Part shown: positions 1 through 64,000 of the stretch, piece by piece | Position numbering within the stretch: position 1 is the first letter of the stretch | Layout: the number at the start of each line of letters is the position of its first letter | Source: Carcharhinus amblyrhynchos | Lineage: Eukaryota | Length of the DNA stretch: 64,000 nt | Reading direction: 5' to 3' | Assembly: GCA_965287045.1 (NCBI GenBank) | Contig: OZ336878.1 | Location: 101,370,001 to 101,434,000 of the forward strand | Notes under the pieces: generated by a model | The model's input: the letters and a program-made list of their open reading frames with translations, nothing else | Databases searched by the model: none | Told to the model about the DNA's origin: nothing | Made by a program: the position numbers and the translations under genes

Positions 1-730
1 GGAGGGTAAGGGATGTTTGTATTGTTGCTCGTCTCACGTGAACAAATTGAAGGCAAGGTTTAGGGATCCTTATCAGATCGAAAATAAACATGACAACCTA
101 AAATATGTGGTGAATACTCCATATTGGAGAAAGAGTCAGCGAGTGTGCTATATCAACATGCTCAAGTGGTAAATTAACAGGCGGGATGAACAGGAGCAGG
201 TGTGAGTAAAGGAAGAGAAAACAGGGGGTATAATGTGCAATCCTTACACATGACTCTAGAGCCACAGCAATGTATTAGATTATGCATGACAGATTAAAGA
301 TTGTACTGATGACACCTGTTTTAACAATACCTGATTCAATGAACACATTCTAAAATGGCTGTTGGTACTAGTAATGTTGGTATTGTTTTGTTGCAGGAAG
401 ATAAAATGGGCATTGAGAAATCATTCGGATATTTTTCACAGGACGTAACAGTACACCAGAAGAAACATTCAACTGTGGAAAAGGAGACATTCAGCTTTTG
501 AAGTCTGTATTGCAAACAACTCAGAGATGATTACCTAAAATGAGAACAGTTCTTTGAAGTTTCTGTGGACCTTTTGGGATACAAATGTATGACTCTTCCA
601 GTGGAGATTGTAAATGCAAACATTCAACTTGAAAATGATCCATGTAACTGAATGGGAGATATCATTACAGATGTGTTGTCAAGAATTTAAATTCAAAGGA
701 CTTGGATGTGGCTAACTGAAAAATTAACTA
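1..730 (+). mobile_element. Degenerate Gypsy (Gmr1-like) LTR retrotransposon remnant: integrase C-terminus joined to RT-connection/RNase H
   Basis: Broken frames resembling ARFRDPYQI..VCYINMLKW (integrase C-term) and TPVL..VGIVLLQED..FGYFSQ..HQKKHSTVEKET (RNase H). Paralogous to 23027-23760. Confidence 0.6.
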
Positions 731-948
731 GAACTAACTTCATTCTTACTAAAGACTTCTGCACATTATCATGACTCATGCAAGCACATTATAATCTAAT
801 AGTTTTTGCATAGCTAAGTATAGTATGTAACAAGAAATAGGTAAATAAAATGAATACGTATTTAAAATATGACATTTCGTTCTTTTTCTAGGATAAATGT
901 ATTTTTTTTAATTTCTTGCGATTGTGTTCCATGCCTAAAAAAGCAAAT

Positions 949-992
949 TGTGTGTGTGTGTGTGTGCGTGTGTGTGTGTGTGTGAGAGAGAG
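949..992. repeat. (TG)n(AG)n microsatellite
   Basis: Directly visible. The paralogous microsatellite is at about 23941-23978. Confidence 0.9.
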
Positions 993-3199
993 AAAAGCAT
1001 TAGTCGATGGGGTGGAGTAACAAAAAAGATTGCCTGTGTGTTGTATGAGATGAAAGGTTAAGGTGTTAGAATTGTGCATTTGTAATGACAGGTTATGTTG
1101 TGTTTTAAGTACAAGTGAATAGGCTAGTTTGAAATTTGCATTGAGAGACAAGTGGTTAAACTGATTTTGGATTGGTAAATTCAAACAGGGAAATGCAGAA
1201 GTGTTGAGGAATATATGCATTCAACAGGAGTCCCATGAGTAAACAATACATGGTATATTCAATTTTAGTGACTTGAAAGTAGAGACAAATCAGAGAACGT
1301 GATGTTGAGTTTGAAGGTGTGTTTAACAATGGAATCTGAGATGAAAGGGAGAAAATTATTTAAGAAAAAGGATGATTAACTGAGTCGAGTTGCTGTCTGG
1401 GAAAGTCCTGGAGAACAATCCATTTGTGTTGGAAGTTGAGATGCTGTGAAGGTTTTGAATTGGTGGCTGATTCTCCATGTTAAACACACAGGGTGTTTGC
1501 TTTGGGAAACTTTTTGTTTAAACTGTCTTATTTGAGTGTGCATCTCACTTTATGATAAAAACATCTCCTATACGATGATCAAATAGTAATCCAGGTTTCA
1601 GGAGTTAAGAATTTCTTTTTCCTTCTGACTCACTCAGGGAAACACATTGAAACTAACAACAGCCTTTATAGCTGCATCGACACAATTTCATTTCACAAAC
1701 ATACATTTGGGTTTGGCCACAGAGTTTGCCTGAACATCTACTCCCCAGGGCATGAGCATTCTGCTGCCAATGGAGATTTCCAAGAGTTTATGGAACCTGA
1801 TTGAGATGCTTTCATGTAAACGCTGTGGGTTGTTGTTTAGATCACATTAAGCCGAATCCTGATCGTTCTAACTAATTTGAGGAGAGAGTCTAATGTTGAT
1901 ACAGGTTAGTAATACATTAGGAGAACACATTTGATGCATTGGCGTCAAATTGAGCTGCGTGGCTGTGCATCATTCGACGATCGGGGGAACAGATCCGCAG
2001 ATCTAAGTTGAATAGTACACTTACTATAAATCTGTTTTGGAAAATAATTGGTGTGTTTATGTAATTAGTCCTCAGAGGCAGGAGTTCTTTCACCATAATC
2101 TCTTTATTTTCAAGTCTGACAGCGGCATACAGAGTGCTTTCAGTTAGCAGTTCAACATCAGGAGTCCCAGAGGAACTGACACTCCTGGTCAAATACAAAG
2201 CAGGGGGCTTCCTGGCTGGCCCATCAGTTCAGCCCTAAATCAGGAAGCACATATTCTTAACAAGCCAACCTCAATTGTCTGGTTAGAGCTGTTACAGTTT
2301 ATATCTAATCAATTCAGGAAAAATAATAAAAATGGTGATGGATGTTATCCACTCAGGAAGCACTGTCTGTAAGCAGTTGGAGCCTCTTCATTTCTCTCAC
2401 TAAAGCCATGTCTTTGACTAATATTCACCTAACCACAGTTAAATACAAAATTGTTTCTGCTGTACCAATTGTGGGGACGGACTTGGAGTGTGCTTCCGCT
2501 GGGAGGGCAAATCAAAACTTATTCTGTTTGCATTAATCCATTCCATATCCTGGATATCTAATTTAACTATTCTCGCCCTTGCCCTGTCCATATATGACTC
2601 AATAGCGGCTACACTGCTTCACTTATATTGTTATTGCGTTGTAAACGAGAATATTTCTCATCAGTCATACCGACGCTATGTCTTGTGGCCCTCAATTTTG
2701 GGAGAATCATTTTTCCTGCTCACTCATTAGTAAATTTTAAGATTCAGCACATCCTTCATTTATAATACAAACCCATTTGAAATAATTGAATTGTCTTTCC
2801 AATATTACACACTATAGATACCCACTTCATTCCTTCATGGAGTGTCACACCACAATTAGTTTCCCATCCACAAGTGCCCTTCAACTGAATGGCTCGCTAT
2901 GATGTTTCCAAGGGCAGTTTCAAGTCAAAAACTTGAAACTGCCCTTGGAAACATCATGTCTGCCTGGCCTAGCCAACATTGCTCATTACTCGTAAAATAA
3001 TAAAAATCAATTAGCTGATCTAGATTTCCCACCCAGCGACATGACCACTGTTGCTCCCCTCTGACCACCACTACCACTAACCCATCGATCTGAACCTTAT
3101 TCTGATACAATGAAAACATTAAGTTCATGCATTTTAAACGTCTATTAAGAGAGTTGTCATCACTATGATGTATAAAGTGTTGATAAAATTCGGGTGTGT

Positions 3200-4564
3200 T
3201 TATCTTATGGAACCAATGTTCTTGTATTGACACATGAGAAGATGCTTGAAGGTTTTCTTAAAGGTCGGATTACAGAGCGCATAGCAAGCGGGGTTGACAG
3301 TGCTATTGATGTAACAGAGCCAATATCCAATAGTCCAGACTGTGTCAGGGACACTGCTTGGACTTATGGTGTAAATGAGCACCATGACAAAGTATGGGCT
3401 CAAAGTGATGATAAATGCCAAGAGAAGAGCCAGGACAGTCCTAGTTACCTTCTTCTCCCGGGACAGGGCTCCCTTACTCTTCTCAAAAGCTGTGCTGGTA
3501 ATCGAAATGATCTTCTCTGCGCTACTTTCGCTGTCATGCCCATTCTTGCTGATGACATCTGCGACTGTTCTGATTGTGGTGGCACTATCAGCACCATTTT
3601 CAGATTTGCCTATAGCTTTTATGGAAGAGAGTTTGGGGTTGTCCATTCTTAAATGGCTTGATGGGACCACACTGGGGTGAGGTAATTTACCAGGAGACGG
3701 CGTCGCCACCTGGCCATCCTTACTAGTTAATATTTCTCCAGTTATTTTGACATTTTGCTGTTTGTCATGTGACAAAAAAATAGTACCATCTAATGTGTTG
3801 TTTTGGTTCGGCTCCATTGTGCTGCCGTTCACTAGAGAGGGTGAAATGGTGCCCTTGCTGGATCCCGGCACCTTTTTATTCCCTTTGATTCGACTTTTGC
3901 TGGCTCGAGCTATTTCCACAGAGAGAACAATTATAATGAGTGCAGGGGCATAGAAAGTAGCTACAGCAGTGCCAAAGATGATGGCTGGATTGGAGAGGAA
4001 CTGTACATAACACTCGCTCTCACTAACTGTCCGTTCGCCTACGGTGAACTGCCAGAAGAGAATAAGAGGAACCCAGATCGTAAATGGTACCACCCAAATT
4101 GCTGCAATCATCATCCCCGCCACCTTCACTGTTCTCTTCACGGGGAAGCTCAGGGGCCTAGTCACACAGAAATAGCGATCAAAGCTGATGACTAGAAGGT
4201 TCGCGCAAGAGACATTGCTGACAAAATAATCCAGAGCGAGCCATAAGTCACATACCACTGGGCCCAATGGCCAGTAGCCCATTACAATGTAAGTGGTGTA
4301 TAGGTTCATAGAGAACACACCAATAAACAAATCAGCGCAGGCCAAGCTGAAAAGGAAGTAATTGTTAATAGTTTGTAAATGTCTGTTTAGTTTGATAGAA
4401 ACAATGACCAAAATGTTTCCAATAATTGTCACCAAGCTTAACGCAGCTGTCACAGTCACAATAAGGACCACTTCAAACGTTTTGTAAGGACTCGCTCTTT
4501 CAGCGTCAAACAATCCTGTTGGGTTGCTGAGAAATGAATTGACTGCCGTTGAGTTTGCCATCAT
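3200..4564 (-). CDS. CHRM2: Muscarinic acetylcholine receptor M2-like GPCR, paralog A (454 aa, single coding exon)
   Basis: Intact ORF with M2 hallmarks [60 protein letters not shown] and [13 protein letters not shown]. True start is ATGATG at 4564 (the track's 4594 is TTG). Preceded by a polypyrimidine tract with AG acceptors. A divergent paralog, not necessarily the CHRM2 ortholog. Confidence 0.93.
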
Positions 4565-4771
4565 TTGCTTCTGATGTGTAGGTAGCACTGACAAGGCTAA
4601 AGTACAGAAAATAAGAGAAAAAAATTGGGAATCATTTCACAGTGAATAGTCAACCAGCAACTCACTGACTTTCAACCAGCAAAACTATCTATTCTTACAA
4701 ACTTCAATACTTTTAGCAGAAAGGACTCGGTTTTAATTAGGAATCATCTCAAAGGTTGTCCAATGTACACT

Positions 4772-5012
4772 TACATAAGAACATAAGAAATAGGAGCAGG
4801 AGTAGGCCATCTAGCCCCTCAAGCCGGCTCTGCCATTCAATAAGATCAGGGCTGATGTGATAGTGGTTCAGTTCCGCTTATCCACCTGCTCCCCTTATTG
4901 GTCAAAATTCCCTTAATTCCCTTATTGGTCAAAAATCTATTTGTCTGTGACTTAAACACGTTCCAAAGATTCATTACCCTCTGGGAGAAGAAGTTCCTCC
5001 TCAACTCTGTTC
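4772..5012 (-). mobile_element. CR1 LINE 3' fragment
   Basis: cataagaacataagaaataggagcaggagtaggccat is the reverse complement of the CR1 3' tail. Absent from the paralogous site in unit B (about 27670). Confidence 0.75.
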
Positions 5013-6506
5013 TATCGTTATATTATTCTATTTAATTATAAGCTTATCCTTAATTATTTGTATGGAACTGAACACAGATGATGATGAGTGACTTTTCAAA
5101 TACATCTCTCAAGGTTCATAGCTTCATCGCTCCAGAATAACTCGATTAAACATCTTTGAAAACTTAAATGTTCTGCATTTCCCCCGAGAGGGAGAGAGGA
5201 ATCTGAACCTGAGTCACTTCATGTCGAAGTCATGTGTTTAAATGCAGAAATTCATGGGTTTTTAAGAATAAAGGCTTAAAACAAATTTTAATTTCTCTAA
5301 TTTTGACAGCCATTTAATTTGAAACTTGTATGAGGATTGTGCTGAGTATGTATATATATATATATATAATATGTGAGGATAACTTTTAAAGCAGAAATTT
5401 GAAGGCAAAAGTAGGAATGCAGTGCATCAGACTCGGTCACCAAATCAGGAAATCCATCACTTGTGCTCATGTGTGTAGATGATAACTTCCTCTGGTTTAA
5501 CTCCTGTGCCTTTACTCAGCTATTCCAATTCACCTTTAATTATCCTGAATTTGTCCCTCAATCTCACTCATTTGTTTATCCTTTATGTAGATATTTAATT
5601 TCTCATATTGCCAACATGTCCTGAATATTGAATCATTTGATCTGTGTGCTGCGTTTATGGTAGCTAATAAACTTACCTCGTCATTGACTCAAGAGAAGCT
5701 GTTTAAATTGACTCCGACTAAAAAGTAAATATATTTAGATTGTGAAAATGTATCTTGGGAACTGGATTATTAATAAGATGTGGCCTAGAAAAGGGGTGGG
5801 GCTATGTGGGAGAGCGGATTCAATAAATAAGGGCAGCCAGAAAACTCCACCTCACCTGAAGGCATAACAAAATCGAGCACAGTCCAGGAAGTTAACAAAT
5901 TAGGGGATCTCATCTGCGACCAATTATAACAAAGTGCACTCAAAAATTTCAAGTATTAGCTTTGTAAACCTTCTCTACACCCTCTCTGATGCCTTTATAT
6001 CACTTTTTTATAACATGGCCACCAGCTCTGCTTATAATAGTGTGCAACGTTGTGCACTGAACTCTTAAATATATGTGTGGTCTAAACATGTTTGTTGCAG
6101 ATTAAAAATAACTTCTCTACTTTTCAAATCTATCCCTCTACGAATAAACCCTTGTGTTTGCTTTGCCATGTTTTTATCGCAAGGCAAGCAGGAGGCCACA
6201 GTGTATCTTTTAGTGATTGACGTATTTGGAGCAAAACATCAATTTCTGCATCAATCCTAAGCGGCTTGAAATTTCCAAGTAACGTGAGCTCGCTATTTCG
6301 CTAACGAAATGTTCCACTGCACACTTCTTTCTGTCAGGCTTCATTTTTCCCACTATTTGCCGCTCTGAAAATTTAACAATATCCTTCTAAAATCTTTTGC
6401 AGTCTTCCCAACCATGACACCAAATGCCTACCCAATCTACCCACAAAAGTTGATTGCACATGGAATGGGTTGGACAATGATCTTGGAAATTCTTCAGTTC
6501 TTTTCA

Positions 6507-7404
6507 TTATTTAATCAATTTAACAAGTTGAGTAAATGGATATTTGACCACATTCACCAACTGCTCTTTGAACTCAGTTTGACTAACAGCATAAATAAAA
6601 GGGTTTTTACGGCAATTCAGGAGCTGCAGCATGAATGCTATTATGCCAATAAATGTCAGCAAAAATCCAGATTCATACCCTCTGAACCACATTCCAGGCC
6701 ATGTGTAATACGTTGCATACACTAACTATAAGAGGATGCAATCTGCAGAAATGTAAAACAGTAAAATAATACATTTTCTTTGACTCTCCCCCTGTGACAT
6801 GCTGGGACTCTTGCCAGTGCTGTGATGCTCGAGTCTCCTACAGACTCTACTGGCCAAGAAAACATGTCTGAGAGTGAAATCATTGAGTAGCAGAATGAGA
6901 ACAAGTGGGACAACCGGAGTGAGAATGTAGTAGAGGAGCAGAAGTGTTGACCAGACTGGTGAGTCCAAAATGTTTCTTGGCACAAAACAAAAGGGGTCAT
7001 TCCACAGCTGAAATCTATCTGAAAATATAAAATACCATGTGGTCTCTTTCAAACCATTCAGTAAAGTCACTGTTCCCAGAGCCAGCACTGCAGTTTTCTC
7101 AGGGCAATATTTCCTTCCCAGCTTCTGGCAACAAATGGCGACAAATCGATCAAAGATTAAAATGATGGTGAACCAGATGGAACAGTCTGTGGCTGCATAA
7201 AGCAGGGCACCATATTACACTTTGGGATGGAGTACACAAAAAGTAATTCTTGCTGATGAACAAACGGAATGCGCCTCATCATCAGATCGGTAATAATTAT
7301 AATAACCAGTAGATTTGCTGCTGCCATGGCCACCAGGTAGCGGATCACAAAATTGGAGAGCCCACACCTCTCCCAGAAGAGGATCATAATGGTCACCACA
7401 TTAA
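6507..7404 (-). pseudogene. GPR139: GPR139-like GPCR exon 2, unit A (disabled)
   Basis: Colinear with the intact copy at 30100-31007. Acceptor cacAG|TTAAT at 7405/7404. Net 4-nt deletion near 7212 (frameshift) and TGG>TAG nonsense at 6726-6728. Confidence 0.88.
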
Positions 7405-7520
7405 CTGTGAGGAGGAGACATGAACAAGGACATCTTCCATCAGATTGAAAGCACAGTCACCAGTTTCATTGAGTATTTCCTGACATATGGAAACATTTGT
7501 AGTTTCTTTAATGATATGTT

Positions 7521-7925
7521 AGTGTCTGGCCTCAGAGAGGTCTATATGATCTCATAGAGGTCTGTAAAATAATGAGCAGGCATAGATCAGGTAGTTAGTC
7601 GATGTAATCTCCCAAAGGTAGAGGAGTCTAAAATTAGAGGGCATAGGTTTGAGGTGAAGCGGGAGAGATACAAAAGGGTCCAGAGGGGCATTTGTTTTCT
7701 CACAGAGGGTGGTGAGTGTCTGGAACAAGCTATCAGGGGTAGGAGTCAAGTAGGGTATAATGTTGTCTTTTAAAAAGCTTTCGATAATTACATGGGCAAG
7801 TTGGATAAAGAGGGATGTGGACCAAACACAGGCAATTGGAAATAGCTTAGTGGTTAACTAAAGGGGTGGCATGGACAAGTTGGGCCGAAGTGCCTGTTCC
7901 CATGCTGTAAATCCCTATGACTCTA
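7521..7925 (+). mobile_element. CR1 LINE 3' fragment inserted in the GPR139-like intron
   Basis: CR1 ORF2 end (agagggcataggtttgaggtg..ttctcacagagggtggtgagtgtctggaac) and ctatgactct tail, flanked by atgtt. Empty site in unit B at about 31120. Confidence 0.85.
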
Positions 7926-9419
7926 AATGTTGAATTGGTTCTACTCTGTTCCATTTCACGCTACTACCGACTTACTTCTTTGCTACGTTTGTGAAAGGCG
8001 GAAGCGTTCACACAAGATCAATTGGGAAAAACCTGAACATATTAAGAATAAAAGCTGAACAAAATGTGACCTGTCCTGATCACAGAACCTCTGCATGCTG
8101 CTCACGCTGAGGAAACTGCTGCATGTGCAGACAATCTGCTCCAAGTGTACGTGGGAATTCTATCCCATGCTGTGCGCACCTTGTCCTTCATAAATACAGC
8201 ATTCATAAAGACAACATTCCTTGGTCATGATGTTGTATTTCAGTCTGTGAATGTGATTTAAGGGCACCCTACTGGAAACAGTAAGCAAATGCTGGCACTT
8301 TGTATCTTTGCTGACAGGTTTCCTGCCTCTGCACAGTGAGCTCAGTTCATGCATTGAAAAAGCAGATGACAACTTGTTGATTAAATAAGACAGTAGACAC
8401 GAAAGATCATCAGATCAACCTCTGGCACCAAGAGGCTCAAAAGGAAAGATTGCGTCCTCAGAACATTGTTGAATGATAATGAGTCTCTGTAACTTGCACC
8501 TACCAAGAACAAAGGCATTTGCCTGCGACACAGGTTTCATATGAGGTGGGTGGGTGGGGAGGCCAAATAAAGCTGCCCTTTCTCGCAAATCAAACAAATA
8601 AGGGCCATTGATGTTGCTGTTTGCACTAGATGGACAATGGCCATATTACTATTGCCCTGTGATCCGGAGAGGTAGCCCATGCCTAGATAATAGCGGGTAG
8701 CCGAATCTCCTATTCAGGGATACTGACAAAAAGACCTGCAATCTCTTAACATGAATGATGATTAGTGAGAATTTCTGGTTGGCAATCAATGGAAATGATC
8801 ATAGCAGTTATAAGCAGGGTTTTACCGCCAAGAAGTCATGTTCTTGCAGAAGATCACACGCAGCAATGGCAAGATTTTACCTTTATAGAATGAACGTGTT
8901 CACCATCAGAAAAGGTACAACAAGCGATCTGATGAAACCCTTGCCAATGTTCAGATGCTGCATTCGCATCATCTCTAACTGATGGAAGGATGCCAGCTCG
9001 AAACAAACAGTGAACTGTACAATGACAGTGTTACCTGTTAAAAGCAGTGACTGTCATTGAATGAAAGCAATCATTCAATGAATTTCATATTTCCATTGCA
9101 ATATCACATGGAGAGAAACAGTTTGTAAAGGCCAGGTAAAAGCTGCTGCAGATCTAACCCTTTCCTTGTTCTGGTGAAAGTAGGTGAGTTTGCTGCAAAT
9201 ATGAAGTTGACAAGAAATGTTTACAGTAAAGGACAGGGCAACCTGATAGAAATTTGTCCATGAGGTTTGCTGAGAGATTCGTCCGCAGTTTATAATTCAA
9301 TAAAGTCCAAACAGCAATTCGACAGGAGAGTTTTGGAATCACTGCAATCCATCAACTTACTTTCTCACACATTTCAATGCTTCTTCAAACAAAAAAACCA
9401 CTTAGCAAAAAAAAAACCA

Positions 9420-9640
9420 CTGGGGATGCTCTAATCTGAAACAAATTCATAAAATGCTGGATAATCTCAGCAGGTCTGTCAGCATCTGGGCAGAGAGAGA
9501 GAGAATAGACTTAAAATTTCAAGTCCACATCACTGGAACTGTGAAGTGGGGTCACACAGACTCGAAAAGTTAAATATTAACGAAATATTTATCTCCCCAC
9601 AAATGCTACCAGTCCTGCTGAGCTTTCATCCAGCATAATC
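9420..9640. mobile_element. Short inverted-repeat element (Penelope-derived/MITE-like) in the GPR139-like intron
   Basis: aaatgctggataatctcagcaggtctg...ctaccagtcctgctgagc inverted arms. Copies sit at the same position in the other units (about 32540-32720 and 49445-49630). Confidence 0.55.
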
Positions 9641-10016
9641 AGAAATGCTACAGAAAGTGAAACATCTGAAAGCACAGATATCAGATTGTAAGCTGGACTG
9701 CGGGACATGGATTCTGAGCCATCGGCACAAACCATGTCAACATTTATTTATGTTCTAACAGAATCTGATTTCAGATTTCTATTCTGTATTAGAGATGAAG
9801 GATATGTTGAAAGTGACAGATACGCCATTCTTTAAGTTCAGAATGAAGCGAATATTGTGTAATAATAAAATCAAACCAAATGAAAACAACATCAAGAGCA
9901 AAACGCAAGAATTGCACTGAACCTACCTCAGAGCTGAATCTACTGATAAACAGGATGAGAAGATTAATGTAGTGGAACATGGAATATAGAATTAATAGCT
10001 AGATATTGGGACTTAC

Positions 10017-10098
10017 CAGGGATGCCAATGTCACCAATGAGTGGATAGAAAATCTTTTCTATCCCAAGGATGAAGAAGGTTATCTTCTGCTGGTCCAT
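10017..10098 (-). pseudogene. GPR139: GPR139-like exon 1, unit A (MDQQKITFFILGIEKIFYPLIGDIGIP, phase-1 donor)
   Basis: 82-nt ATG-initiated exon ending CCTG|GTAAGT. Splices in frame (G+TT=Val) to exon 2 at 7404 and completes TM1 (YP...GIP-VN). Confidence 0.8.
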
Positions 10099-10177
10099 TT
10101 CTATAGAGCCACTGATCCTTGTTACCATTAGATGTGAAACTCCCCCTGATATGAAGAGATAAAACACATTGGAAGCA

Positions 10178-10194
10178 GGCCTTTATGAATAGAA
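10178..10194 (-). promoter_or_regulatory. Conserved TATA-like motif upstream of GPR139-like exon 1
   Basis: The 16-mer TTCTATTCATAAAGGC (minus strand) is identical in all three units (10179, 33275, 50198), about 80-95 nt upstream of the ATG. Confidence 0.45.
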
Positions 10195-10539
10195 GGGTGA
10201 GATCTCCAGAGACTCAAAGGGGATCCATGGAGACTAATATTAATCATAGTCACTGAACAAACAAATTCATTGAATTCCTTCCAATCTGACACTTAGTGGC
10301 AGTGCATTTGTTTGACAATGTTTGAAATGTGTTCCAGTGTCAAAGGACAAATAAAAGCACACACCTTGTGGCTAAATCTATTACTGCTGCAGCCTTGTGT
10401 CCTGTGTGTTGATGGTATGAAGCTCGATGGTCAGCTGTAGGTAGTCATGGTCTATTTTCAAAATGTTTAAAATAGCACTGGAGTTTGTGATAAGATTAAT
10501 ACATATCTAAAAGAGAAAGTTGATTAAAATAGTCAGGAT

Positions 10540-12305
10540 ATGGAGATGCCAGCATTGGAGTGTGGGTGGGCACAGTAAGAAGTCTCACAACACCAGGTTC
10601 AAGTCCAACAGGGTTATTTGGTATCAGGAGCTTTTGGAGTGCTGCTCCTTCATCAGGTGAATGGAGAATAGGTTCACAAACACGGTATATATAGGCAAAA
10701 ACACAATTGCAAGATAATTACAGATTGGAATGTGAAGAATGTTTGAAATGCAGTCTTTATAGATAATCAAGTCTTTAAATTTAGAGACAGTACGAGTGGA
10801 GATAAGGATAATTACAGGTTGAAGAGGTGTGAATTGTCTCAAACCAGGACAGTTAGTAGGAGCTTGCAAGTCCAGGCCAAATGGTAGGGGTTACGTGTAG
10901 TGTGACATGAACATAAAATCTCAGTTGCAATCATCCTCACACATGTGGAACTTGGCTATCAGTTTCTGCTTGGTTACTCTGTGCTTTCCTGTGCCTTGAA
11001 GGCCGCCTTGGAGAGTGCTTACCCGAATATCAGAGGCTGCATGTCCTTGGCTGTATAATTGTTCCCCGACTGGAAGGGGACACACATGTCTGGTGTTTGT
11101 TGTATGTTTCCGTTCATCCATTGTCCTAGCATCTGCATGTCCTCGTCGATGTACCACACCTTGGGACATTCATTCCTGCAGGATATGAGGTAGACAACAT
11201 TGGCTGAGTTGCATGAGTGTGTACCTTGTACCTGGTGGATGGTGTTCTCATGTGTGATGGTGGTATCCATGTTGATGATTCGACACATCTTGCATAGGTT
11301 GTCATGGCAGGCTTGTGTGGTATCATCCTGAAGGCTGGGTAATTTGCTGCGTACAATGATCTGTTTGTGGTTGGGCGATTGTTTGACGGAAAGTAGTAGG
11401 ATTGGGCTTGGCCTTGGCGAGATGTTTGCCTTCATCGATGACATGTTAAAGGCTCTCAAGAAGATGTCATCGTTTCTCCACTCCGGGGAAGCACTGGGTG
11501 TCAAAAGGTACTCTGTCAGTCATGTCCTGTGTTTGTCCTCTGAAGAGAAGGTATGATTTTTATGCTGTGGCACATCAAAACTGTCGATCGATGAGTTCAG
11601 TGCCATATCCTGTTCTTATGAGTGTTTCTTTCAGCTTCTTTTATATCTGTTGTGTTCGTCTTCGTCTGAGCAGATCCTATATATACAGAGTGCTCGTCCA
11701 GAGGGGATGGCTTCTTTAACGTGTTTAGAAGGGGAACATTGTGAAGTTATCGGTGCGCTTGCAGTACGGTGAAGTCCTTGATGGAGATGAGTGTGTCCAA
11801 GAATGCAACCGATTCTGGACAGTGATCCATGGTGAGTCTGATGGTGGCATGGAACTTGCTGATATCATCATGTAGTAATTTCAATGATTCTTTGCCGTGA
11901 GTCCAAAGGAAGAAAATGTCATCAATGTATCTGGTGTATAGCGACAGTTAAATATCCTGTGCTGTGAAGAGGTCTTGTTCGAATGTGTGCGTGAACATGT
12001 TGGCCTGTTCCGGTTTGAATATTTGTCCCCGTGAGCAGTTTGTGTGTCTGGATGAAGAACTGGTTGTCTAAGGTGAAGATGTTATAGCCCAGGATGAAGT
12101 GGATGCGTTGTAGAATTGTGTGTGGAAATTGGTAGTTGTCAGTGTTGAGTACTGAGGCTGTCCCAGCAATGCCTTCATCGTGGGGGATGCTGGTGTAGAG
12201 TGCCAAGATGTCCATTGTAACGAGGAATGCTCCTGGTTCCACTGGACCCTGGGGGCTGATTTTCAGAAATAAGCCCACAGTGTTGCGACAGAAGCTGGGA
12301 GTTTT
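10540..12305 (-). mobile_element. Penelope-like retroelement (RT plus GIY-YIG endonuclease), 5'-truncated and frameshifted
   Basis: ORF pieces LVTMDILALYTSIPHDEGI, FTLDNQFFIQTH and RYIDDIFFLWTHG (RT), and HSCNSANVVYLISC..WYIDE (GIY-YIG). Terminal repeat with a hammerhead-like motif at about 10626-10660. Confidence 0.88.
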
Positions 12306-13080
12306 TTGTTAACTTTGCAGATAGTATATGAAGTAGGAAAATGTGAAGTTATGCAATTTGTCAGAAAATATATAAGCTGAATATCAAGTAACAAGAAAAA
12401 GATTGGAGAAAGCTGCAGCAAAGAGGGATTTGGATGTACTTGGGCGTAAATCACAAAAAGCTAGCTTGCAAGTTCAGCATATAATAGAGAAATGAAATGG
12501 AAAGTTGGTATTTATGTCCACAGGAATGGAGTATAAAAAGGGAAAGTTTTGTTCCAACTATACAAGACAATGTGATCTGTTTTGGTCTCAGGAATGATAT
12601 AGTGGAGGGAGTCCAGAGGAAGTTCACTCAGTTGATCTCGGGTGCGGAGGGATTTTCTTATGAGCAAAGAATGAGTAGATTGGGCATATACTCACTGAAG
12701 TTCAGAAGAACGAGATGCGATCTTGTTGAGACCCATTGGGTTCTCTGGGGTTTGACAGGGAGGATACTGAGAGATTGTTTACCCTTGTGTGAGAGTCCAG
12801 GACCAGAGGTAATGGAATCAGAGTAAGGGGTTATTCATTTAAGACAGAGGCTAGGAGGAATTTCTCCTCTCGGGGACAGCAAATATGTACATTATTTTTA
12901 CCACAGGAGGCTGTAGAGGTGGGGTCATTAAGTATGTTCTAGGTTGATATGGACAGATTTTTCATTATTGGAATAAGGGTGAGAAAGTGGAGGTGAGGAT
13001 ATCACGCCAGATCAGGAATGATCTCATTGAATGATAGAACAAACACGATAGGCTGAATGGCCTTCTTCTGCTCCAACATG
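12306..13080 (+). mobile_element. CR1 LINE ORF2 3' part
   Basis: EGVQRKFTQLISG..FSYEQRMSRLGIYSLKFRRTRCDLVET motif and CR1 3' UTR. Confidence 0.85.
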
Positions 13081-14583
13081 GTATAGCCCAAGGCAACTCG
13101 CCACCACCTTCTCAAAGGAAATTATGACGGGCAGTAAATGCTGGTGTGGACAACGTCTACTTCCTTTGAATGAGTAAATATGTATTTTTTAAGAGAAATA
13201 AGGCAAGCTCATGAGAGAAAGTTAAATGAAAAGATGTACTAAAAAGCAGAGATGGGGCTGATTAAATGAGAGGACCCTCGTGAGGAGTATAAAACTAGCC
13301 CAAAATAGTCGGTTTGAATCGCCTGATATTCTTCTTAGTATCTACACAAAATATGGCCTCTACAGGTTCAGCTCTGCCTGCCTACCTATCAAAAAGGCAA
13401 TGGCTCTGGAAGTTGCAGATGATTTCCCCCATTAAATGGCTGAGCTATTGTTTTACAGCCGAGCACAAGCAAAATGCAACAAATCGCTGATACTGCCCTG
13501 AAAGCAAATGTTAGAACGGCGGTCGAGAAACAGAACCATGTCCGCTACACAAATGTTCACCCTCTGTGTCACTGGAGTGATTTCACAACTTGCCATACAG
13601 TACAACCCTAGTCCCTTCTGGAGTTAATTGAGAATAACCCCAGTTGAAACACTTTCAAATCTCAGGCACAGAAATCCAGCTTTCACCGGTGCTTAAATAG
13701 ATGTGCAGAATTGCAAAGTCTTCCCCTTAATGGGACACTAAGGCCAGTCGAGCTTCTTGCCTTCCCTCGACAGCCTTTTTCAAATAAATAACGAACAACG
13801 AGCTTGTAATTTTCTAGGATATTATTGGTGTTTGGCTGACAGTTCTTCTGTAATGTCCTCCAACATTGTAAGGAGAGTGGAGTTGTGTTCTTCATTATTG
13901 ACAAAGAATGAGAGAATGTAAACAATTTAAAGTGTACAGCATTGTATTGATGAACTGAACATGCATTCCAATTTCTAGATGGTGAGCATGAATTACTACT
14001 GCCTAATAACCTAAAAAAAGGTTAATAAAGCCTTATGCAAGATTAAAATTTAATTGCGATGGAGAGAGTGAAATCCCACTCATGTTGAAGTAAGGTTATC
14101 TTAATCCTCAAATGAGATTCACGTTTTGTCAAAGTTCTTGTCCTCATACGCTTACAGTGAATATAGGGACTGTATGGTTATTTTTAAAGACAGGTGTGTT
14201 TCTTTTGTGCTGAGGAGGGCATCCCTACTAAGCTTCCATATTTGGTGAAAAGACGGCTTATCATCATTTTTTTAATTCCATGAATTCATGGCTGAACCTG
14301 TCCCACAAAGGCGTGGACTGCTTAATGTTCATATTGGCCATTTGTTCTCTTAGTCATACGCTGGCCTTCTGTGAGAAATTATGACTCGGCCCCCACAGCT
14401 TTTCTGTTTGGTTATGGTTCTCATTATTGCTGCCAGCACTTTCCACTTTTCACACCACTTGCACATCAATTGACATTGTGTCATTGTCTTTTTTTAATTC
14501 TAGATTCTCGATATCGATGGAGTCACGTTGCTGTGACGAGGACTGCACTTTAACTTGTATCTGAGTGATAGCAGGCAATTGCT

Positions 14584-14606
14584 GTATATATATATATATA
14601 TATATA
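14584..14606. repeat. (TA)n microsatellite
   Basis: Directly visible. Confidence 0.9.
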
Positions 14607-15573
14607 GTTTCAGCTAAATGTTTAAAATTCAGCTTTATTCTGCAGGTAATCAGAATGTCTGGGCTAATGCAGCTCAAAGAGCTGCTGGGAGAATAGGGTA
14701 ATTTCTGATTTTAACCATGTCATTTGCACTTCAGAGAGAGCTAATGAATATATGTGTATAGATGGAAATTTCCCCTATGGTCTTGATTAAAGCAATGAAT
14801 GTGGGGGTTTAGCCATGCAGATTCATGTGATGATATTGTTAATTGGAGGAACTACATTGGTAACAGAGAAAAAAGAAACATCTTTTGTCTTCTATCTGGG
14901 GCTGGGGAGACAGATATCTATAAACTGCTCTGAATCTCAAAATCGCTCTCTGAAAGCTTTGAGGCAGCATACACTCATTAAAGCAAGTATATTTATGGTT
15001 GCTAACTCTATTTCAAGAGTCTATAAGACTATAAGAGTCTATAAGACAGTATTGCTCATTTAGAACTGAACCATTGTAAGCTAGAAATTTGAGTTGTTTC
15101 CTTTCATTTTTAACTGTTGTTCAGTTTTTTTAAATAATCAAGCTGTTTCCTTTGTTCGTTATAATCAAAACTATCTTCTCAAATAAAGTTGGTTTTACAA
15201 TGAAACATTTTAATTTGTCAGTGGAATGCTCCTGGAGTGACCAATCCTATCCTTACAATTGTGCCACAAAATGTTGGTCTCTAATCTGACCTCATGATTA
15301 CCTTGGACTTCTGGTCTGGAACTTTAACACAAACTATTTTTTTGATTTTTGTTGTAAAAAATAATGATATTTTATATGAGTCGACGCAGAAATAACTCTT
15401 CTATCTTCATATTCTGGGTACCATGTTCAGATTTGTTTACGTCTATCTTTTCTTTATCTCTGCCTGTTTCTGTTGTCATTCAGCTGAAGGAAATATGAGG
15501 ATAAACAGTGGTTCATGGATTAGAAACACTGGAAGTTGTCTATGTTTGCCTTCCTTCATTCAGTAACTCTTTT

Positions 15574-16457
15574 CTAAGCTGTTACATTATTAATTAATTG
15601 AACAATTGGTGTAACTGAATATTTCACTATCATCATAAGCTCCTGTCTGAACTTGGACTGAGTCACCCTGTTAAAAAAAATGTTTCTGCAGCAATTTAAT
15701 TTTAACAGCAATACTTTGACTTCATCAAAACTGTATCAAGAGTTTTTGTAATTCTTGGGATTTTTTTCCTGTAACATTGTAATATGTGAAATGTATAACA
15801 TGTAAAAGCCATGGAATTGTGAAGCTGCCAGATATGGTGACGTGTAAAATACAGACTTCCTCCTGTTGTCCATCTCTGCGTTTCTATGATCATCCCTTTT
15901 GCTCTGAGCCCTCAGTCTTTGATGGACTTGACTGTTTACTAAAATGCATCTGACTGTATGAATGCTGAGCAACAGAATAATTGCATATGGGACATTGGTG
16001 TTAAATCTTACACCCCAAGGTCTGCATAAAATCTTAATTTTTCATTGCAGAACCAGGGGACTTAATGAACGATTCCTCTACCTTCCAATCCAAAGTAAAA
16101 TGTCATGCTTTTAAACAGAGAAAAATGCCACATGATGCAATAACAGCTGCAGTTTTCTCGGTGCAATAATTCATTTTCAACTTCTGGCAATAAAAGGATA
16201 AGAATCGATCAAAAGAGAAAGTGACAGTGAGCCAGAAAGAGCAGTCTGGTGCTGCGAAAAGCAGGACAGTGAGGACGCTACACACTGAGGTAATTTTCAG
16301 AAACAATTGCAGGAAATAATAAAAACTGATCCTGAAGAGTATGACATTAACAATAATGACCAGAAAATCAGCTGTTGCCATGCCCGTCAGGCAGCAAGTA
16401 GTGCAGGCGGAGAGGTCACATTTTCAGACTGACAGGATCACAATTGCCAGTAAAGAA
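15574..16457 (-). pseudogene. GPR139: Divergent GPR139-like GPCR pseudogene (exon 2 only, different subfamily)
   Basis: LAIVILSV*KCDLS..MATADFLVII, DCSFWLTVTFSFDRF..CQKLKMNYCTEKTAAV, EMDNRRKSV, LNCCRNIFF..VTQSKFRQEL. Multiple stops and frameshifts, degraded acceptor. Confidence 0.82.
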
Positions 16458-16629
16458 CGCAAAAGAGGCTATAACTTGTTGATCAAAAATTCTCTGCTGC
16501 CGCTGGATTGAAGTCAGGTAATGCGAATACATTTTACAAAATAGCCTTAACAGCCTATGCCCAACATAGACCCATCTACTTTAGAGTTAAGCAGAGACAG
16601 GACAATGGGCGCTGAGTAACTGATCCTGA

Positions 16630-17180
16630 CTAATAAGGCTATGAGACGCAGGAGGCTAAGGAAATTCGGCATGCCCACTACGACTGTCACCAACTTTTAA
16701 GATACACCGTAGAGACCATCCTTTCTGATTGGCTCGCCGCTTGGCTCCTGCTCTGTCCAAGGTAGCAAGAATCTACAAAGGTCGTGAATGAAGCCCAGTC
16801 CATCACGCAAGCCAACCTCCCACCTAGTAACTCCTTCTATATTTCCGGCTGCCTTGGAAAAGCAGCCAGCGTAATCAAGGACCCCACGTACCACGGACAT
16901 ACTCTCTTCCACCATTTTCAGTCGGGAAAACGATGCAAATGTACGAAAAACTCAAGAACAGCTTTTTCCCTGCTGCCATCAGAATTTGCATGGACCTACC
17001 TTATGTTAAGATGATATTTCTCTGCACCATATCTGTGGCTGTAACACTACATTCTGCACTGTCTCCTTTCCTTCTCTTTAAACGGTATGCTTCGTCTGTC
17101 TAGCGTGCAAGAAACAGTACTTTTCACTGTATACTAATACATGTGACAAGAATAAATCAAATCAGATCAAATCAAATCAT
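16630..17180 (+). mobile_element. Rex1/Babar-type LINE 3' end
   Basis: RRLRKFGMP..TNF..TVETILS-like frame, ending in an aataaa(tcaaa)n tail. Confidence 0.7.
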
Positions 17181-18149
17181 CCGGCAGCCTTTGAATTTCA
17201 CCTGTTTCACAGATATAGTGCAATGTAACAGCTGAAGTGAGGGTGACAATAGGTTTGCGGAAAAGAAAAGTGCTTTCAGTGCACTGTCCTTTGAATCGCA
17301 TGCCCTTATCTTCCGTCTTATTTAACATCCACTGTACATTCTCCAACAGCATCCTATACAAGCATACCAAGTACAACGCTGCCCTTTCGCCACTTCCCTT
17401 CCCATTGTCTGCAGACCCAAGCACTCCTTCCAGAAGCAACGGTTTACCGGTACATCTTCCAATTCTGGCACAGCTTTTACTGCTCACAAAATAGTGTCCT
17501 CTATATTGGAGATGCTGAGTGAAAAATAACAAGGCCATTACAATTGCAAATTAAGGAGAGTGATTACTATCCAGAGCAGTAGAGTAATATCTAATATCAG
17601 AAGACAAATTGTACTTTTTGCAGAACATTGATAATATTACACCTATCGCATTGATCTCCATAGTACAAGAAGATATTAAGGAATTCAAGATGGTTGAACA
17701 TATTTTACAATGATGATATCAGTATATGCCAGATTATGACTAGCTGGGAGGGAGGAACAGGTTGGGCATCTTTTCCTTCGTAAAAGGAAATCTGAGGCTG
17801 TAAATTCGATTGCGTTAGAGCGTGAACATCGAGACGATGGTTCCAGTTCGTGAGGTCTCTAAAATGAAAAACAATCCGTTTAATCGCTAATGAGCCCAAA
17901 TCAGAACTCAGGAGAAATATCTCTAATCAGAGAGATTGAATGTGGAACTCAGTATAACGCGGAGCAAGTGTGATGACTACAACACATTTATTTGAATCCA
18001 TGAGGTACAAAGCAGCAGAATGCCACAGAAGGACCACATTGGAACAATTAAATAAATGGAAGATGAAAGCGACCTAGTCATGAGAAAAGCGCTCGTTGTA
18101 AGGGGCAGACGGAAGCGCACCGTTACACTAAAGAAGAACATGTTTAATG

Positions 18150-19200
18150 CAGAAGTAAATGGAAAAATGTAACACGTTATAATTGCAACAAAGTTGCATA
18201 CACGAAGTCGAATCGCTGGAAGTTTGTTGGGAGTCTGATTGCACTGAAAAGTTCTAAACCAAAGGTGAACGGAAAAAGTTGGGACATAGGAGGTGGAATT
18301 GTTGGAAGCTAAATGGGAGCTCGGTTGCACTGAAATGTTCTAAAACAAAGGTGAAGGGCAGATGATGATATGTTATCATTGCAACAAGATTATTGAATTA
18401 TTGGAAGTTAAACGGGACACAGGTTGCACATAAAAAACCTAAGAGTTCTGTAAATGTGCTTTGGCCTCTGTCTCAAGAGAGGACAAGTGCAGAGCGTTCG
18501 TACAGGTTCACAGCGAACAATTCGAATTAGCTAGAGAGATGGATAGAGAGATTAATCTACACCGGAAAATTCGGCGGACAGGCTACATAGATGTTCAAAA
18601 TTTTCATATCTGTGGGGAAATTGTATAACTCTTGTGTTTCTGGACAAGAAACACAATCTGTCGACATTTTGAGAGGTACGGTTAGCAGTTACAAATATAG
18701 TGTGCTAGTGCCATCTGTTGTCCAGAAGGGTTATTGCAGGTTGATGTTCCGTTTCTCCACAGATTCAATTTGAAACTTAATTTGAAAACTGGGGAGGCAA
18801 ATACTGGTGTGATAGAGAAATTGTCCATTACAGGAGTTCAAATCATTTTTGGAAATGATACAGTTACATCTTAAACATTGACCACACGTACAGAAGTAGA
18901 AAGACCAATTGAAATACAATCAATGAATGTGATACAACAGGAGCATCCAGGCTGTGTGGTGACAAGACACCAAATAATACAGGGTAGATCCAAAAACACA
19001 GGAGGCAGATGCCAAACCTCAGGTGGCTGGGGCTATTTTTAATACCATTCCTCAGGAGGAGAAAGTTAGAGGAAATGTGGCTGAGGTGCTTAGCCCATCG
19101 AATGTAGTGGAATTATAGCATAATGACCAGAATGCAAACACTTATACAAGCAAGCTGTGATAGAGTGTCATTTTTTTCCCTCCCAAAGCATCAGAAAGAA
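18150..19200 (+). mobile_element. Gmr1-like Gypsy gag/protease remnant
   Basis: Degenerate zinc knuckle (YNCNKVAYTKSNRWK) and VDILRGT protease-like motif. Similar to 56330-57100. Confidence 0.5.
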
Positions 19201-19204
19201 TGAA

Positions 19205-20350
19205 GTGCTGGACGCTTACATTATCAGTTAGATTATCAGTATAATGCTATACACAGGGCAGGGGAACACAATGTGAATGCTGACGCATTGATTGGTGTTT
19301 CACTACTGCATTTGCCATCAAAGACAATTCTCTTATTCGAGAGACTGGGATCTTCTCCAGTAAACGTGAAGCAGACGGAGCAGCGGACGGACAGAGATCC
19401 TAATCTGTCACAAGTTGAAAGATTTCTGACGCAATGATGGCCATCTATCTTCCAAGGTGTTGAGTTGAAACTTTCTGTGAAGCAGATGGATGAGTTAATG
19501 GTCGGATGTATACAGGTCATCATGAGAGGTCGTCCCAACCTTTGTTATTTTCAAGTAATCCAGGTGCTTCTATAATGAAAAGGCAAGTCAGGTCATATGA
19601 TTGGTGTCTAATATGGATCTGGTCTTGGAGTCCAAGGTAAAATCATGGTAGAAATGCCCAATAAACCAGAAGATAGCGCCACCAGCACCACTTCACCCTT
19701 GGGAGTGGCCTATAGGGGTCCGAGTTCCATGCTGACTTTGTGACACCTTCCATGAACCAAGGCCGGAATTATCCCATCCAGCCCGCCAATGGAATTGTCG
19801 CGGGCGCGGGGCGGACCATGTAAAGGTCCATTGGAATCGGGCGGGATTCTCTGTTTTCCGGCGAGCGCAACCCGCCAATAACATGTTTTTGGTTGTTGTG
19901 GATGCACTTTCAAAATGGTTGGAAGTGCAGATCATGACGAATATTATCGCTTCTCAGACAATTGTTGTGACTCATTGTGTACCAGATTTGCTTGTGTTGG
20001 ACAAGAGAGCTTGTTTTTTAATTGAATTGTTTCAAGAATTCATGCAAAAAAAGGAATGATTTCCACTATTTGCATCTGTGCATTCTGTCTGCGCTGTTTC
20101 ATCTGGCTTCGAATGATTTAGCGGAGTGATCTGTTCAAACTCTGAAGGCCGGATCGAAGAGAATGGCAGGTGATCATTTGAGTACAAAGCTCTCTAGTTT
20201 ATTCCAGTACTGCATCACGCCACAATCCGCATCCTGGCTTCCTCCAGCAGAATTGTTGTCAAGTAGAAGGCCAAAGTCTCACCAGGAATTGATTCAATTC
20301 GATTTCAGCGTAAAACTGAGCAGGAGACAAGGGAAGCAATATTATGTATT
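19205..20350 (+). mobile_element. Gypsy pol remnant (RNase H end and integrase), second family, interrupted by a GC-rich MITE at about 19762-19878
   Basis: Degenerate Y..HRAGEHNVNADAL, HPWEWP and MFLVVVDALSKWLEV motifs. Confidence 0.65.
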
Positions 20351-21899
20351 GTGTGACTCACTTCTGGGGTCGGATTTTCCAACCTCATCTGCAGCTGGGA
20401 TTATCCGTTCCCGCTGAAGTGAATGGAGTTTTGGCTGAGCACAAATTCTCCATTCTCGCTGTCAGCGGTAACGGGGAGTAGAGTTTTCAAGAGGCTTCAC
20501 ACTTTATTTAGGAACAAGAATGTATTTACTGATAAAGAGGATTAGGTATATGAGGTACTGCAGCACTAGGCTGCCGAAGGCTACAGCTCCAGTTCTTGCA
20601 CGCTAATTTCCTGACTGTTATATATAAACTGATCGAGAGAGGACTCCATCCACTGGGGTGATCAATCACTCTCTGTTCCCATTGGTCTCTCAAGTCAGGT
20701 GACACTCGTTTGCAGTATTGTCTTAAGGAGGCAACATTATAAACACAATTACCCTCCTCTAACTTACTATGCAATCTTCAAAATCGAATTACTCAACCCA
20801 CATTCTAAAGAATCACAATAGTCACAACTTGGGCATTTGTAAATCGATGTAGTCATTGTTTAATTCAGGGGTCTTGAGGGTTGTGTTTAATGTAACACTT
20901 CGAGAATGCTTCAAATATGCACAATATAATCTTGCATGGGCTTGGAGCTTTCCCAGTTCTGTTTTAGTTATGTGCTCAGCAGAAGACTACATACTTTATT
21001 CTGTGCACAGTGCCACTCGCCATTCCACTATTAGTTATTTTCTCTGCCAGTAAACTTTCTCTACAATGCCTCCAGGTGCTGTCATTGCAATACAGCACAT
21101 TCTTACATCCTAACAGTTCATGCACAATCTTAGTCTCTCACTTGTGAAGGAAATTCCTTGTACTCACTTCATGACAATGTTTCTTCCGTGCCTAGCATCT
21201 CCAAGTAGCATGTTTTCTATCGACCATTTTATCAGCTTACTTGTGTTTTTCTGCTGTATGAACATTTACAGCAATCTTATAATTTCGATTACATGTAATC
21301 TCAGTTTCCTTCTGAAGAAGGGAAAGGGTTAATGAATTTTGTACCTAGAATATATCACAAACATAACCCTTCATCATGGCTGATCTTCTCAGGCTTATAT
21401 TGCTCCTGGTGTTAATGTAAATTACTTGTTCATGTCTTTCATACTTTAACTTTCATAAAGACAAATAGCCAGATGTGAATGTAAAGACAAATGGTCAGAT
21501 GTGAATATAGATGGTCAGATGTGAATGTTATTTTGTAGACATTGCAAGCCTTGCCTGTTGATGTTAATCACACAAGTAACTTCAAAGACGGAGATACTGA
21601 AGCAGTCACAGGCGTTGTAATTGAAGAAGGAAGATTTTGACTGAAATTGGAAGTTTGTGTCATGTTTGTCACTAAGAATCATGATGTATAAATACCCGCT
21701 TATATTTGTGCTCCACAAAAAATCTGGCAGTCCATTCTTAGGAACCAGTTCTCCCAAAGCTCTGGAATAAAAGCCAAAGCTTTGAAATAAAAGCCACTGT
21801 AGTTTGATTCACTAACAGTCTCGGAGTTATTATTTTACCTACAACACCTTCTGTGGCTTAATTATTGATTGCTCTACTTTTCTCTGGCCCAACCCTTTG

Positions 21900-23760
21900 A
21901 TGAACTGACAATTTCAAGCCATCCGTCTTTGTTAAAAAGTTGTCTGCAGTCACCACAGTCTTTAAGCTACTTCCAATCCTGTTTTAACTCATATTTATTT
22001 CCCAACTGTTGCCTTCCAATCTCTCACTCAAATGAGAGCTGATTTGTCTGTGTCTGTTGATTAAGAAGTTCTTCTTGGTTTCTGAATCACATTCTCAGAA
22101 CGTACAAGTTTTTCCCTGTCCGTTTGACACATAATCATTGTTTCATCTGGACTCCAACCTTGATTTTCATCAAAAGTGAGAAATTTTCATCAACTAATAT
22201 TTTTCAACCCCTGAAGAGTCTGTAACTGAACACATCTGAAAACCATTTCGTTTTTTTCTTTCTCATGTTTCTGTCAGAATAACTTTCTTTTGCCGAAGAT
22301 AATCACAATCATGCTTTAGACTTGTTCTGCCTTTGTGACAAATTCAGTTTTTTTTTGTTTTCCATTTGCAGAGCATTTCAGCAGCTTCTTGATTGATTGG
22401 CCTTTTCAACTGATTGAAAGTGGGAATTAGTATTTATTGGTAATGGGATAATGTTACTGACAGTGGGAATATAGTCACAAGAGGCGTCAACTTAATAGAA
22501 TTACAGCAAAGGTGATTGTCAGTGAGTTAATCAAATTCTTCAAAATATCCCACTTGCAAAATAAATACAATTTGATCAGGGTTGAAAATTCACATCAAAT
22601 CTGTTTTAAAAAATGATACACAGCCTGGGAATAAAACAAATCAGTTCATCATCTTATCACCCTGAATCGCAAGATGTTCTGGAAATCTTACAAACAAGAG
22701 ATTAGAGTGTACCTTCATACTTGGAAATGGGAAATTCCATCCTCGTTGTTTGTTATTACTGACACCCAGAATAAGTCAAAAGTGTTCAGTCTTTCGAAGT
22801 AATTTATGATTAAGAAATAAGGGGATTATTCAAACTAATTCAGAAGAAATTAGTGAATCAGAGCTGTGAAATTATTATCCTGAATTGTTGAATGATATTC
22901 GGAGAAATTTTGAGTAGGGTTGTGAGATTGGCAGGAAGGATAGCATTGTAAGATATCTCAACAAGTCTTTAAGGCAAAGGAAGAAGTAAGTTGATTGTCA
23001 ATTTGGAGTTGAGGTGTGAGGAGAGATAGGGGGATGCTTGTAATGTTGCTGGTCTCACGTGAACAATTGGAAGCAAGGTTTAGGGATCTTTATCAGATCG
23101 ACAATAAATGTGACAAGCTAAGATATATGGTGAATATTCTATGTTGGAGAAAGATTTAGAGTGTGTTCCATGTCAACATGCTCAATTGGTACAAGTGGGA
23201 TAAATAGGAGCAGGTGTGTGTAAAAGAAGGAAAAAACAGGGGCTACCATGTGCAATCCTTACTTGGTCAGGCCTATATCTGCTCCAAGGCCACAGCAATG
23301 TATTAGACTGTGCTTGACAGCTTAAAGACTGTACCAATTAATACACCTGTTCTAGCAGCACCTGATATAATGAACACATTCTAAAATGGTTGTTGATACA
23401 TGGGCATTGGTGCTGTTTTACTTCAGGAAGATCAAATGGGATTTGAGAAATCAATAGGATATCTTTCACAGAAGTAACAGCACATCAGAAGAAATATCCA
23501 ACTGTGGGAAATGAGACAATCAGTTTTTGAAGACTATATTGTGAGCCACTCTTCAGAGATGATTACCTGTACGGAGCCCAATTTCTTGAAGTTTCTGTAG
23601 ATCTTTTGGGATATAAATGCAGGACTCTTCCAGTAGAGATTACTAATGCAAGCATTCAATGTGAAAATGATCCATGTGACTGGATGGAAGGTGTCATTGC
23701 AGAGGTCAAGAATTTAAATTCAAAGGACTTGGAAGTGGTAGTCGAAAAGTTGAGTGAAAC
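21900..23760 (+). mobile_element. Gmr1-like Gypsy remnant (integrase, RNase H) with an adjoining inverted gag fragment at about 21900-22330
   Basis: Integrase core (LIDC..YLL..; QFDQG..NFTS; SSSYHPESQ) followed by an RNase H-like segment. Paralog of 1-730. Confidence 0.6.
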
Positions 23761-25774
23761 TAATTTCTTTCCAAAGACTTGTGAATATTTTCATTGTTTA
23801 TTCAAATAGCCGACTATAAAGTGTAATAACAAATGCACAAAGAAAAGGAAAACTTCTTTCAAAAATGATATTTCATTCTTTTTCTAACAATTTTTTTTAA
23901 TATTCCTGTGATTGTATTCCCTGTGTAAATAAAAAAAGAATGTATGTGCGTGTGTGTGTGAGAGAGAGAGAGAGAGAGAAAAGGGTTAGTTGAAGGGGGA
24001 AGGTTACAAGGGATAGATTGTCTGTGAGGCTTAAGATATGAAAGGCTGAGGTGTTAGATTTGTGCATTTGTAATGAGAGGTTATGGAGGGTTCTAGCTAC
24101 AAATGAATAGGCTGGTTCGAAATGTGCTTTGTGAGAAAATGGTGAAACTAGTGTTTGAACTGGTAAATTTTAAAAGCGAATGTAGAGATGTCGAGGAATA
24201 TCTGCATCCTTCAGGAGTCCCATGAATAAACAACGGTACATTAAATTTCATTGACCCGAAAATAGAGACAAAGTAGAAAATATGATGTTGAGTTCGAAGA
24301 TGTGTTTAAGAACAATGGAACCTGAGATAAAAAAAGGGGAAATTTGTTTTAGAAATGGAATGCTTAACTGAGTCGAGTGGCTGTGTGGGAAAACCCTGGG
24401 GAACAAGTCATTGGTGTTGGCTGCTGAGAGGCTGTGAAGATTTTGAATTGGAAGCAGCCTGTCCGTGTAAAACCCAGAGACTGTTTGTTTTAGGAAACCT
24501 TTTATTTAAACTGGACTGTATTAATGCACATCTTACTTTATAACAAAAACATCTCCAGTAGGATAATCAAACAGTAATCCAGATTACAGGGGTTATGGAG
24601 TTCTGTTCCCATTTGACTCAGTCAGCGAAACACGTTGAAACGAACAACAGCCTTTATAGCTGCAAAAACACAATGACATTTCACAAACATGCGTTTTGGT
24701 TCACCTGAATATTTACTTCCCAGGACAGTTGTTGCCGCTGCACATCTTCCAAGATGTTACTGATCTTACCTGAGAGCATTTGATGTAAAGGCAATGGGTT
24801 GTTGTCGTTCAGTTAATATTAAACTTAACCCTGTTATGATCCAGCTAATTTGAGGGCAAAGCCTCGTGCTGATAAAGATCAGAAATACACCAGCAGAACT
24901 CATTTTATGCATTGATGTCAAGCTGGGCCACATGGCTATGGATTATTCAACGATCAGAAGAACCAATCCGAAGATTTAAATGAAAGTAAATGTTCATTGC
25001 CGATAAATTTGTTTTCCAAAATAATTGATGTTTTTGTGCGTGATGAACTAAGGAAGAATGATAAAAATGGCGATGGATGGTATCCACTAAAGAAGCATTG
25101 TGTGTGTTGTGTTGTTTGAAGCAGTTTGATCTTCACTTGTCTAAGCAAAGTTATTTTTTCAGCTATTATTCACCGAACCACGGTTAAAATACTATGATTG
25201 TTTCTACTCTGTATTGGCTATGGAGCCAAACACGGATAGTGTCTCCGCTGGAAGGGGGAATCGCATGATGTTCTGTTTGCATTAATCCAACCACTATCCT
25301 AGGCGTCTAACCTAACTGTTCGCACTCCTGCCCTGTCCTAATATTACACAGTAGGCGACTACGTTAATTCATTTATAATTTTATTGTGTTGTAAAAGTGA
25401 ACATTTCGCACCAATCATGCTGATGTTATGTTTTGTGGTTCTTCATTTTGGGAAATTGCATCCTCCAACTCACTTCTCAGTAAATTCTAATAATCAGCAT
25501 ATCCTTCCCTTATAACACCAATTACAAACCTATTGGAAATAATTGAAATGTGTTTTAAATATTACATCAAATTGATATCTTCTTCATTCTTTCATGGAGT
25601 GGCACCGACATTTGTTGCCCACCCACAATTTTCCTTCAATTGAATAGATTACTATGCAATTTCTGAGGGGAGTTTCGAGTCAAAAACATTTCCGTCTGCC
25701 TGGCTTAGCCAACATTGCTTATTTCTCGTAAATCAAGAGAAATTAATTAGCTGCTCTGGGTATCCTATCCGACA

Positions 25775-25915
25775 TTGAGTTTGTGTCTTTGTGCCCTGTT
25801 TATGATTAGAATTCTGACCCACCTGACAAAGGGACAGCCTGTTCTGAAAGCTAGTGGCATTTGTTACAAATAAAGCTGTTGGATTTTAAGCTGGTGTTGT
25901 GAGACTTCTTTCTGT
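25775..25915 (+). mobile_element. Penelope terminal-repeat fragment
   Basis: cacctgacaaagggacagcctgttctgaaagctagtgg..aataaagctgttggattttaagctggtgttgtgagac. Absent at the unit A site (about 3035). Confidence 0.65.
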
Positions 25916-26089
25916 TTTTATCCCATCTAACAACATGACATTTGTCGATAGCCCTACCAGACACCACTACCATCACCCCATCGACCTGAACCTTATTCTC
26001 ATATAATGGAAACATTCATGGATTTTAAATGTATATTACCAGAGTGACCATCACCGTGATGTACAAAGTGTTCATAAAATTCTGTGTGT

Positions 26090-27451
26090 TTATCTTATGG
26101 AACCAATGATCTTGTATTGACACATGAGAAGATGCTTGAAGGTCTTCTTGAAGGTTGGATTACACAACGCGTAGCAAGCGGGGTTGACGGTGCTGTTGAT
26201 ATAACAGAGCCAGTATCCAATAGTCCAGACAGTGTAGGGGACACAGTTTGGATTAACAGTGTAAATGAGCACCATGACAAAGTATGGGCTCAAGGTGATG
26301 ACAAATGCCAGGAGAATAGCCAGGACAGTCCTAGTCACCTTCTTCTCTCGGGACGCAGCTCCCTTCCTCTTCTCAGCAGCTGTGCTCATAATTGTATTAG
26401 TTGTATTGTCTGCTCTGATGTCCCTGTCATTCCCATTCTTGCTGCTGACATCTGGCACAATCCTGGTTGTGGTGCCACATTCGGCACCCTTTTCTAATTT
26501 GCTAACTACATTTATGGAAGAGAATTTGGGGTTATCTATGCTGAAACCATTTGATGGGTTCACGCTGGTGCCAGCTGATTGACCATGAAGCCACTTCACT
26601 TCTTTATTACTAGTTAATAAATCTCCAGTTATATTGGCATTGTGCAGTTTGCCATGTGACAAACAATTGGTACCATCTGATTTGTTGTTATTGTTCGGCT
26701 CCATTGTGTTGTCTTGCCCTATAGATGGTGAAATGCTGCCCTTACTAGATTCGGGTTCCTTTTTATTCTCTTTCATTCGACTTTTGCTGGCACGAACTAA
26801 TTCCACGGACTGGATTACCATGATGAGAACATAAAGATAGAAGGTAGCGACGGCAGTGACAAAAATGATGGCTGGATTTGAGAGGAACTGTACATAACAC
26901 TCGCCCTCACTAACTGTCCGCTCTCCTACAATGAACTGCCAAAAGAGGATGGGAGGAACCCAGATCATAAATGGCACCACCCAAATAGCTACGATCATCA
27001 TCCCTGCCACCTTCGCTGTTCTCTTCACAGGGTAGGTTAGGGGCCTGGTCACACACAAATAACGGTCAAAGCTGATGACTAGAAGGTTTGTTGAAGAAAC
27101 ATTACTGACAAAATAATCCAGAGCGAGCCATAAGTCACATACCACTGGGCCCAATGGCCAGTAGCCCATGACAATGTAAGTGGTGTACAGGTTCATTGAG
27201 AATATGCCAATAATCATATCAGCGCAGGCCAAGCTGAAAAGAAAGTAATTGTTAATAGTTTGTAAATGTCTGTTTAGTTTGATAGAAACAATGACCAAAA
27301 TGTTTCCAATAATTGTCACCAAACTTAAAGCAACTGTCACAGTCAGAATGAGGACTACTTCGAACGTTTTGTAAGAACTCGCTCTTTTGCCGTCAAACAA
27401 TCCTGTTGGGTTGCTGAGCGATGCGTTGACCTCCGTTGGGTTTGCCATCAT
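26090..27451 (-). CDS. CHRM2: Muscarinic acetylcholine receptor M2-like GPCR, paralog B (453 aa)
   Basis: Intact ORF closely similar to paralog A, with DRY and NPACY motifs. Acceptor cttttcAG at 27475, 23 nt upstream of the ATG. Confidence 0.93.
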
Positions 27452-29130
27452 TCACCTCTGATGTGTAGTTAGCACTGAAAAGGCAAAAATGCAGAAAATA
27501 AAAGAAAGAAAATATTAGAAATCATTGTGATGTATCAGAGTTCATAGTCAACTGGCATTTTTCAATCAGCAAGTACACAAAAAAAATTATCTGCTCTTAT
27601 AAACATCAATACCTTTGGCAGAAAGGCCTTGGTTTCAATTAGGAATCGCCTCTAAGATCACCTGTTGTACACTTAATTATGAATTCATTGTTAATTTCTT
27701 GCATGGAACTGATTGAAGATGATGATGAATGAATTTTTAAATATGCCTCTCGGAGTTCAAAAATTTATTGATTCATTATGACTCGGCTAAATACCTTTGA
27801 GGAGTTACATGATCTGGATTTCACCTCTGAGAGGGAGAGAGCAATCTGAACTTGAATAGTTTCAAACATTTCAAAGCAGAAATTTATGTGGTTAAGTTAA
27901 TAAAGGCTCGATACCAATTTCATTATTGTAATACGATAGTCATATAACTTGCATCTTACATGAGAATTGTGCTGAATACAAACGTGAGGATAATTTTTAA
28001 AGGAGAACTTTGAAGGCAATTGTAGGAATGCATGCCAAGGTTTCAAATGACAGTAATTGTCCTTGAAGCTGGTGATGTTAATTTTTTTCTAAGCTGTGCA
28101 TTAATTAATATTTAAATCACAATTTGAGTAGCCCATTCAGCCGATTTGGTGATGGAATATGAATTCACGGCACTGGGGAGGAATGGTGCAGAATGGAAAA
28201 AGTGTGTCAGCAATAATAGGAAGTGGAAAGAGGTAGGTGAGAGGGGAAGGCAGAATGAGAGATAAAATCAGGAGAAAGTAAGTGATAGAAAAGGATACAG
28301 GGAGAACGGACATAGGGAGGTGGAGAATGAGTTGAAAACAGAGCAAGAGGGGAAACTAGATGCCAAAATCAAAGCTAAGCTTGTTAAATAGTGCAATATA
28401 TTTTTGAGCCAGCATTTCAAATATGCACAATGGATTCAGACACCTTCAGGAAAAAGGGGCAATGTCATTGCTTCCACACTTTTTTTAAATAAAGTGCACA
28501 TCGGAAAATAAGCTGAGCAATACAACAAACAAAAACATTGAGAAATAACCTGTTTTATGTTTATTGGAATGTGCCCTGCAAAAAAGAAAAATGGCAACAA
28601 CAATATATTTATTTCCGACTGATCTTCACAAAACACAAGTCACTACATTATATGAATAACGTTGATCAACAGCTTTGCAAGCAACCTCAACAAGTCATAT
28701 CGTTCAGGGACAAGGGAAAAATGATCTTTGCACCACCTCATGTAATGAACGAATGGAAGAAGTTTGTTTGGTTCTTTTATAGGTGAACTGACGGCTCCCC
28801 GACTTGTTGGGAGGGTCCAAGGCCAGCTAACAAAAGTAGCCACTTGTCACACTGCCGCAGGAATCTCAGGCAGTTTAACTAAAAGCCCTTCAGTCCACTG
28901 AACTTCCATTAAGTAAAGTCCATCCATTAGGCATGACAATTAGGACCATGGAGTCAGGAAAGCTACAGGTTATATAAGTGGCATAGTTACATATTGGCCC
29001 TGTTTTCAAACTACGCTGCAGTCTATAAAATTCCACGTTAGGAGAACTTTTCTCAATTTTCCCTTTCTAAATGCTATGTATTTCTTATTAATTTCGTTTG
29101 TTTAAAAGCTATTTCTGATTATTAAAAAAT

Positions 29131-29395
29131 GTTATGTCCTAATCAGCTCATCCTCTACTGCTACTCAATTGTCCTCATTCAGAATTCAGAATACTTTTGT
29201 GATTTTGCTTCTGCTGCATTCTCCCCCCATGTGCCCCAATTCCTGCCCCAAATCCCAATTATTCACATTGGTTGAACTGAAGGTGTACATTTGCCAGAGC
29301 AGGGCAGACAGATTAGTCTATGATTAGCATCTTAGTGTGTTGCAGAATGTTCAGGGTAAACCATAACAATTTTGGCAGATTATCACAAGAGATTA
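29131..29395 (+). repeat. About 265-bp direct repeat, copy 1 (copy 2 at about 34649-34913)
   Basis: ttatgtcctaatca.ctcatcct...ttggcagattatcaca.gagatta matches at both sites. Confidence 0.85.
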
Positions 29396-30099
29396 TATGA
29401 AAGAATTGGATATGAAATATCAACATTGGCCTGTGTTTTCTTTCCACAGTGTCTGGTTCCCGGACTGTAATCCCAGCATCTGTTCTCTTACAAATTCTTA
29501 TTCAAACCTTGCTAGGAATTAGTTGAGGTAAATTTCCATAAACTTTTGTCTAATCCAACGTTTCAAATCAATCTGTGATCACTTGGCAAAATCAGGCACC
29601 ACCCAATTCGATCATTGTTGATTGGTGTCTCTAATTCTTTTTACTGCTTTTACACCAGAGTCCCACCTACCGCAATCAGTTGTGGTCTAAGGTTGACCAT
29701 AACTTCCCTAGTGTTCAACTCCTTCCCTCTACAACCAAAGCCTTGTCATGCTTTTCCATTTTTATGATGTTGCCAAGCTATGGTTCATCTTTTAGTCTTT
29801 TAGAAGAAGGTCCATTATTGCATCCTACTTAGATTTGGAACTTTCTAGAAATATGAGTTTGTTCATGTTCTTAATAAATCATTCCACCACACATGTTTTT
29901 GTTGTCAGATTTCATTTGCCAATTATTTCCCACTCTTCAAGTTGAACAATGCCCTTCTGAAAGCTATTGCAGTCTTCCTCAGTTTGGACTTGATCCCTCA
30001 CTTTGGCGCCCGTCACCCCAAGCCCACCCCATCCATGTGGGAGAGTTGATTGAACTTGCAATGAAGTGGAGGGTGACAGCGGAAATTGTTCAGTTCTTG

Positions 30100-31007
30100 T
30101 TACCATTTAATCAATTTAACAAGTTGAGTAAATGGATATTTGAACATATTCATCAACTGCTCTCTAAACTCGTTTTGAGTCACAGCATAGATAAAAGGGT
30201 TTGTACAGCAACTCAGGAGCTGCAGCATGAATCCTATTTCCTCAACAAATTGAGGTAACAGTCCAGATTCATATCCTATGAACAGTGATATAGCCCATGT
30301 GTAATACACTGCATACATTGCCCATAAGAGGATGAAATTTGCAGAGATGACAAACAGTAAAACAATAGATTTTCTTTGACTTTCCATCTCTGGGACACTG
30401 GGACTCTCACCACCGTTGCGACCCTGGATTCTTCTACGGGCTATATTTGACAATAAAATGTGTCTAATGCTGAAAACATTGAGCAGCACAATCAGAGCAA
30501 ATGGAACACCCGGGGTGAGAATGTAGTGAAGGATTACAATTGTTAACCAGAATGGTGAGTCCAAAATGTTCCTTGGCACAGAACAAAACCAGGTGGCGTT
30601 CCACAGCCGATACCTATCTGAAAATATAAAATACCACGCAATCGCTTTCAAACCACTCAGTGAAGTCACTGTTCCCAAAGCCAGCGCTGCAGTTTTCTTG
30701 GTGCAATATTTCCTTTTCAGCTTCTGGCAACAAATGGCCACAAATCGATCAAAGATGAAAGTGATGGTGAACCAGACAGAACAGTCTATGGCTGCATAAA
30801 GCAGGGCACTGTGGATATTACACTTGGGGATGGAGTACACAAAAAGCAACTCTTGTTGATCAATAACTGGAATGTGCCTCATCATCAGGTCGGTAATAAT
30901 TATAATAACCAGTAGATCTGCTGCTGCCATGGCCACCAGATAGCAGGTCACACAATTGGAGAGCCCACACCTCCCCCGGAAGAGGATCACAATTGTCACT
31001 ACGTTAA
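30100..31007 (-). CDS. GPR139: GPR139-like GPCR, exon 2 (intact; 329 aa with exon 1)
   Basis: Open frame VNVVTIVILFRGRCGLS..LVAMAAADLL..DCSVWFTITFIFDRF..YCTKKTA..RKSIVLLFVIS..LQLLSCCTNPFIYAVTQ. Acceptor cacAG at 31008. 908 nt plus the 82-nt exon 1 gives 990 nt. Confidence 0.9.
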
Positions 31008-33112
31008 CTGTGAGGAGGAGATACAAACAAGGACATTTTCCATCAGGTTGGAAGCAGAGTCACCAGTTTCGTTGATTACTTTCTGACACATGAAAACATT
31101 TTTATTCTATTTAGTGATATGTTGAATTGTTTCTACTCTGTTTCGCTGCACTGTCCTACTGGCTTATATTTTCCCTACTCTTTTAAAAGAACACATCCAC
31201 ATACGATCAATTGGGAAAAGACTGAAATTATCAAAAATAAATGCCTAGACAAAATATGACTTGTCCTGATCATGCAACATCTGTATACTGTTTATGATAA
31301 TGCAATTTGTGCACATACAGAGGATCAGCTCCATGTGCACATGGGAATTCTAGCCTATGCTTAGAGCATGTTGTCCTTCACAATTACTCCCAATAAAAAC
31401 TGTATTCGTTGGGCAAAGCGTTATCTCAGTTTGTGAATCGGATTTAACAGCACCCTATTGGAAACAGTTAGCAAATTTTGATTCTTTACATCTTTGACGA
31501 CAGGCGACATATCTCTGGATTTTGAGCTCAGCGAATTCATTGAAACGTAGGTTCAAACTTTGGTTGACTAACATAATGGACATAATATATCACAACAACC
31601 TGAAGAAGCAGGCTACTCAGTAACAAAGTCTGTATTCTCAGTACATCACTGTATGGCGATGAAATATGTCCAATTTGTACCTAACAAGAACCAATTGGGT
31701 CCAACACCAATGTCTATGACACAGGTATGAGTTGGGTGGATGGGTGTCAAAGTCACCTGTGAAGTTTCCCTTCATAGAACAAGCACCGCAGGAATGCTAG
31801 CACCAATCAAGCAAAGGAGGGGGTTAATGACGTTGGCCTATGCATTGGAAGCACGATGGCTATATCTTTAAGGATATGCTATGCAGAGAGATAGCCTCTG
31901 CCAGAATAACAGAGGGCAAGCAAATTTTCAATTCAGGGATGACGTGACAAAGACATGAAAGCACTCAACCAGGATCAGGACCAGTGAGAATCTCTGGCCT
32001 CTGATCGATGCAAATGGTTACATCAGCATGGGCAGGGGATACAGTCTTGCAGAAGGTTGCCCACAAAAATGGCAAGAGTCAACCTCATGGGTGGCAACTG
32101 AGGCAGACTTTCCCTTTGCAGAATTGGTGTGTTCACCTTCAGAAAAATTGCAGCAAGCGATCTGATCTGGCCCTCATCACAGTTCTTATGCTGCATTCCC
32201 TTCACCCCTCATTGATAGAAGCCTGCAAACCCGATACCAATAATGATGTGTGTTTGTGACCGTGTTTCCTGCTGGAGGCAGTGGCTGCCTTTCAATGAGA
32301 GCAATCATTACATTGAATTTCGTATTTGGGGTGAAATAACACACGAACAGTTCATACAAGATCAGGTATAGTTTCCTGCAGATCTGACTCTTCGTTTTTG
32401 TTCTGGTTGAAGGAGTTGATTGTTGCAGCAAAAATGAAAGACGATCAGAAATATTTACGGTAAATGATGGATAGAATCATCTCCGTGGGACTGATTAACC
32501 CACGCAGTGCTAACCACACGCAGTGCTAACCACAGTGCCGCCCTTATCTGAAACAAAAACCGATAATGCCAATGAAGTTCAGTAGGTCTGGCAGCATCTG
32601 TGCAGTGAGAGGATAGAGTTCGAGACTGTATGACTCGAACTCTGAAATGGGGTCACACTGACCCGAAATGTTAACTCTATTTTATCTCTCCACAAATGCC
32701 CCCAGTCCTGCTGAGCTTTTCAGAATCGCTGTAGTAAGTGAAACATCTGAAAGAAGAGATGCCGCGTTGTGAGCTGGACAGCAGGAGATGGATTCTGAGC
32801 CATCAGCACAAACCAAATCAACACTTCTTTATGTTCTCGCGGAATCGGATTTCTAATCTGCGTTGGGGTTTTTAATATTATGAAGGCAGGGCGGGGGAGC
32901 AACGGTCAAATTGAGAATGTGCCATACTTTGAGTTCAGAATGAAGCAAATATTGTTTAATAATCAATGCAAATCAAATTAAACATCATCCAGAGCAGAAT
33001 GCAAGAATTTCACTGAATCAACCGAAGATCTGAATCTACTGATTAAAATGATGAGAAGATTAATGCAGTGGGACATGGATTGTATAATTAATAGTCGGAT
33101 ACACAGACTTAC

Positions 33113-33194
33113 CAGGGATGCCGACAGCAGCAAGGAGAGGATAGCAGACCTTCTCTAAGTCAAGGAAGAAGAAGATTATCTTCCACTGGTCCAT
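33113..33194 (-). CDS. GPR139: GPR139-like GPCR, exon 1 (MDQWKIIFFFLDLEKVCYPLLAAVGIP)
   Basis: ATG at 33194, phase-1 donor CCTG|GTAAGT, in frame with exon 2. Intron is about 2.1 kb. Confidence 0.85.
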
Positions 33195-33949
33195 TCCTGT
33201 GGAGCCACTGTTCCTGGTTACTGTTGGCGGTGAGGCTCCCACTGACAAGAAGAGATAAAACAAAGCGAAAAGAGGCCTTTATGAATAGAAGAGTGAGACC
33301 ACCAGAGACACATATTGGTTCTACAGAGACTGATATTAATTGACTCACTAAACAAACAGGTTCAGTTAACTCCTTTCAATCCGCCAGTTAGTAACACAGC
33401 GTATCTTTGACCAGTATGAAATGTGTGCCAGACTCGCAAATTTAACCACGCCTAAGCCAAAACGCATTCCGCTTTTTTGTCATTATGTCTCATGAGAGAA
33501 TAGTTTGATCCGTGGCACTCAACTCTGCGTTAAGCATCTCTAGGGGCGAATCAGGATCCAATTCTGTTCTCCTTCCATGTTCTATAGTTGTATTGTATGT
33601 AATATTGCTAAATTAAATGCATCAACTTGAGATCTCAGAATCAGTATGAATGACATTAAAAGATGGTGTTACACTTTCCATCCGCGATGCAGTGGAAACA
33701 GTTTACCGAATTAATAGCTACATGTAGAGACTTCCAATGTCACCAACACGATCAGTAAATACGAATACTTGAAGAGGAAATATATTATTCTTGCCTCAAA
33801 TCAGAGACTTTCTTTCACATTCTTCCACAAGCTTTAATTATAATTCATGGCACACTGAAATTAAATCACAATCACACAATTTATCCCAATCTATTTGCCC
33901 TGAAACATCATCCCATAGGCATCCAAAAAAGATACCAACTGCAGGAGTG

Positions 33950-34375
33950 TCATCCCGTGAAGGATGGACAAGTGTGGTTTGTATCCACTGGGGTTTAGAA
34001 AAGTAAGAGGCGACCCGATCAAAAGCTTTAAGATGCTGAAGCGGATTGATAAATTGGATGTGGAGAGGATGTTTCAAGTTGCGGAGAATCTAGAAATAGG
34101 GTTCACTATTTCAAATTAGAAGGGCGCTCATGTAACATGGAGACGAGGCTGGTGAATCCCTGGATCTCCGTTCCTCAAAAGGCGGTGGGAGCAATAAGTA
34201 TTGTGAAGGCTGAGTTTAATAGATTCTTAATTAAAACGAAAGGGGGGGGGGGGGAGGTTACCAGGGGAAGTCATGAATGTGGGGTTCAATTTACAATTGG
34301 AGAATCATGATCTTATTGAATGGCAGCACAGGCTCAAGTGGCCTCATGCCCTACTCCTGCTCCGAATCTATATGT
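33950..34375 (+). mobile_element. Degenerate CR1 3' fragment
   Basis: CR1-type ORF2 end and tail (catgatcttattgaatggcagcacaggctc..cctactcctgctcc). Confidence 0.7.
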
Positions 34376-34648
34376 TCATCCGTGAGCCGTGCTTGGACAG
34401 GGAGGCTAACAGAAGAAGGTGTTAGTAATTGTAAGTAAAAAGGGGGAAACGGAAACTAAAGTATTGAACCTGACTTTGCCCTGGTTAAGTTGCAAAATGA
34501 GGAAGTACTTAAAAGTTTATAAGTAATGTTCAGTTACTTTCGGAGAAACTATCGAAATGATTTACAAAAGCTGTTGCAGACACAAAAAGATATTTGTGGG
34601 TGGAGGCCGGGGACGACACTTTGCAATACGTGATGTTGATGTGTGGGG

Positions 34649-34913
34649 TTATGTCCTAATCAACTCATCCTTTGCGGCGACTCAATTGTCCTCATTCAGA
34701 ATTCAGAATACTTCTGTGATTTTGCTTCTTCTGCATTCTCCCTCTGTGCACCCAACACTCCGTCCCTAAATCCCAATTATTCTCATTGGTTGAACTGAAG
34801 GCGTGCACTTGCCAGAGCAGGGCAGACAGATTAGTCTAGGACTAACATGTTAGGGTATTGCAGAATGTACAGAGTAAATCATGATAATGTTTGGCAGATT
34901 ATCACAGGAGATT
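34649..34913 (+). repeat. About 265-bp direct repeat, copy 2
   Basis: Matches 29131-29395. Confidence 0.85.
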
Positions 34914-35267
34914 ACCTCCACATTCGTTAAATCCTATAAAATTGGCTCAAGTGTGGAAATAAATTTAACGCAAACTTCAAAATGACAAAAGAGAGGCCAG
35001 TCTCAGAAATTGGAGTTCACACATTGTAATGGTGCCAAAACCAGATGGACCACAAAGCCTCTCTATGACCACTGCAAAGCGAGAGCAGTAACAATGGAGT
35101 AACTCGTATCCATTTGCACAGTTTGAAGATTCCATCGAAAGAGCCAGACAGACAGTACTTACTACGAAAAAAAATGACTTACTTTGAGGGTACTGGCAAA
35201 TATCATCATCGGAATATACAGAAGAGATATCGGGCAAGATCCTTCAGCCTCCCAGTTGCATGTTTCA

Positions 35268-35304
35268 CTCATCTGATGAAGGAGCAGCGCTCCGAAAGCT
35301 CGTG
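35268..35304 (+). ncRNA. Minimal hammerhead ribozyme-like motif in a Penelope terminal-repeat fragment (about 35260-35392)
   Basis: cat CTGATGA a GGAGC-agc-GCTCC GAAA gc TC gtg: core boxes, 5-bp stem II and short palindromic stem III as in PLE-associated hammerheads. Confidence 0.55.
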
Positions 35305-35769
35305 ATTCCAAATAACGCTGTTGGACTTTAACCTGGTTTGTGAGACTTCTTACTGTGCCCACCTCAGTCCAACGCCATCATCTCCCACATCATTTCTATT
35401 AATATCGTGACTGATGTGAAGTAATACTTTGAAATGAATATCTTATGAATAGAACTCTGTCTGATGACAGCACTAGTGATCATGGAGCCTAATATTGTTT
35501 ACATTCACTTAACAAGCCACTCAGTTGTATCCCTAATTGAAGCAACGCTTCTATATCACCATATAGGTGTGACCAGATGGGAAGTTAGAAATTTCCAGCC
35601 CACAACATAATACTCGAAGCTGCAGGAATTTAACAAGGAGTTGTTTCAGAAGTGAGGAGGTGCTGTTCCACTGGAATCATTGCACACCAGGACAAATTCT
35701 GCATCACAATCACAATCTTGGCGAGGGTGCAGTCGTCCTGCAATGCCATCCAGAAGGCGGCTAATAATG

Positions 35770-36200
35770 AAACCAGCACCAGGAATGCCGTCTCATTGAG
35801 GATGGGCAGGTTGGCTTTGTATTCACTGGAGCTTAGAAGAGTAAAAACAGGTTTAATCCTACCTTTGAGATCTGAGATGCCTTTCCAGGATGGATGTGCA
35901 GAAGAAGTTCCCTCTTGTGCAAGATTCTAGAACTAAGGGTCACTGTTTAAGAATAAGGAATCACACAATTAAGACAAATAAAATAAGAATTTCCTTTCTC
36001 TCAGAGAGTGGTGAATCTCTTGAACTCAGTCTGTCAGTGGAAGCACAATATTTGATTTGATTGTTTTACTGCAGGGCTAGCTTGATGGGCAAGGAGATGA
36101 AAGGTCTGGAAGGTGTATGGCGCCAATGTGAAGTTAAGGTGACAATCAGGCTCTTGAAAGGTCAAGTGATATTCCTCTTCTCCTCATTTCTAGTTATTAG
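35770..36200 (+). mobile_element. Old CR1 3' fragment
   Basis: RMGRLALYSLELRR and ttctctcagagagtggtgaatctcttgaactc. Confidence 0.6.
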
Positions 36201-37538
36201 TATGTAGGTATGATAGTTCAGATAGGTGCAGGGGTGGGGAAGGGGATTGCTGTGGGCATTTACAAGTCAGGGAGCCTGTATCATTGGATGGAATGCAGTC
36301 CTACTGGTGCCATTGACACTTCTGCAAGGATAGCTCTTGCCTGCTGAAACTGCTGCTACGGTCAGGCATGGAGGATGTGCTAGAGGCATTGCCACACACC
36401 AGCTCTCAGGAAACAAACTCTATTTGTCAATTGCCTCAAGGAGGCCTGTTCGTCAGTGTGAAGATGTTCAGCAGAGTTTCCAATCAACCAACAACTGCGC
36501 ACAGAATTGTTCAAATTGATTGGAAGATCTGGTCTGACACAACTGTACAAAATATCTCCAGCCTGATCACCCAGGGAGGTGGACAGGGACCTGTTGGAAT
36601 CCTGAACTCTCTCATTTCAAAACTTACTCCCAGCTTCGCCTCCCCACCTATACACCCTCAGCCAATCAATCCAAATTTCCCAGCCCATCACCATCCAACC
36701 ACCCTCCCAGCCCCGCTGTGTGTGATTGAGACATATTAATACTGAAGCTATACATGGATTCGAGGATTCAATACTGAACCCTACTGTGATGCAGAAGGAT
36801 ATTTACTCTGCTGATGTAAAAGCTCAGAGGGGATGAGAGAAAAGAACAATGGGATAATTAGAAATATGCCAACAAATTTGGAGAATCCAAGTCAGAGGGA
36901 ATTTGGAATCTAACCTCCTGAAAGTGGTCAAGCATTACTCACAAAAACTGTCGGCTATGAGGTGAGAAAATGTGTTTCTGTTAATATTGTTGATTTTACA
37001 TCAGGTCTTGGTATCTCCTTCGTTTTTCATTTAATCATTCTGAAAGCTTTTTATATCTCTGGCGTTATACAACTCTGTTTTGTTAATGAGCATCTTCATA
37101 ACAAACAAACTCCTATACTATGATCAAGTAGCAATCCAAATTTCAGGGTTAAGGATTTCTGATCTCTACTGACTCACTAGGCTAAACATATTGAAGCTAC
37201 GAACAGCTGCAAAAACACCATTGCATTTTGCAAACATGCCTTTTGCATTTGGTGACAGATTTTACCTGAGCACTTATTCCCCAGGACACGAGTCTTTCCA
37301 TTGCAGCGGAGGCCTTCCAAGAATCTACGGCCCCCAATTTAACTCATTTAATGTAAATGTAGTGAGTTGCTGCTGTTCAGTTAACATTAAACTTAACCTG
37401 ACAGAGACTAACACTGACAGAGATTAGGAATTGATGAAAAAAATCCATTTGTTGCAATGGTTTCAGCCTGAGCCACATGACTGTGAATTATTCGAAGATC
37501 ACAAGAAGCAATCAACAGATTTAAATGTAATTGTATCA

Positions 37539-37612
37539 GGCTCTGTGGCGTAGTTGGTTAAAGCACTGGCCTCGTGAGCAGGTGATCTTGGGTTCAAATC
37601 CAAATAGTTCCT
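37539..37612 (+). pseudogene. tRNA-Thr(CGT)-derived pseudogene
   Basis: GGCTCTGTGGCGTAGTTGGTTAAAGC..CT CGT GA..GATCTTGGGTTCAAATCC closely follows vertebrate tRNA-Thr(CGT). Anticodon, T and acceptor stems carry mismatches. Confidence 0.7.
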
Positions 37613-37659
37613 TCATCACATTCTAGTAACGTATTGCACAGGGCGTAATATCCCTCTCT

Positions 37660-37812
37660 TTTTGATAAGAGAGGGGATTAAGGGTTATGGGGAGAGGGCG
37701 GGAAAGTGGAACTGAGCCACGACAGATCAGCCATGATCTTATTGAATGGCGGGGCAGGCTCGAAGGGCTAGATGGCCTACTCCTGCTCCTATTTCTCATG
37801 TTCTTATGTTCA
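37660..37812 (+). mobile_element. CR1 3' tail
   Basis: aagggttatggggagagggcgggaaagtggaactgag..gatcagccatgatcttattgaatggcgg..ctcctatttctcatgttcttatgt. Confidence 0.8.
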
Positions 37813-38132
37813 ATATCTATAAGTTTGTTCTACAAAATAACAAATGTGTTTATATCTAATGAATTCAGGAAGAATAGTAAAAAATGTGATCGTGGTTATC
37901 CATGCAAGAAACACTGTGTGTATTGAGTGATTTGAAGCAGTGGGAGCTTCCTCAGTTCTCTGGTGAGGGCAGGTCGTTGTCTAATATTCACCAAACCACG
38001 GTTAAATGTCATGATTCCTTCCACTCTGGACTTGATGTGGAAACAGACTTGGAGTTTGCCTCAGCTAGAAGAGGAATTGAACTCTGTATTGTTTGCATTA
38101 ATCTACTCCATAGTCCAGACCTCAGAACCAAA

Positions 38133-38467
38133 CATAGAATAGAATCCCTACAGTGCAGAAGGATCCATTCAGCCCATCAAGCCTGCACTGACAATAATCC
38201 CATCCAGGTCCTTGCCCCGTAACCTCATGTAGTTACCCTGCTAATTCCCCTGACACTATGGGATATTTTTGTTGCAACCTAACCTACACATCTTTGGGCT
38301 GTGGGAAGAAACTAGAGCACTAGGAGGAAACACACTCCTAGACCCTAGAGCACTAGGAGTGTCCAGGCAGGGGGAGACTGTACAAACTCCACACAGACAG
38401 TGATCTGAGACCAGTTCCCTGGCACTGTGAGGCAGCAGTGATAACAACTGTTCTACTGTGTTGCCAC
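38133..38467 (-). mobile_element. HE1-type (V-SINE) tRNA-derived SINE
   Basis: catagaatagaatccctacagtgcagaa tail and aaactccacacagacagtga..ggcactgtgaggcagcagtg head (reverse). Confidence 0.75.
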
Positions 38468-38949
38468 TAATCATTCCAGCCCTCGCCCTTATATTACAAT
38501 GTAGTGTAGAATGTGAACTAAAATCCCAGATTGGGACTACCATTCTTTCGTCACCATGGACTAAGCGGATCATGTGATTGCTATCCCCTTCACAATTATT
38601 CAGACTCTGTACCACAGGCCTATAGTGGCAGCTGTGCAAAGCATCTACAAGGTGCACTGCAGGAAATCGTCAATAATCCTTAGACAGCACTTTCCAAACA
38701 TATGAACTCGATCATCTAGAAGGGGAAAGGCAACAGATAGCTAGCAACATCACTGTCTGCTCACCACATCAAAATGACCCTCATCTGAACACAATGAAGC
38801 TATTGGCCGAGGGCACTTTAAATGTATGTTTTGAGAATGTCGCGATGGACCTCTTCCAAGTGAACACAGGATAACATGGGAGCAGTTTACAATATTTCAT
38901 TCATGATACAGGGCTAGACAGAATTACCTCAAACATACAACGGTAGCAG

Positions 38950-41900
38950 TGTACTCCTCTGATGCTGTTCAAAGAAAGCACAGCTTGCCAGCATAGCAAT
39001 CAAGGGGAAAATATTTGAATATTACTTTCTTCTTCAGGTCATATATACAAACTGCTATATAGTCAATCAGTACACAGAACATTATTTTAAAATCCTGATA
39101 TTGCCTACTTAGGTTTAGCATTAAATCTTTGCCCATAAGCATGTCTGTAATTTTCTAGATCCAAACCATCTGTTCGTCAAAGAAGTCACTAACCTTGGTG
39201 GCATATGGTCCTGATATTAATTTGTGAGATAGCATTTCTCTAGTATGTGAGTTTTATCGTAATGCAGGGGTTTTAGATATTTTCCTCTTTCACCAAATCT
39301 ATTAATTTCCTTTTTCAATCGTCCACTTTTGGATCTAGGCCTAGCCCAAGGTAGAAAACTTCAATTTCCGCCAAACCCATTTTCTCACAACATGTTTTTA
39401 GAAATAATGAAGGCTGTATAATTGTATTCAAAGCAGTGATAGCATATGATAGCATTACAATTACATAGATGTTAAATGATCCCAAACTTTCCCTTCACCT
39501 ATATACATGTTGTATTTAATTCTTATTCATTTTATTTCTCAATCTCCTTAATTTGTTCCAACACAAAATTTCATTTCATTTTACTTCAGTTGGCTTTAAA
39601 TTCAATTTCTCTATGGAGTTTGTGTCAGTGCCTTGTTAATTAAAAAAAAAACATTTTCTTCAGCCTATATTAGCCATTGCAACGGCAGCCTGTTTGTCAA
39701 TTAGTTGTGCAACTCCCTTTCTTCATTGCAGCTGCAACGTGTATTCTTGTATTCTGGTTAAATTACAAGTTTCAAACCACCTCGGCTTTCTCACACCTGC
39801 GTTCAGATTCCTTCTTTAAAATCCTCTCCTGGAGTCTTACATTCGCAAGCCATCTTCACACATTTCCCGATCCGTTGAATATGGTCTCTCGTGTGTGTTC
39901 GTTTTTTTTAACTTGGCAGTGTTTTGTTGCCATGTTTATTGGTATCTCTCTGCCCTCGACCACAAATCCTTGTTTTGAGTTCGTGGACGTTTTATCAGTC
40001 TATAGTGAGTGTGTTGTGCGTTTCCTGTTATCATGCTGGATTCCACTGTTGTTACAATGGTGCATATATGCTTCCAGAATATTGGCTGAAAGTTAAATTA
40101 TCAAATTCGGTTCTCTTAATTCTGAACAAAGACACAAATATCTCCAAGTGAAATCTGTCATCTCATTCATCCAATCTATGCCTTCCTTTTACGAGAATGT
40201 TTATCAATACCCAGATTTATACATACGTTTGAACTACACTACCAGCAGTTCTACAACATTTTCAGTACAACAAAACATAAAACATTTTCATTATGTCTTT
40301 GAAACAAATTCGAGGCATTAACAAATATTTCTTGTTTGTTCTCTCCCATCCGCATCGAGTGATTAAATTCTCGGATGCTTAAAATAGCAACTGGTGCCCA
40401 GCCATTTACCAACTGCAATTTCAAAAACAGGCTTGGTGGTTTTGACATCATGGAAACCCTACAATGCAGAAGGAGGCCACTCCGCACTGACAACAATCCC
40501 ACCCAGGCCTTATCTCCGTAACCCTACATATTTACCCCGTTAATTCCTCTAAACTACGGATCCCGAAAAACTATGGGACAATTTAGAATGGCCAATCAAC
40601 GTAAACGCACATCTTTCGGACAGTGGGAGGAAATGGAGCACCCGGAGGAAACCCATACAGACACGTGGATAACGTGCAATCTCCACATAGACAACGATCC
40701 AGACGGGGAGTCGAGCCCGGGTCCATGGAGTTGCGAGCTAGCACTGCTGGCTACTGTGCCACGGTGCCGCCCACCTTTCTGAAAGATAGAATATTCTATT
40801 CTGTGCTTTAATTCTAACAACTGCTGGCCTCACTCGGGGTCGGAAACAATCAACACCAGTTTAAAATAAAATACCAAAAAATCCATCTGACCACAAGCCC
40901 AGTGAGTTAATAAGTCCAGTCGTATATCACATTGGGATTCAGCTCTGGCAGGAGATTTTGATGAAGATCAGCTGTCTGCAGGACCTGAAGTGGCGGCGGG
41001 TGGGCGGAGAAAAACTGACATGAAATTGTGACACATCATATTGATTTAAGAAACTTATCTTCTTCTAATTTCTTCAGTTTTGTGCAAATTTCATCTCTGA
41101 TGTCTATGTTTTTCTCTTTTAAACCAATTGCAGTTTCCCATCTGCTCCTGAATCAATGTTATAAATGTGTTGTCAATCGAATGTCAATATTTCCAAGTGA
41201 AATGTTTTGGAAATTTCATATTGGGTTCTTGCCAAACTTTTGACTTTTCCATATCATTTAACAACAAACTGGCCTTGGAAATTTTTAATTATAAACTCAA
41301 ACACAATTCCTTTGAATCCTAGTGCAGTTCATATTTACGTTAAACAGGATCTCACAGATGCTCAAATTAAGTGAATGCCAGTTCTCTTTCCAAACCAATT
41401 ATTTGATCTGTAATGCTTACGAACAGTACCTGCTTCAACTGGGCAAAGTAACTTTGAATGAGAGTTGTGGGACACCGTACTGCAGATGTCATGATGAACC
41501 TCACACGACAGCATTTCCTTCTCATACAGGAGAGGGCGGGGAGTGTTGTTAACTTCCCTTGGATTTGCAGATAGTAACTACATCTGCTTGCTGAGAACTG
41601 AATTGTCTCTCAGGCTGTTTGATTTTAGCTAAACATGGGGAATAGGCTGCTTCAAGGGAGGCATCACTTGGTGGCGAAAATAACAGCCTCTCAGTTCCCA
41701 AAGCATCCTCTAATTCTTCATTCATTCTAGCAGTTTCTGACAGTAAATCAGTATCTTTTTTCAGAGCTTTGGTCGAACAGTAATTTTCTCTTACTGCTAA
41801 GTTCCCTTTATTATTTTGTTGGTTCACTCAGTCACAAGGCACACAGATGTGCACTGAAGCCTCACTTACTCCGGGCTTTCTACAACTCACTGTTTCCTTT

Positions 41901-42100
41901 CTGAACCTCTTTAGAAAGGATACGGTCAAAATCTCCGTCACATTCTTCCACAACTCCCAGAGAGTCATCTGTTCCTGTCTCCAATGTAAAACTTACAATC
42001 AGTCCCATTCTAGCACACACCAAATTCACTGTTATCTTTGATTTTACCACCTTCAGTCTGAGGTGCTGCCCAGCCATGAACCTTGTGAAAGAGCCTTCGG
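38950..42100 (-). mobile_element. Highly decayed LTR-retroelement/ERV-like internal sequence (gag/pol remnants)
   Basis: Insertion relative to units A and B, with short coiled-coil-like and pol-like broken frames on the minus strand. No clean motif. Confidence 0.3.
40447..40772 (-). mobile_element. HE1-type SINE
   Basis: gagcacccggaggaaacccatacagacac..ctactgtgccacggtgccgccc. Confidence 0.85.
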
Positions 42101-43146
42101 CTCCCCACTAGAAGTTCAAGGTACTCCCTTCCTCTTTTACTCACAGCATACTTTCACTGCTGACAATGGAGGTTTCTGCTCTGCAAGTCTCGCCCGCCCC
42201 GAGGGTAAATGGTAAAATTTCAGCCCACAATAGTTCAAAGTCAAACTGTGCCGTGTCGAAGGGGAAAGTATTTTACGATCTCGCCGGAGTTTCCTGTCTC
42301 TGCACAGTTTGATTTTAAAACATGGTGGTTCTGATCAACTTGTCTACTTGCCGTATAGTTTGAGAGGTTTGTCTTCCCTCTGAAGCTTTGGCTATTATCT
42401 TTCCTAAATGTATCCCACCTTCATGGCTTTGCACCCTGAAATTCACATGGTAGTGGTCTGGCCTACCGGCGCAGCTTTGGCATCGCTCAGCCATAACCAC
42501 AGCTCTGCCACATACTATTACACTCCCGGTCCTGAGTTCTCATTTAACATTCATTTGTTACTTTGCTGGACCACTGGGCAGGCTTGCTGCACTAAGAGGA
42601 TGGTGAAAAAAAATATTCAACTCTGTTTAAGAGCTATTCCGATTAAACAATACGAATATCCTGCTGACTCCGGCAAATTGTCATAATGGATTCTCCCAAC
42701 TGACCACAAGGGGCAAAGGAACATGTTACATTAGTTTATTTATGTTTCAAGCAAGAAGAGAAACAGAGAAACGTCTGGAGGTACACCATCCTCTGACACA
42801 GCTCTAACACAGCTCCCTGATGTAACAATCACAAGAACAACATTGAAAAACAACTCTCAGCTCCAATACAAAGATACAGGCTGCTAAACAATTAGTACAG
42901 TTTTTTTATAAATTCAGATCTTTTTCTTGCTAAACCTGCACCCAAAAGCTTGTCTGTAATCTATCATCAAGCTGTAGGTTCTTCTAAAAGGTAGACAATC
43001 TTGCAGCCCAGTTCTGCTTCCATTAGGAACTCATTTGAAATGCATGGGATTTTACTCTAATTAACTCAATCTATTAATTTTCCCTTTCAAGAGTTATCAT
43101 GATCAAGATGTAGAAAGTGTCCCTGAAATGCGGTTTGTGGCCGGGT

Positions 43147-44451
43147 TTATCGTATCTTACTGATGTTCTTGTATTGACATATGAGAAGACGCTTGAAGGT
43201 TTTCCTGAAAGTCGGATGACACAGCGCGTAGCACATTGGGTTGACGGTGCTATTGATATAACAGAGCCAGTATCCAATAGTCCAGACTGTGTAGGAGATA
43301 CAGCTTGAACAAATGGTGTAAATGAGCACCATGACAAAGTATGGGGTAAAGGTGACAATAAATGCAATGAGTAAACTCAGGATGGTTCTAGTCACTTTCT
43401 TCTCTCGGGACGCAGTTCCCTTCCTCTTGTCAGCTTGTGTTGTGGTCATTGTAATCATCTTATTGACCGTTCTGATTTCTCTCTCATTCCCATTGTTGCT
43501 GCTTACACCTGGCACTATCCTGCTTTTGCTATCACAGTCGCCATTTCTTTCGTATTGGCTAACTATATTTATGGAAGACAGTTTGGGGTTGACCATCCCA
43601 AGAGGGTTTGATGGGGCTACACTGGGGACTGGTGATTTATTGAGAAACCATTTCTCCTCGTGGCTGCGACTATCAGCTAGTATTTCTCCAGTTATTTTGA
43701 CATTTTGCAGTCTTACCTCTGATAACCCGTGAGGAGCATCTGACACTGTGTCATCATTTTTCTCCTTTTTACTCACTTTCATTCGATTTTTGCTGGCACG
43801 GGCTATTTGCACGGACAGGATAATTATGATGAACGCAGGGGTATAGAAGCTAGCTACGGAAGTGCCGACGATGACACCTGGATTTGAGAGGAACTGTACA
43901 TAACACTCACCCTCACTGACTGTCCGCCCCCCTACAATGAATTGCCAGAAAAGAATGATAGGAGCCCAGATGCTAAACGGCAGCACCCAAGCAACAGTGA
44001 TCATTACTCCTGCAACTCTCACTGTTCTCTTCATGGGGTAGCTCAGAGGCTTTGTCACACAGAAGTAACGGTCAAAGCTGATGACAAGGAGGTTCATCCC
44101 AGAGGCAGTACTGACAACATAATCCAGAGCAAGCCATAAATCACAGATCACTGGGCCCAAAGGCCAGTAGCCAATAACAATGTAAATGGTGTATAGATTC
44201 ATAGAAAACACACCGATAATCAAATCAGCGCAGGCCAAGCTGAAAAGAAAGTAATTATTAATAATTTGTAAACGTCTGTTTACTTTGATAGAAACGATGA
44301 CCAGAATATTTCCTATAATTGTCACCAGACTTAAAGATCCTGTCAGAGTCACAATGAAGAGCATTTTGACCGTTGTGTAAGGTCTCAATCTTTCAATCAA
44401 GCTTGTTGAGTTGTTGAGGGATTCATTTGGCATTGATGAGTCTTCCATCAT
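43147..44451 (-). CDS. CHRM2: Muscarinic acetylcholine receptor M2-like GPCR, paralog C (434 aa, shortened ICL3)
   Basis: Intact ORF with [14 protein letters not shown] and [19 protein letters not shown]. Strong acceptor ctttcttcttttctgcAG at 44471, 19 nt before the ATG. Confidence 0.93.
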
Positions 44452-44724
44452 TTTCCCTCACGTGGCACAACTGCAGAAAAGAAGAAAGATTAAGAAAGAG
44501 ATTTCTGATGTATTAACGTTAAAAAGCGACTAAGGTGACTAAATGAAGTTCCATCAAAAATATAAAACGCTATTGGGTTCTGAGAAAGTTCAATATCTTT
44601 GTCAGATATCTTTACTTCCTACCTGCCTGGATGGGTGCATCTCCAGCAATACACAAAAGCTTGACACCTCCAGGACGAAACAGCCGTCTTGATTTCCCTT
44701 ATCTCAATCAAATTCAGTTTCTGT

Positions 44725-45020
44725 TTTAAAGTTTATTTATTAGTTTCACGAGTAAACTTACATCAACATTGTGGTGAAGTTACTGTGAAAATCCCCTAGA
44801 CGCCACACTCCCGTGCCTGTTTGGGTACCCTGAGGGAGAATTTAGCATGGTCAGTGCACCTAACTAGCACATCTTCCAGACTGTGGCTGGGGACTGGAAC
44901 ACCCACACAGAGTAGGGGAGAATGTGCAGACTCCGCATAGACAGTGACCCAAGATGGAAATTGAACCCAGGTCCCTGGCGCTGTGAGGAAGCTGTACTAA
45001 CTACTGAGATACGGTGCGGC
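44725..45020 (-). mobile_element. HE1-related SINE
   Basis: Reverse tRNA-like head (gaacccaggtccctggcgctgtgagg) with a V-domain-like body. Confidence 0.75.
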
Positions 45021-45884
45021 TTGCATCTTTTTATGAGTGCAAATACGTGGATAATTTTCTGATGCTTATAATTTAAGGCAAAAGTGGGAACACATCACAA
45101 GCTTAAAAATGACAACAATCTTCACTGAAGCCAGTGACCTAAAATAATCCATGCCCCATAATTCAGAATATTCAAATAGCTAGTGCATGTCCATTAACTG
45201 TTTAACTTTTAAAGAAAACTGGATAACAATAATCATAACTTTTCATATTTATTGATGGTCTGCCAAATCCAAGGCATTGGAGAGGAATGATGCAGGATTG
45301 ATACATTGTGTAAGGAATGATAGATAATGGCGAGAGGCTTATGCAAGGTGAAGGCAGAATGAGACAAAAAACCAAGCAAAAACAATTGGAAGAAATGGGG
45401 GAAGAGAAAGGAGATAATAACATAGAACTGCGAAGCAGACTGAGAAGGAGGGAGGCTAATTGCTAAAAATCTAACAAATACTTATCAAATGGTTCAATGT
45501 ATTGTTGAACCAGCATTTCAAGTGTGCACATTGGATTAAGATGCTTCTGGAAATGGATCGACTGTCATTGCTTTCATATGCTTAAATGCTTTTGGCGTGA
45601 AGTACACAGAAAAATGATTTGGACAATATGATAAGGAAAACAATTGAGAGAAAATCTCCTTTAGGTTTGTAGAAACAATCCCTCAAAGAGTTGAGAATAT
45701 CAAGAATGCATTTATTTTCTACTGATCTTCACATAGCTATAATAAATACAAATGTGCATTATATAAATCATATAGAGCAACAGCCTTTCAAGAATCCTCA
45801 ACCAGGTCCTTTGTTAGAGGAAATATTAGGCTTTCCACCTTCACAATTGAAGGGTGAGTAACAGAAATTGATTAGGCCCCTTTG

Positions 45885-46040
45885 AGTGCACTTTTGAATG
45901 GACTTACCTTGCATTAAGTTGATCTTTCTCTACAACCTCGCTATGATTGTAACACTACAGTCTGCACCCTTTGTTTCCTTCTCTATGCACGGTATGCTTT
46001 GTCTGTATAGCGCAAAAGAAACCATACTTTTCACTGACAT
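45885..46040 (+). mobile_element. Rex1/Babar 3' UTR fragment
   Basis: Matches 16985-17130. Confidence 0.65.
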
Positions 46041-46275
46041 CTCCCAGTCCAGTTGGGTGGCCCAAAGAAACTCTAAAAAACATCTGGCACTTGTCGTACT
46101 GCCACAAGAAGCTCAGGCACTATTGGGTTGCAGCCCATTTCCCTTCCTCAAAGCTACATTCTAGAAATTGATGTGATCATTGGGACCATGGAGTCAGGGA
46201 AGCAGTGTTATTGTTAGATGAGTAGCAGCATTCCACTGTGGGAATACAGCATTTCACACCTAACCATCTTACAAT

Positions 46276-46546
46276 CTAACACCGAGCCTGCACCAACAAT
46301 AATCCCACCCAGGTCTTATCTCCACATATTACCCTCCTACTTCCCCTCACACCAAGGGGTAATTTATCATGGTCAATCAACCTAACCCGCATATCTTTGG
46401 ACTGTGGGAGGAAACCGGAGCACCCGGAGGAAACCCACACAGACGCGGGAAGAATGTACAAACTCCACACAACGGAGGCCGGATTGAACCCAGGCCCCTG
46501 GCATTGTGAGGCAGCAGTGCTAACCAATGTGCCACAGTGCCACGCC
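46276..46546 (-). mobile_element. HE1-type SINE
   Basis: ggactgtgggaggaaaccggagcacccggaggaaacccacac..gaggcagcagtgctaacc. Confidence 0.85.
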
Positions 46547-47099
46547 ATCTTTTACTTTATCTGTTCAATCATCCACTCTCAGCCGAAATGAAGCAATATG
46601 GTAGACAGAGCGGACCATTAAATTAAAAGGCTGTGGAGCCTGGAATCCTGGCGTTAACATTGAAGGATGTTGTGTAATGAGTTGCCTCACCCGCTACGCT
46701 CTGAAGTCCTCTAGTTAAACAGTCTTGGAAGCTGAACGAATGAAAGTTTTCAAGACTGAGATCGCTGTTTTTTTTGCGCTAGGTAAGAGTGTTAGGGACT
46801 ATAGGATAAGCAGGAAAATGAAGTAGAGGCACAAATCAAGTCTGGTCTAATCTAATGGTGCAATATGTTTGAGGAGTTGTCTGGCCGTCCTCTGCTGGTC
46901 AGATCAGATCAGTCTAGAAAAAAAGAGTGGTGGAGTTGCAATGAGAAGGAACTAAACATGTCAGTGCTGGAAATAATTAAAGGAATGTTTTGAAAAGCTG
47001 TGTGCTAAGAATATTGTATTGGTTACCTTAAATACAATTAATTCAGATCTGAAATTGGGAGTCTGGAATATTGCAAGAGATGTGCCATTAAATTGTGGA

Positions 47100-47646
47100 G
47101 GTTACTGACGAGTGACAGTGGATTCTTTCAGTGAACTATTCGTCATTCACAACTGATGGAGCATGGAAACAGGCCCTTCGGTCCAACATGCCCATGCCGC
47201 CCTTTTTTTAAAACCTCTAAGCTAGTCCCAATTGCCCGCATTTGGCCCATATCCCTCTGTATCCATCTTACCCATGTAACTGCCTAAAAACTTTTTAAAA
47301 GACTAAATTGTACCCACCTGTAACACTATCTCTGGCAGCTTGTTCCAGACACTCACCACCCTCTGTGTGAAAAAAAATGCCCCTTGGACATTTTTGTATC
47401 TCTTGTTCTTTCTTTCCACGATGCCTGATCTGCAGCGCATTTCCAGCATTTGTTATTTATTTATTACAGGGGCTTTTTTTCTTTTTAAGTTCTGCTAGGA
47501 ATTAACTCACGCACATCTCACTGAAAGTTTGCCTAATTCAATGTTTCAGATTAAGTTTTTGGCAACTTAGCAAAATGGGAATGTGACTATCAGTTGTGAA
47601 TGATGAATAGCTCACTGAAAGAATCCACTGCCACTCATCAGTAACC
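47100..47646. repeat. 58-bp inverted repeat pair (47100-47157 / 47589-47646)
   Basis: ggttactgacgagtgacagtggattctttcagtgaactattcgtcattcacaactgat and its reverse complement, with 4 mismatches. Confidence 0.85.
47158..47403 (-). mobile_element. CR1 3' fragment
   Basis: Reverse complement of the family at 59270-59515. Confidence 0.85.
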
Positions 47647-48097
47647 ATCGCAACTATTGAACTGCTGACATCATTTCAACAAGCAATTTTCCACAATATG
47701 TCTAATGATCTCATGGGCACTGCACTGTAGCAGTTTGTTGTCCAGGCACCCCGCACAAAGATTTGAACACATGTGATCAGCAGTAATAGCTTGGCCAGAG
47801 GTATTGCCCATTCAGTATATGTGACCCTCAAGGGCTGTTGGACGAGTTATTTTATCCATTTTAGTCTATTTATTAAAATAAAACTGTTTGGCTCCTACGC
47901 TGCAGATATCGCCCATCTTAAGCATTCTACCCTAAAGTGGCTTGCATTTTAAACTCACTGGTCTGGATTTTGCTGTAGTAAAAAACCTTCAGACAATGCA
48001 CATCTTGCTCAGTGAGATAAAGCAGGTGTGAAGGCCCACAACATGAATTATGTTGGAATCGTTGGCTGACAATCAAGCAAATGACAACATCAGTAGT

Positions 48098-48493
48098 CAT
48101 GATGTGGAGATGCCGGCGTTGGGCTGGGGTAAACACAGTAAGAAGACTCACAACACCAGGTTAAAGTCCAACAAGTTTATTTGGTAGCAAACACCACCAG
48201 CTTTCAGAGTGCTTGCTGCTCCTTCGCCAGGTGAGTGGGAGTTCTATTCACAAACAGGGGATATAACCTGCGCTTAATGCTCTCTCCACTCACATTGTCT
48301 GTGCCTTTAAGACTTGATCACCTATAAAGGCTCGCATTCCAATCATTAATTTGTAAATTGAGTTTGTGCCTTTATATGCCCTGTTTATGAACACAGTAGA
48401 ACTCCAACTCACCTGGCGAAGGAGCAGCCAGCATTATGAAAGCTAATGGCTTTTGCTACCAAATATACCTGGGGTTGTGAGATTTCTTACAAC
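48098..48493. mobile_element. Penelope-derived element with inverted terminal repeats and opposed hammerhead-like motifs
   Basis: About 48145-48270 is inverted at about 48370-48493. Same family as 10540-10700 and 35260-35392. Confidence 0.75.
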
Positions 48494-48811
48494 GTCAGTT
48501 GTGAGCAGGGTTTTGCCATCACAAAGCTATGTTCTTGCAGACGAACATCCACAATGATGTCGAGAGGCAAACTCATGGGTGGCGTCTGTGGTAAATTTTG
48601 CCTTTGCAGAATTGACATGTTCATCATTAGAAAAAGTGTGGCAAGCGATCTGATCTGACCTTTCATTCCCATCATCCCCTCAATGATGGAAACATGCCAA
48701 CCCGAAATCAATATTGAAATGTACCCGTGATCGTGTTATCTGCTGGTGGCAGTGACTGCCATTCAATGAAAGCAACCATTAAATGGGATTTCTTATTTTG
48801 GATGAAATTTT

Positions 48812-49116
48812 GGGTAGCAAGCTGCTACGGTGGTTAGAACTGCAGCTTTGCAGCGCCAGGGACGTGGATTCGATTCCCGGCTTGGGTCACTGTCTGTGCG
48901 GAATTTGCACATTCTCTGTCTGCGTGGGTTTCCTCCGAGTGCACCGGTTTCCTCCCACAGTCCAAAAATATACAAGTTAGGATAGGTTGGCCGTGCTAAA
49001 TTGTCAGGGGAAGTAGCAGGATCAGTACGTGGGGTTACAGGGATGTTGCCTGGGTGGAACATGTGTCGGTGTAGGCTTGATGAGCCTCCTTCTGTACTGT
49101 AAGGATTTTATGATTC
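48812..49116 (+). mobile_element. HE1-type SINE
   Basis: A/B-box head (ggtggttagaac..ggattcgattcccgg), V-domain and tgattcta tail. Absent from units A and B. Confidence 0.85.
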
Positions 49117-50037
49117 TACAACACACAAGAAAAACAGTTTGTAAAGGCCAAATAAAAGTTGCTGCAGATTCGACCATTTTCTTTCTTATTCTGGTGAAAG
49201 GAGTTGAATATTGCAGCAAATGTCAAAGATCATAAGAAATATTTACAGCAAAGGACAGAGCAACCAGGTAGAAACTTGTCCATGGAGCTGACACAAATAT
49301 TCGCCCACTGGTTACAAGCAGCAGAAAAATTCACAATGTTTTCAAAACAATGATTGAGCATTGGGAATCAATCGAATACATTAGCACACTTTACGCAGAC
49401 AACTCGCACCTTTTCAAACATCAAGCCGTCTAGCAAATGAAAAATAAAAACAAAATACTGTGGCTGCTGGAATCTGAAACACAAACAGAAAATACTGGAA
49501 AATCTCAGCAGGTCTGGCTGCATCTGTAGAGTGAGAAAACAGAGTTAACATTTTGCGTCCTTATGACTCGAGCTCTGAAGTGAACTCCAGTTTACCTCTC
49601 GGCAGGTACTGCCTTAAATGCTGAGTTTTTGTTGAGTGTGTTCCGTTTTGCATGTGGAAAGTGAACTGAAGTCAGAGACACCTGAATGTGAGTTGGACAG
49701 CGGCAGGTGGATTCAGAGCCATCAACGCACAATAGTTCAAAATACGTTCATCAGATTTCGGATTTCTAATCTGTGGCGGAGATTTGGACATTCATTTAAT
49801 ATTAAGAAGACCTTGGGTGCGTGAATGGTGGAGAGTGAGCATGCACCATTCTTTAAGTTCAGAATGAAGTGAGTATTGTGCAATGATGAAGAGAAATCTA
49901 ATTAAAACCATTTCAAGAGCAGAATGCAAGAGGTTAACCAAAACAATGGAAGAGCCGAATTAGCGATTTAAAAAGCTGACATGATTAATCCAGCACACCC
50001 TGGATAACAGATTTAATAGCTGGGTATAGAGACTTAC

Positions 50038-50119
50038 CAGGAATGCCAATGGCTGCAAGGAGAGAATAGTAAATCTTTTCTAAGTCAAGGATGAAGAAGT
50101 CTATCATCCACTGGCCCAT
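50038..50119 (-). pseudogene. GPR139: Orphan GPR139-like exon 1, unit C (MGQWMIDFFILDLEKIYYSLLAAIGIP); exon 2 deleted
   Basis: 82-nt exon with ATG and CCTG|GTAAGT donor. Intron homology stops at about 48495 and resumes in post-exon-2 sequence at about 47410-47580. Confidence 0.75.
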
Positions 50120-50344
50120 TCCTCTGGATCCACTGATGCTGATTATTTTTGGAGGTGAACCTCCCGCTGACACTAACATTAAAGCACAGTAAAAAGAGCC
50201 TTTATGAATAGAATGTGGTAACCTCCAGAGACTCAAAGCGCTTCTCCAGAGACTGATTATCAGTCGCAGCCATGGAACAGGTTCAATTAACTTCTCCCAA
50301 TCTGACATTTAGCAAGAAGCATCCCATTGAATACACGTAAAACG

Positions 50345-50650
50345 NNNNNNNNNNNNNNNNNNNNNNNNNNNNNNNNNNNNNNNNNNNNNNNNNNNNNNNN
50401 NNNNNNNNNNNNNNNNNNNNNNNNNNNNNNNNNNNNNNNNNNNNNNNNNNNNNNNNNNNNNNNNNNNNNNNNNNNNNNNNNNNNNNNNNNNNNNNNNNNN
50501 NNNNNNNNNNNNNNNNNNNNNNNNNNNNNNNNNNNNNNNNNNNNNNNNNNNNNNNNNNNNNNNNNNNNNNNNNNNNNNNNNNNNNNNNNNNNNNNNNNNN
50601 NNNNNNNNNNNNNNNNNNNNNNNNNNNNNNNNNNNNNNNNNNNNNNNNNN
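50345..50650. other. Assembly gap (306 N)
   Basis: Run of N. Confidence 1.
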
Positions 50651-51231
50651 CCAAATGTATTCCGCTTTACAGCCTTGTGTCTGGTGAGACAATGGTTTGC
50701 CTGGTGACTCTGACAGAACCTGTATGCCTCTCTTGGTGAGCCTTGCGGCTCATCTGAATGTTCCTGGTGTGATCAGGGATCCCATTATAGTCTTTGCCTC
50801 CTTTATTCAGAGGGATGGAGTGAATTGAGAAGGTGCAGGATTTGCTGGTTTCTCTCTCGGGCCGTCCATTTGGCCAGCTGAGCTTTCCAAATCTGCTCTC
50901 CTACCTCATGGTCCAGCCCTAGATATCAGAGCGATAGGCACTGCCTCCCCGTGTCTTTATCAATATCTGTCACTATTTATGTCACATCTCCAGATGTCCT
51001 TTCAGTGAACACATTGATACAGAAGGTTGTCACCCAGTCTTGGGGGTTACAGCTCTTTTCCATCCCATGAACTTGACTGAGTTAACTTTGTTTTCCAAAG
51101 AGTCCAACCCAAGCAGCTCCCAGCTACCTCCCCAAATGTTTAACACATTCAGTGATGACCTCTTAGATTCCTAATCAGTCTTCTTTTCTGCAGTTGTGCA
51201 TAGTGAGTGCTAACTACACGTCAAAGGGGAA

Positions 51232-52005
51232 ATCAAGGAAAACTCCACCTTGGCAAATGAATCCCTCAACACCGATAGAGTGGAACCTTATACAATGGTC
51301 AAAATGGTCTTCATTGTGACTCTGACAGGACCTGTATGCCTGGTGACAATTATTGGAAACATTTTAGCCAGCGTTTCTATCAATGTAAACAGACATTCGC
51401 AAACCATTAATAATGTATTTATTTTCAGCTTGACCTGTTCTGATTTGATTATTGGTGTAATCTCTATGAATCTATAGATCATTTAAACTGTTGTTGGCTA
51501 CTGGCCTTTGGACCCAGTGGTATGTGATTTGTGGCTTGCTCTAGAGTACGCTATCAGTACTGTATCTGGGAAGAAAATCATTGTCATCAGTTTTACTTCT
51601 GTGTGACAAAGCCCCTGGGTTACCCCGTGAAGAGAATGGTGAGGATGGCAGAGATGATGCCGTTTATCCATGGCTCTTTTCCCATTCTCTTCTGGTGATT
51701 CAACATAGAGGATACTTCAGTCAGTGAGAGTAAGTGTTATGTACTGTTCCTCACAAAACCAGGTGTCGTATTTGGCATTTCCATAGCTACCTTCTATATC
51801 CCTGCGCTCATCATGATTAATAGCTTGAGCTAGCAAATGTCAAATGAAAGAGAACTAAAAAAACAGCCTGAATCAAGAAATGACAGTATTTCACCCTCAC
51901 AAGCAAAGGGCAACATAATAGGGAAAAATGATCACCACATTGCTCCTGGCGGTTTGTCACAGATAAAACTGCAAAATGTCAAAATAACTAGAGAAATTCT
52001 AGGAA
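51232..52005 (+). pseudogene. CHRM2: Inverted, 3'-truncated muscarinic M2-like pseudogene (TM1 to mid-ICL3)
   Basis: Acceptor ttcttttctgcAG at 51193. ATGATG mutated to [30 protein letters not shown]; TAG at 51475; [18 protein letters not shown]; deletions remove DRY; ends at a CR1 insertion. Closest to paralog C. Confidence 0.88.
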
Positions 52006-52009
52006 AATG

Positions 52010-52660
52010 GGAACATAGGAATTAGGAGTGAGAGTCAGCATTTCAACCCTTCCAGCCCACTGCGCCATTCTATATGATCATGGCTGAACTCCATGTCATC
52101 CTAACTCCATTTCCCTGCCTTTTCCCCACAGACCTTTACCCCACATTTGATCAAATATTTATCTATCTCCTTCTTGAATTGATTGATTGATTCTGTATCC
52201 ACTGCACTCTGGGATAATGAGTTCTATAGATTCACAATCCTTTGTGAGAAGTAGCTTCTCCTTATCTCTGTCCTATTCTATAACTATGACCTCCTGTCTT
52301 AGAAAGGGAAATGTTCTGTGTATAAATTCCATTGAGTATTTTATATGCATCAATCAAATCCCCTCCCATTCTTCTGTAGTCCAGTGAGAATAAACCCACG
52401 CTACACAACTGCTTATCATATGACAACCCCTTCAAACCTGGAATTAATCTAGTGAACCTCTTCTGAACTGCTTCCAGTGCCACCACATCCTTCCTCAAAG
52501 AAGATGATCAAAACTGAACACAATATTTCAAGTGTGATCTCATTAATGCCTTATACAATTGCAACAACACTCCTCTACTTTTATATCCTAGACACTTGGT
52601 AATAAATGCCAAGATTCCATTTGCCTCCCTTGCAACACCTGCATAGCCGCTGTCTGAGAC
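52010..52660 (-). mobile_element. CR1 LINE 3' fragment truncating the M2-like pseudogene
   Basis: RKDVVALEAVQKRFTRLIPGLKGLSY..GLFSLDYRRMGGDLIDAYKIL. Confidence 0.85.
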
Positions 52661-52729
52661 TCTTGAACTAGGTGCACTGGCATCAGTATTGGGTAAAGTG
52701 AGGGCTGTACCAATGGGATGGCATATATC

Positions 52730-53117
52730 AGGTCGAGAGGCAACCTGATAGAGGTTTATAAAATGTTGAGAGGAATAGATGGGGTGGATTCTCGGAGGCT
52801 ATTTCCCAGGGCTGAGATGATCACTACGAGAGGACACAGGTTTAAGGTGCTGGAGAGCAAGTACAGAGGAGATTTTAGGGGTAAGTTTTTCACTCAGAGG
52901 GTGGTGAGTGAGTGGAATCGGCTGCCGTCGGTGGTGGTGGTAGAGGTGAACTTGCTGGGGTCTTTTAAAAGACTTCTGGATGAGTACATGGGATTTAATG
53001 GGATTGGGAGTTACGGATAGTTCTATGGCCTGGTAGGTATGGATATGATCGGCGCAACTTGTGGGCCGAAGGGCCTGTTTGTGCTATAGTATTCTATGTT
53101 CTACGTTCTATGTTCTA
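52730..53117 (+). mobile_element. CR1 LINE 3' end
   Basis: RGNLIEVYKMLRG..TRGHRFKV..FFTQRVVSEWNRLP and a (ttctatg)n tail. Confidence 0.9.
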
Positions 53118-53539
53118 TATCTGAATTGTGTTGGGATCAGTGTTCTTTTTGGGAGAAACTTAGTGATGAGGTTCCAATAGATGTCATGATAAGGAAAAGT
53201 TAGGTGCAAATACCTAGCACTATTGCCTTTATGAGGTGCATTTTGATCATGTTCCCTTTCAGGATATTTCTAGCAGGCCCTGGAATTTTGTTGGCACCAT
53301 GTTATCTGTGACCAGTGTCCTTTATTGTTGCTGAAGCAGGATAATTGAAACATGTTGATTTTAGTCAGAATTAATGCAGGGTTCTGCAGTTTTCATATGT
53401 ACCCAGGGATTGCTAAGTGGAGCTTGATTGGGGTTGAATAGCAGGCTATGCCTTGTGACTGAAGACAGGTTTTTTCCACAGACCATTCAAGTTTTAGTTT
53501 TGTTTTCCATTGCTGCCAGGAGCTGATGGAAGAAAGTAT

Positions 53540-53620
53540 TGTCTCTCTGTCTCTCTCTCTCTCTCTCTCTTTCTTTCTCTCTCTGTCTCTCTCTCTCTCT
53601 GTCTCTGTCCTTCTCTCTAT
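53540..53620. repeat. (TC)n microsatellite
   Basis: Directly visible. Confidence 0.9.
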
Positions 53621-55729
53621 CAGAGGCTTTCTGAAAGTTCCAAGGATGGATAGCTTCAGAGATTTCATCCACCACTCAAGGGATCAATTCACTTAGGTGT
53701 TAAAAGCTGCAAATCCAGCATCACGTGAGCACATTTGCTTTAATGCTAACTTAGACTGAAGAAGAGTGCACACCAATAGGGTTGCTTTACATTGGAACAA
53801 CATCAATAGCCAACTGTTATGGATTATCCTGTGCCATGTTTAAGCCTTGCATTTGAGAAAAGTCGTGCCACTTCATTTTTTTAATATTTGAACTGTGTTC
53901 TTCAATAAAGTTTGATTGATAAAAGCTTCCTAGTGGGTCATTTGAATCATAAGGGGAGTGAAACAACTTACGCTCATCCAAGCCAAAATCAAATGTAAAA
54001 CTAAGGGTCTCGGCTAAGTTCACAAAACACCATGGAGTTTCTGGCCTGGGTCTTAACAGTTGGAGAGATCTTTGAGGGATTAAAATCAATATTCCCTTTT
54101 TTGGTTTGGGATTATTGGACTCAAAGACAATGAGTAGTGAATACATTTGTGTTTTACTTTAAGGGGTTGAATTTGGATTACATGGGAGTACTGTGTGGAA
54201 TAATGGCTCTTTCTGAGGTTAAAAGGTTGCTGGGTGTAGAATAAATTACTAGGGTGGTTTACAAAAGTTGACTAAAATAAAGCTTTTGGAATTGGCAAAA
54301 ATGTTGCAGTTGAAATTATCTAAAAGGGCCAGGAAGGTGCAGATAATTGTGGTGATAGCTCAGCATTAACAGTTGCCAGAAACACTGTCAGAATTATTGG
54401 GAACGAACAAAATTCAATTACAAATGAAATAGCTTGTTATGCAGCCTTTAATTTTAAACACCTTCCAAGCATTCCAGTTTAATGAGACTAACAAGGACAA
54501 TAATTCAATGATTCATTTATTTAACACTACCAGTTCCAACTCAAATATAAACAGTTACAACTCATTAACTCTTTGCTGAACTTTAACTCTAACTGAACTT
54601 TAACTCGTAAACTGCACTTTAACTGAACATCAATTTTAACAATTTGACTGAAAATAGATACTATCGAGTTTAGGAAAACCTTGGCCAAGAAGTATCCTCG
54701 ATGTAGAATCTATCTTCTCCTTCCCTGAAGCAGGGCACAAGCCTTCTTGCGATGGTTGGTTTCTTCAAATTATTATTGCTGCCAAACAAATGCTCTTTAT
54801 CCACAATTCTCCACTTGCTTCTGGAAGATTTTCTATCATCGAACCAATGAATTGATCAGAATCCCAATTGTATTGTTCGATGAGGACAATCAAATACTGC
54901 CAGAATAATGTCATCAATAACTCCAGGACTCATCATTTCTAGGCCTCTTAAGCACATTTTAGAGTCATAGAGATTTACATTTTGATTTTTTTTTACATTT
55001 CAATGGTCAGGTAAGAGACACTGGCTCTCAAAAGTCTGAAAAGAACTCATCCCTGCCAAGGACAAGCTGTTGAATCTGACACTTTCTCTCCCTTGACAAA
55101 TTCCAGGCCACTGACCACAAGAAATCTCAGCATAGTGAAAAGAAACAATTTTAACCAAAGAAACAGGTCTGTTTGATTGAAGATGTTTTAGCATATTAAA
55201 ACCTACAACTGCAGACAACTCAGCCACAAACTTGAATATTAGAAGGAAATGAGAGTTGAATTGTGATTAAAAACAGAAAAAGAGGTAAAACATAGAAAAG
55301 AACAGAAAGGAAAAGAGAGTGAGGAAAGGGAAAAATAGACAGAATTTGAACTTCAGACACTGGAAATAAAAAGTGAACATCAAGTTAAAATGGTGAAGGA
55401 AAGGGGAATATTTGAGAGTGGTGATAAAGAGAGTTAGGAAGAGTGAAAGTTTTGCAGTCAAAGGCTGGATGGGGATTTGTTTAAATATGTCCAAGCATTG
55501 CCAAGGTTTGAGAAGGATGTAGGAGAATTTTTCATTTCACTTGAGAAAGTAGCTAAACAAATGAAATGGTCATAAGCCATGTGGGTAATTGCTAATTCAA
55601 ACAGCATTGGTAGGTAGAGTTAATGAGGTGTTTACATCAGTATTAGAGGTGGTAGCTAGGGATTATGATGAGGTGGAAAAAAGTGCTGATGCCAGAAGCC
55701 TACAGTCAACGATTTAGAAATCAAAGTGA

Positions 55730-55945
55730 TGTGTATATGGAGTGAGCTGCCAGAGAAAGTGGTTGAGGCAGATTCAATAGCAGCATTTAAAAATCATTTG
55801 AATAAGTACATGGATGGGCAATAATTAATGGGTATGATTCAAACAAAAGCAATTGGGAATAGCTGGGAGGGCACTATGGTCGGTATGGCCTGTTTGGGCC
55901 AAAGGGCCTGTTTCTGTGCTGTATTGCACTGTGACTCTATCACTC
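55730..55945 (+). mobile_element. CR1 3' fragment nested in the Gmr1 gag
   Basis: tggagtgagctgccagagaaagtggttgagg..gggccaaagggcctgtttctgtgctg. Confidence 0.8.
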
Positions 55946-58719
55946 CATAACCTGACCAAAGACACAGATTTTGAAAGAATCACACAAAGTAATTATGAGA
56001 GGTGCATAGGGGAGGGGCTTTCAAAATAGATCAGGCATATGATGTTCTTCGAGAAATGCTTACTTTGTAGGAGTTTAACAATTCACTTCCCAAAGCAGTG
56101 AGATCTCTTGTGGAAGAGCAGAGGGTTAAAACTGCAAGGTTAGCAGCAGAAATGACTGATGATTATGAATTATTTCATAAATTAAAGTTTGGTTTCCCAC
56201 ATCAGTTTCAGCCTATGAAGGATAGAAACTGGGAAAAAGAGAGATCCTTAGATGGTCAAGGTAAAGGAGAGCTCATGGGAGATCTCAGGTTGAAAATGAA
56301 ACATATGACAGTGGAAGAGAAATAAAAAGCCTCCAATTATTTCACTGTAATAAAATAGGACTCACAAAGTCGAGTGTTAGCAGTCTAAGAAAAGCACTGG
56401 GAAGATAAATACGGTAAAACAGGATAAGCTAGTAAGATTTTTTAAAGTGGTAAACGAATCCCCAGTTGAAACTAAAGTGTTGCAAAAGAATGTACAGCCT
56501 GACCAAGTGTTTGGTGATGAGAATGTGTGAGATGTCTTCAAATAACTTACTTATGTGTGTACAGTTTACTCAAAAGAAGTTAAAATTTTCAGGAATATGG
56601 GGACAAGTCAAGCTTGGATGGTGAGAGATGAGGAGTAATGTACTTTGGACGCAGTATTGCCAGAAAAGTGGAATTCACTTTAAGAAGAGTAGTGTTCCAT
56701 TATATAAGGCGAGGTTGGAGAATCCAATGAATAATGATGAAGTGGTAGTCGGAGTAATAGAGAAATTATCTTGTCCAGCAATACCATTTATCCTGGATAA
56801 CGATATAGCTGGATCATATGTGGGAGTGATACCTAGTATGTTTCACAAGCCAGTAGAAAATCAAACAATTAAGTTGTTAAAGGTTGCATATCCTCTGATT
56901 TTTCCTGGTTGTCTGGTAATAAGGTCACAAATCCATGAGTTAAGACAAGATGGGAAATCAAAGAGTGATGATAAAGAAGTGGAATTTGATTATCAGAAAG
57001 TATTTTTGATCAGAAAGTTGGAAAGGAACAAGGACAGATGGAGAATGAAGTGGATATTTTCAGTTCTGGAAAGTTGGCAGGGTTAAAACAGGAATATATA
57101 AAGATAAGACAGTTGTATCAGAAGGTATACACATGGAAGGAGAACTTGAGTGTATGCTAGAATGCTTTTGGCTTAAAAGTGAAGGCTTAATGAGGAAATG
57201 GAGACAGTTACATATTCAGGTGGATGAAAAGTGGGCAGAAGTTCATCAAGTTGCATTACTGATGGGTTCATAGAAAGGAGGTGCTGTGGGTGGTACATGA
57301 TAGGTGGTCATTTGGGAGTGAGAAAAACTCAAGCCAAAATACTGAAACAGTTTTATTGGCCTTTGCTGCATAAAGGTATAGTTGAATTTTGCCAGTCATG
57401 TCAGGAAATAGGGAAACATCAAGCACTGATAGAAACAGCATCCTTAATACCATTTGAGGGATCTTTTACAACTTTGCTGATTGCACAGGACCTCTCCCTA
57501 AAACAAAAAGTGGGAGTCATACCTTTTGACGATAATGGATGTATATGCTAGATTTTCAAATGCCATTCTATTATTCAGTATTACAGCTAAAAAGATTGTA
57601 GAGTTTTTTTTTAACTAGAGATGATCCACCCATGGAAATATAATCAAATCAAGGATCAATTTTTTCATCAAAGTTATTCAAGGAGTTTATGGACAACTTA
57701 GGAGTAAAACAATTGAAATCAACTACATGCCATCCAAAATCGAAGGGAGAATTAAGACCGTGGCTTCAAACTTCAAAGACAATGTTGAGGGCTTATTGTC
57801 ACGATTGTCTAGAGGATTGAGATAAAGAGTTTCAATTTGTACTTTTTGCAATTTGGGATGCACCTAGTTAATCAACTAAATTCAATCATTCCAATTGATT
57901 CTTGATTGTGATGTAAAAGGACTACTTAAATTGATTAAGGAGAAATTGATGAGGCAGAATTCTGAGAAATTGGACAATGAGTCAAATTTTAGGAAAAGAA
58001 TGTATTGAGCAGGTGAGTTGGCTAGGAAACATTCAAAATTGGCACAGCACTTGATGAAACAAGAGGTGGATAAGAAACCAAAAATTGTAGTTTTGCTAGT
58101 GAGGATAAAGTCTTACTATTGCTACAAATGGTAGGTGAACCTTTAAAAACAATATTTAGTGGGTCTTATCCAATTGAAAGGAAATTGAGTGAGGTGAATT
58201 GTTTGATAAGAACACCAAAAGAGGGAAAACTCATCAATCTGGCAATCCCTGATGCATAGTACGCATCCTGTTGGAGCTCCCCACACCCTGCCTCCCCTTC
58301 AGGCCCCATCCACTTCCATCCCTGTCCTTCCCCTTAGGCCCCAACATTCCAATTACCCCCTCTTAGGACCCTCCTCTTGGCACTGCCTAGCTCTTTTTAG
58401 GCAGTGCCAGGTTGCCAAGTGTGCACTGCCAAGTTGTCAGTGCCAGGTTGGCACTGCTCAAGGGGAACTATCTGCTCCTGCCTGCATCTATCTTGTAGGC
58501 CTCAATGGCTCCAGTTCCACCTGGGAGGCTATCACATCAGGTCTGCATTGATGAAGATCATATGTGTTCTTCACTACTGACGACCTCGACCGGTGAGGTT
58601 CTTAAGGCAAATCAGCCCAGAAGATTGTGTGTAGGGCTCACAAATAATATTAAAATGAGCCTCGGAAGGGTGCAAGGCTGATTATGCCGGTAATACCATG
58701 AGTGATAAGAAACTGAGTA

Positions 58720-59540
58720 CGAATATTGAGTTTAATTTATACAAATGCAAGGTGATGCATTTTGGCAGATTGAACCAGAGCAGGACTTAACTCAGTTAAT
58801 GGTAGGGCATTGGAGAGAGTTACAGAACAACGAGATCTAAGGGTACATGTTCATAGCTCCTTGAAAGTGGAGTCACAAGTGGACAGAGTGGTGAAGAAGG
58901 CATTTGGTATGCTTGGTGTCATCCGTCAGAACATTGAATATAGGAGTTGGGACGTCTTGTTGAAGTTGTACAAGACATTGCCAAGGCCACACTTGGAATA
59001 CTGTGTGCAGTTCTGGTCACTTTATTATAGAAAGGATATTATTAAACTAGAGAGTGCAGAAAATAGGAGGCTACCAGGACTTGTTGGTTTGAGTTATAAG
59101 GAGAGGCTGGATAGACTAGGACTTTTTTCTCTGGAGTGTAAGAGGCTGAGGGGTGACCTTATAGAGGTCTATAAAATAATGAGGGGCATAGATAAGGTAG
59201 TTAGTCAATATCTTTTCCCAAAGGTAGGGAAGTCTAAAACTAGAGGGCATAGGCTTAAGGTGAGGGGGGAGAAATACAAAAGTGTCCAGAGGAGCATTTT
59301 TTTCACACAGCGGGTGGTGAGTGTCTGGAACAAGCTGCCAGAGGTAGTAGTAGAGATGGGTATAATTTTGTCTTTTAAAAAGCATTCAGCTAGGCACATG
59401 GGTAAGATGGGTATAGAGCAATATGGGCCAAATGCGGGCAATCCGGATAAGCTTAGGGGTTTAAAAAAAGGGCGGCATGGACAAGTTGGGCTGAAGGGCC
59501 TGTTTCCATGCTGTAAACCTCTATGATTCTATGACTCCAT
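58720..59540 (+). mobile_element. CR1 LINE ORF2 3' part (relatively young)
   Basis: 238-aa ORF with RDLRVHV..LYKTLPRPHLEYCVQFWS..RLRGDLIEVYKIM..FFTQRVVSVWNKLP and a ctatgattctatgact tail. Confidence 0.92.
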
Positions 59541-60574
59541 AATGTGGTTTTCCACCTCTTGCGCAATCTTACTGGCTCACCATGCAAATCAATCGAAGTG
59601 ATGAGCCGGTAAGATCATCCCCAAAGTGTCACCCACTCCCCATACCTGACACAAAGGGCATGATTTTACAACCTTGTTGCGCCTGTTGATCGGTACAGTG
59701 GTGTCGTAAGATCTCACAAGAAACCAGAAATGAGAATCACTGGTTTCCAATTCATCAGCCACTTTTTCTGGGTGTGATGAGAAACGCGCCCAAAATTGGG
59801 TGAAACATCTAAATACCATTAGTGAGTCTGGCACACAATTGTCCCCTTCACTTAAGTTGAATACCTTGTCAGTGAGACATCTTGCCAGTGAGAAAAGCAC
59901 CTGCTCTGTAAAAGTCTGCTTAAGGTGCAGCAGTAGTGAAGTGAAGTGCGGAAGTGAGTACCACCAAGCACCAGCTTCCAGACAGTGATGGGGATGGGGC
60001 GTGTCTCAGCCACAGCCATATTGTGGGGTGGGGCCTTGCTTCGGTGGAGTGGTTTGGGGGGAGGGGGTGTGCCATTCTGGGGGTTCTGTGCTCATGGAGT
60101 TGGTGCTGGCTGGGGCCTGGTATTGGATTCCCCCCTGCTGAGTGAATCCCTAAGGGGCTGCTTATGAGGGCAGCTATCAATTGACTGATGTCACCATGAT
60201 CACCCTTCCACTGTCTCCTAAGCAGGCTGTCTGGATGACTTGCAGGCATTCCATCCTAAGCCCCACTAACGGTCACAAGCAGCACCTCTATTAGCTGCTG
60301 CTCCAAGCAAGGGAGCTCTGAAGCTGTTAAGTGTGACTCTTCACACTGCATGCACAAGCAGTAGTGATGAAGTATTGTGCATGTTGCCGCCCAGGCAATG
60401 TGCACAATAGCTTCATATGGCGAAGATCTGACATCCCCGGCTCTTCAAAGACCAGCAGGCACAACAACTTTAAAATATTTGGATTCAGTACTTAAAACAT
60501 CATAGCACTCCAGGATATGGAACAAGTGCAGGAAAATGGGATTAGCATGTCATTAGTAGTCCCTTGCCCCTGTC

Positions 60575-61570
60575 CCTTCATTCCCCATCTCTCTCTCTCA
60601 CCGCCCATTCCTCTCTCTTTATTCACTGCCTCTATCTTGCACTCCCTGTCTTCCTCCTTATTGATTCACCTCATCACTCCCAGTCCCTCTCACTCACTTT
60701 TCTCTCTCTCTCACTGATGATCTCTGTCTTTCTTTCACTTTATGTTTCTGTCTTTCTCATTCTGTCTCTCCGCTCCCTATCTCTCTCTCCGCTCCCTATC
60801 TCTCTCTCTATCACACACACACGCCATGTCTCTCTCACTCCATTCTCTCTCACTCCCTTTCTCTTCATGGCCTGTCTCTGTGTCTCTCACTCCAGGCCTC
60901 TGTTTCTATCACTCACAACTTCTGCACTGCCATGGTTCTCCCTCTCTCACTTCATTTGTCTCTCATTCTCTGCATCTTTCTATTTGCCTGTCTGTTTCTC
61001 TCTCTTTCGCTCCCTATCTCTTCACTGCCCATCTCTGTCTCACCCCCTGTTTCTCTGACTGCCTGTACCTGTCTCTTTCCCACTCAGCTCTCTCTGCCTG
61101 TCTCTGGATCTTTCTCACTCTCTGTTTTTCTGACTGCCCGTCTGTCTCACGGCATCTCTCTCCCTCTGTCGTTGTACCTGTCTTCCTCCATCTCGCTGTG
61201 TCTGCCTCTGTTTCTCCCGCTCCATTTCTCTGACTGCCTGTCTGTCTCTCACTCCTCTCTCTCTCTCTGTCTGCCTCTTTCTCTCTCTCTCTTTCTCACT
61301 CCCAATATCTCTTACTGCCTGTCTCTACCTCTCTTACTCCATCTCTCTGATTGACTGTCTGTCTCTCACTCCACTCTCTGCCTGCCTCTATCTCTCTCTC
61401 ACTCCCTATATCTCTTACTGTCTGCCGCTACCTCCCTTACTCATCTCTCTGACTCTCTATTTCTCACTCCATCTCTCTCTGTCTGTCAGCCACTGTCTCT
61501 CTCACACATACACTCCGTCTCTCTGCTGTCTCTTTATCTCTCACCCTGTCTCTCTGACTTCCTACCTCTG

Positions 61571-61605
<35 letters not shown>

Positions 61606-61770
61606 TTCCATCTCTCTTACAGCCTGTCTTCTCTCACTCCATCTGTCTCTCTGCCTGCCTTTGTCTCTCTCTCTCACTCACTCCGTGTCTCTCTGTGCCT
61701 TGGTCTCTCTCCCTTACTCCATCTCTCTCTCTCTGCCTCTCTTTCACTCCCTGTCTCTCCGACTGCCAGA
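60575..61770. repeat. CT-rich low-complexity tract
   Basis: Degenerate (CT)n/ctgtct/ctcact repeats. A second tract lies at about 62110-62440. Confidence 0.9.
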
Positions 61771-62679
61771 CAATTCCTGTGGCTGTTCCGCATTGGCATC
61801 TTTTATTAACGAGGCACAGTTATTTTTTTTAAACAGCGTGAACTCCTGTGTTTCCCACTCTCCCAGGTTTGAGAGAATAAGAGCGATGTGCACCTCCAGG
61901 GAAGTCCGGGTGGAAATACAAATTATATTTCAAACGTCTGCACGTCACCGGAGCTGTCGAGCTATAATCCACTTGGAGCTTTCCGGAAGCTTGATCACAT
62001 TGCAATGAGAAAGGTCAGGTGGTGTTTGACAACCATCTTTAAGGTTTTTGTCTATTAGAAAATGAAATTTGCTTTATTTGCATCTTTAATATCATAATTA
62101 CATCTTCATTACACCCTTGCTTCTTGTGTCTTTATGTCTGACTCACTGTCTCATCTCTCTGTAAGTGCCAGTCTCTGTCCCTCTCTCGCTGCCTCTGTCT
62201 CTGTGTCTTTCCCTTTCTCAGTTGTTATCTAATCTGTTTTTATCAGACCATGTCTCTCCCGCGGTCGTTCTCTTCTCTCTTCCACTGCCTATCTTTATAT
62301 TACTGATTGTCTCTCTCACTCCTCTTGTTTCTCTCGCTATTTCTATCTCTCTCTCACTGGCTATTCTCTGTTTCTCCTACTCTCTGCCACTTTCTCCCTT
62401 TTGTGTCACCATCTATCTCTCTGGATTACATTCTCTCTCACTCTGTGAACCTGTCGAGCTGTCACACAGCGCTGACTGCAATGTAAAAGACTTTGGTCAG
62501 CACTCTTTGTGTCAGCATTGCGGAGATTGAGGCATTTCCTGCAGTTATTAGTCATCCTCTTCACAGTGACTCCTCATGGTCATGTTCCTGTTGCCTAGCA
62601 CCCGATTTGTTTACACTTCTTATCCAGTGACCGGAACTGAGGAGCCTCCGATCGGAACTGATTGTGAGTGACAATATTG

Positions 62680-63545
62680 AGGGAGTGCAGCACTGTGAGA
62701 GGGTCAGTACTGAGGGAGTGCTGTCCTGTCACAGGGTCAGTGCTGAGGGAGTGCTGCACTGTCAGAGGGTCAGTACTGAGGGCGTGCTGCACTGTCAGAG
62801 GGTCAGTACTGAGGGAGTGCTGCACTGTCAGAGGGTCAGTACTGAGGGAGTGCTGTCCTGTCACAGGGTCAGTGCTGAGGGAGTGCTGCACTGTCAGAGG
62901 GTCAGTACTGAGGGCGTGCTGCACTGTCAGAGGGTCAGTACTGAGGGAGTGCTGCACTGTCAGAGGGTCAGTGCTGAGGGAGTGCTGTCCTGTCACAGGG
63001 TCAGTGCTGAGGGAGTGCCGCACTGTCAGAGGGTCAGTGCTGAGGGAGTGCCGCACTGTCAGAGGGTCAGTACTGAGGGCGTGCTGCACTGTCAGAGGGT
63101 CAGTACTGAGGGAGTGCTGCACTATCAGAGGGTCAGTACTGAGGGAGTGCCGCACTGTCAGAGGGTCAGTACTGAGGGCGTGCTGCACTGTCAGAGGGTC
63201 AGTACTGAGGGCGTGCTGCACTGTCAGAGGGTCAGTACTGAGGGAGTGCTGCACTGTCAGAGGGTCAGTACTGAGGGAGTGCTGTCCTGTCACAGGGTCA
63301 GTGCTGAGGGAGTGCCGCACTGTCAGAGGGTCAGTGCTGAGGGAGTGCCGCACTGTCAGAGGGTCAGTACTGAGGGAGTGCCGCACTGTCAGAGGGTCAG
63401 TACTGAGGGCGTGCCGCACTGTCAGAGGGTCAGTACTGAGGGCGTGCCGCACTGTCAGAGGGTCAGTACTGAGGGCGTGCCGCACTGTCAGAGGGTCAGT
63501 ACTGAGGGAGGGCTGCACTCTCAGTGGGTCAGTGCTGAGGGAATG
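62680..63545 (+). repeat. 33-bp minisatellite, about 26 copies (gagggagtgctgcactgtcagagggtcagtact)
   Basis: Directly visible. It explains the 11-aa periodic ORFs on both strands. Confidence 0.97.
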
Positions 63546-63559
63546 GTGTATCATCAGTG

Positions 63560-64000
63560 GTCATAGAGATAGGAATTGCTGTAGAGAATGGGAGAGATTA
63601 CAAATGTTGGGGGTGGGTTTAGTGGCTGGAGGAGTTTATAGAGATTGGGAGGAAGTCGGGGCTGAAGGAGGTTACCGAGAAAAGAAGGCACGTAGAGGAT
63701 TTTCCAGAGATATGGAGATTTGAAAGGGGGGAGGTCACCGATATGGGCACGGTGTTGGATCTGGAGCATGGTACAAAAATAGGGTTGGGGTATAAGGGCT
63801 GGAAGAGATTACAGAAGTCAGGATGAGTGTAGGGTCTGGAGGACTTTCCAGAGATAGGGAAGGGTGTAGATGCTGGAGTTGGTTACTGAGTTAGGGAGGA
63901 AGGGAAAGGGTGTAGGAAATTACAGAGATAAGGACGCATGTAGACTCTTGAGGTGGCTACAGATATAGGGAGGGGTGTGGGTTTTAAACAAGATTACAGA
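63560..64000 (+). repeat. Degenerate purine-rich tandem repeat (ggag..ttacagagatagggagggg)
   Basis: ttacagagata-like core recurring about every 35-37 nt. Confidence 0.7.

Follow-up and report, generated by a model that had tools for sequence, protein, structure and literature searches.

We found that the single coding exon of the M2 muscarinic receptor gene (CHRM2) is present in the genome of Carcharhinus amblyrhynchos as 13 additional full-length copies, each of which lies downstream of the first exon of a GPR139-like receptor gene, and that these M2 copies are under purifying selection. Judging from sequence comparison, there is about an even chance that the copies captured the promoter and first exon of their neighbours within these co-duplicated cassettes and that the receptors were then retuned.

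Cassette structure in the window

Three of the cassettes were found in the window, by which we mean the whole 64,000-nucleotide stretch of contig OZ336878.1 that was analysed (assembly GCA_965287045.1, positions 101,370,001 to 101,434,000). It holds three intact M2-like single-exon open reading frames (w1, w2 and w3) on the minus strand and three copies of an 82-nt GPR139-like exon 1, each with an ATG, an open frame and a GT donor. These exons start at 10098, 33194 and 50119, which is 5534, 5743 and 5668 nt upstream of the M2 ATG in units 1, 2 and 3 respectively; measured from the donor the distance is 5452–5661 nt, in agreement with the initial annotation, which had described three same-strand units with a spacing of 5.4–5.6 kb. 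The GPR139-like gene is complete in unit 2 alone, exon 2 being interrupted by one frameshift and one stop in unit 1 and absent from unit 3. The inverted M2 pseudogene and the fourth GPR139-like pseudogene which that annotation listed are also present, although the latter groups in a subfamily other than that of the cassette partner. No exon 1 was found for this pseudogene, which belongs to an M2-less lineage.

3200..4564, minus strand: CHRM2-derived receptor w1, intact single coding exon, 454 aa, acceptor 23 nt 5′ of the ATG
6507..7404, minus strand: unit 1 GPR139-like exon 2, pseudogene, frameshift near 7212 and premature stop near 6725
10017..10297, minus strand: unit 1 promoter-like block (about 10099–10297) and intact 82-nt exon 1 (10017–10098) with GT donor
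15592..16456, minus strand: decayed GPR139-like exon 2 of a different subfamily, passenger in a 24-kb repeat
26090..27451, minus strand: CHRM2-derived receptor w2, intact, 453 aa, P5.50 replaced by Y, acceptor at −23, in-frame stop immediately 5′ of the ATG
30100..31007, minus strand: unit 2 GPR139-like exon 2, uninterrupted, 329 aa including exon 1
33113..33391, minus strand: unit 2 exon 1 (33113–33194) and promoter-like block
43147..44451, minus strand: CHRM2-derived receptor w3, intact, 434 aa, acceptor at −19
50038..50312, minus strand: unit 3 exon 1 (50038–50119) and promoter-like block, the corresponding exon 2 missing
51168..52070, plus strand: inverted, truncated M2-like pseudogene, about residues 2–300, with stops and one frameshift

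Copies, linkage and selection across the genome

All 13 full-length CHRM2-derived copies lie within one 1.7-Mb stretch, including 11 intact and 2 frameshifted copies, and there are 2 M2 fragments in addition; the normal CHRM1-5 genes and the true GPR139 are also present, at other genome sites. A same-strand GPR139-like first exon was found 4–10 kb upstream of the M2 copy in 13/13 cases. Because this arrangement is common to every copy, and because cassette units made up 11 of the 13 DNA matches to the exon-1 region across the genome, it is not due to chance; the cassette is real and extends beyond the window. Linkage persists in dispersed and inverted copies up to 1.7 Mb apart, and the only non-repeat blocks common to distant cassettes were the promoter-like block with exon 1, exon 2 and the M2 exon, with no other conserved upstream block within 9 kb in the cassette comparison. 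Outside the C. amblyrhynchos genome, linkage was seen in two gene models and in contigs of close relatives. Four sequencing runs that were compared proved to be contigs with even coverage of the introns and bear on linkage alone.

The tree of M2 copies was largely congruent with that of the GPR139-like partners; they disagree over unit A2 and at deep nodes with weak support. The linked co-amplification proposed in the initial annotation therefore holds genome-wide, with every full-length copy linked rather than most being unlinked. In quick trees the derived M2 clade (41 rows, SH-aLRT 98) was nested in shark CHRM2 and not in CHRM4 or M1/3/5, with a single origin in galeomorph sharks and separate expansions in rays. 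The same annotation had suggested an elasmobranch repertoire, which is right in that the genes are conserved in other sharks but too wide for a galeomorph clade. Comparison with Mustelus gave 8 one-to-one orthologue pairs and one three-to-one group, and the end-to-root divergence of the M2 copies was far above that of canonical CHRM2.

Counting estimates with bootstrap gave a dN/dS of 0.15–0.34 for the core of the M2 copies, rather than about 1 throughout, with intervals below 0.5 in 8/8 bootstrapped pairs, showing that the M2 copies are under purifying selection. The youngest pairs ranged from 0.48 to 1.10, on few changes each.

The GPR139-like partner

The initial annotation had suggested that a receptor for amines may be paired here with one for amino acids, and this pairing was not supported. 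The partner is a class A 7TM receptor with only 24% identity to the true C. amblyrhynchos GPR139, which lies elsewhere in the genome and is the closest genome match to the human protein (E = 6e−158). This gene was located by a loose motif search (99 matches, of which 32 were examined and 1 was GPR139), a stricter motif search of the genome having returned no match. The partner lacks P6.50 as well as R6.51 and E3.32, two residues of the Trp/Phe site of GPR139 (PMC8807744), and has DRF in place of DRY; with the true orthologue elsewhere, orthology to GPR139 was rejected. Human GPR139 was nonetheless the sole full-length match among the top structure matches to the partner (E = 5.7e−5), and exon 2 begins at a TM1 position identical to that in shark GPR139.

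By sequence, two-exon layout and a shared upstream block, the partner fits an expanded shark family whose members NCBI labels “probable GPR139”, with 130 scored matches and 3430 first-look candidates in this genome. An atlas search with a relative gave nothing beyond the label of this family and some distant receptors for peptides. The promoter-like block was present in 5/20 unlinked family loci, where the flanks compared were short. We found no paper on a very large shark GPCR family labelled GPR139, and a preprint on shark karyotypes did not mention the cassette genes.

Exon 2 of the partner was uninterrupted in 6/13 cassettes, 5 of these adjoining an intact M2 copy, and broken or gone in the other 7; together with the 2/13 frameshifted M2 copies, this is the birth-and-death turnover that had been anticipated. 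It was dead or lost beside 6/11 intact M2 copies, including two units from which it was wholly missing. The partner dN/dS was below 1 in most pairs and was 0.44–0.80 in cassettes vs 0.17–0.43 for unlinked family pairs. The partner is the decaying half of the cassette, and the two genes are not equal partners.

Exon 1, however, was intact in 12/13 units, including all 6 with an intact M2 copy and a dead or absent exon 2, and was dead only in the unit where M2 and exon 2 are both dead. The 190-bp promoter-like block and the 82-nt exon 1 were preserved 5′ of 11/11 intact M2 copies. In units D and E exon 2 is dead in both (dN/dS 0.80) and exon 1 differs at 4/82 nt, with 2 replacement changes in exon 1 vs 136 in exon 2 (Fisher P about 3e−4). 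Units A1 and w3 differ in exon 1 by 1 silent and 8 replacement differences, a sign of gene conversion, and the same process could account for the D/E result. It should also be noted that an 82-nt exon is a small target, and its survival after a recent death of exon 2 is on its own unsurprising. By eye, motifs in the promoter-like block look like candidate forkhead, homeodomain or O/E sites. A pyrimidine tract and AG 5′ of exon 1 might serve as an acceptor, but they are not conserved in every unit and no shared exon was found farther upstream.

Origin of the M2 copies and proposed first-exon capture

The copies share unique homology with the canonical CHRM2 locus from about −0.5 kb to +2.1 kb around the ATG, reaching −1.7 kb in one unit. 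The homologous segment includes intron sequence and the splice acceptor of canonical CHRM2, and a retrocopy origin was rejected because this intron and acceptor upstream of the coding exon are held in common. No CHRM2 promoter was detected in the copied segment, where old intron homology may have eroded, and no GPR139-like gene or promoter-like block was found in 180 kb near canonical CHRM2. All 11 intact copies have kept an AG acceptor no more than 33 nt from the ATG.

The one coding exon of CHRM2, duplicated as DNA, lies downstream of a member of the very large shark orphan-GPCR family, where in the reading that we favour it probably arrived without its own promoter. The copy would then be transcribed from the promoter of this partner, with exon 1 predicted to be spliced onto the CHRM2 acceptor. 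The predicted join is open in 8/11 intact copies, giving a putative 35-residue N-terminal extension, and its frame is not conserved; in the other 3/11 exon 1 would form an upstream open reading frame (with a stop at the M2 start in window units 2 and 3). The Scyliorhinus torazame gene model P0130 has exon-1-type residues at its start, joined at the M2 acceptor, and is the 1 protein with an N-terminal exon 1 among the 194 M2-like proteins compared. Gene finders join this acceptor freely, since models P0129 and P0008 attach unrelated exons there. Among longer proteins, a weak search with an exon-1 profile recovered just the Mustelus model P0116 and no further exon-1-to-M2 protein.

Residues of the M2 copies

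The window genes w1–w3 retain D3.32, Y3.33, W4.57, Y7.39, Y7.43, DRY and NPxxY. The ammonium cage (D3.32, Y3.33, Y6.51 and Y7.39) is intact in all three, with Y6.51F in 1/11 intact copies across the genome. Compared with CHRM2, substitutions in w1–w3 include N6.52F, T5.39I, W6.48L/F, A5.46T/S, Y5.58S and N6.58Y. Position 6.52, which contacts the acetylcholine ester, is Phe in 8/11 intact copies, including w1–w3. Among the six intact array copies, Y5.58S was found in all and W6.48L/F in four, including the three window genes. P5.50Y occurs in w2, with R3.50 and Y7.53 retained.

The roles of D103, Y104/403/426 and N404 in the acetylcholine site have been described (PMC9870890). As w1–w3 keep the cage but change N6.52, W6.48, Y5.58 and T5.39, altered ligand or coupling is predicted, and most copies have a changed pocket, which is predicted to have moved away from acetylcholine. 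Once released from the CHRM2 expression pattern, the receptors may have been retuned. In the window clade D3.32 and the tyrosine lid would keep the site for an ammonium head, and N6.52F, T5.39I, W6.48L/F, A5.46T/S and Y5.58S would probably make acetylcholine binding weak. Ammonium compounds that lack an ester, for example choline or methylamines, would be preferred, and Gi/o coupling would be weaker or different. Two observations count against such retuning: rotation of W400 is unnecessary for activation by acetylcholine (PMC9870890), and N6.52 is retained in 3/11 intact copies. A more specific proposal, which we regard as unlikely, is that these are non-cholinergic receptors of galeomorph sharks in which an M2 exon, placed under the promoter and first exon of the giant family, has kept the cage, lost the ester contacts and, wherever that family is expressed, senses methylamines with no ester (choline, trimethylamine or trimethylamine oxide).

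Alternative explanations

A CHRM2 copy may simply have landed among GPR139-like genes, with the neighbour riding along passively while M2 is selected under other, poorly conserved promoters, which we consider possible but rather doubtful. The GPR139-like family is found everywhere in the genome, exon 2 decays as a passenger would, a second, M2-independent pseudogene is also carried in four array units, and the frame of the exon 1–M2 join is not conserved. However, a passenger would not be expected to stay linked in 13/13 cassettes whose spacers are otherwise unshared, nor would its promoter-like block and exon 1 be expected to persist where exon 2 has been deleted; the absence of a further conserved block within 9 kb upstream and the constraint on exon 1 in D/E also argue against it. 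Control could instead be shared with no direct splice, through read-through from the whole upstream gene or with the block working as an enhancer for a cryptic start site nearby. This would fit the fact that no AATAAA was found in the 3.5 kb immediately 5′ of the M2 start of units A3, w1, B and C2, and model P0116, which continues from one M2 copy into the exon 1 and exon 2 that follow. It is distinctly unlikely, since P0116 is a prediction and retention of the exon 1 ATG, frame and donor in units lacking exon 2 would be left unexplained.

That both receptors were retained to function together, one module for detecting an amine and an aromatic amino acid, is very unlikely. The congruent trees, the units with uninterrupted exon 2 and the partner dN/dS below 1 are consistent with it, but the partner is not GPR139, lacks R6.51 and E3.32, is dead or lost next to more than half of the intact M2 genes and evolves under looser constraint than its unlinked relatives. 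That everything is neutral duplication debris is almost certainly wrong: frameshifted copies, fragments and the high ratios of the youngest pairs would suit it, but it is largely refuted by the selection data on the M2 core, and the Mustelus orthologues also oppose it.

Comparison with known systems

The best structure match of the M2 copy was M2 itself (E = 8.5e−159), and the copies share with CHRM2 a single coding exon and upstream acceptor; unlike CHRM2, they are extra, relocated, 13 in number and changed in the pocket. In a vertebrate species set that lists no cartilaginous fish, no muscarinic duplicate was found outside tetraploidy (PMC6298421). The partner resembles GPR139/GPR142 in its class A fold and exon 2 start, whereas its family has hundreds to thousands of copies rather than one and lacks the residues noted above.

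Capture of a promoter or 5′ exon by duplicated genes gives chimeric new genes. The shark case is similar in that a promoterless coding exon is predicted to rely on the start and first exon of an unrelated gene in front of it, but here the captor is a DNA duplicate rather than a retrocopy, the donor too is a GPCR, from a giant family, and the chimera was later amplified and retained across shark orders. Odorant receptor and TAAR clusters likewise have tandem arrays, pseudogenes and pocket turnover, and the short conserved proximal promoter common across the shark family recalls the conserved proximal elements that PMC5086798 describes for odorant-receptor promoters.

One muscarinic subtype has given rise to 11 additional intact genes whose pockets are remodelled, retained across shark orders and expanded separately again in rays. 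The cassette offers a testable case in which a neurotransmitter receptor would have acquired, through capture, a new domain of expression, and it points to a very large GPCR family of sharks to which the label GPR139 has wrongly been given. The natural variants at N6.52, W6.48 and Y5.58 are a ready means of probing how a heavily studied drug target selects its ligand and is activated.

Copy number and linkage of the cassette

We found that the expansion of the CHRM2-derived (M2-like) receptors with their GPR139-like partner is real, old and under selection, and that it is apparently undescribed so far. The features initially annotated in the window, which spans positions 101370001-101434000 of contig C9, were confirmed: three intact M2-like open reading frames (w1, w2 and w3, in units 1 to 3), each with an 82-nt GPR139-like first exon 5.5–5.7 kb upstream in the same orientation, together with an inverted M2 pseudogene and an additional GPR139-like pseudo-exon. 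The units share 66–82% DNA identity in aligned blocks and are therefore old duplicates.

The 2.9 Gb genome was searched with protein and DNA queries, and parts of contig C9 (OZ336878.1) between 99.7 and 101.42 Mb were fetched; as the counts are lower bounds, this region holds at least 13 full-length CHRM2-derived copies, 11 of the 13 being intact, and at least 2 fragments. Seven copies form a tandem array with a spacing of 17–25 kb, of which the window carries the last three, and the remaining six lie dispersed, four in inverted orientation. Contig C6 carries ordinary CHRM2 and CHRM4, and three further contigs carry genes of the M1/M3/M5 type; in all of these the key residues are canonical except at the variable positions 45.55 and 6.58.

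The proposed linkage of the two genes holds at every full-length copy: in each, exon 1 and its upstream block lie 4.1–10.2 kb before the M2 copy and on its strand (13/13). A genome search with exon-1-region DNA gave 13 matches, 11 in cassette units and 2 weak ones on contig C104. Congruent duplication of the two halves was largely upheld. A DNA tree of partner exon 2, built from 19 local and 20 unlinked copies, agreed with the DNA tree of the M2 copies on the groups (A3,A4)A5, the array clade, (D,E) and (C2,C3); the two disagreed on unit A2 and at weak deep nodes, and monophyly of all cassette partners had moderate support only. Two partial elements lie between or within units:

G000:C9:101279654-101280304, partial M2 duplicate between exon 1 and the intact copy of unit A1, at the expected place of exon 2
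window 35411-35518 (-), in the interval from unit 2 to unit 3, where the family promoter block is matched weakly and in part

Identity of the partner and selection on the two halves

The partner is not GPR139: the window gene matches human GPR139 at only E 5.7e-5 and has 24% identity to the shark's true orthologue, which is strongly conserved and lies on contig C18 (L117:470-1420, -; E 6e-158 to human). The Trp/Phe site of GPR139 includes R6.51 and E3.32 (PMC8807744); by sequence comparison, both are missing from the window partner. The partner family is very large, with 130 scored matches at ≥ 58% and 3430 first-look candidates in the genome, and 1616 database relatives, of which 119 of the 120 listed are labelled GPR139. 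Genome-wide, this orphan GPCR family forms arrays on many contigs with a common 190-bp upstream block (L041-L060).

dN/dS, suggested earlier as a check on neutral carriage, was 0.15–0.34 in the core of the M2 copies and 0.32–0.48 over the whole protein (8 bootstrapped pairs); it was near neutral in the third loop and 0.48–1.10, on few changes, in the three youngest pairs. Partner exon 2 is uninterrupted in 6 of 13 units, broken in 5 and absent in 2; in the window, the partner gene is complete in unit 2 alone, exon 2 being broken in unit 1 and lacking in unit 3. Since it is broken or absent in 7/13 and its dN/dS is higher in cassettes (0.44–0.80, 6 pairs) than in unlinked copies (0.17–0.43, 9 pairs), the partner's coding role is dispensable. 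Together with the partner's identity and missing site residues, this means that the idea of a two-receptor sensing pair was not borne out.

Promoter and first exon

Homology of the copies to canonical CHRM2 is limited to the coding exon, acceptor and short flanks, so the copies are DNA duplicates without a detectable promoter; no GPR139-like neighbour lies in the 180 kb around canonical CHRM2. An AG acceptor ≤ 33 nt from the start is retained in all 11 intact copies, which suggests an upstream exon for them. Distant cassettes have three unique blocks in common and no others: exon 1 together with a promoter-like stretch of 190 bp, exon 2, and the M2 exon. The 190-bp block also precedes unlinked family members (5/20 loci). 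Proximal elements that are conserved have been described in odorant-receptor promoters too (PMC5086798).

Judged from sequence, capture of the partner's promoter and first exon by the M2 copies is about evenly balanced between true and false. Exon 1 is preserved, with its ATG, open reading frame and donor, in 12/13 units, among them all 6 whose M2 is intact and whose exon 2 is dead or missing; the exception is unit B, in which exon 1 is destroyed and neither partner is alive. Between units D and E, replacement changes number 2 in exon 1 and 136 in exon 2 (P about 3e-4). If spliced to the acceptor, exon 1 is predicted to give an open fusion in 8/11 intact copies, an upstream ORF stopping at the M2 start in w2 and w3, and an overlapping one in C2. 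As to linkage in other genomes, a gene model of the catshark Scyliorhinus torazame (P0130) starts with exon-1-type residues, and Mustelus model P0116 unites the w3 orthologue with the exon 1 and exon 2 that follow. Against capture count the varying fusion frame among copies, the fact that exon 1 opens only 1 of 194 M2-like proteins, two models that attach unrelated exons, and exon 1 having likely undergone gene conversion in at least one pair. That the partner merely hitch-hiked with the M2 copy seems to us rather unlikely. The processes behind the cassette, tandem GPCR turnover and probably promoter capture, are already known in kind.

Predicted binding pocket

Compared with human M2 and 56 relatives, w1–w3 retain D3.32, Y3.33, W4.57, Y6.51, Y7.39, Y7.43, DRY and NPxxY and carry T5.39I, A5.46T/S, Y5.58S, W6.48L/F, N6.52F and N6.58Y. 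The Y5.58S, W6.48 and N6.52F changes recur in Mustelus and catshark orthologues; N6.52F, which requires two base changes, is found in 8/11 intact copies on two separate branches. T5.39 and Y5.58 are taken here to be functional positions as well. In M2, D103 and a tyrosine lid hold the ammonium head, N404 is a key acetylcholine contact, and activation does not need W400 rotation (PMC9870890). We predict that w1–w3 would retain head-group binding, with ester recognition lost and coupling changed. Candidate ligands would be choline and methylamines, among them trimethylamine oxide, a shark osmolyte.

Distribution among sharks and rays

In a quick protein tree of 63 rows (leaving out M1/3/5 and two frameshifted copies), copies from C. 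amblyrhynchos, Mustelus, two catsharks and basking, white, whale and bamboo sharks formed one derived clade (SH-aLRT 98), branching from CHRM2 after Heterodontus (94), and the extra M2 copies of rays and skates fell outside it. One-to-one partners in Mustelus were identified for eight of this shark's copies. The proteins most similar to the w2 ORF come from Mustelus asterias (88%) and catsharks, which marks the source as a carcharhiniform shark. Linkage outside this genome is also seen in a related organism's contig that reaches from the w2 start into the unit 2 partner. In 8 further shark species, the contig with the canonical gene differs in length from those with the extra copies. Separate CHRM2 expansions occur in stingrays, mantas and skates (P0022-P0030, P0272-P0311), with N6.52 kept and other positions changed; Hypanus has over 20 distinct M2-like proteins among those listed.

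NCBI annotations already carry the genes, as M2-like and GPR139-like. In searches that reached neither supplements nor subscription journals, we found no paper describing the M2 expansion in sharks, the cassette or the shark family of GPR139-like genes; one study reports no muscarinic duplicates other than by tetraploidy, in a species list without cartilaginous fish (PMC6298421).

Other features of the window

Decayed retroelement pieces, judged by eye, lie at about 56300-57400, 11019-12308 and 58774-59526; no Pfam match to them was found, and we take them to be of Gypsy-type integrase, Penelope-type and LINE-type origin. One tandem repeat was also recorded:

window 62678-63542, 33-bp minisatellite, 26 copies, 93% matches, with open reading frames on both strands

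What the first reader, a model, noticed from the sequence alone, without database searches (positions are those of the whole stretch)
3389..3403. All intact M2-like paralogs have lost the muscarinic TM6 signature (W6.48>L/F, N6.52>F) but keep the ammonium cage
Seen: canonical TWAPYN reads TLSPYF (A 3389-3403; B 26279-26293) and TFTPYF (C 43336-43350). Also T5.39>I, A5.46>T/T/S and N6.58>Y. D3.32, Y3.33, W4.57, Y6.51, Y7.39, C7.42 and Y7.43 are retained. Known: N6.52 is muscarinic-specific and hydrogen-bonds ligands such as QNB and atropine; F6.52 is typical of adrenergic and serotonin receptors; A5.46 is one of the two DREADD positions that remove ACh response. Inference: these bind a cationic amine but probably not acetylcholine or atropine in the normal way. 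Methylamines abundant in elasmobranchs (TMA, TMAO, choline, betaine) or trace amines are candidates.
Basis: partly seen in the sequence, partly recalled or inferred. Interest (0 to 1): 0.82.

Follow-up and report, generated by a model that had tools for sequence, protein, structure and literature searches.

The report
Shark acetylcholine-receptor array with rebuilt pocket
This shark carries, besides its normal M2 acetylcholine receptor gene, a separate array of 11 intact copies, and the three in this window keep the part of the pocket that grips a charged amine but have swapped the part that triggers signalling, so they likely resist atropine and likely answer acetylcholine only weakly.

Summary
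The residues are real: three intact M2-like genes (A, B, C) carry W6.48L/L/F and N6.52F and keep D3.32 and the tyrosine lid. They belong to an array of 11 intact CHRM2 duplicates on another contig than the true CHRM2 and CHRM4, which are canonical. 'All' holds only in the window: genome-wide W6.48 is kept in 7 of 11 copies and N6.52F is in 8 of 11. The clade is shared with houndshark and catsharks, under purifying but relaxed selection (omega 0.41 against 0.21), with no site test for omega above 1. N6.52 has been replaced by four residues (F, V, S, H) in shark and ray duplicates, never in 81 other M2 sequences. Published mutants and the tick type-B receptor (N6.52H, still acetylcholine-driven, atropine-insensitive) show that losing N6.52 need not end acetylcholine binding. 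Best reading: retuned, antagonist-resistant, low-efficacy cholinergic receptors (0.42); a new amine ligand is the close rival (0.30). TMAO and betaine have no support. No ligand or expression data exist here.

The parts
3200..4564 (-). Paralog A, intact single-exon M2-like ORF, 454 aa; C3.40, I5.39, T5.46, S5.58, L6.48, F6.52, Y6.58
3389..3403 (-). A TM6 LSPYF: L6.48 codon TTG 3401-3403, F6.52 codon TTT 3389-3391
3920..3922 (-).
3371..3373 (-). A Y6.58; same position and residue as the constitutively active M3 mutant N514Y (numbering equivalence recalled)
26090..27451 (-). Paralog B, intact ORF, 453 aa; L6.48 26291-26293, F6.52 26279-26281, S5.58 26807-26809, P5.50Y 26831-26833 (Y5.50 shared with houndshark and catshark orthologues)
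43147..44451 (-). Paralog C, intact ORF, 434 aa; F6.48 43348-43350, F6.52 43336-43338, S5.58 43813-43815, T5.42/S5.43/S5.46, T3.37, G3.40
51223..51998 (+). Broken M2-like copy (stops, frameshift, no TM6-7 match), opposite strand
1..18874 (.). Part of a roughly 25 kb tandem unit (M2-like gene plus GPR139-like genes) present three times at 96-98% identity; the other two units lie left of the window
30100..31059 (-). GPR139-like class A GPCR, open frame of 319 codons (ATG ORF 276 aa), between B and C
6522..7324 (-). Frameshifted GPR139-like copy beside A
15592..16378 (-). Second, more distant broken GPR139-like copy

Best explanation
A, B and C are members of an old shark array of CHRM2 duplicates that keep the ammonium-gripping half of the pocket and most of the signalling core but have replaced the ester-side trigger, so they likely still bind acetylcholine, likely respond to it weakly, and are predicted to be insensitive to atropine and NMS. 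Shown: a DNA-level copy of CHRM2 (5' and 3' flanks included) lies on another contig and has multiplied in tandem; one branch fixed F6.52 and S5.58 and nearly fixed L/F6.48, T/S5.46, Y6.58 and a small 3.40. Inferred: D3.32 with Y3.33, Y6.51 and Y7.39 still cages a trimethylammonium head; F6.52 cannot make the water-bridged hydrogen bond to the acetyl group that pulls TM6; L/F6.48 and S5.58 further weaken the relay; small 3.40 would raise agonist affinity and Y6.58 would raise basal activity, partly offsetting this. The result would be Gi/o-type receptors with a shifted dose range, a vertebrate analogue of arthropod type-B muscarinic receptors, while canonical CHRM2 keeps the ancestral job.
For: Origin: array flanks align colinearly with CHRM2 flanks (64-82% identity) and not with CHRM4 flanks beyond scattered repeat-like hits; CHRM2 lies 270 kb from a FAM180 gene, CHRM4 about 23 kb from the only PTN/MK hit. 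Function kept: clade omega 0.41, below 1 at p 6e-14; orthologues intact in Mustelus and two Scyliorhinus species; D2.50, D3.49, R3.50, N7.45, N7.49, Y7.53 unchanged in all 15 clade rows. Cage kept: D3.32, Y3.33 unchanged in 16 of 16, Y6.51 and Y7.39 in 15 of 16. Mutant data read: N404Q binds acetylcholine better and is partially active; W413A pKi 3.47 and log tau 0.66 against wild type 4.51 and 2.96; V120A (3.40) pKi 5.63, log tau 1.47; W400 rotation not needed for acetylcholine activation; N514Y called constitutively active. Natural precedent: tick type B differs at 3.33, 3.36, 5.43, 6.52, keeps acetylcholine, loses atropine block; an orectolobiform shark paralogue has changed the same four positions (H, N, L, V; 5 of 5 sequences). 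Two recent copies of A went back to W6.48 (TTG to TGG inside A-type sequence), so the ancestral residue still fits.
Against: No assay of these proteins exists here. The efficacy losses stack: 6.48 about 200-fold, 3.40 about 30-fold, 6.52 partial, and Y5.58F is recalled to abolish the M2 acetylcholine response (Kruse 2013, not held); together they could leave no acetylcholine signalling. The mutants read are Q or A, not F or L. Subgroup-specific pocket signatures kept across species and the excess of change on the non-cage half fit ligand diversification as well. Type B's residues at 6.48 and 5.58 were not checked. Cage conservation alone is not significant (p 0.12-0.40).
Confidence: 0.42

Rival explanations
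1. New ligand: the array is a repertoire of receptors for cationic amines other than acetylcholine (choline or other trimethylammonium compounds, alkylamines, hydroxylated trace amines), with the hydrogen-bond partner moved from TM6 (N6.52) to new TM5 hydroxyls (5.43, 5.46). It would parallel the rise of TAARs from HTR4.
For: Non-cage pocket sites changed 6.0 times on average against 2.3 for other pan-muscarinic invariant sites (p 0.0007), and separately in rays (p 0.001) and in the rest of the shark array (p 0.004). Each subgroup keeps its own pocket signature across species. F6.52 matches adrenergic and serotonin receptors; C has T5.42/S5.43/S5.46 beside S/S/S of the beta receptor. Precedent in PMC8890504 (passages).
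Against: No positive selection in M1a/M2a or two branch-site tests (p 1.0, 0.66, 0.98). A presence/absence test showed no pocket enrichment in the window clade (5 of 16 against 28 of 147, p 0.32), and the count test is borderline there (p 0.036-0.053). The three-tyrosine lid is kept, unlike in all five aminergic receptors compared, and they keep W6.48 and Y5.58. No basic residue for betaine or TMAO. Type B shows a heavily changed pocket can stay cholinergic.
Confidence: 0.3
2. Relaxed drift: the copies ride along in a duplication-prone region rich in GPR139-like genes, keep only fold-level constraint, and have no distinct ligand function.
For: About 30% of sites fit omega near 1 in the clade; recent branches omega 0.83, not different from 1; at least four broken copies in the array; co-duplication in 25 kb units; 93 of 191 conserved sites vary within the clade.
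Against: Overall omega well below 1; one-to-one intact orthologues across shark families; F6.52 and S5.58 fixed in 16 of 16 over 1.9 substitutions per site of tree while neighbours vary; most microswitches change less than other sites (p 0.001).
Confidence: 0.15
3. Ligand-uncoupled proteins: constitutively active Gi tone-setters (Y6.58) or silent acetylcholine sinks and dimer partners (S5.58, L6.48, P5.50Y in B).
For: Positions 3.40, 6.44, 6.48 and 5.58 lie on the common class A activation path (PMC6954041, passages) and all are changed or variable; relaxed sites cluster in the inner half of TM5; pocket relaxation with kept fold would also give the pattern.
Against: D3.32 and the lid are kept; DRY, NPxxY, D2.50 and the VTRT(V/I)L segment of TM6 are kept; activation-path sites are not over-changed as a class (6 of 41 against 28 of 147).
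Confidence: 0.13

Closest known systems
Vertebrate muscarinic receptor M2 (CHRM2)
   Same: Direct parent: 67% identity of A to this shark's CHRM2, shared flanks, single coding exon, D3.32, tyrosine lid, DRY, NPxxY, TM6 VTRT segment.
   Different: N6.52F, W6.48L/F, Y5.58S, small 3.40, T/S5.46, I5.39, Y6.58, P4.53; not at the CHRM2 locus; one of 11 intact tandem copies, where Pedersen et al. 2018 (no cartilaginous fish in its species list as far as shown) found no duplicates outside genome doublings.
Arthropod type-B muscarinic receptors (tick Ir-mAChR-B)
   Same: Natural loss of N6.52 with D3.32-type amine pocket; works like it if the best reading holds. An orectolobiform paralogue changed the same four positions.
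   Different: Separate lineage (protostome clade); type B has H3.33, C3.36, I5.43, H6.52, while A/B/C keep Y3.33 and S3.36 and change 6.48 and 5.58 as well.
Adrenergic and serotonin receptors
   Same: D3.32, F6.52, Y7.43; TM5 hydroxyls in C.
   Different: They keep W6.48 and Y5.58 and have V/I3.33, F6.51 and N/F/T7.39 instead of the tyrosine lid.
TAAR/TARL expansions from HTR4
   Same: A neurotransmitter receptor duplicated into a tandem family with D3.32 kept.
   Different: TAAR ligands and olfactory expression are shown; here neither is known.
DREADDs (engineered Y3.33C/A5.46G; recalled)
   Same: Position 5.46 is changed; another array subgroup has A5.46G itself (L012, P0088, P0096, P0026).
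   Different: Y3.33 is kept, and A/B/C have T or S.

Membership tests
Muscarinic receptor family, CHRM2 lineage (by descent) | Groups with CHRM2 to the exclusion of CHRM4 and M1/3/5; shares CHRM2 non-coding flanks | tested here: met
   best PDB match M2, E 1e-161
Muscarinic receptor family, CHRM2 lineage (by descent) | CHRM2 synteny (orthologue rather than paralogue) | tested here: not met
   FAM180 neighbour is at L006 on contig C6; the array is on C9. Only this one marker was found.
Canonical mAChR pharmacophore | D3.32 and tyrosine lid Y3.33/Y6.51/Y7.39 | tested here: met
   role from PMC9870890 passages
Canonical mAChR pharmacophore | N6.52 | tested here: not met
   F in A, B, C and 16 of 16 clade members
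Canonical mAChR pharmacophore | W6.48 and Y5.58 switches | tested here: not met
   L/L/F and S/S/S
Canonical mAChR pharmacophore | Activation by acetylcholine and muscarine, block by atropine, Gi/o coupling | not testable with these tools
   Needs expression and assay; TM6 VTRT(V/I)L segment kept
Arthropod type-B mAChR | Membership of the protostome type-B clade | tested here: not met
   Nested among shark CHRM2 duplicates; no type-B sequence was in the tree
Arthropod type-B mAChR | Changes at 3.33, 3.36, 5.43 and 6.52 | tested here: not met
   A and B change 1 of the 4, C 2 of the 4; the orectolobiform paralogue 4 of 4
Monoamine (adrenergic/5-HT) pocket | F6.51-F6.52, aliphatic 3.33, non-tyrosine 7.39, W6.48 | tested here: not met
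   Only F6.52 matches
Chemosensory amine-receptor expansion (TAAR-like role) | Expression in a sensory epithelium | not testable with these tools
   No RNA holder listed; catshark sensory paper does not mention muscarinic genes in its main text, supplement unreadable
Chemosensory amine-receptor expansion (TAAR-like role) | Diversifying selection on pocket sites | tested here: inconclusive
   Pocket-biased change but no omega above 1 and a null presence/absence test

The most novel reading that the evidence does not exclude
Sharks, stingrays and skates have each turned spare copies of the M2 acetylcholine receptor into a repertoire of receptors for other cationic amines, a second vertebrate route from a neurotransmitter receptor to a chemosensory or metabolite-sensing family, reached by repeated replacement of N6.52.
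Probability: 0.27. Interest if true: 0.85.

Novelty: new variant of a known kind. Interest (0 to 1): 0.62.

Why it matters
The muscarinic pocket is a textbook case of invariance, and the one family-wide study seen reports no duplicates outside genome doublings. Elasmobranchs break both rules, several times over. The array is a natural mutational series at the residues that set efficacy and antagonist binding (3.40, 5.43, 5.46, 5.58, 6.44, 6.48, 6.52, 6.58), including a near-identical trio that differs at 6.44 and 6.48, so it makes the roles of these switches directly testable. It would also mean that atropine may not block all cholinergic signalling in sharks, and it may offer atropine-resistant scaffolds for chemogenetic tools.

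Tried and rejected
Expression: no RNA holder listed; four coded runs of unknown kind were laid as contigs and only show related sequence across the gene, with no row at the 6.48 codon among those displayed. No evidence either way. Positive selection: not found (own code, 13 genes of this genome, 276 codons, includes the frameshifted L012 from TM1 on; low power). Pocket enrichment by presence/absence: null. Gene conversion as source of W6.48 in L002/L003: rejected for tracts longer than a few codons, since their nearest neighbours around the codon are each other and A. Retrocopy origin: rejected, flanks shared. Assembly artefact for A, B, C: rejected, orthologues with the same residues in other species; the two recent copies L002/L003 have no independent confirmation. 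AlphaFold model of A: seven helices plus helix 8 but mean pLDDT 49, not used and not searched. PTN as CHRM2 marker: only one PTN/MK gene found, beside CHRM4. Papers not held: Kruse 2013, Collin 2013, Hoffmann 2012, Haga 2012, Haga 2013, Kruse 2014; a search for N410Y found nothing. Earlier findings of the scan: none. Betaine and TMAO as ligands: considered unlikely, no basic residue gained.

Full report
Observation. The window holds three intact minus-strand ORFs of 454, 453 and 434 aa whose best solved-structure match is human M2. The quoted coordinates read LSPYF, LSPYF and FTPYF. It also shows changes not listed: Y5.58S in all three, V3.40C/S/G, S4.53P, F45.55L, P5.50Y in B, N3.37T and A5.43S in C. 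A fourth copy at 51223-51998 is broken and has no TM6-7 match.

The genome. The closest named relatives are from the houndshark Mustelus asterias (87% to A), then catsharks, so the genome is most likely a carcharhiniform shark. Two searches agree on 13 copies with TM6-7 on contig C9 between 99.7 and 101.42 Mb: 11 intact, L012 frameshifted in TM1 and L015/L016 frameshifted in TM5, plus two fragments without TM6-7. The first search scored 93 of 832 candidates and the second 150 of 211, so counts are lower bounds. Two further genes on C6 are canonical at all pocket sites: L006, 270 kb from a FAM180 gene, is CHRM2; L013, about 23 kb from the only PTN/MK hit, is CHRM4 (neighbour relations in other vertebrates recalled). 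M1, M3 and M5-type genes are canonical too. But 'all' is wrong beyond the window: W6.48 is kept in 7 of 11 intact copies and N6.52F is in 8 of 11.

Origin. Array copies share up to about 1.2 kb of upstream and 0.7 kb of downstream sequence with CHRM2, in order: a DNA duplication, not a retrocopy. A lies in a unit of about 25 kb, holding the M2-like gene and GPR139-like genes, present three times at 96-98% identity. The two sister copies L002 and L003 have TGG at 6.48 inside A-type sequence, with F6.44 changed to Y and H; since B, L005 and the Mustelus and catshark members have L, this is a return to W.

Other species. Canonical CHRM2 was seen in 16 of 16 elasmobranch sequences taken as canonical. 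Contig lengths in the listings put it on a different chromosome from the M2-like copies in Mustelus, both catsharks, basking, white and whale sharks. The clade of A, B and C has 16 members in this genome, Mustelus and two catsharks: F6.52 and S5.58 in 16 of 16, 6.48 L12 F2 W2, 6.58 Y15 H1, 5.46 T14 S2. Position 6.52 is F in carcharhiniform and lamniform duplicates, V in orectolobiform, S in stingray and H in skate duplicates, and N in 81 of 81 comparison M2. Parsimony counts 8 changes; shared silent sites suggest F may have arisen once, so four events is the safe count. These sets are cluster representatives at 90% identity from top-120 listings, not full repertoires; fused or partial rows (P0116 in the later tree, P0129, P0135) were left out.

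Selection. With own codon-model code on 13 genes of this genome and 276 core codons, omega is 0.41 in the clade against 0.21 elsewhere (p 8e-6), below 1 (p 6e-14), and 0.11 on the CHRM2 tip. Site and branch-site models find no omega above 1; they place about 30% of sites near neutrality in the clade, many in the inner half of TM5. A presence/absence test found no pocket enrichment (5 of 16 against 28 of 147). Counting changes on a 90-sequence tree built without the trait columns, the ten non-cage pocket sites changed 6.0 times on average against 3.4 for other M2-invariant sites (p 0.02) and 2.3 for other pan-muscarinic invariant sites (p 0.0007); rays alone p 0.001-0.017, the window clade alone p 0.036-0.053; the whole pocket p 0.009-0.13; the five cage sites changed less (1.6) but not significantly. 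The site classes are mine, partly recalled, and were set after I had seen the residue table; gene conversion can inflate counts. I take this as moderate evidence.

What the changes would do. In acetylcholine-bound M2, three tyrosines and D3.32 hold the ammonium head, a water links the ligand to N6.52, and W6.48 stays inactive-like (PMC9870890, passages). N404Q binds acetylcholine 2.2-fold better but signals partially (PMC11987023, abstract, section 5 and passages). In M4, W413A gives pKi 3.47 and log tau 0.66, V120A pKi 5.63 and log tau 1.47, wild type 4.51 and 2.96 (PMC10229135, table passages). M3 N514Y is cited as constitutively active (PMC3841061, passage and reference title); that 514 is 6.58 is recalled. 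That Y5.58F removes the M2 acetylcholine response is recalled from a paper not held. The tick type-B receptor differs at 3.33, 3.36, 5.43 and 6.52, answers acetylcholine at 0.15-0.68 uM and is not blocked by atropine; moving the four residues into type A removes atropine block and keeps the acetylcholine response (PMC13022164, sections 6 and 7). An orectolobiform paralogue has changed exactly these four positions. Against a move toward monoamine receptors, five such receptors of this genome keep W6.48 and Y5.58 and lack the lid, and no basic residue has appeared at pocket level.

Verdict. Shown: the array, its origin, its age relative to shark families, the residues, purifying but relaxed selection. 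Inferred: binding, efficacy, coupling. I commit to retuned, antagonist-resistant, low-efficacy cholinergic receptors (0.42), ahead of a new amine ligand (0.30), drift (0.15) and ligand-uncoupled proteins (0.13). By descent these are CHRM2 paralogues; they fail the canonical pharmacophore at N6.52, W6.48 and Y5.58, so they should not be filed as ordinary M2 receptors.

Novelty. The genes are auto-annotated as 'M2-like' in NCBI for many elasmobranchs. Five searches of the held library listed no paper whose title or abstract start describes the array; only 20 of 137 and 20 of 3,088 hits were listed. The family study found (PMC6298421, passages) reports no duplicates outside genome doublings, and its text has no mention of cartilaginous fish. 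The catshark sensory paper has no main-text mention of muscarinic genes and its supplement could not be read. Subscription journals were not searched. Rated a new variant of a known kind, interest 0.62.

Noticed in passing
window 30100-31059, 6522-7324, 15592-16378; genome-wide: A GPR139-like orphan GPCR family is very large in this genome: 140 of 140 scored candidates matched (3329 candidates), mostly 58-63% identical with open frames, in arrays on many contigs. One search found no paper on it. It is co-duplicated with the M2-like gene.
   Followed up: partly
P0133, P0134, P0137, P0152, P0162: Whale, zebra, bamboo and epaulette shark paralogue has H3.33, N3.36, I5.42, L5.43, V6.52: the four positions that separate tick type-B from type-A receptors.
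   Followed up: partly
L002, L003 (G000:C9:101348148-101349503, 101323801-101325156): Recent copies of A regained W6.48 and changed F6.44 to Y or H; all three differences in this stretch are non-synonymous.
   Followed up: yes
L012 (G000:C9:99727104-99728351), P0088, P0096, P0026: Subgroup with natural A5.46G, F6.44V, and in most members changed 4.57, Y7.39F and C7.42A; frameshifted in this assembly but intact in Mustelus.
   Followed up: partly
L007, L008 and orthologues: Subgroup that keeps W6.48 and N6.52 but has C7.42F.
   Followed up: no
stingray and skate proteins P0017, P0022, P0059, P0065, P0085, P0100, P0098: Separate CHRM2 expansions in batoids with N6.52S plus N3.37Y/S and A5.43G, or W6.48L with N6.52H.
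   Followed up: partly
G000:C6:56024009-56026160: Only one pleiotrophin/midkine-family gene was found in the genome, beside CHRM4; pleiotrophin may be lost or missed.
   Followed up: no
G000:C9:101443320-101443874 and 101478060-101478659: Right of the window: an exon that looks like RNF20/RNF40 and a PRY/SPRY-like exon (recognised from memory, not searched).
   Followed up: no
window 58774-59526; 60546-63720; 50345-50650: LINE-like fragment, low-complexity and tandem repeats giving spurious ORFs, and a run of 306 N just before the broken M2-like copy.
   Followed up: no
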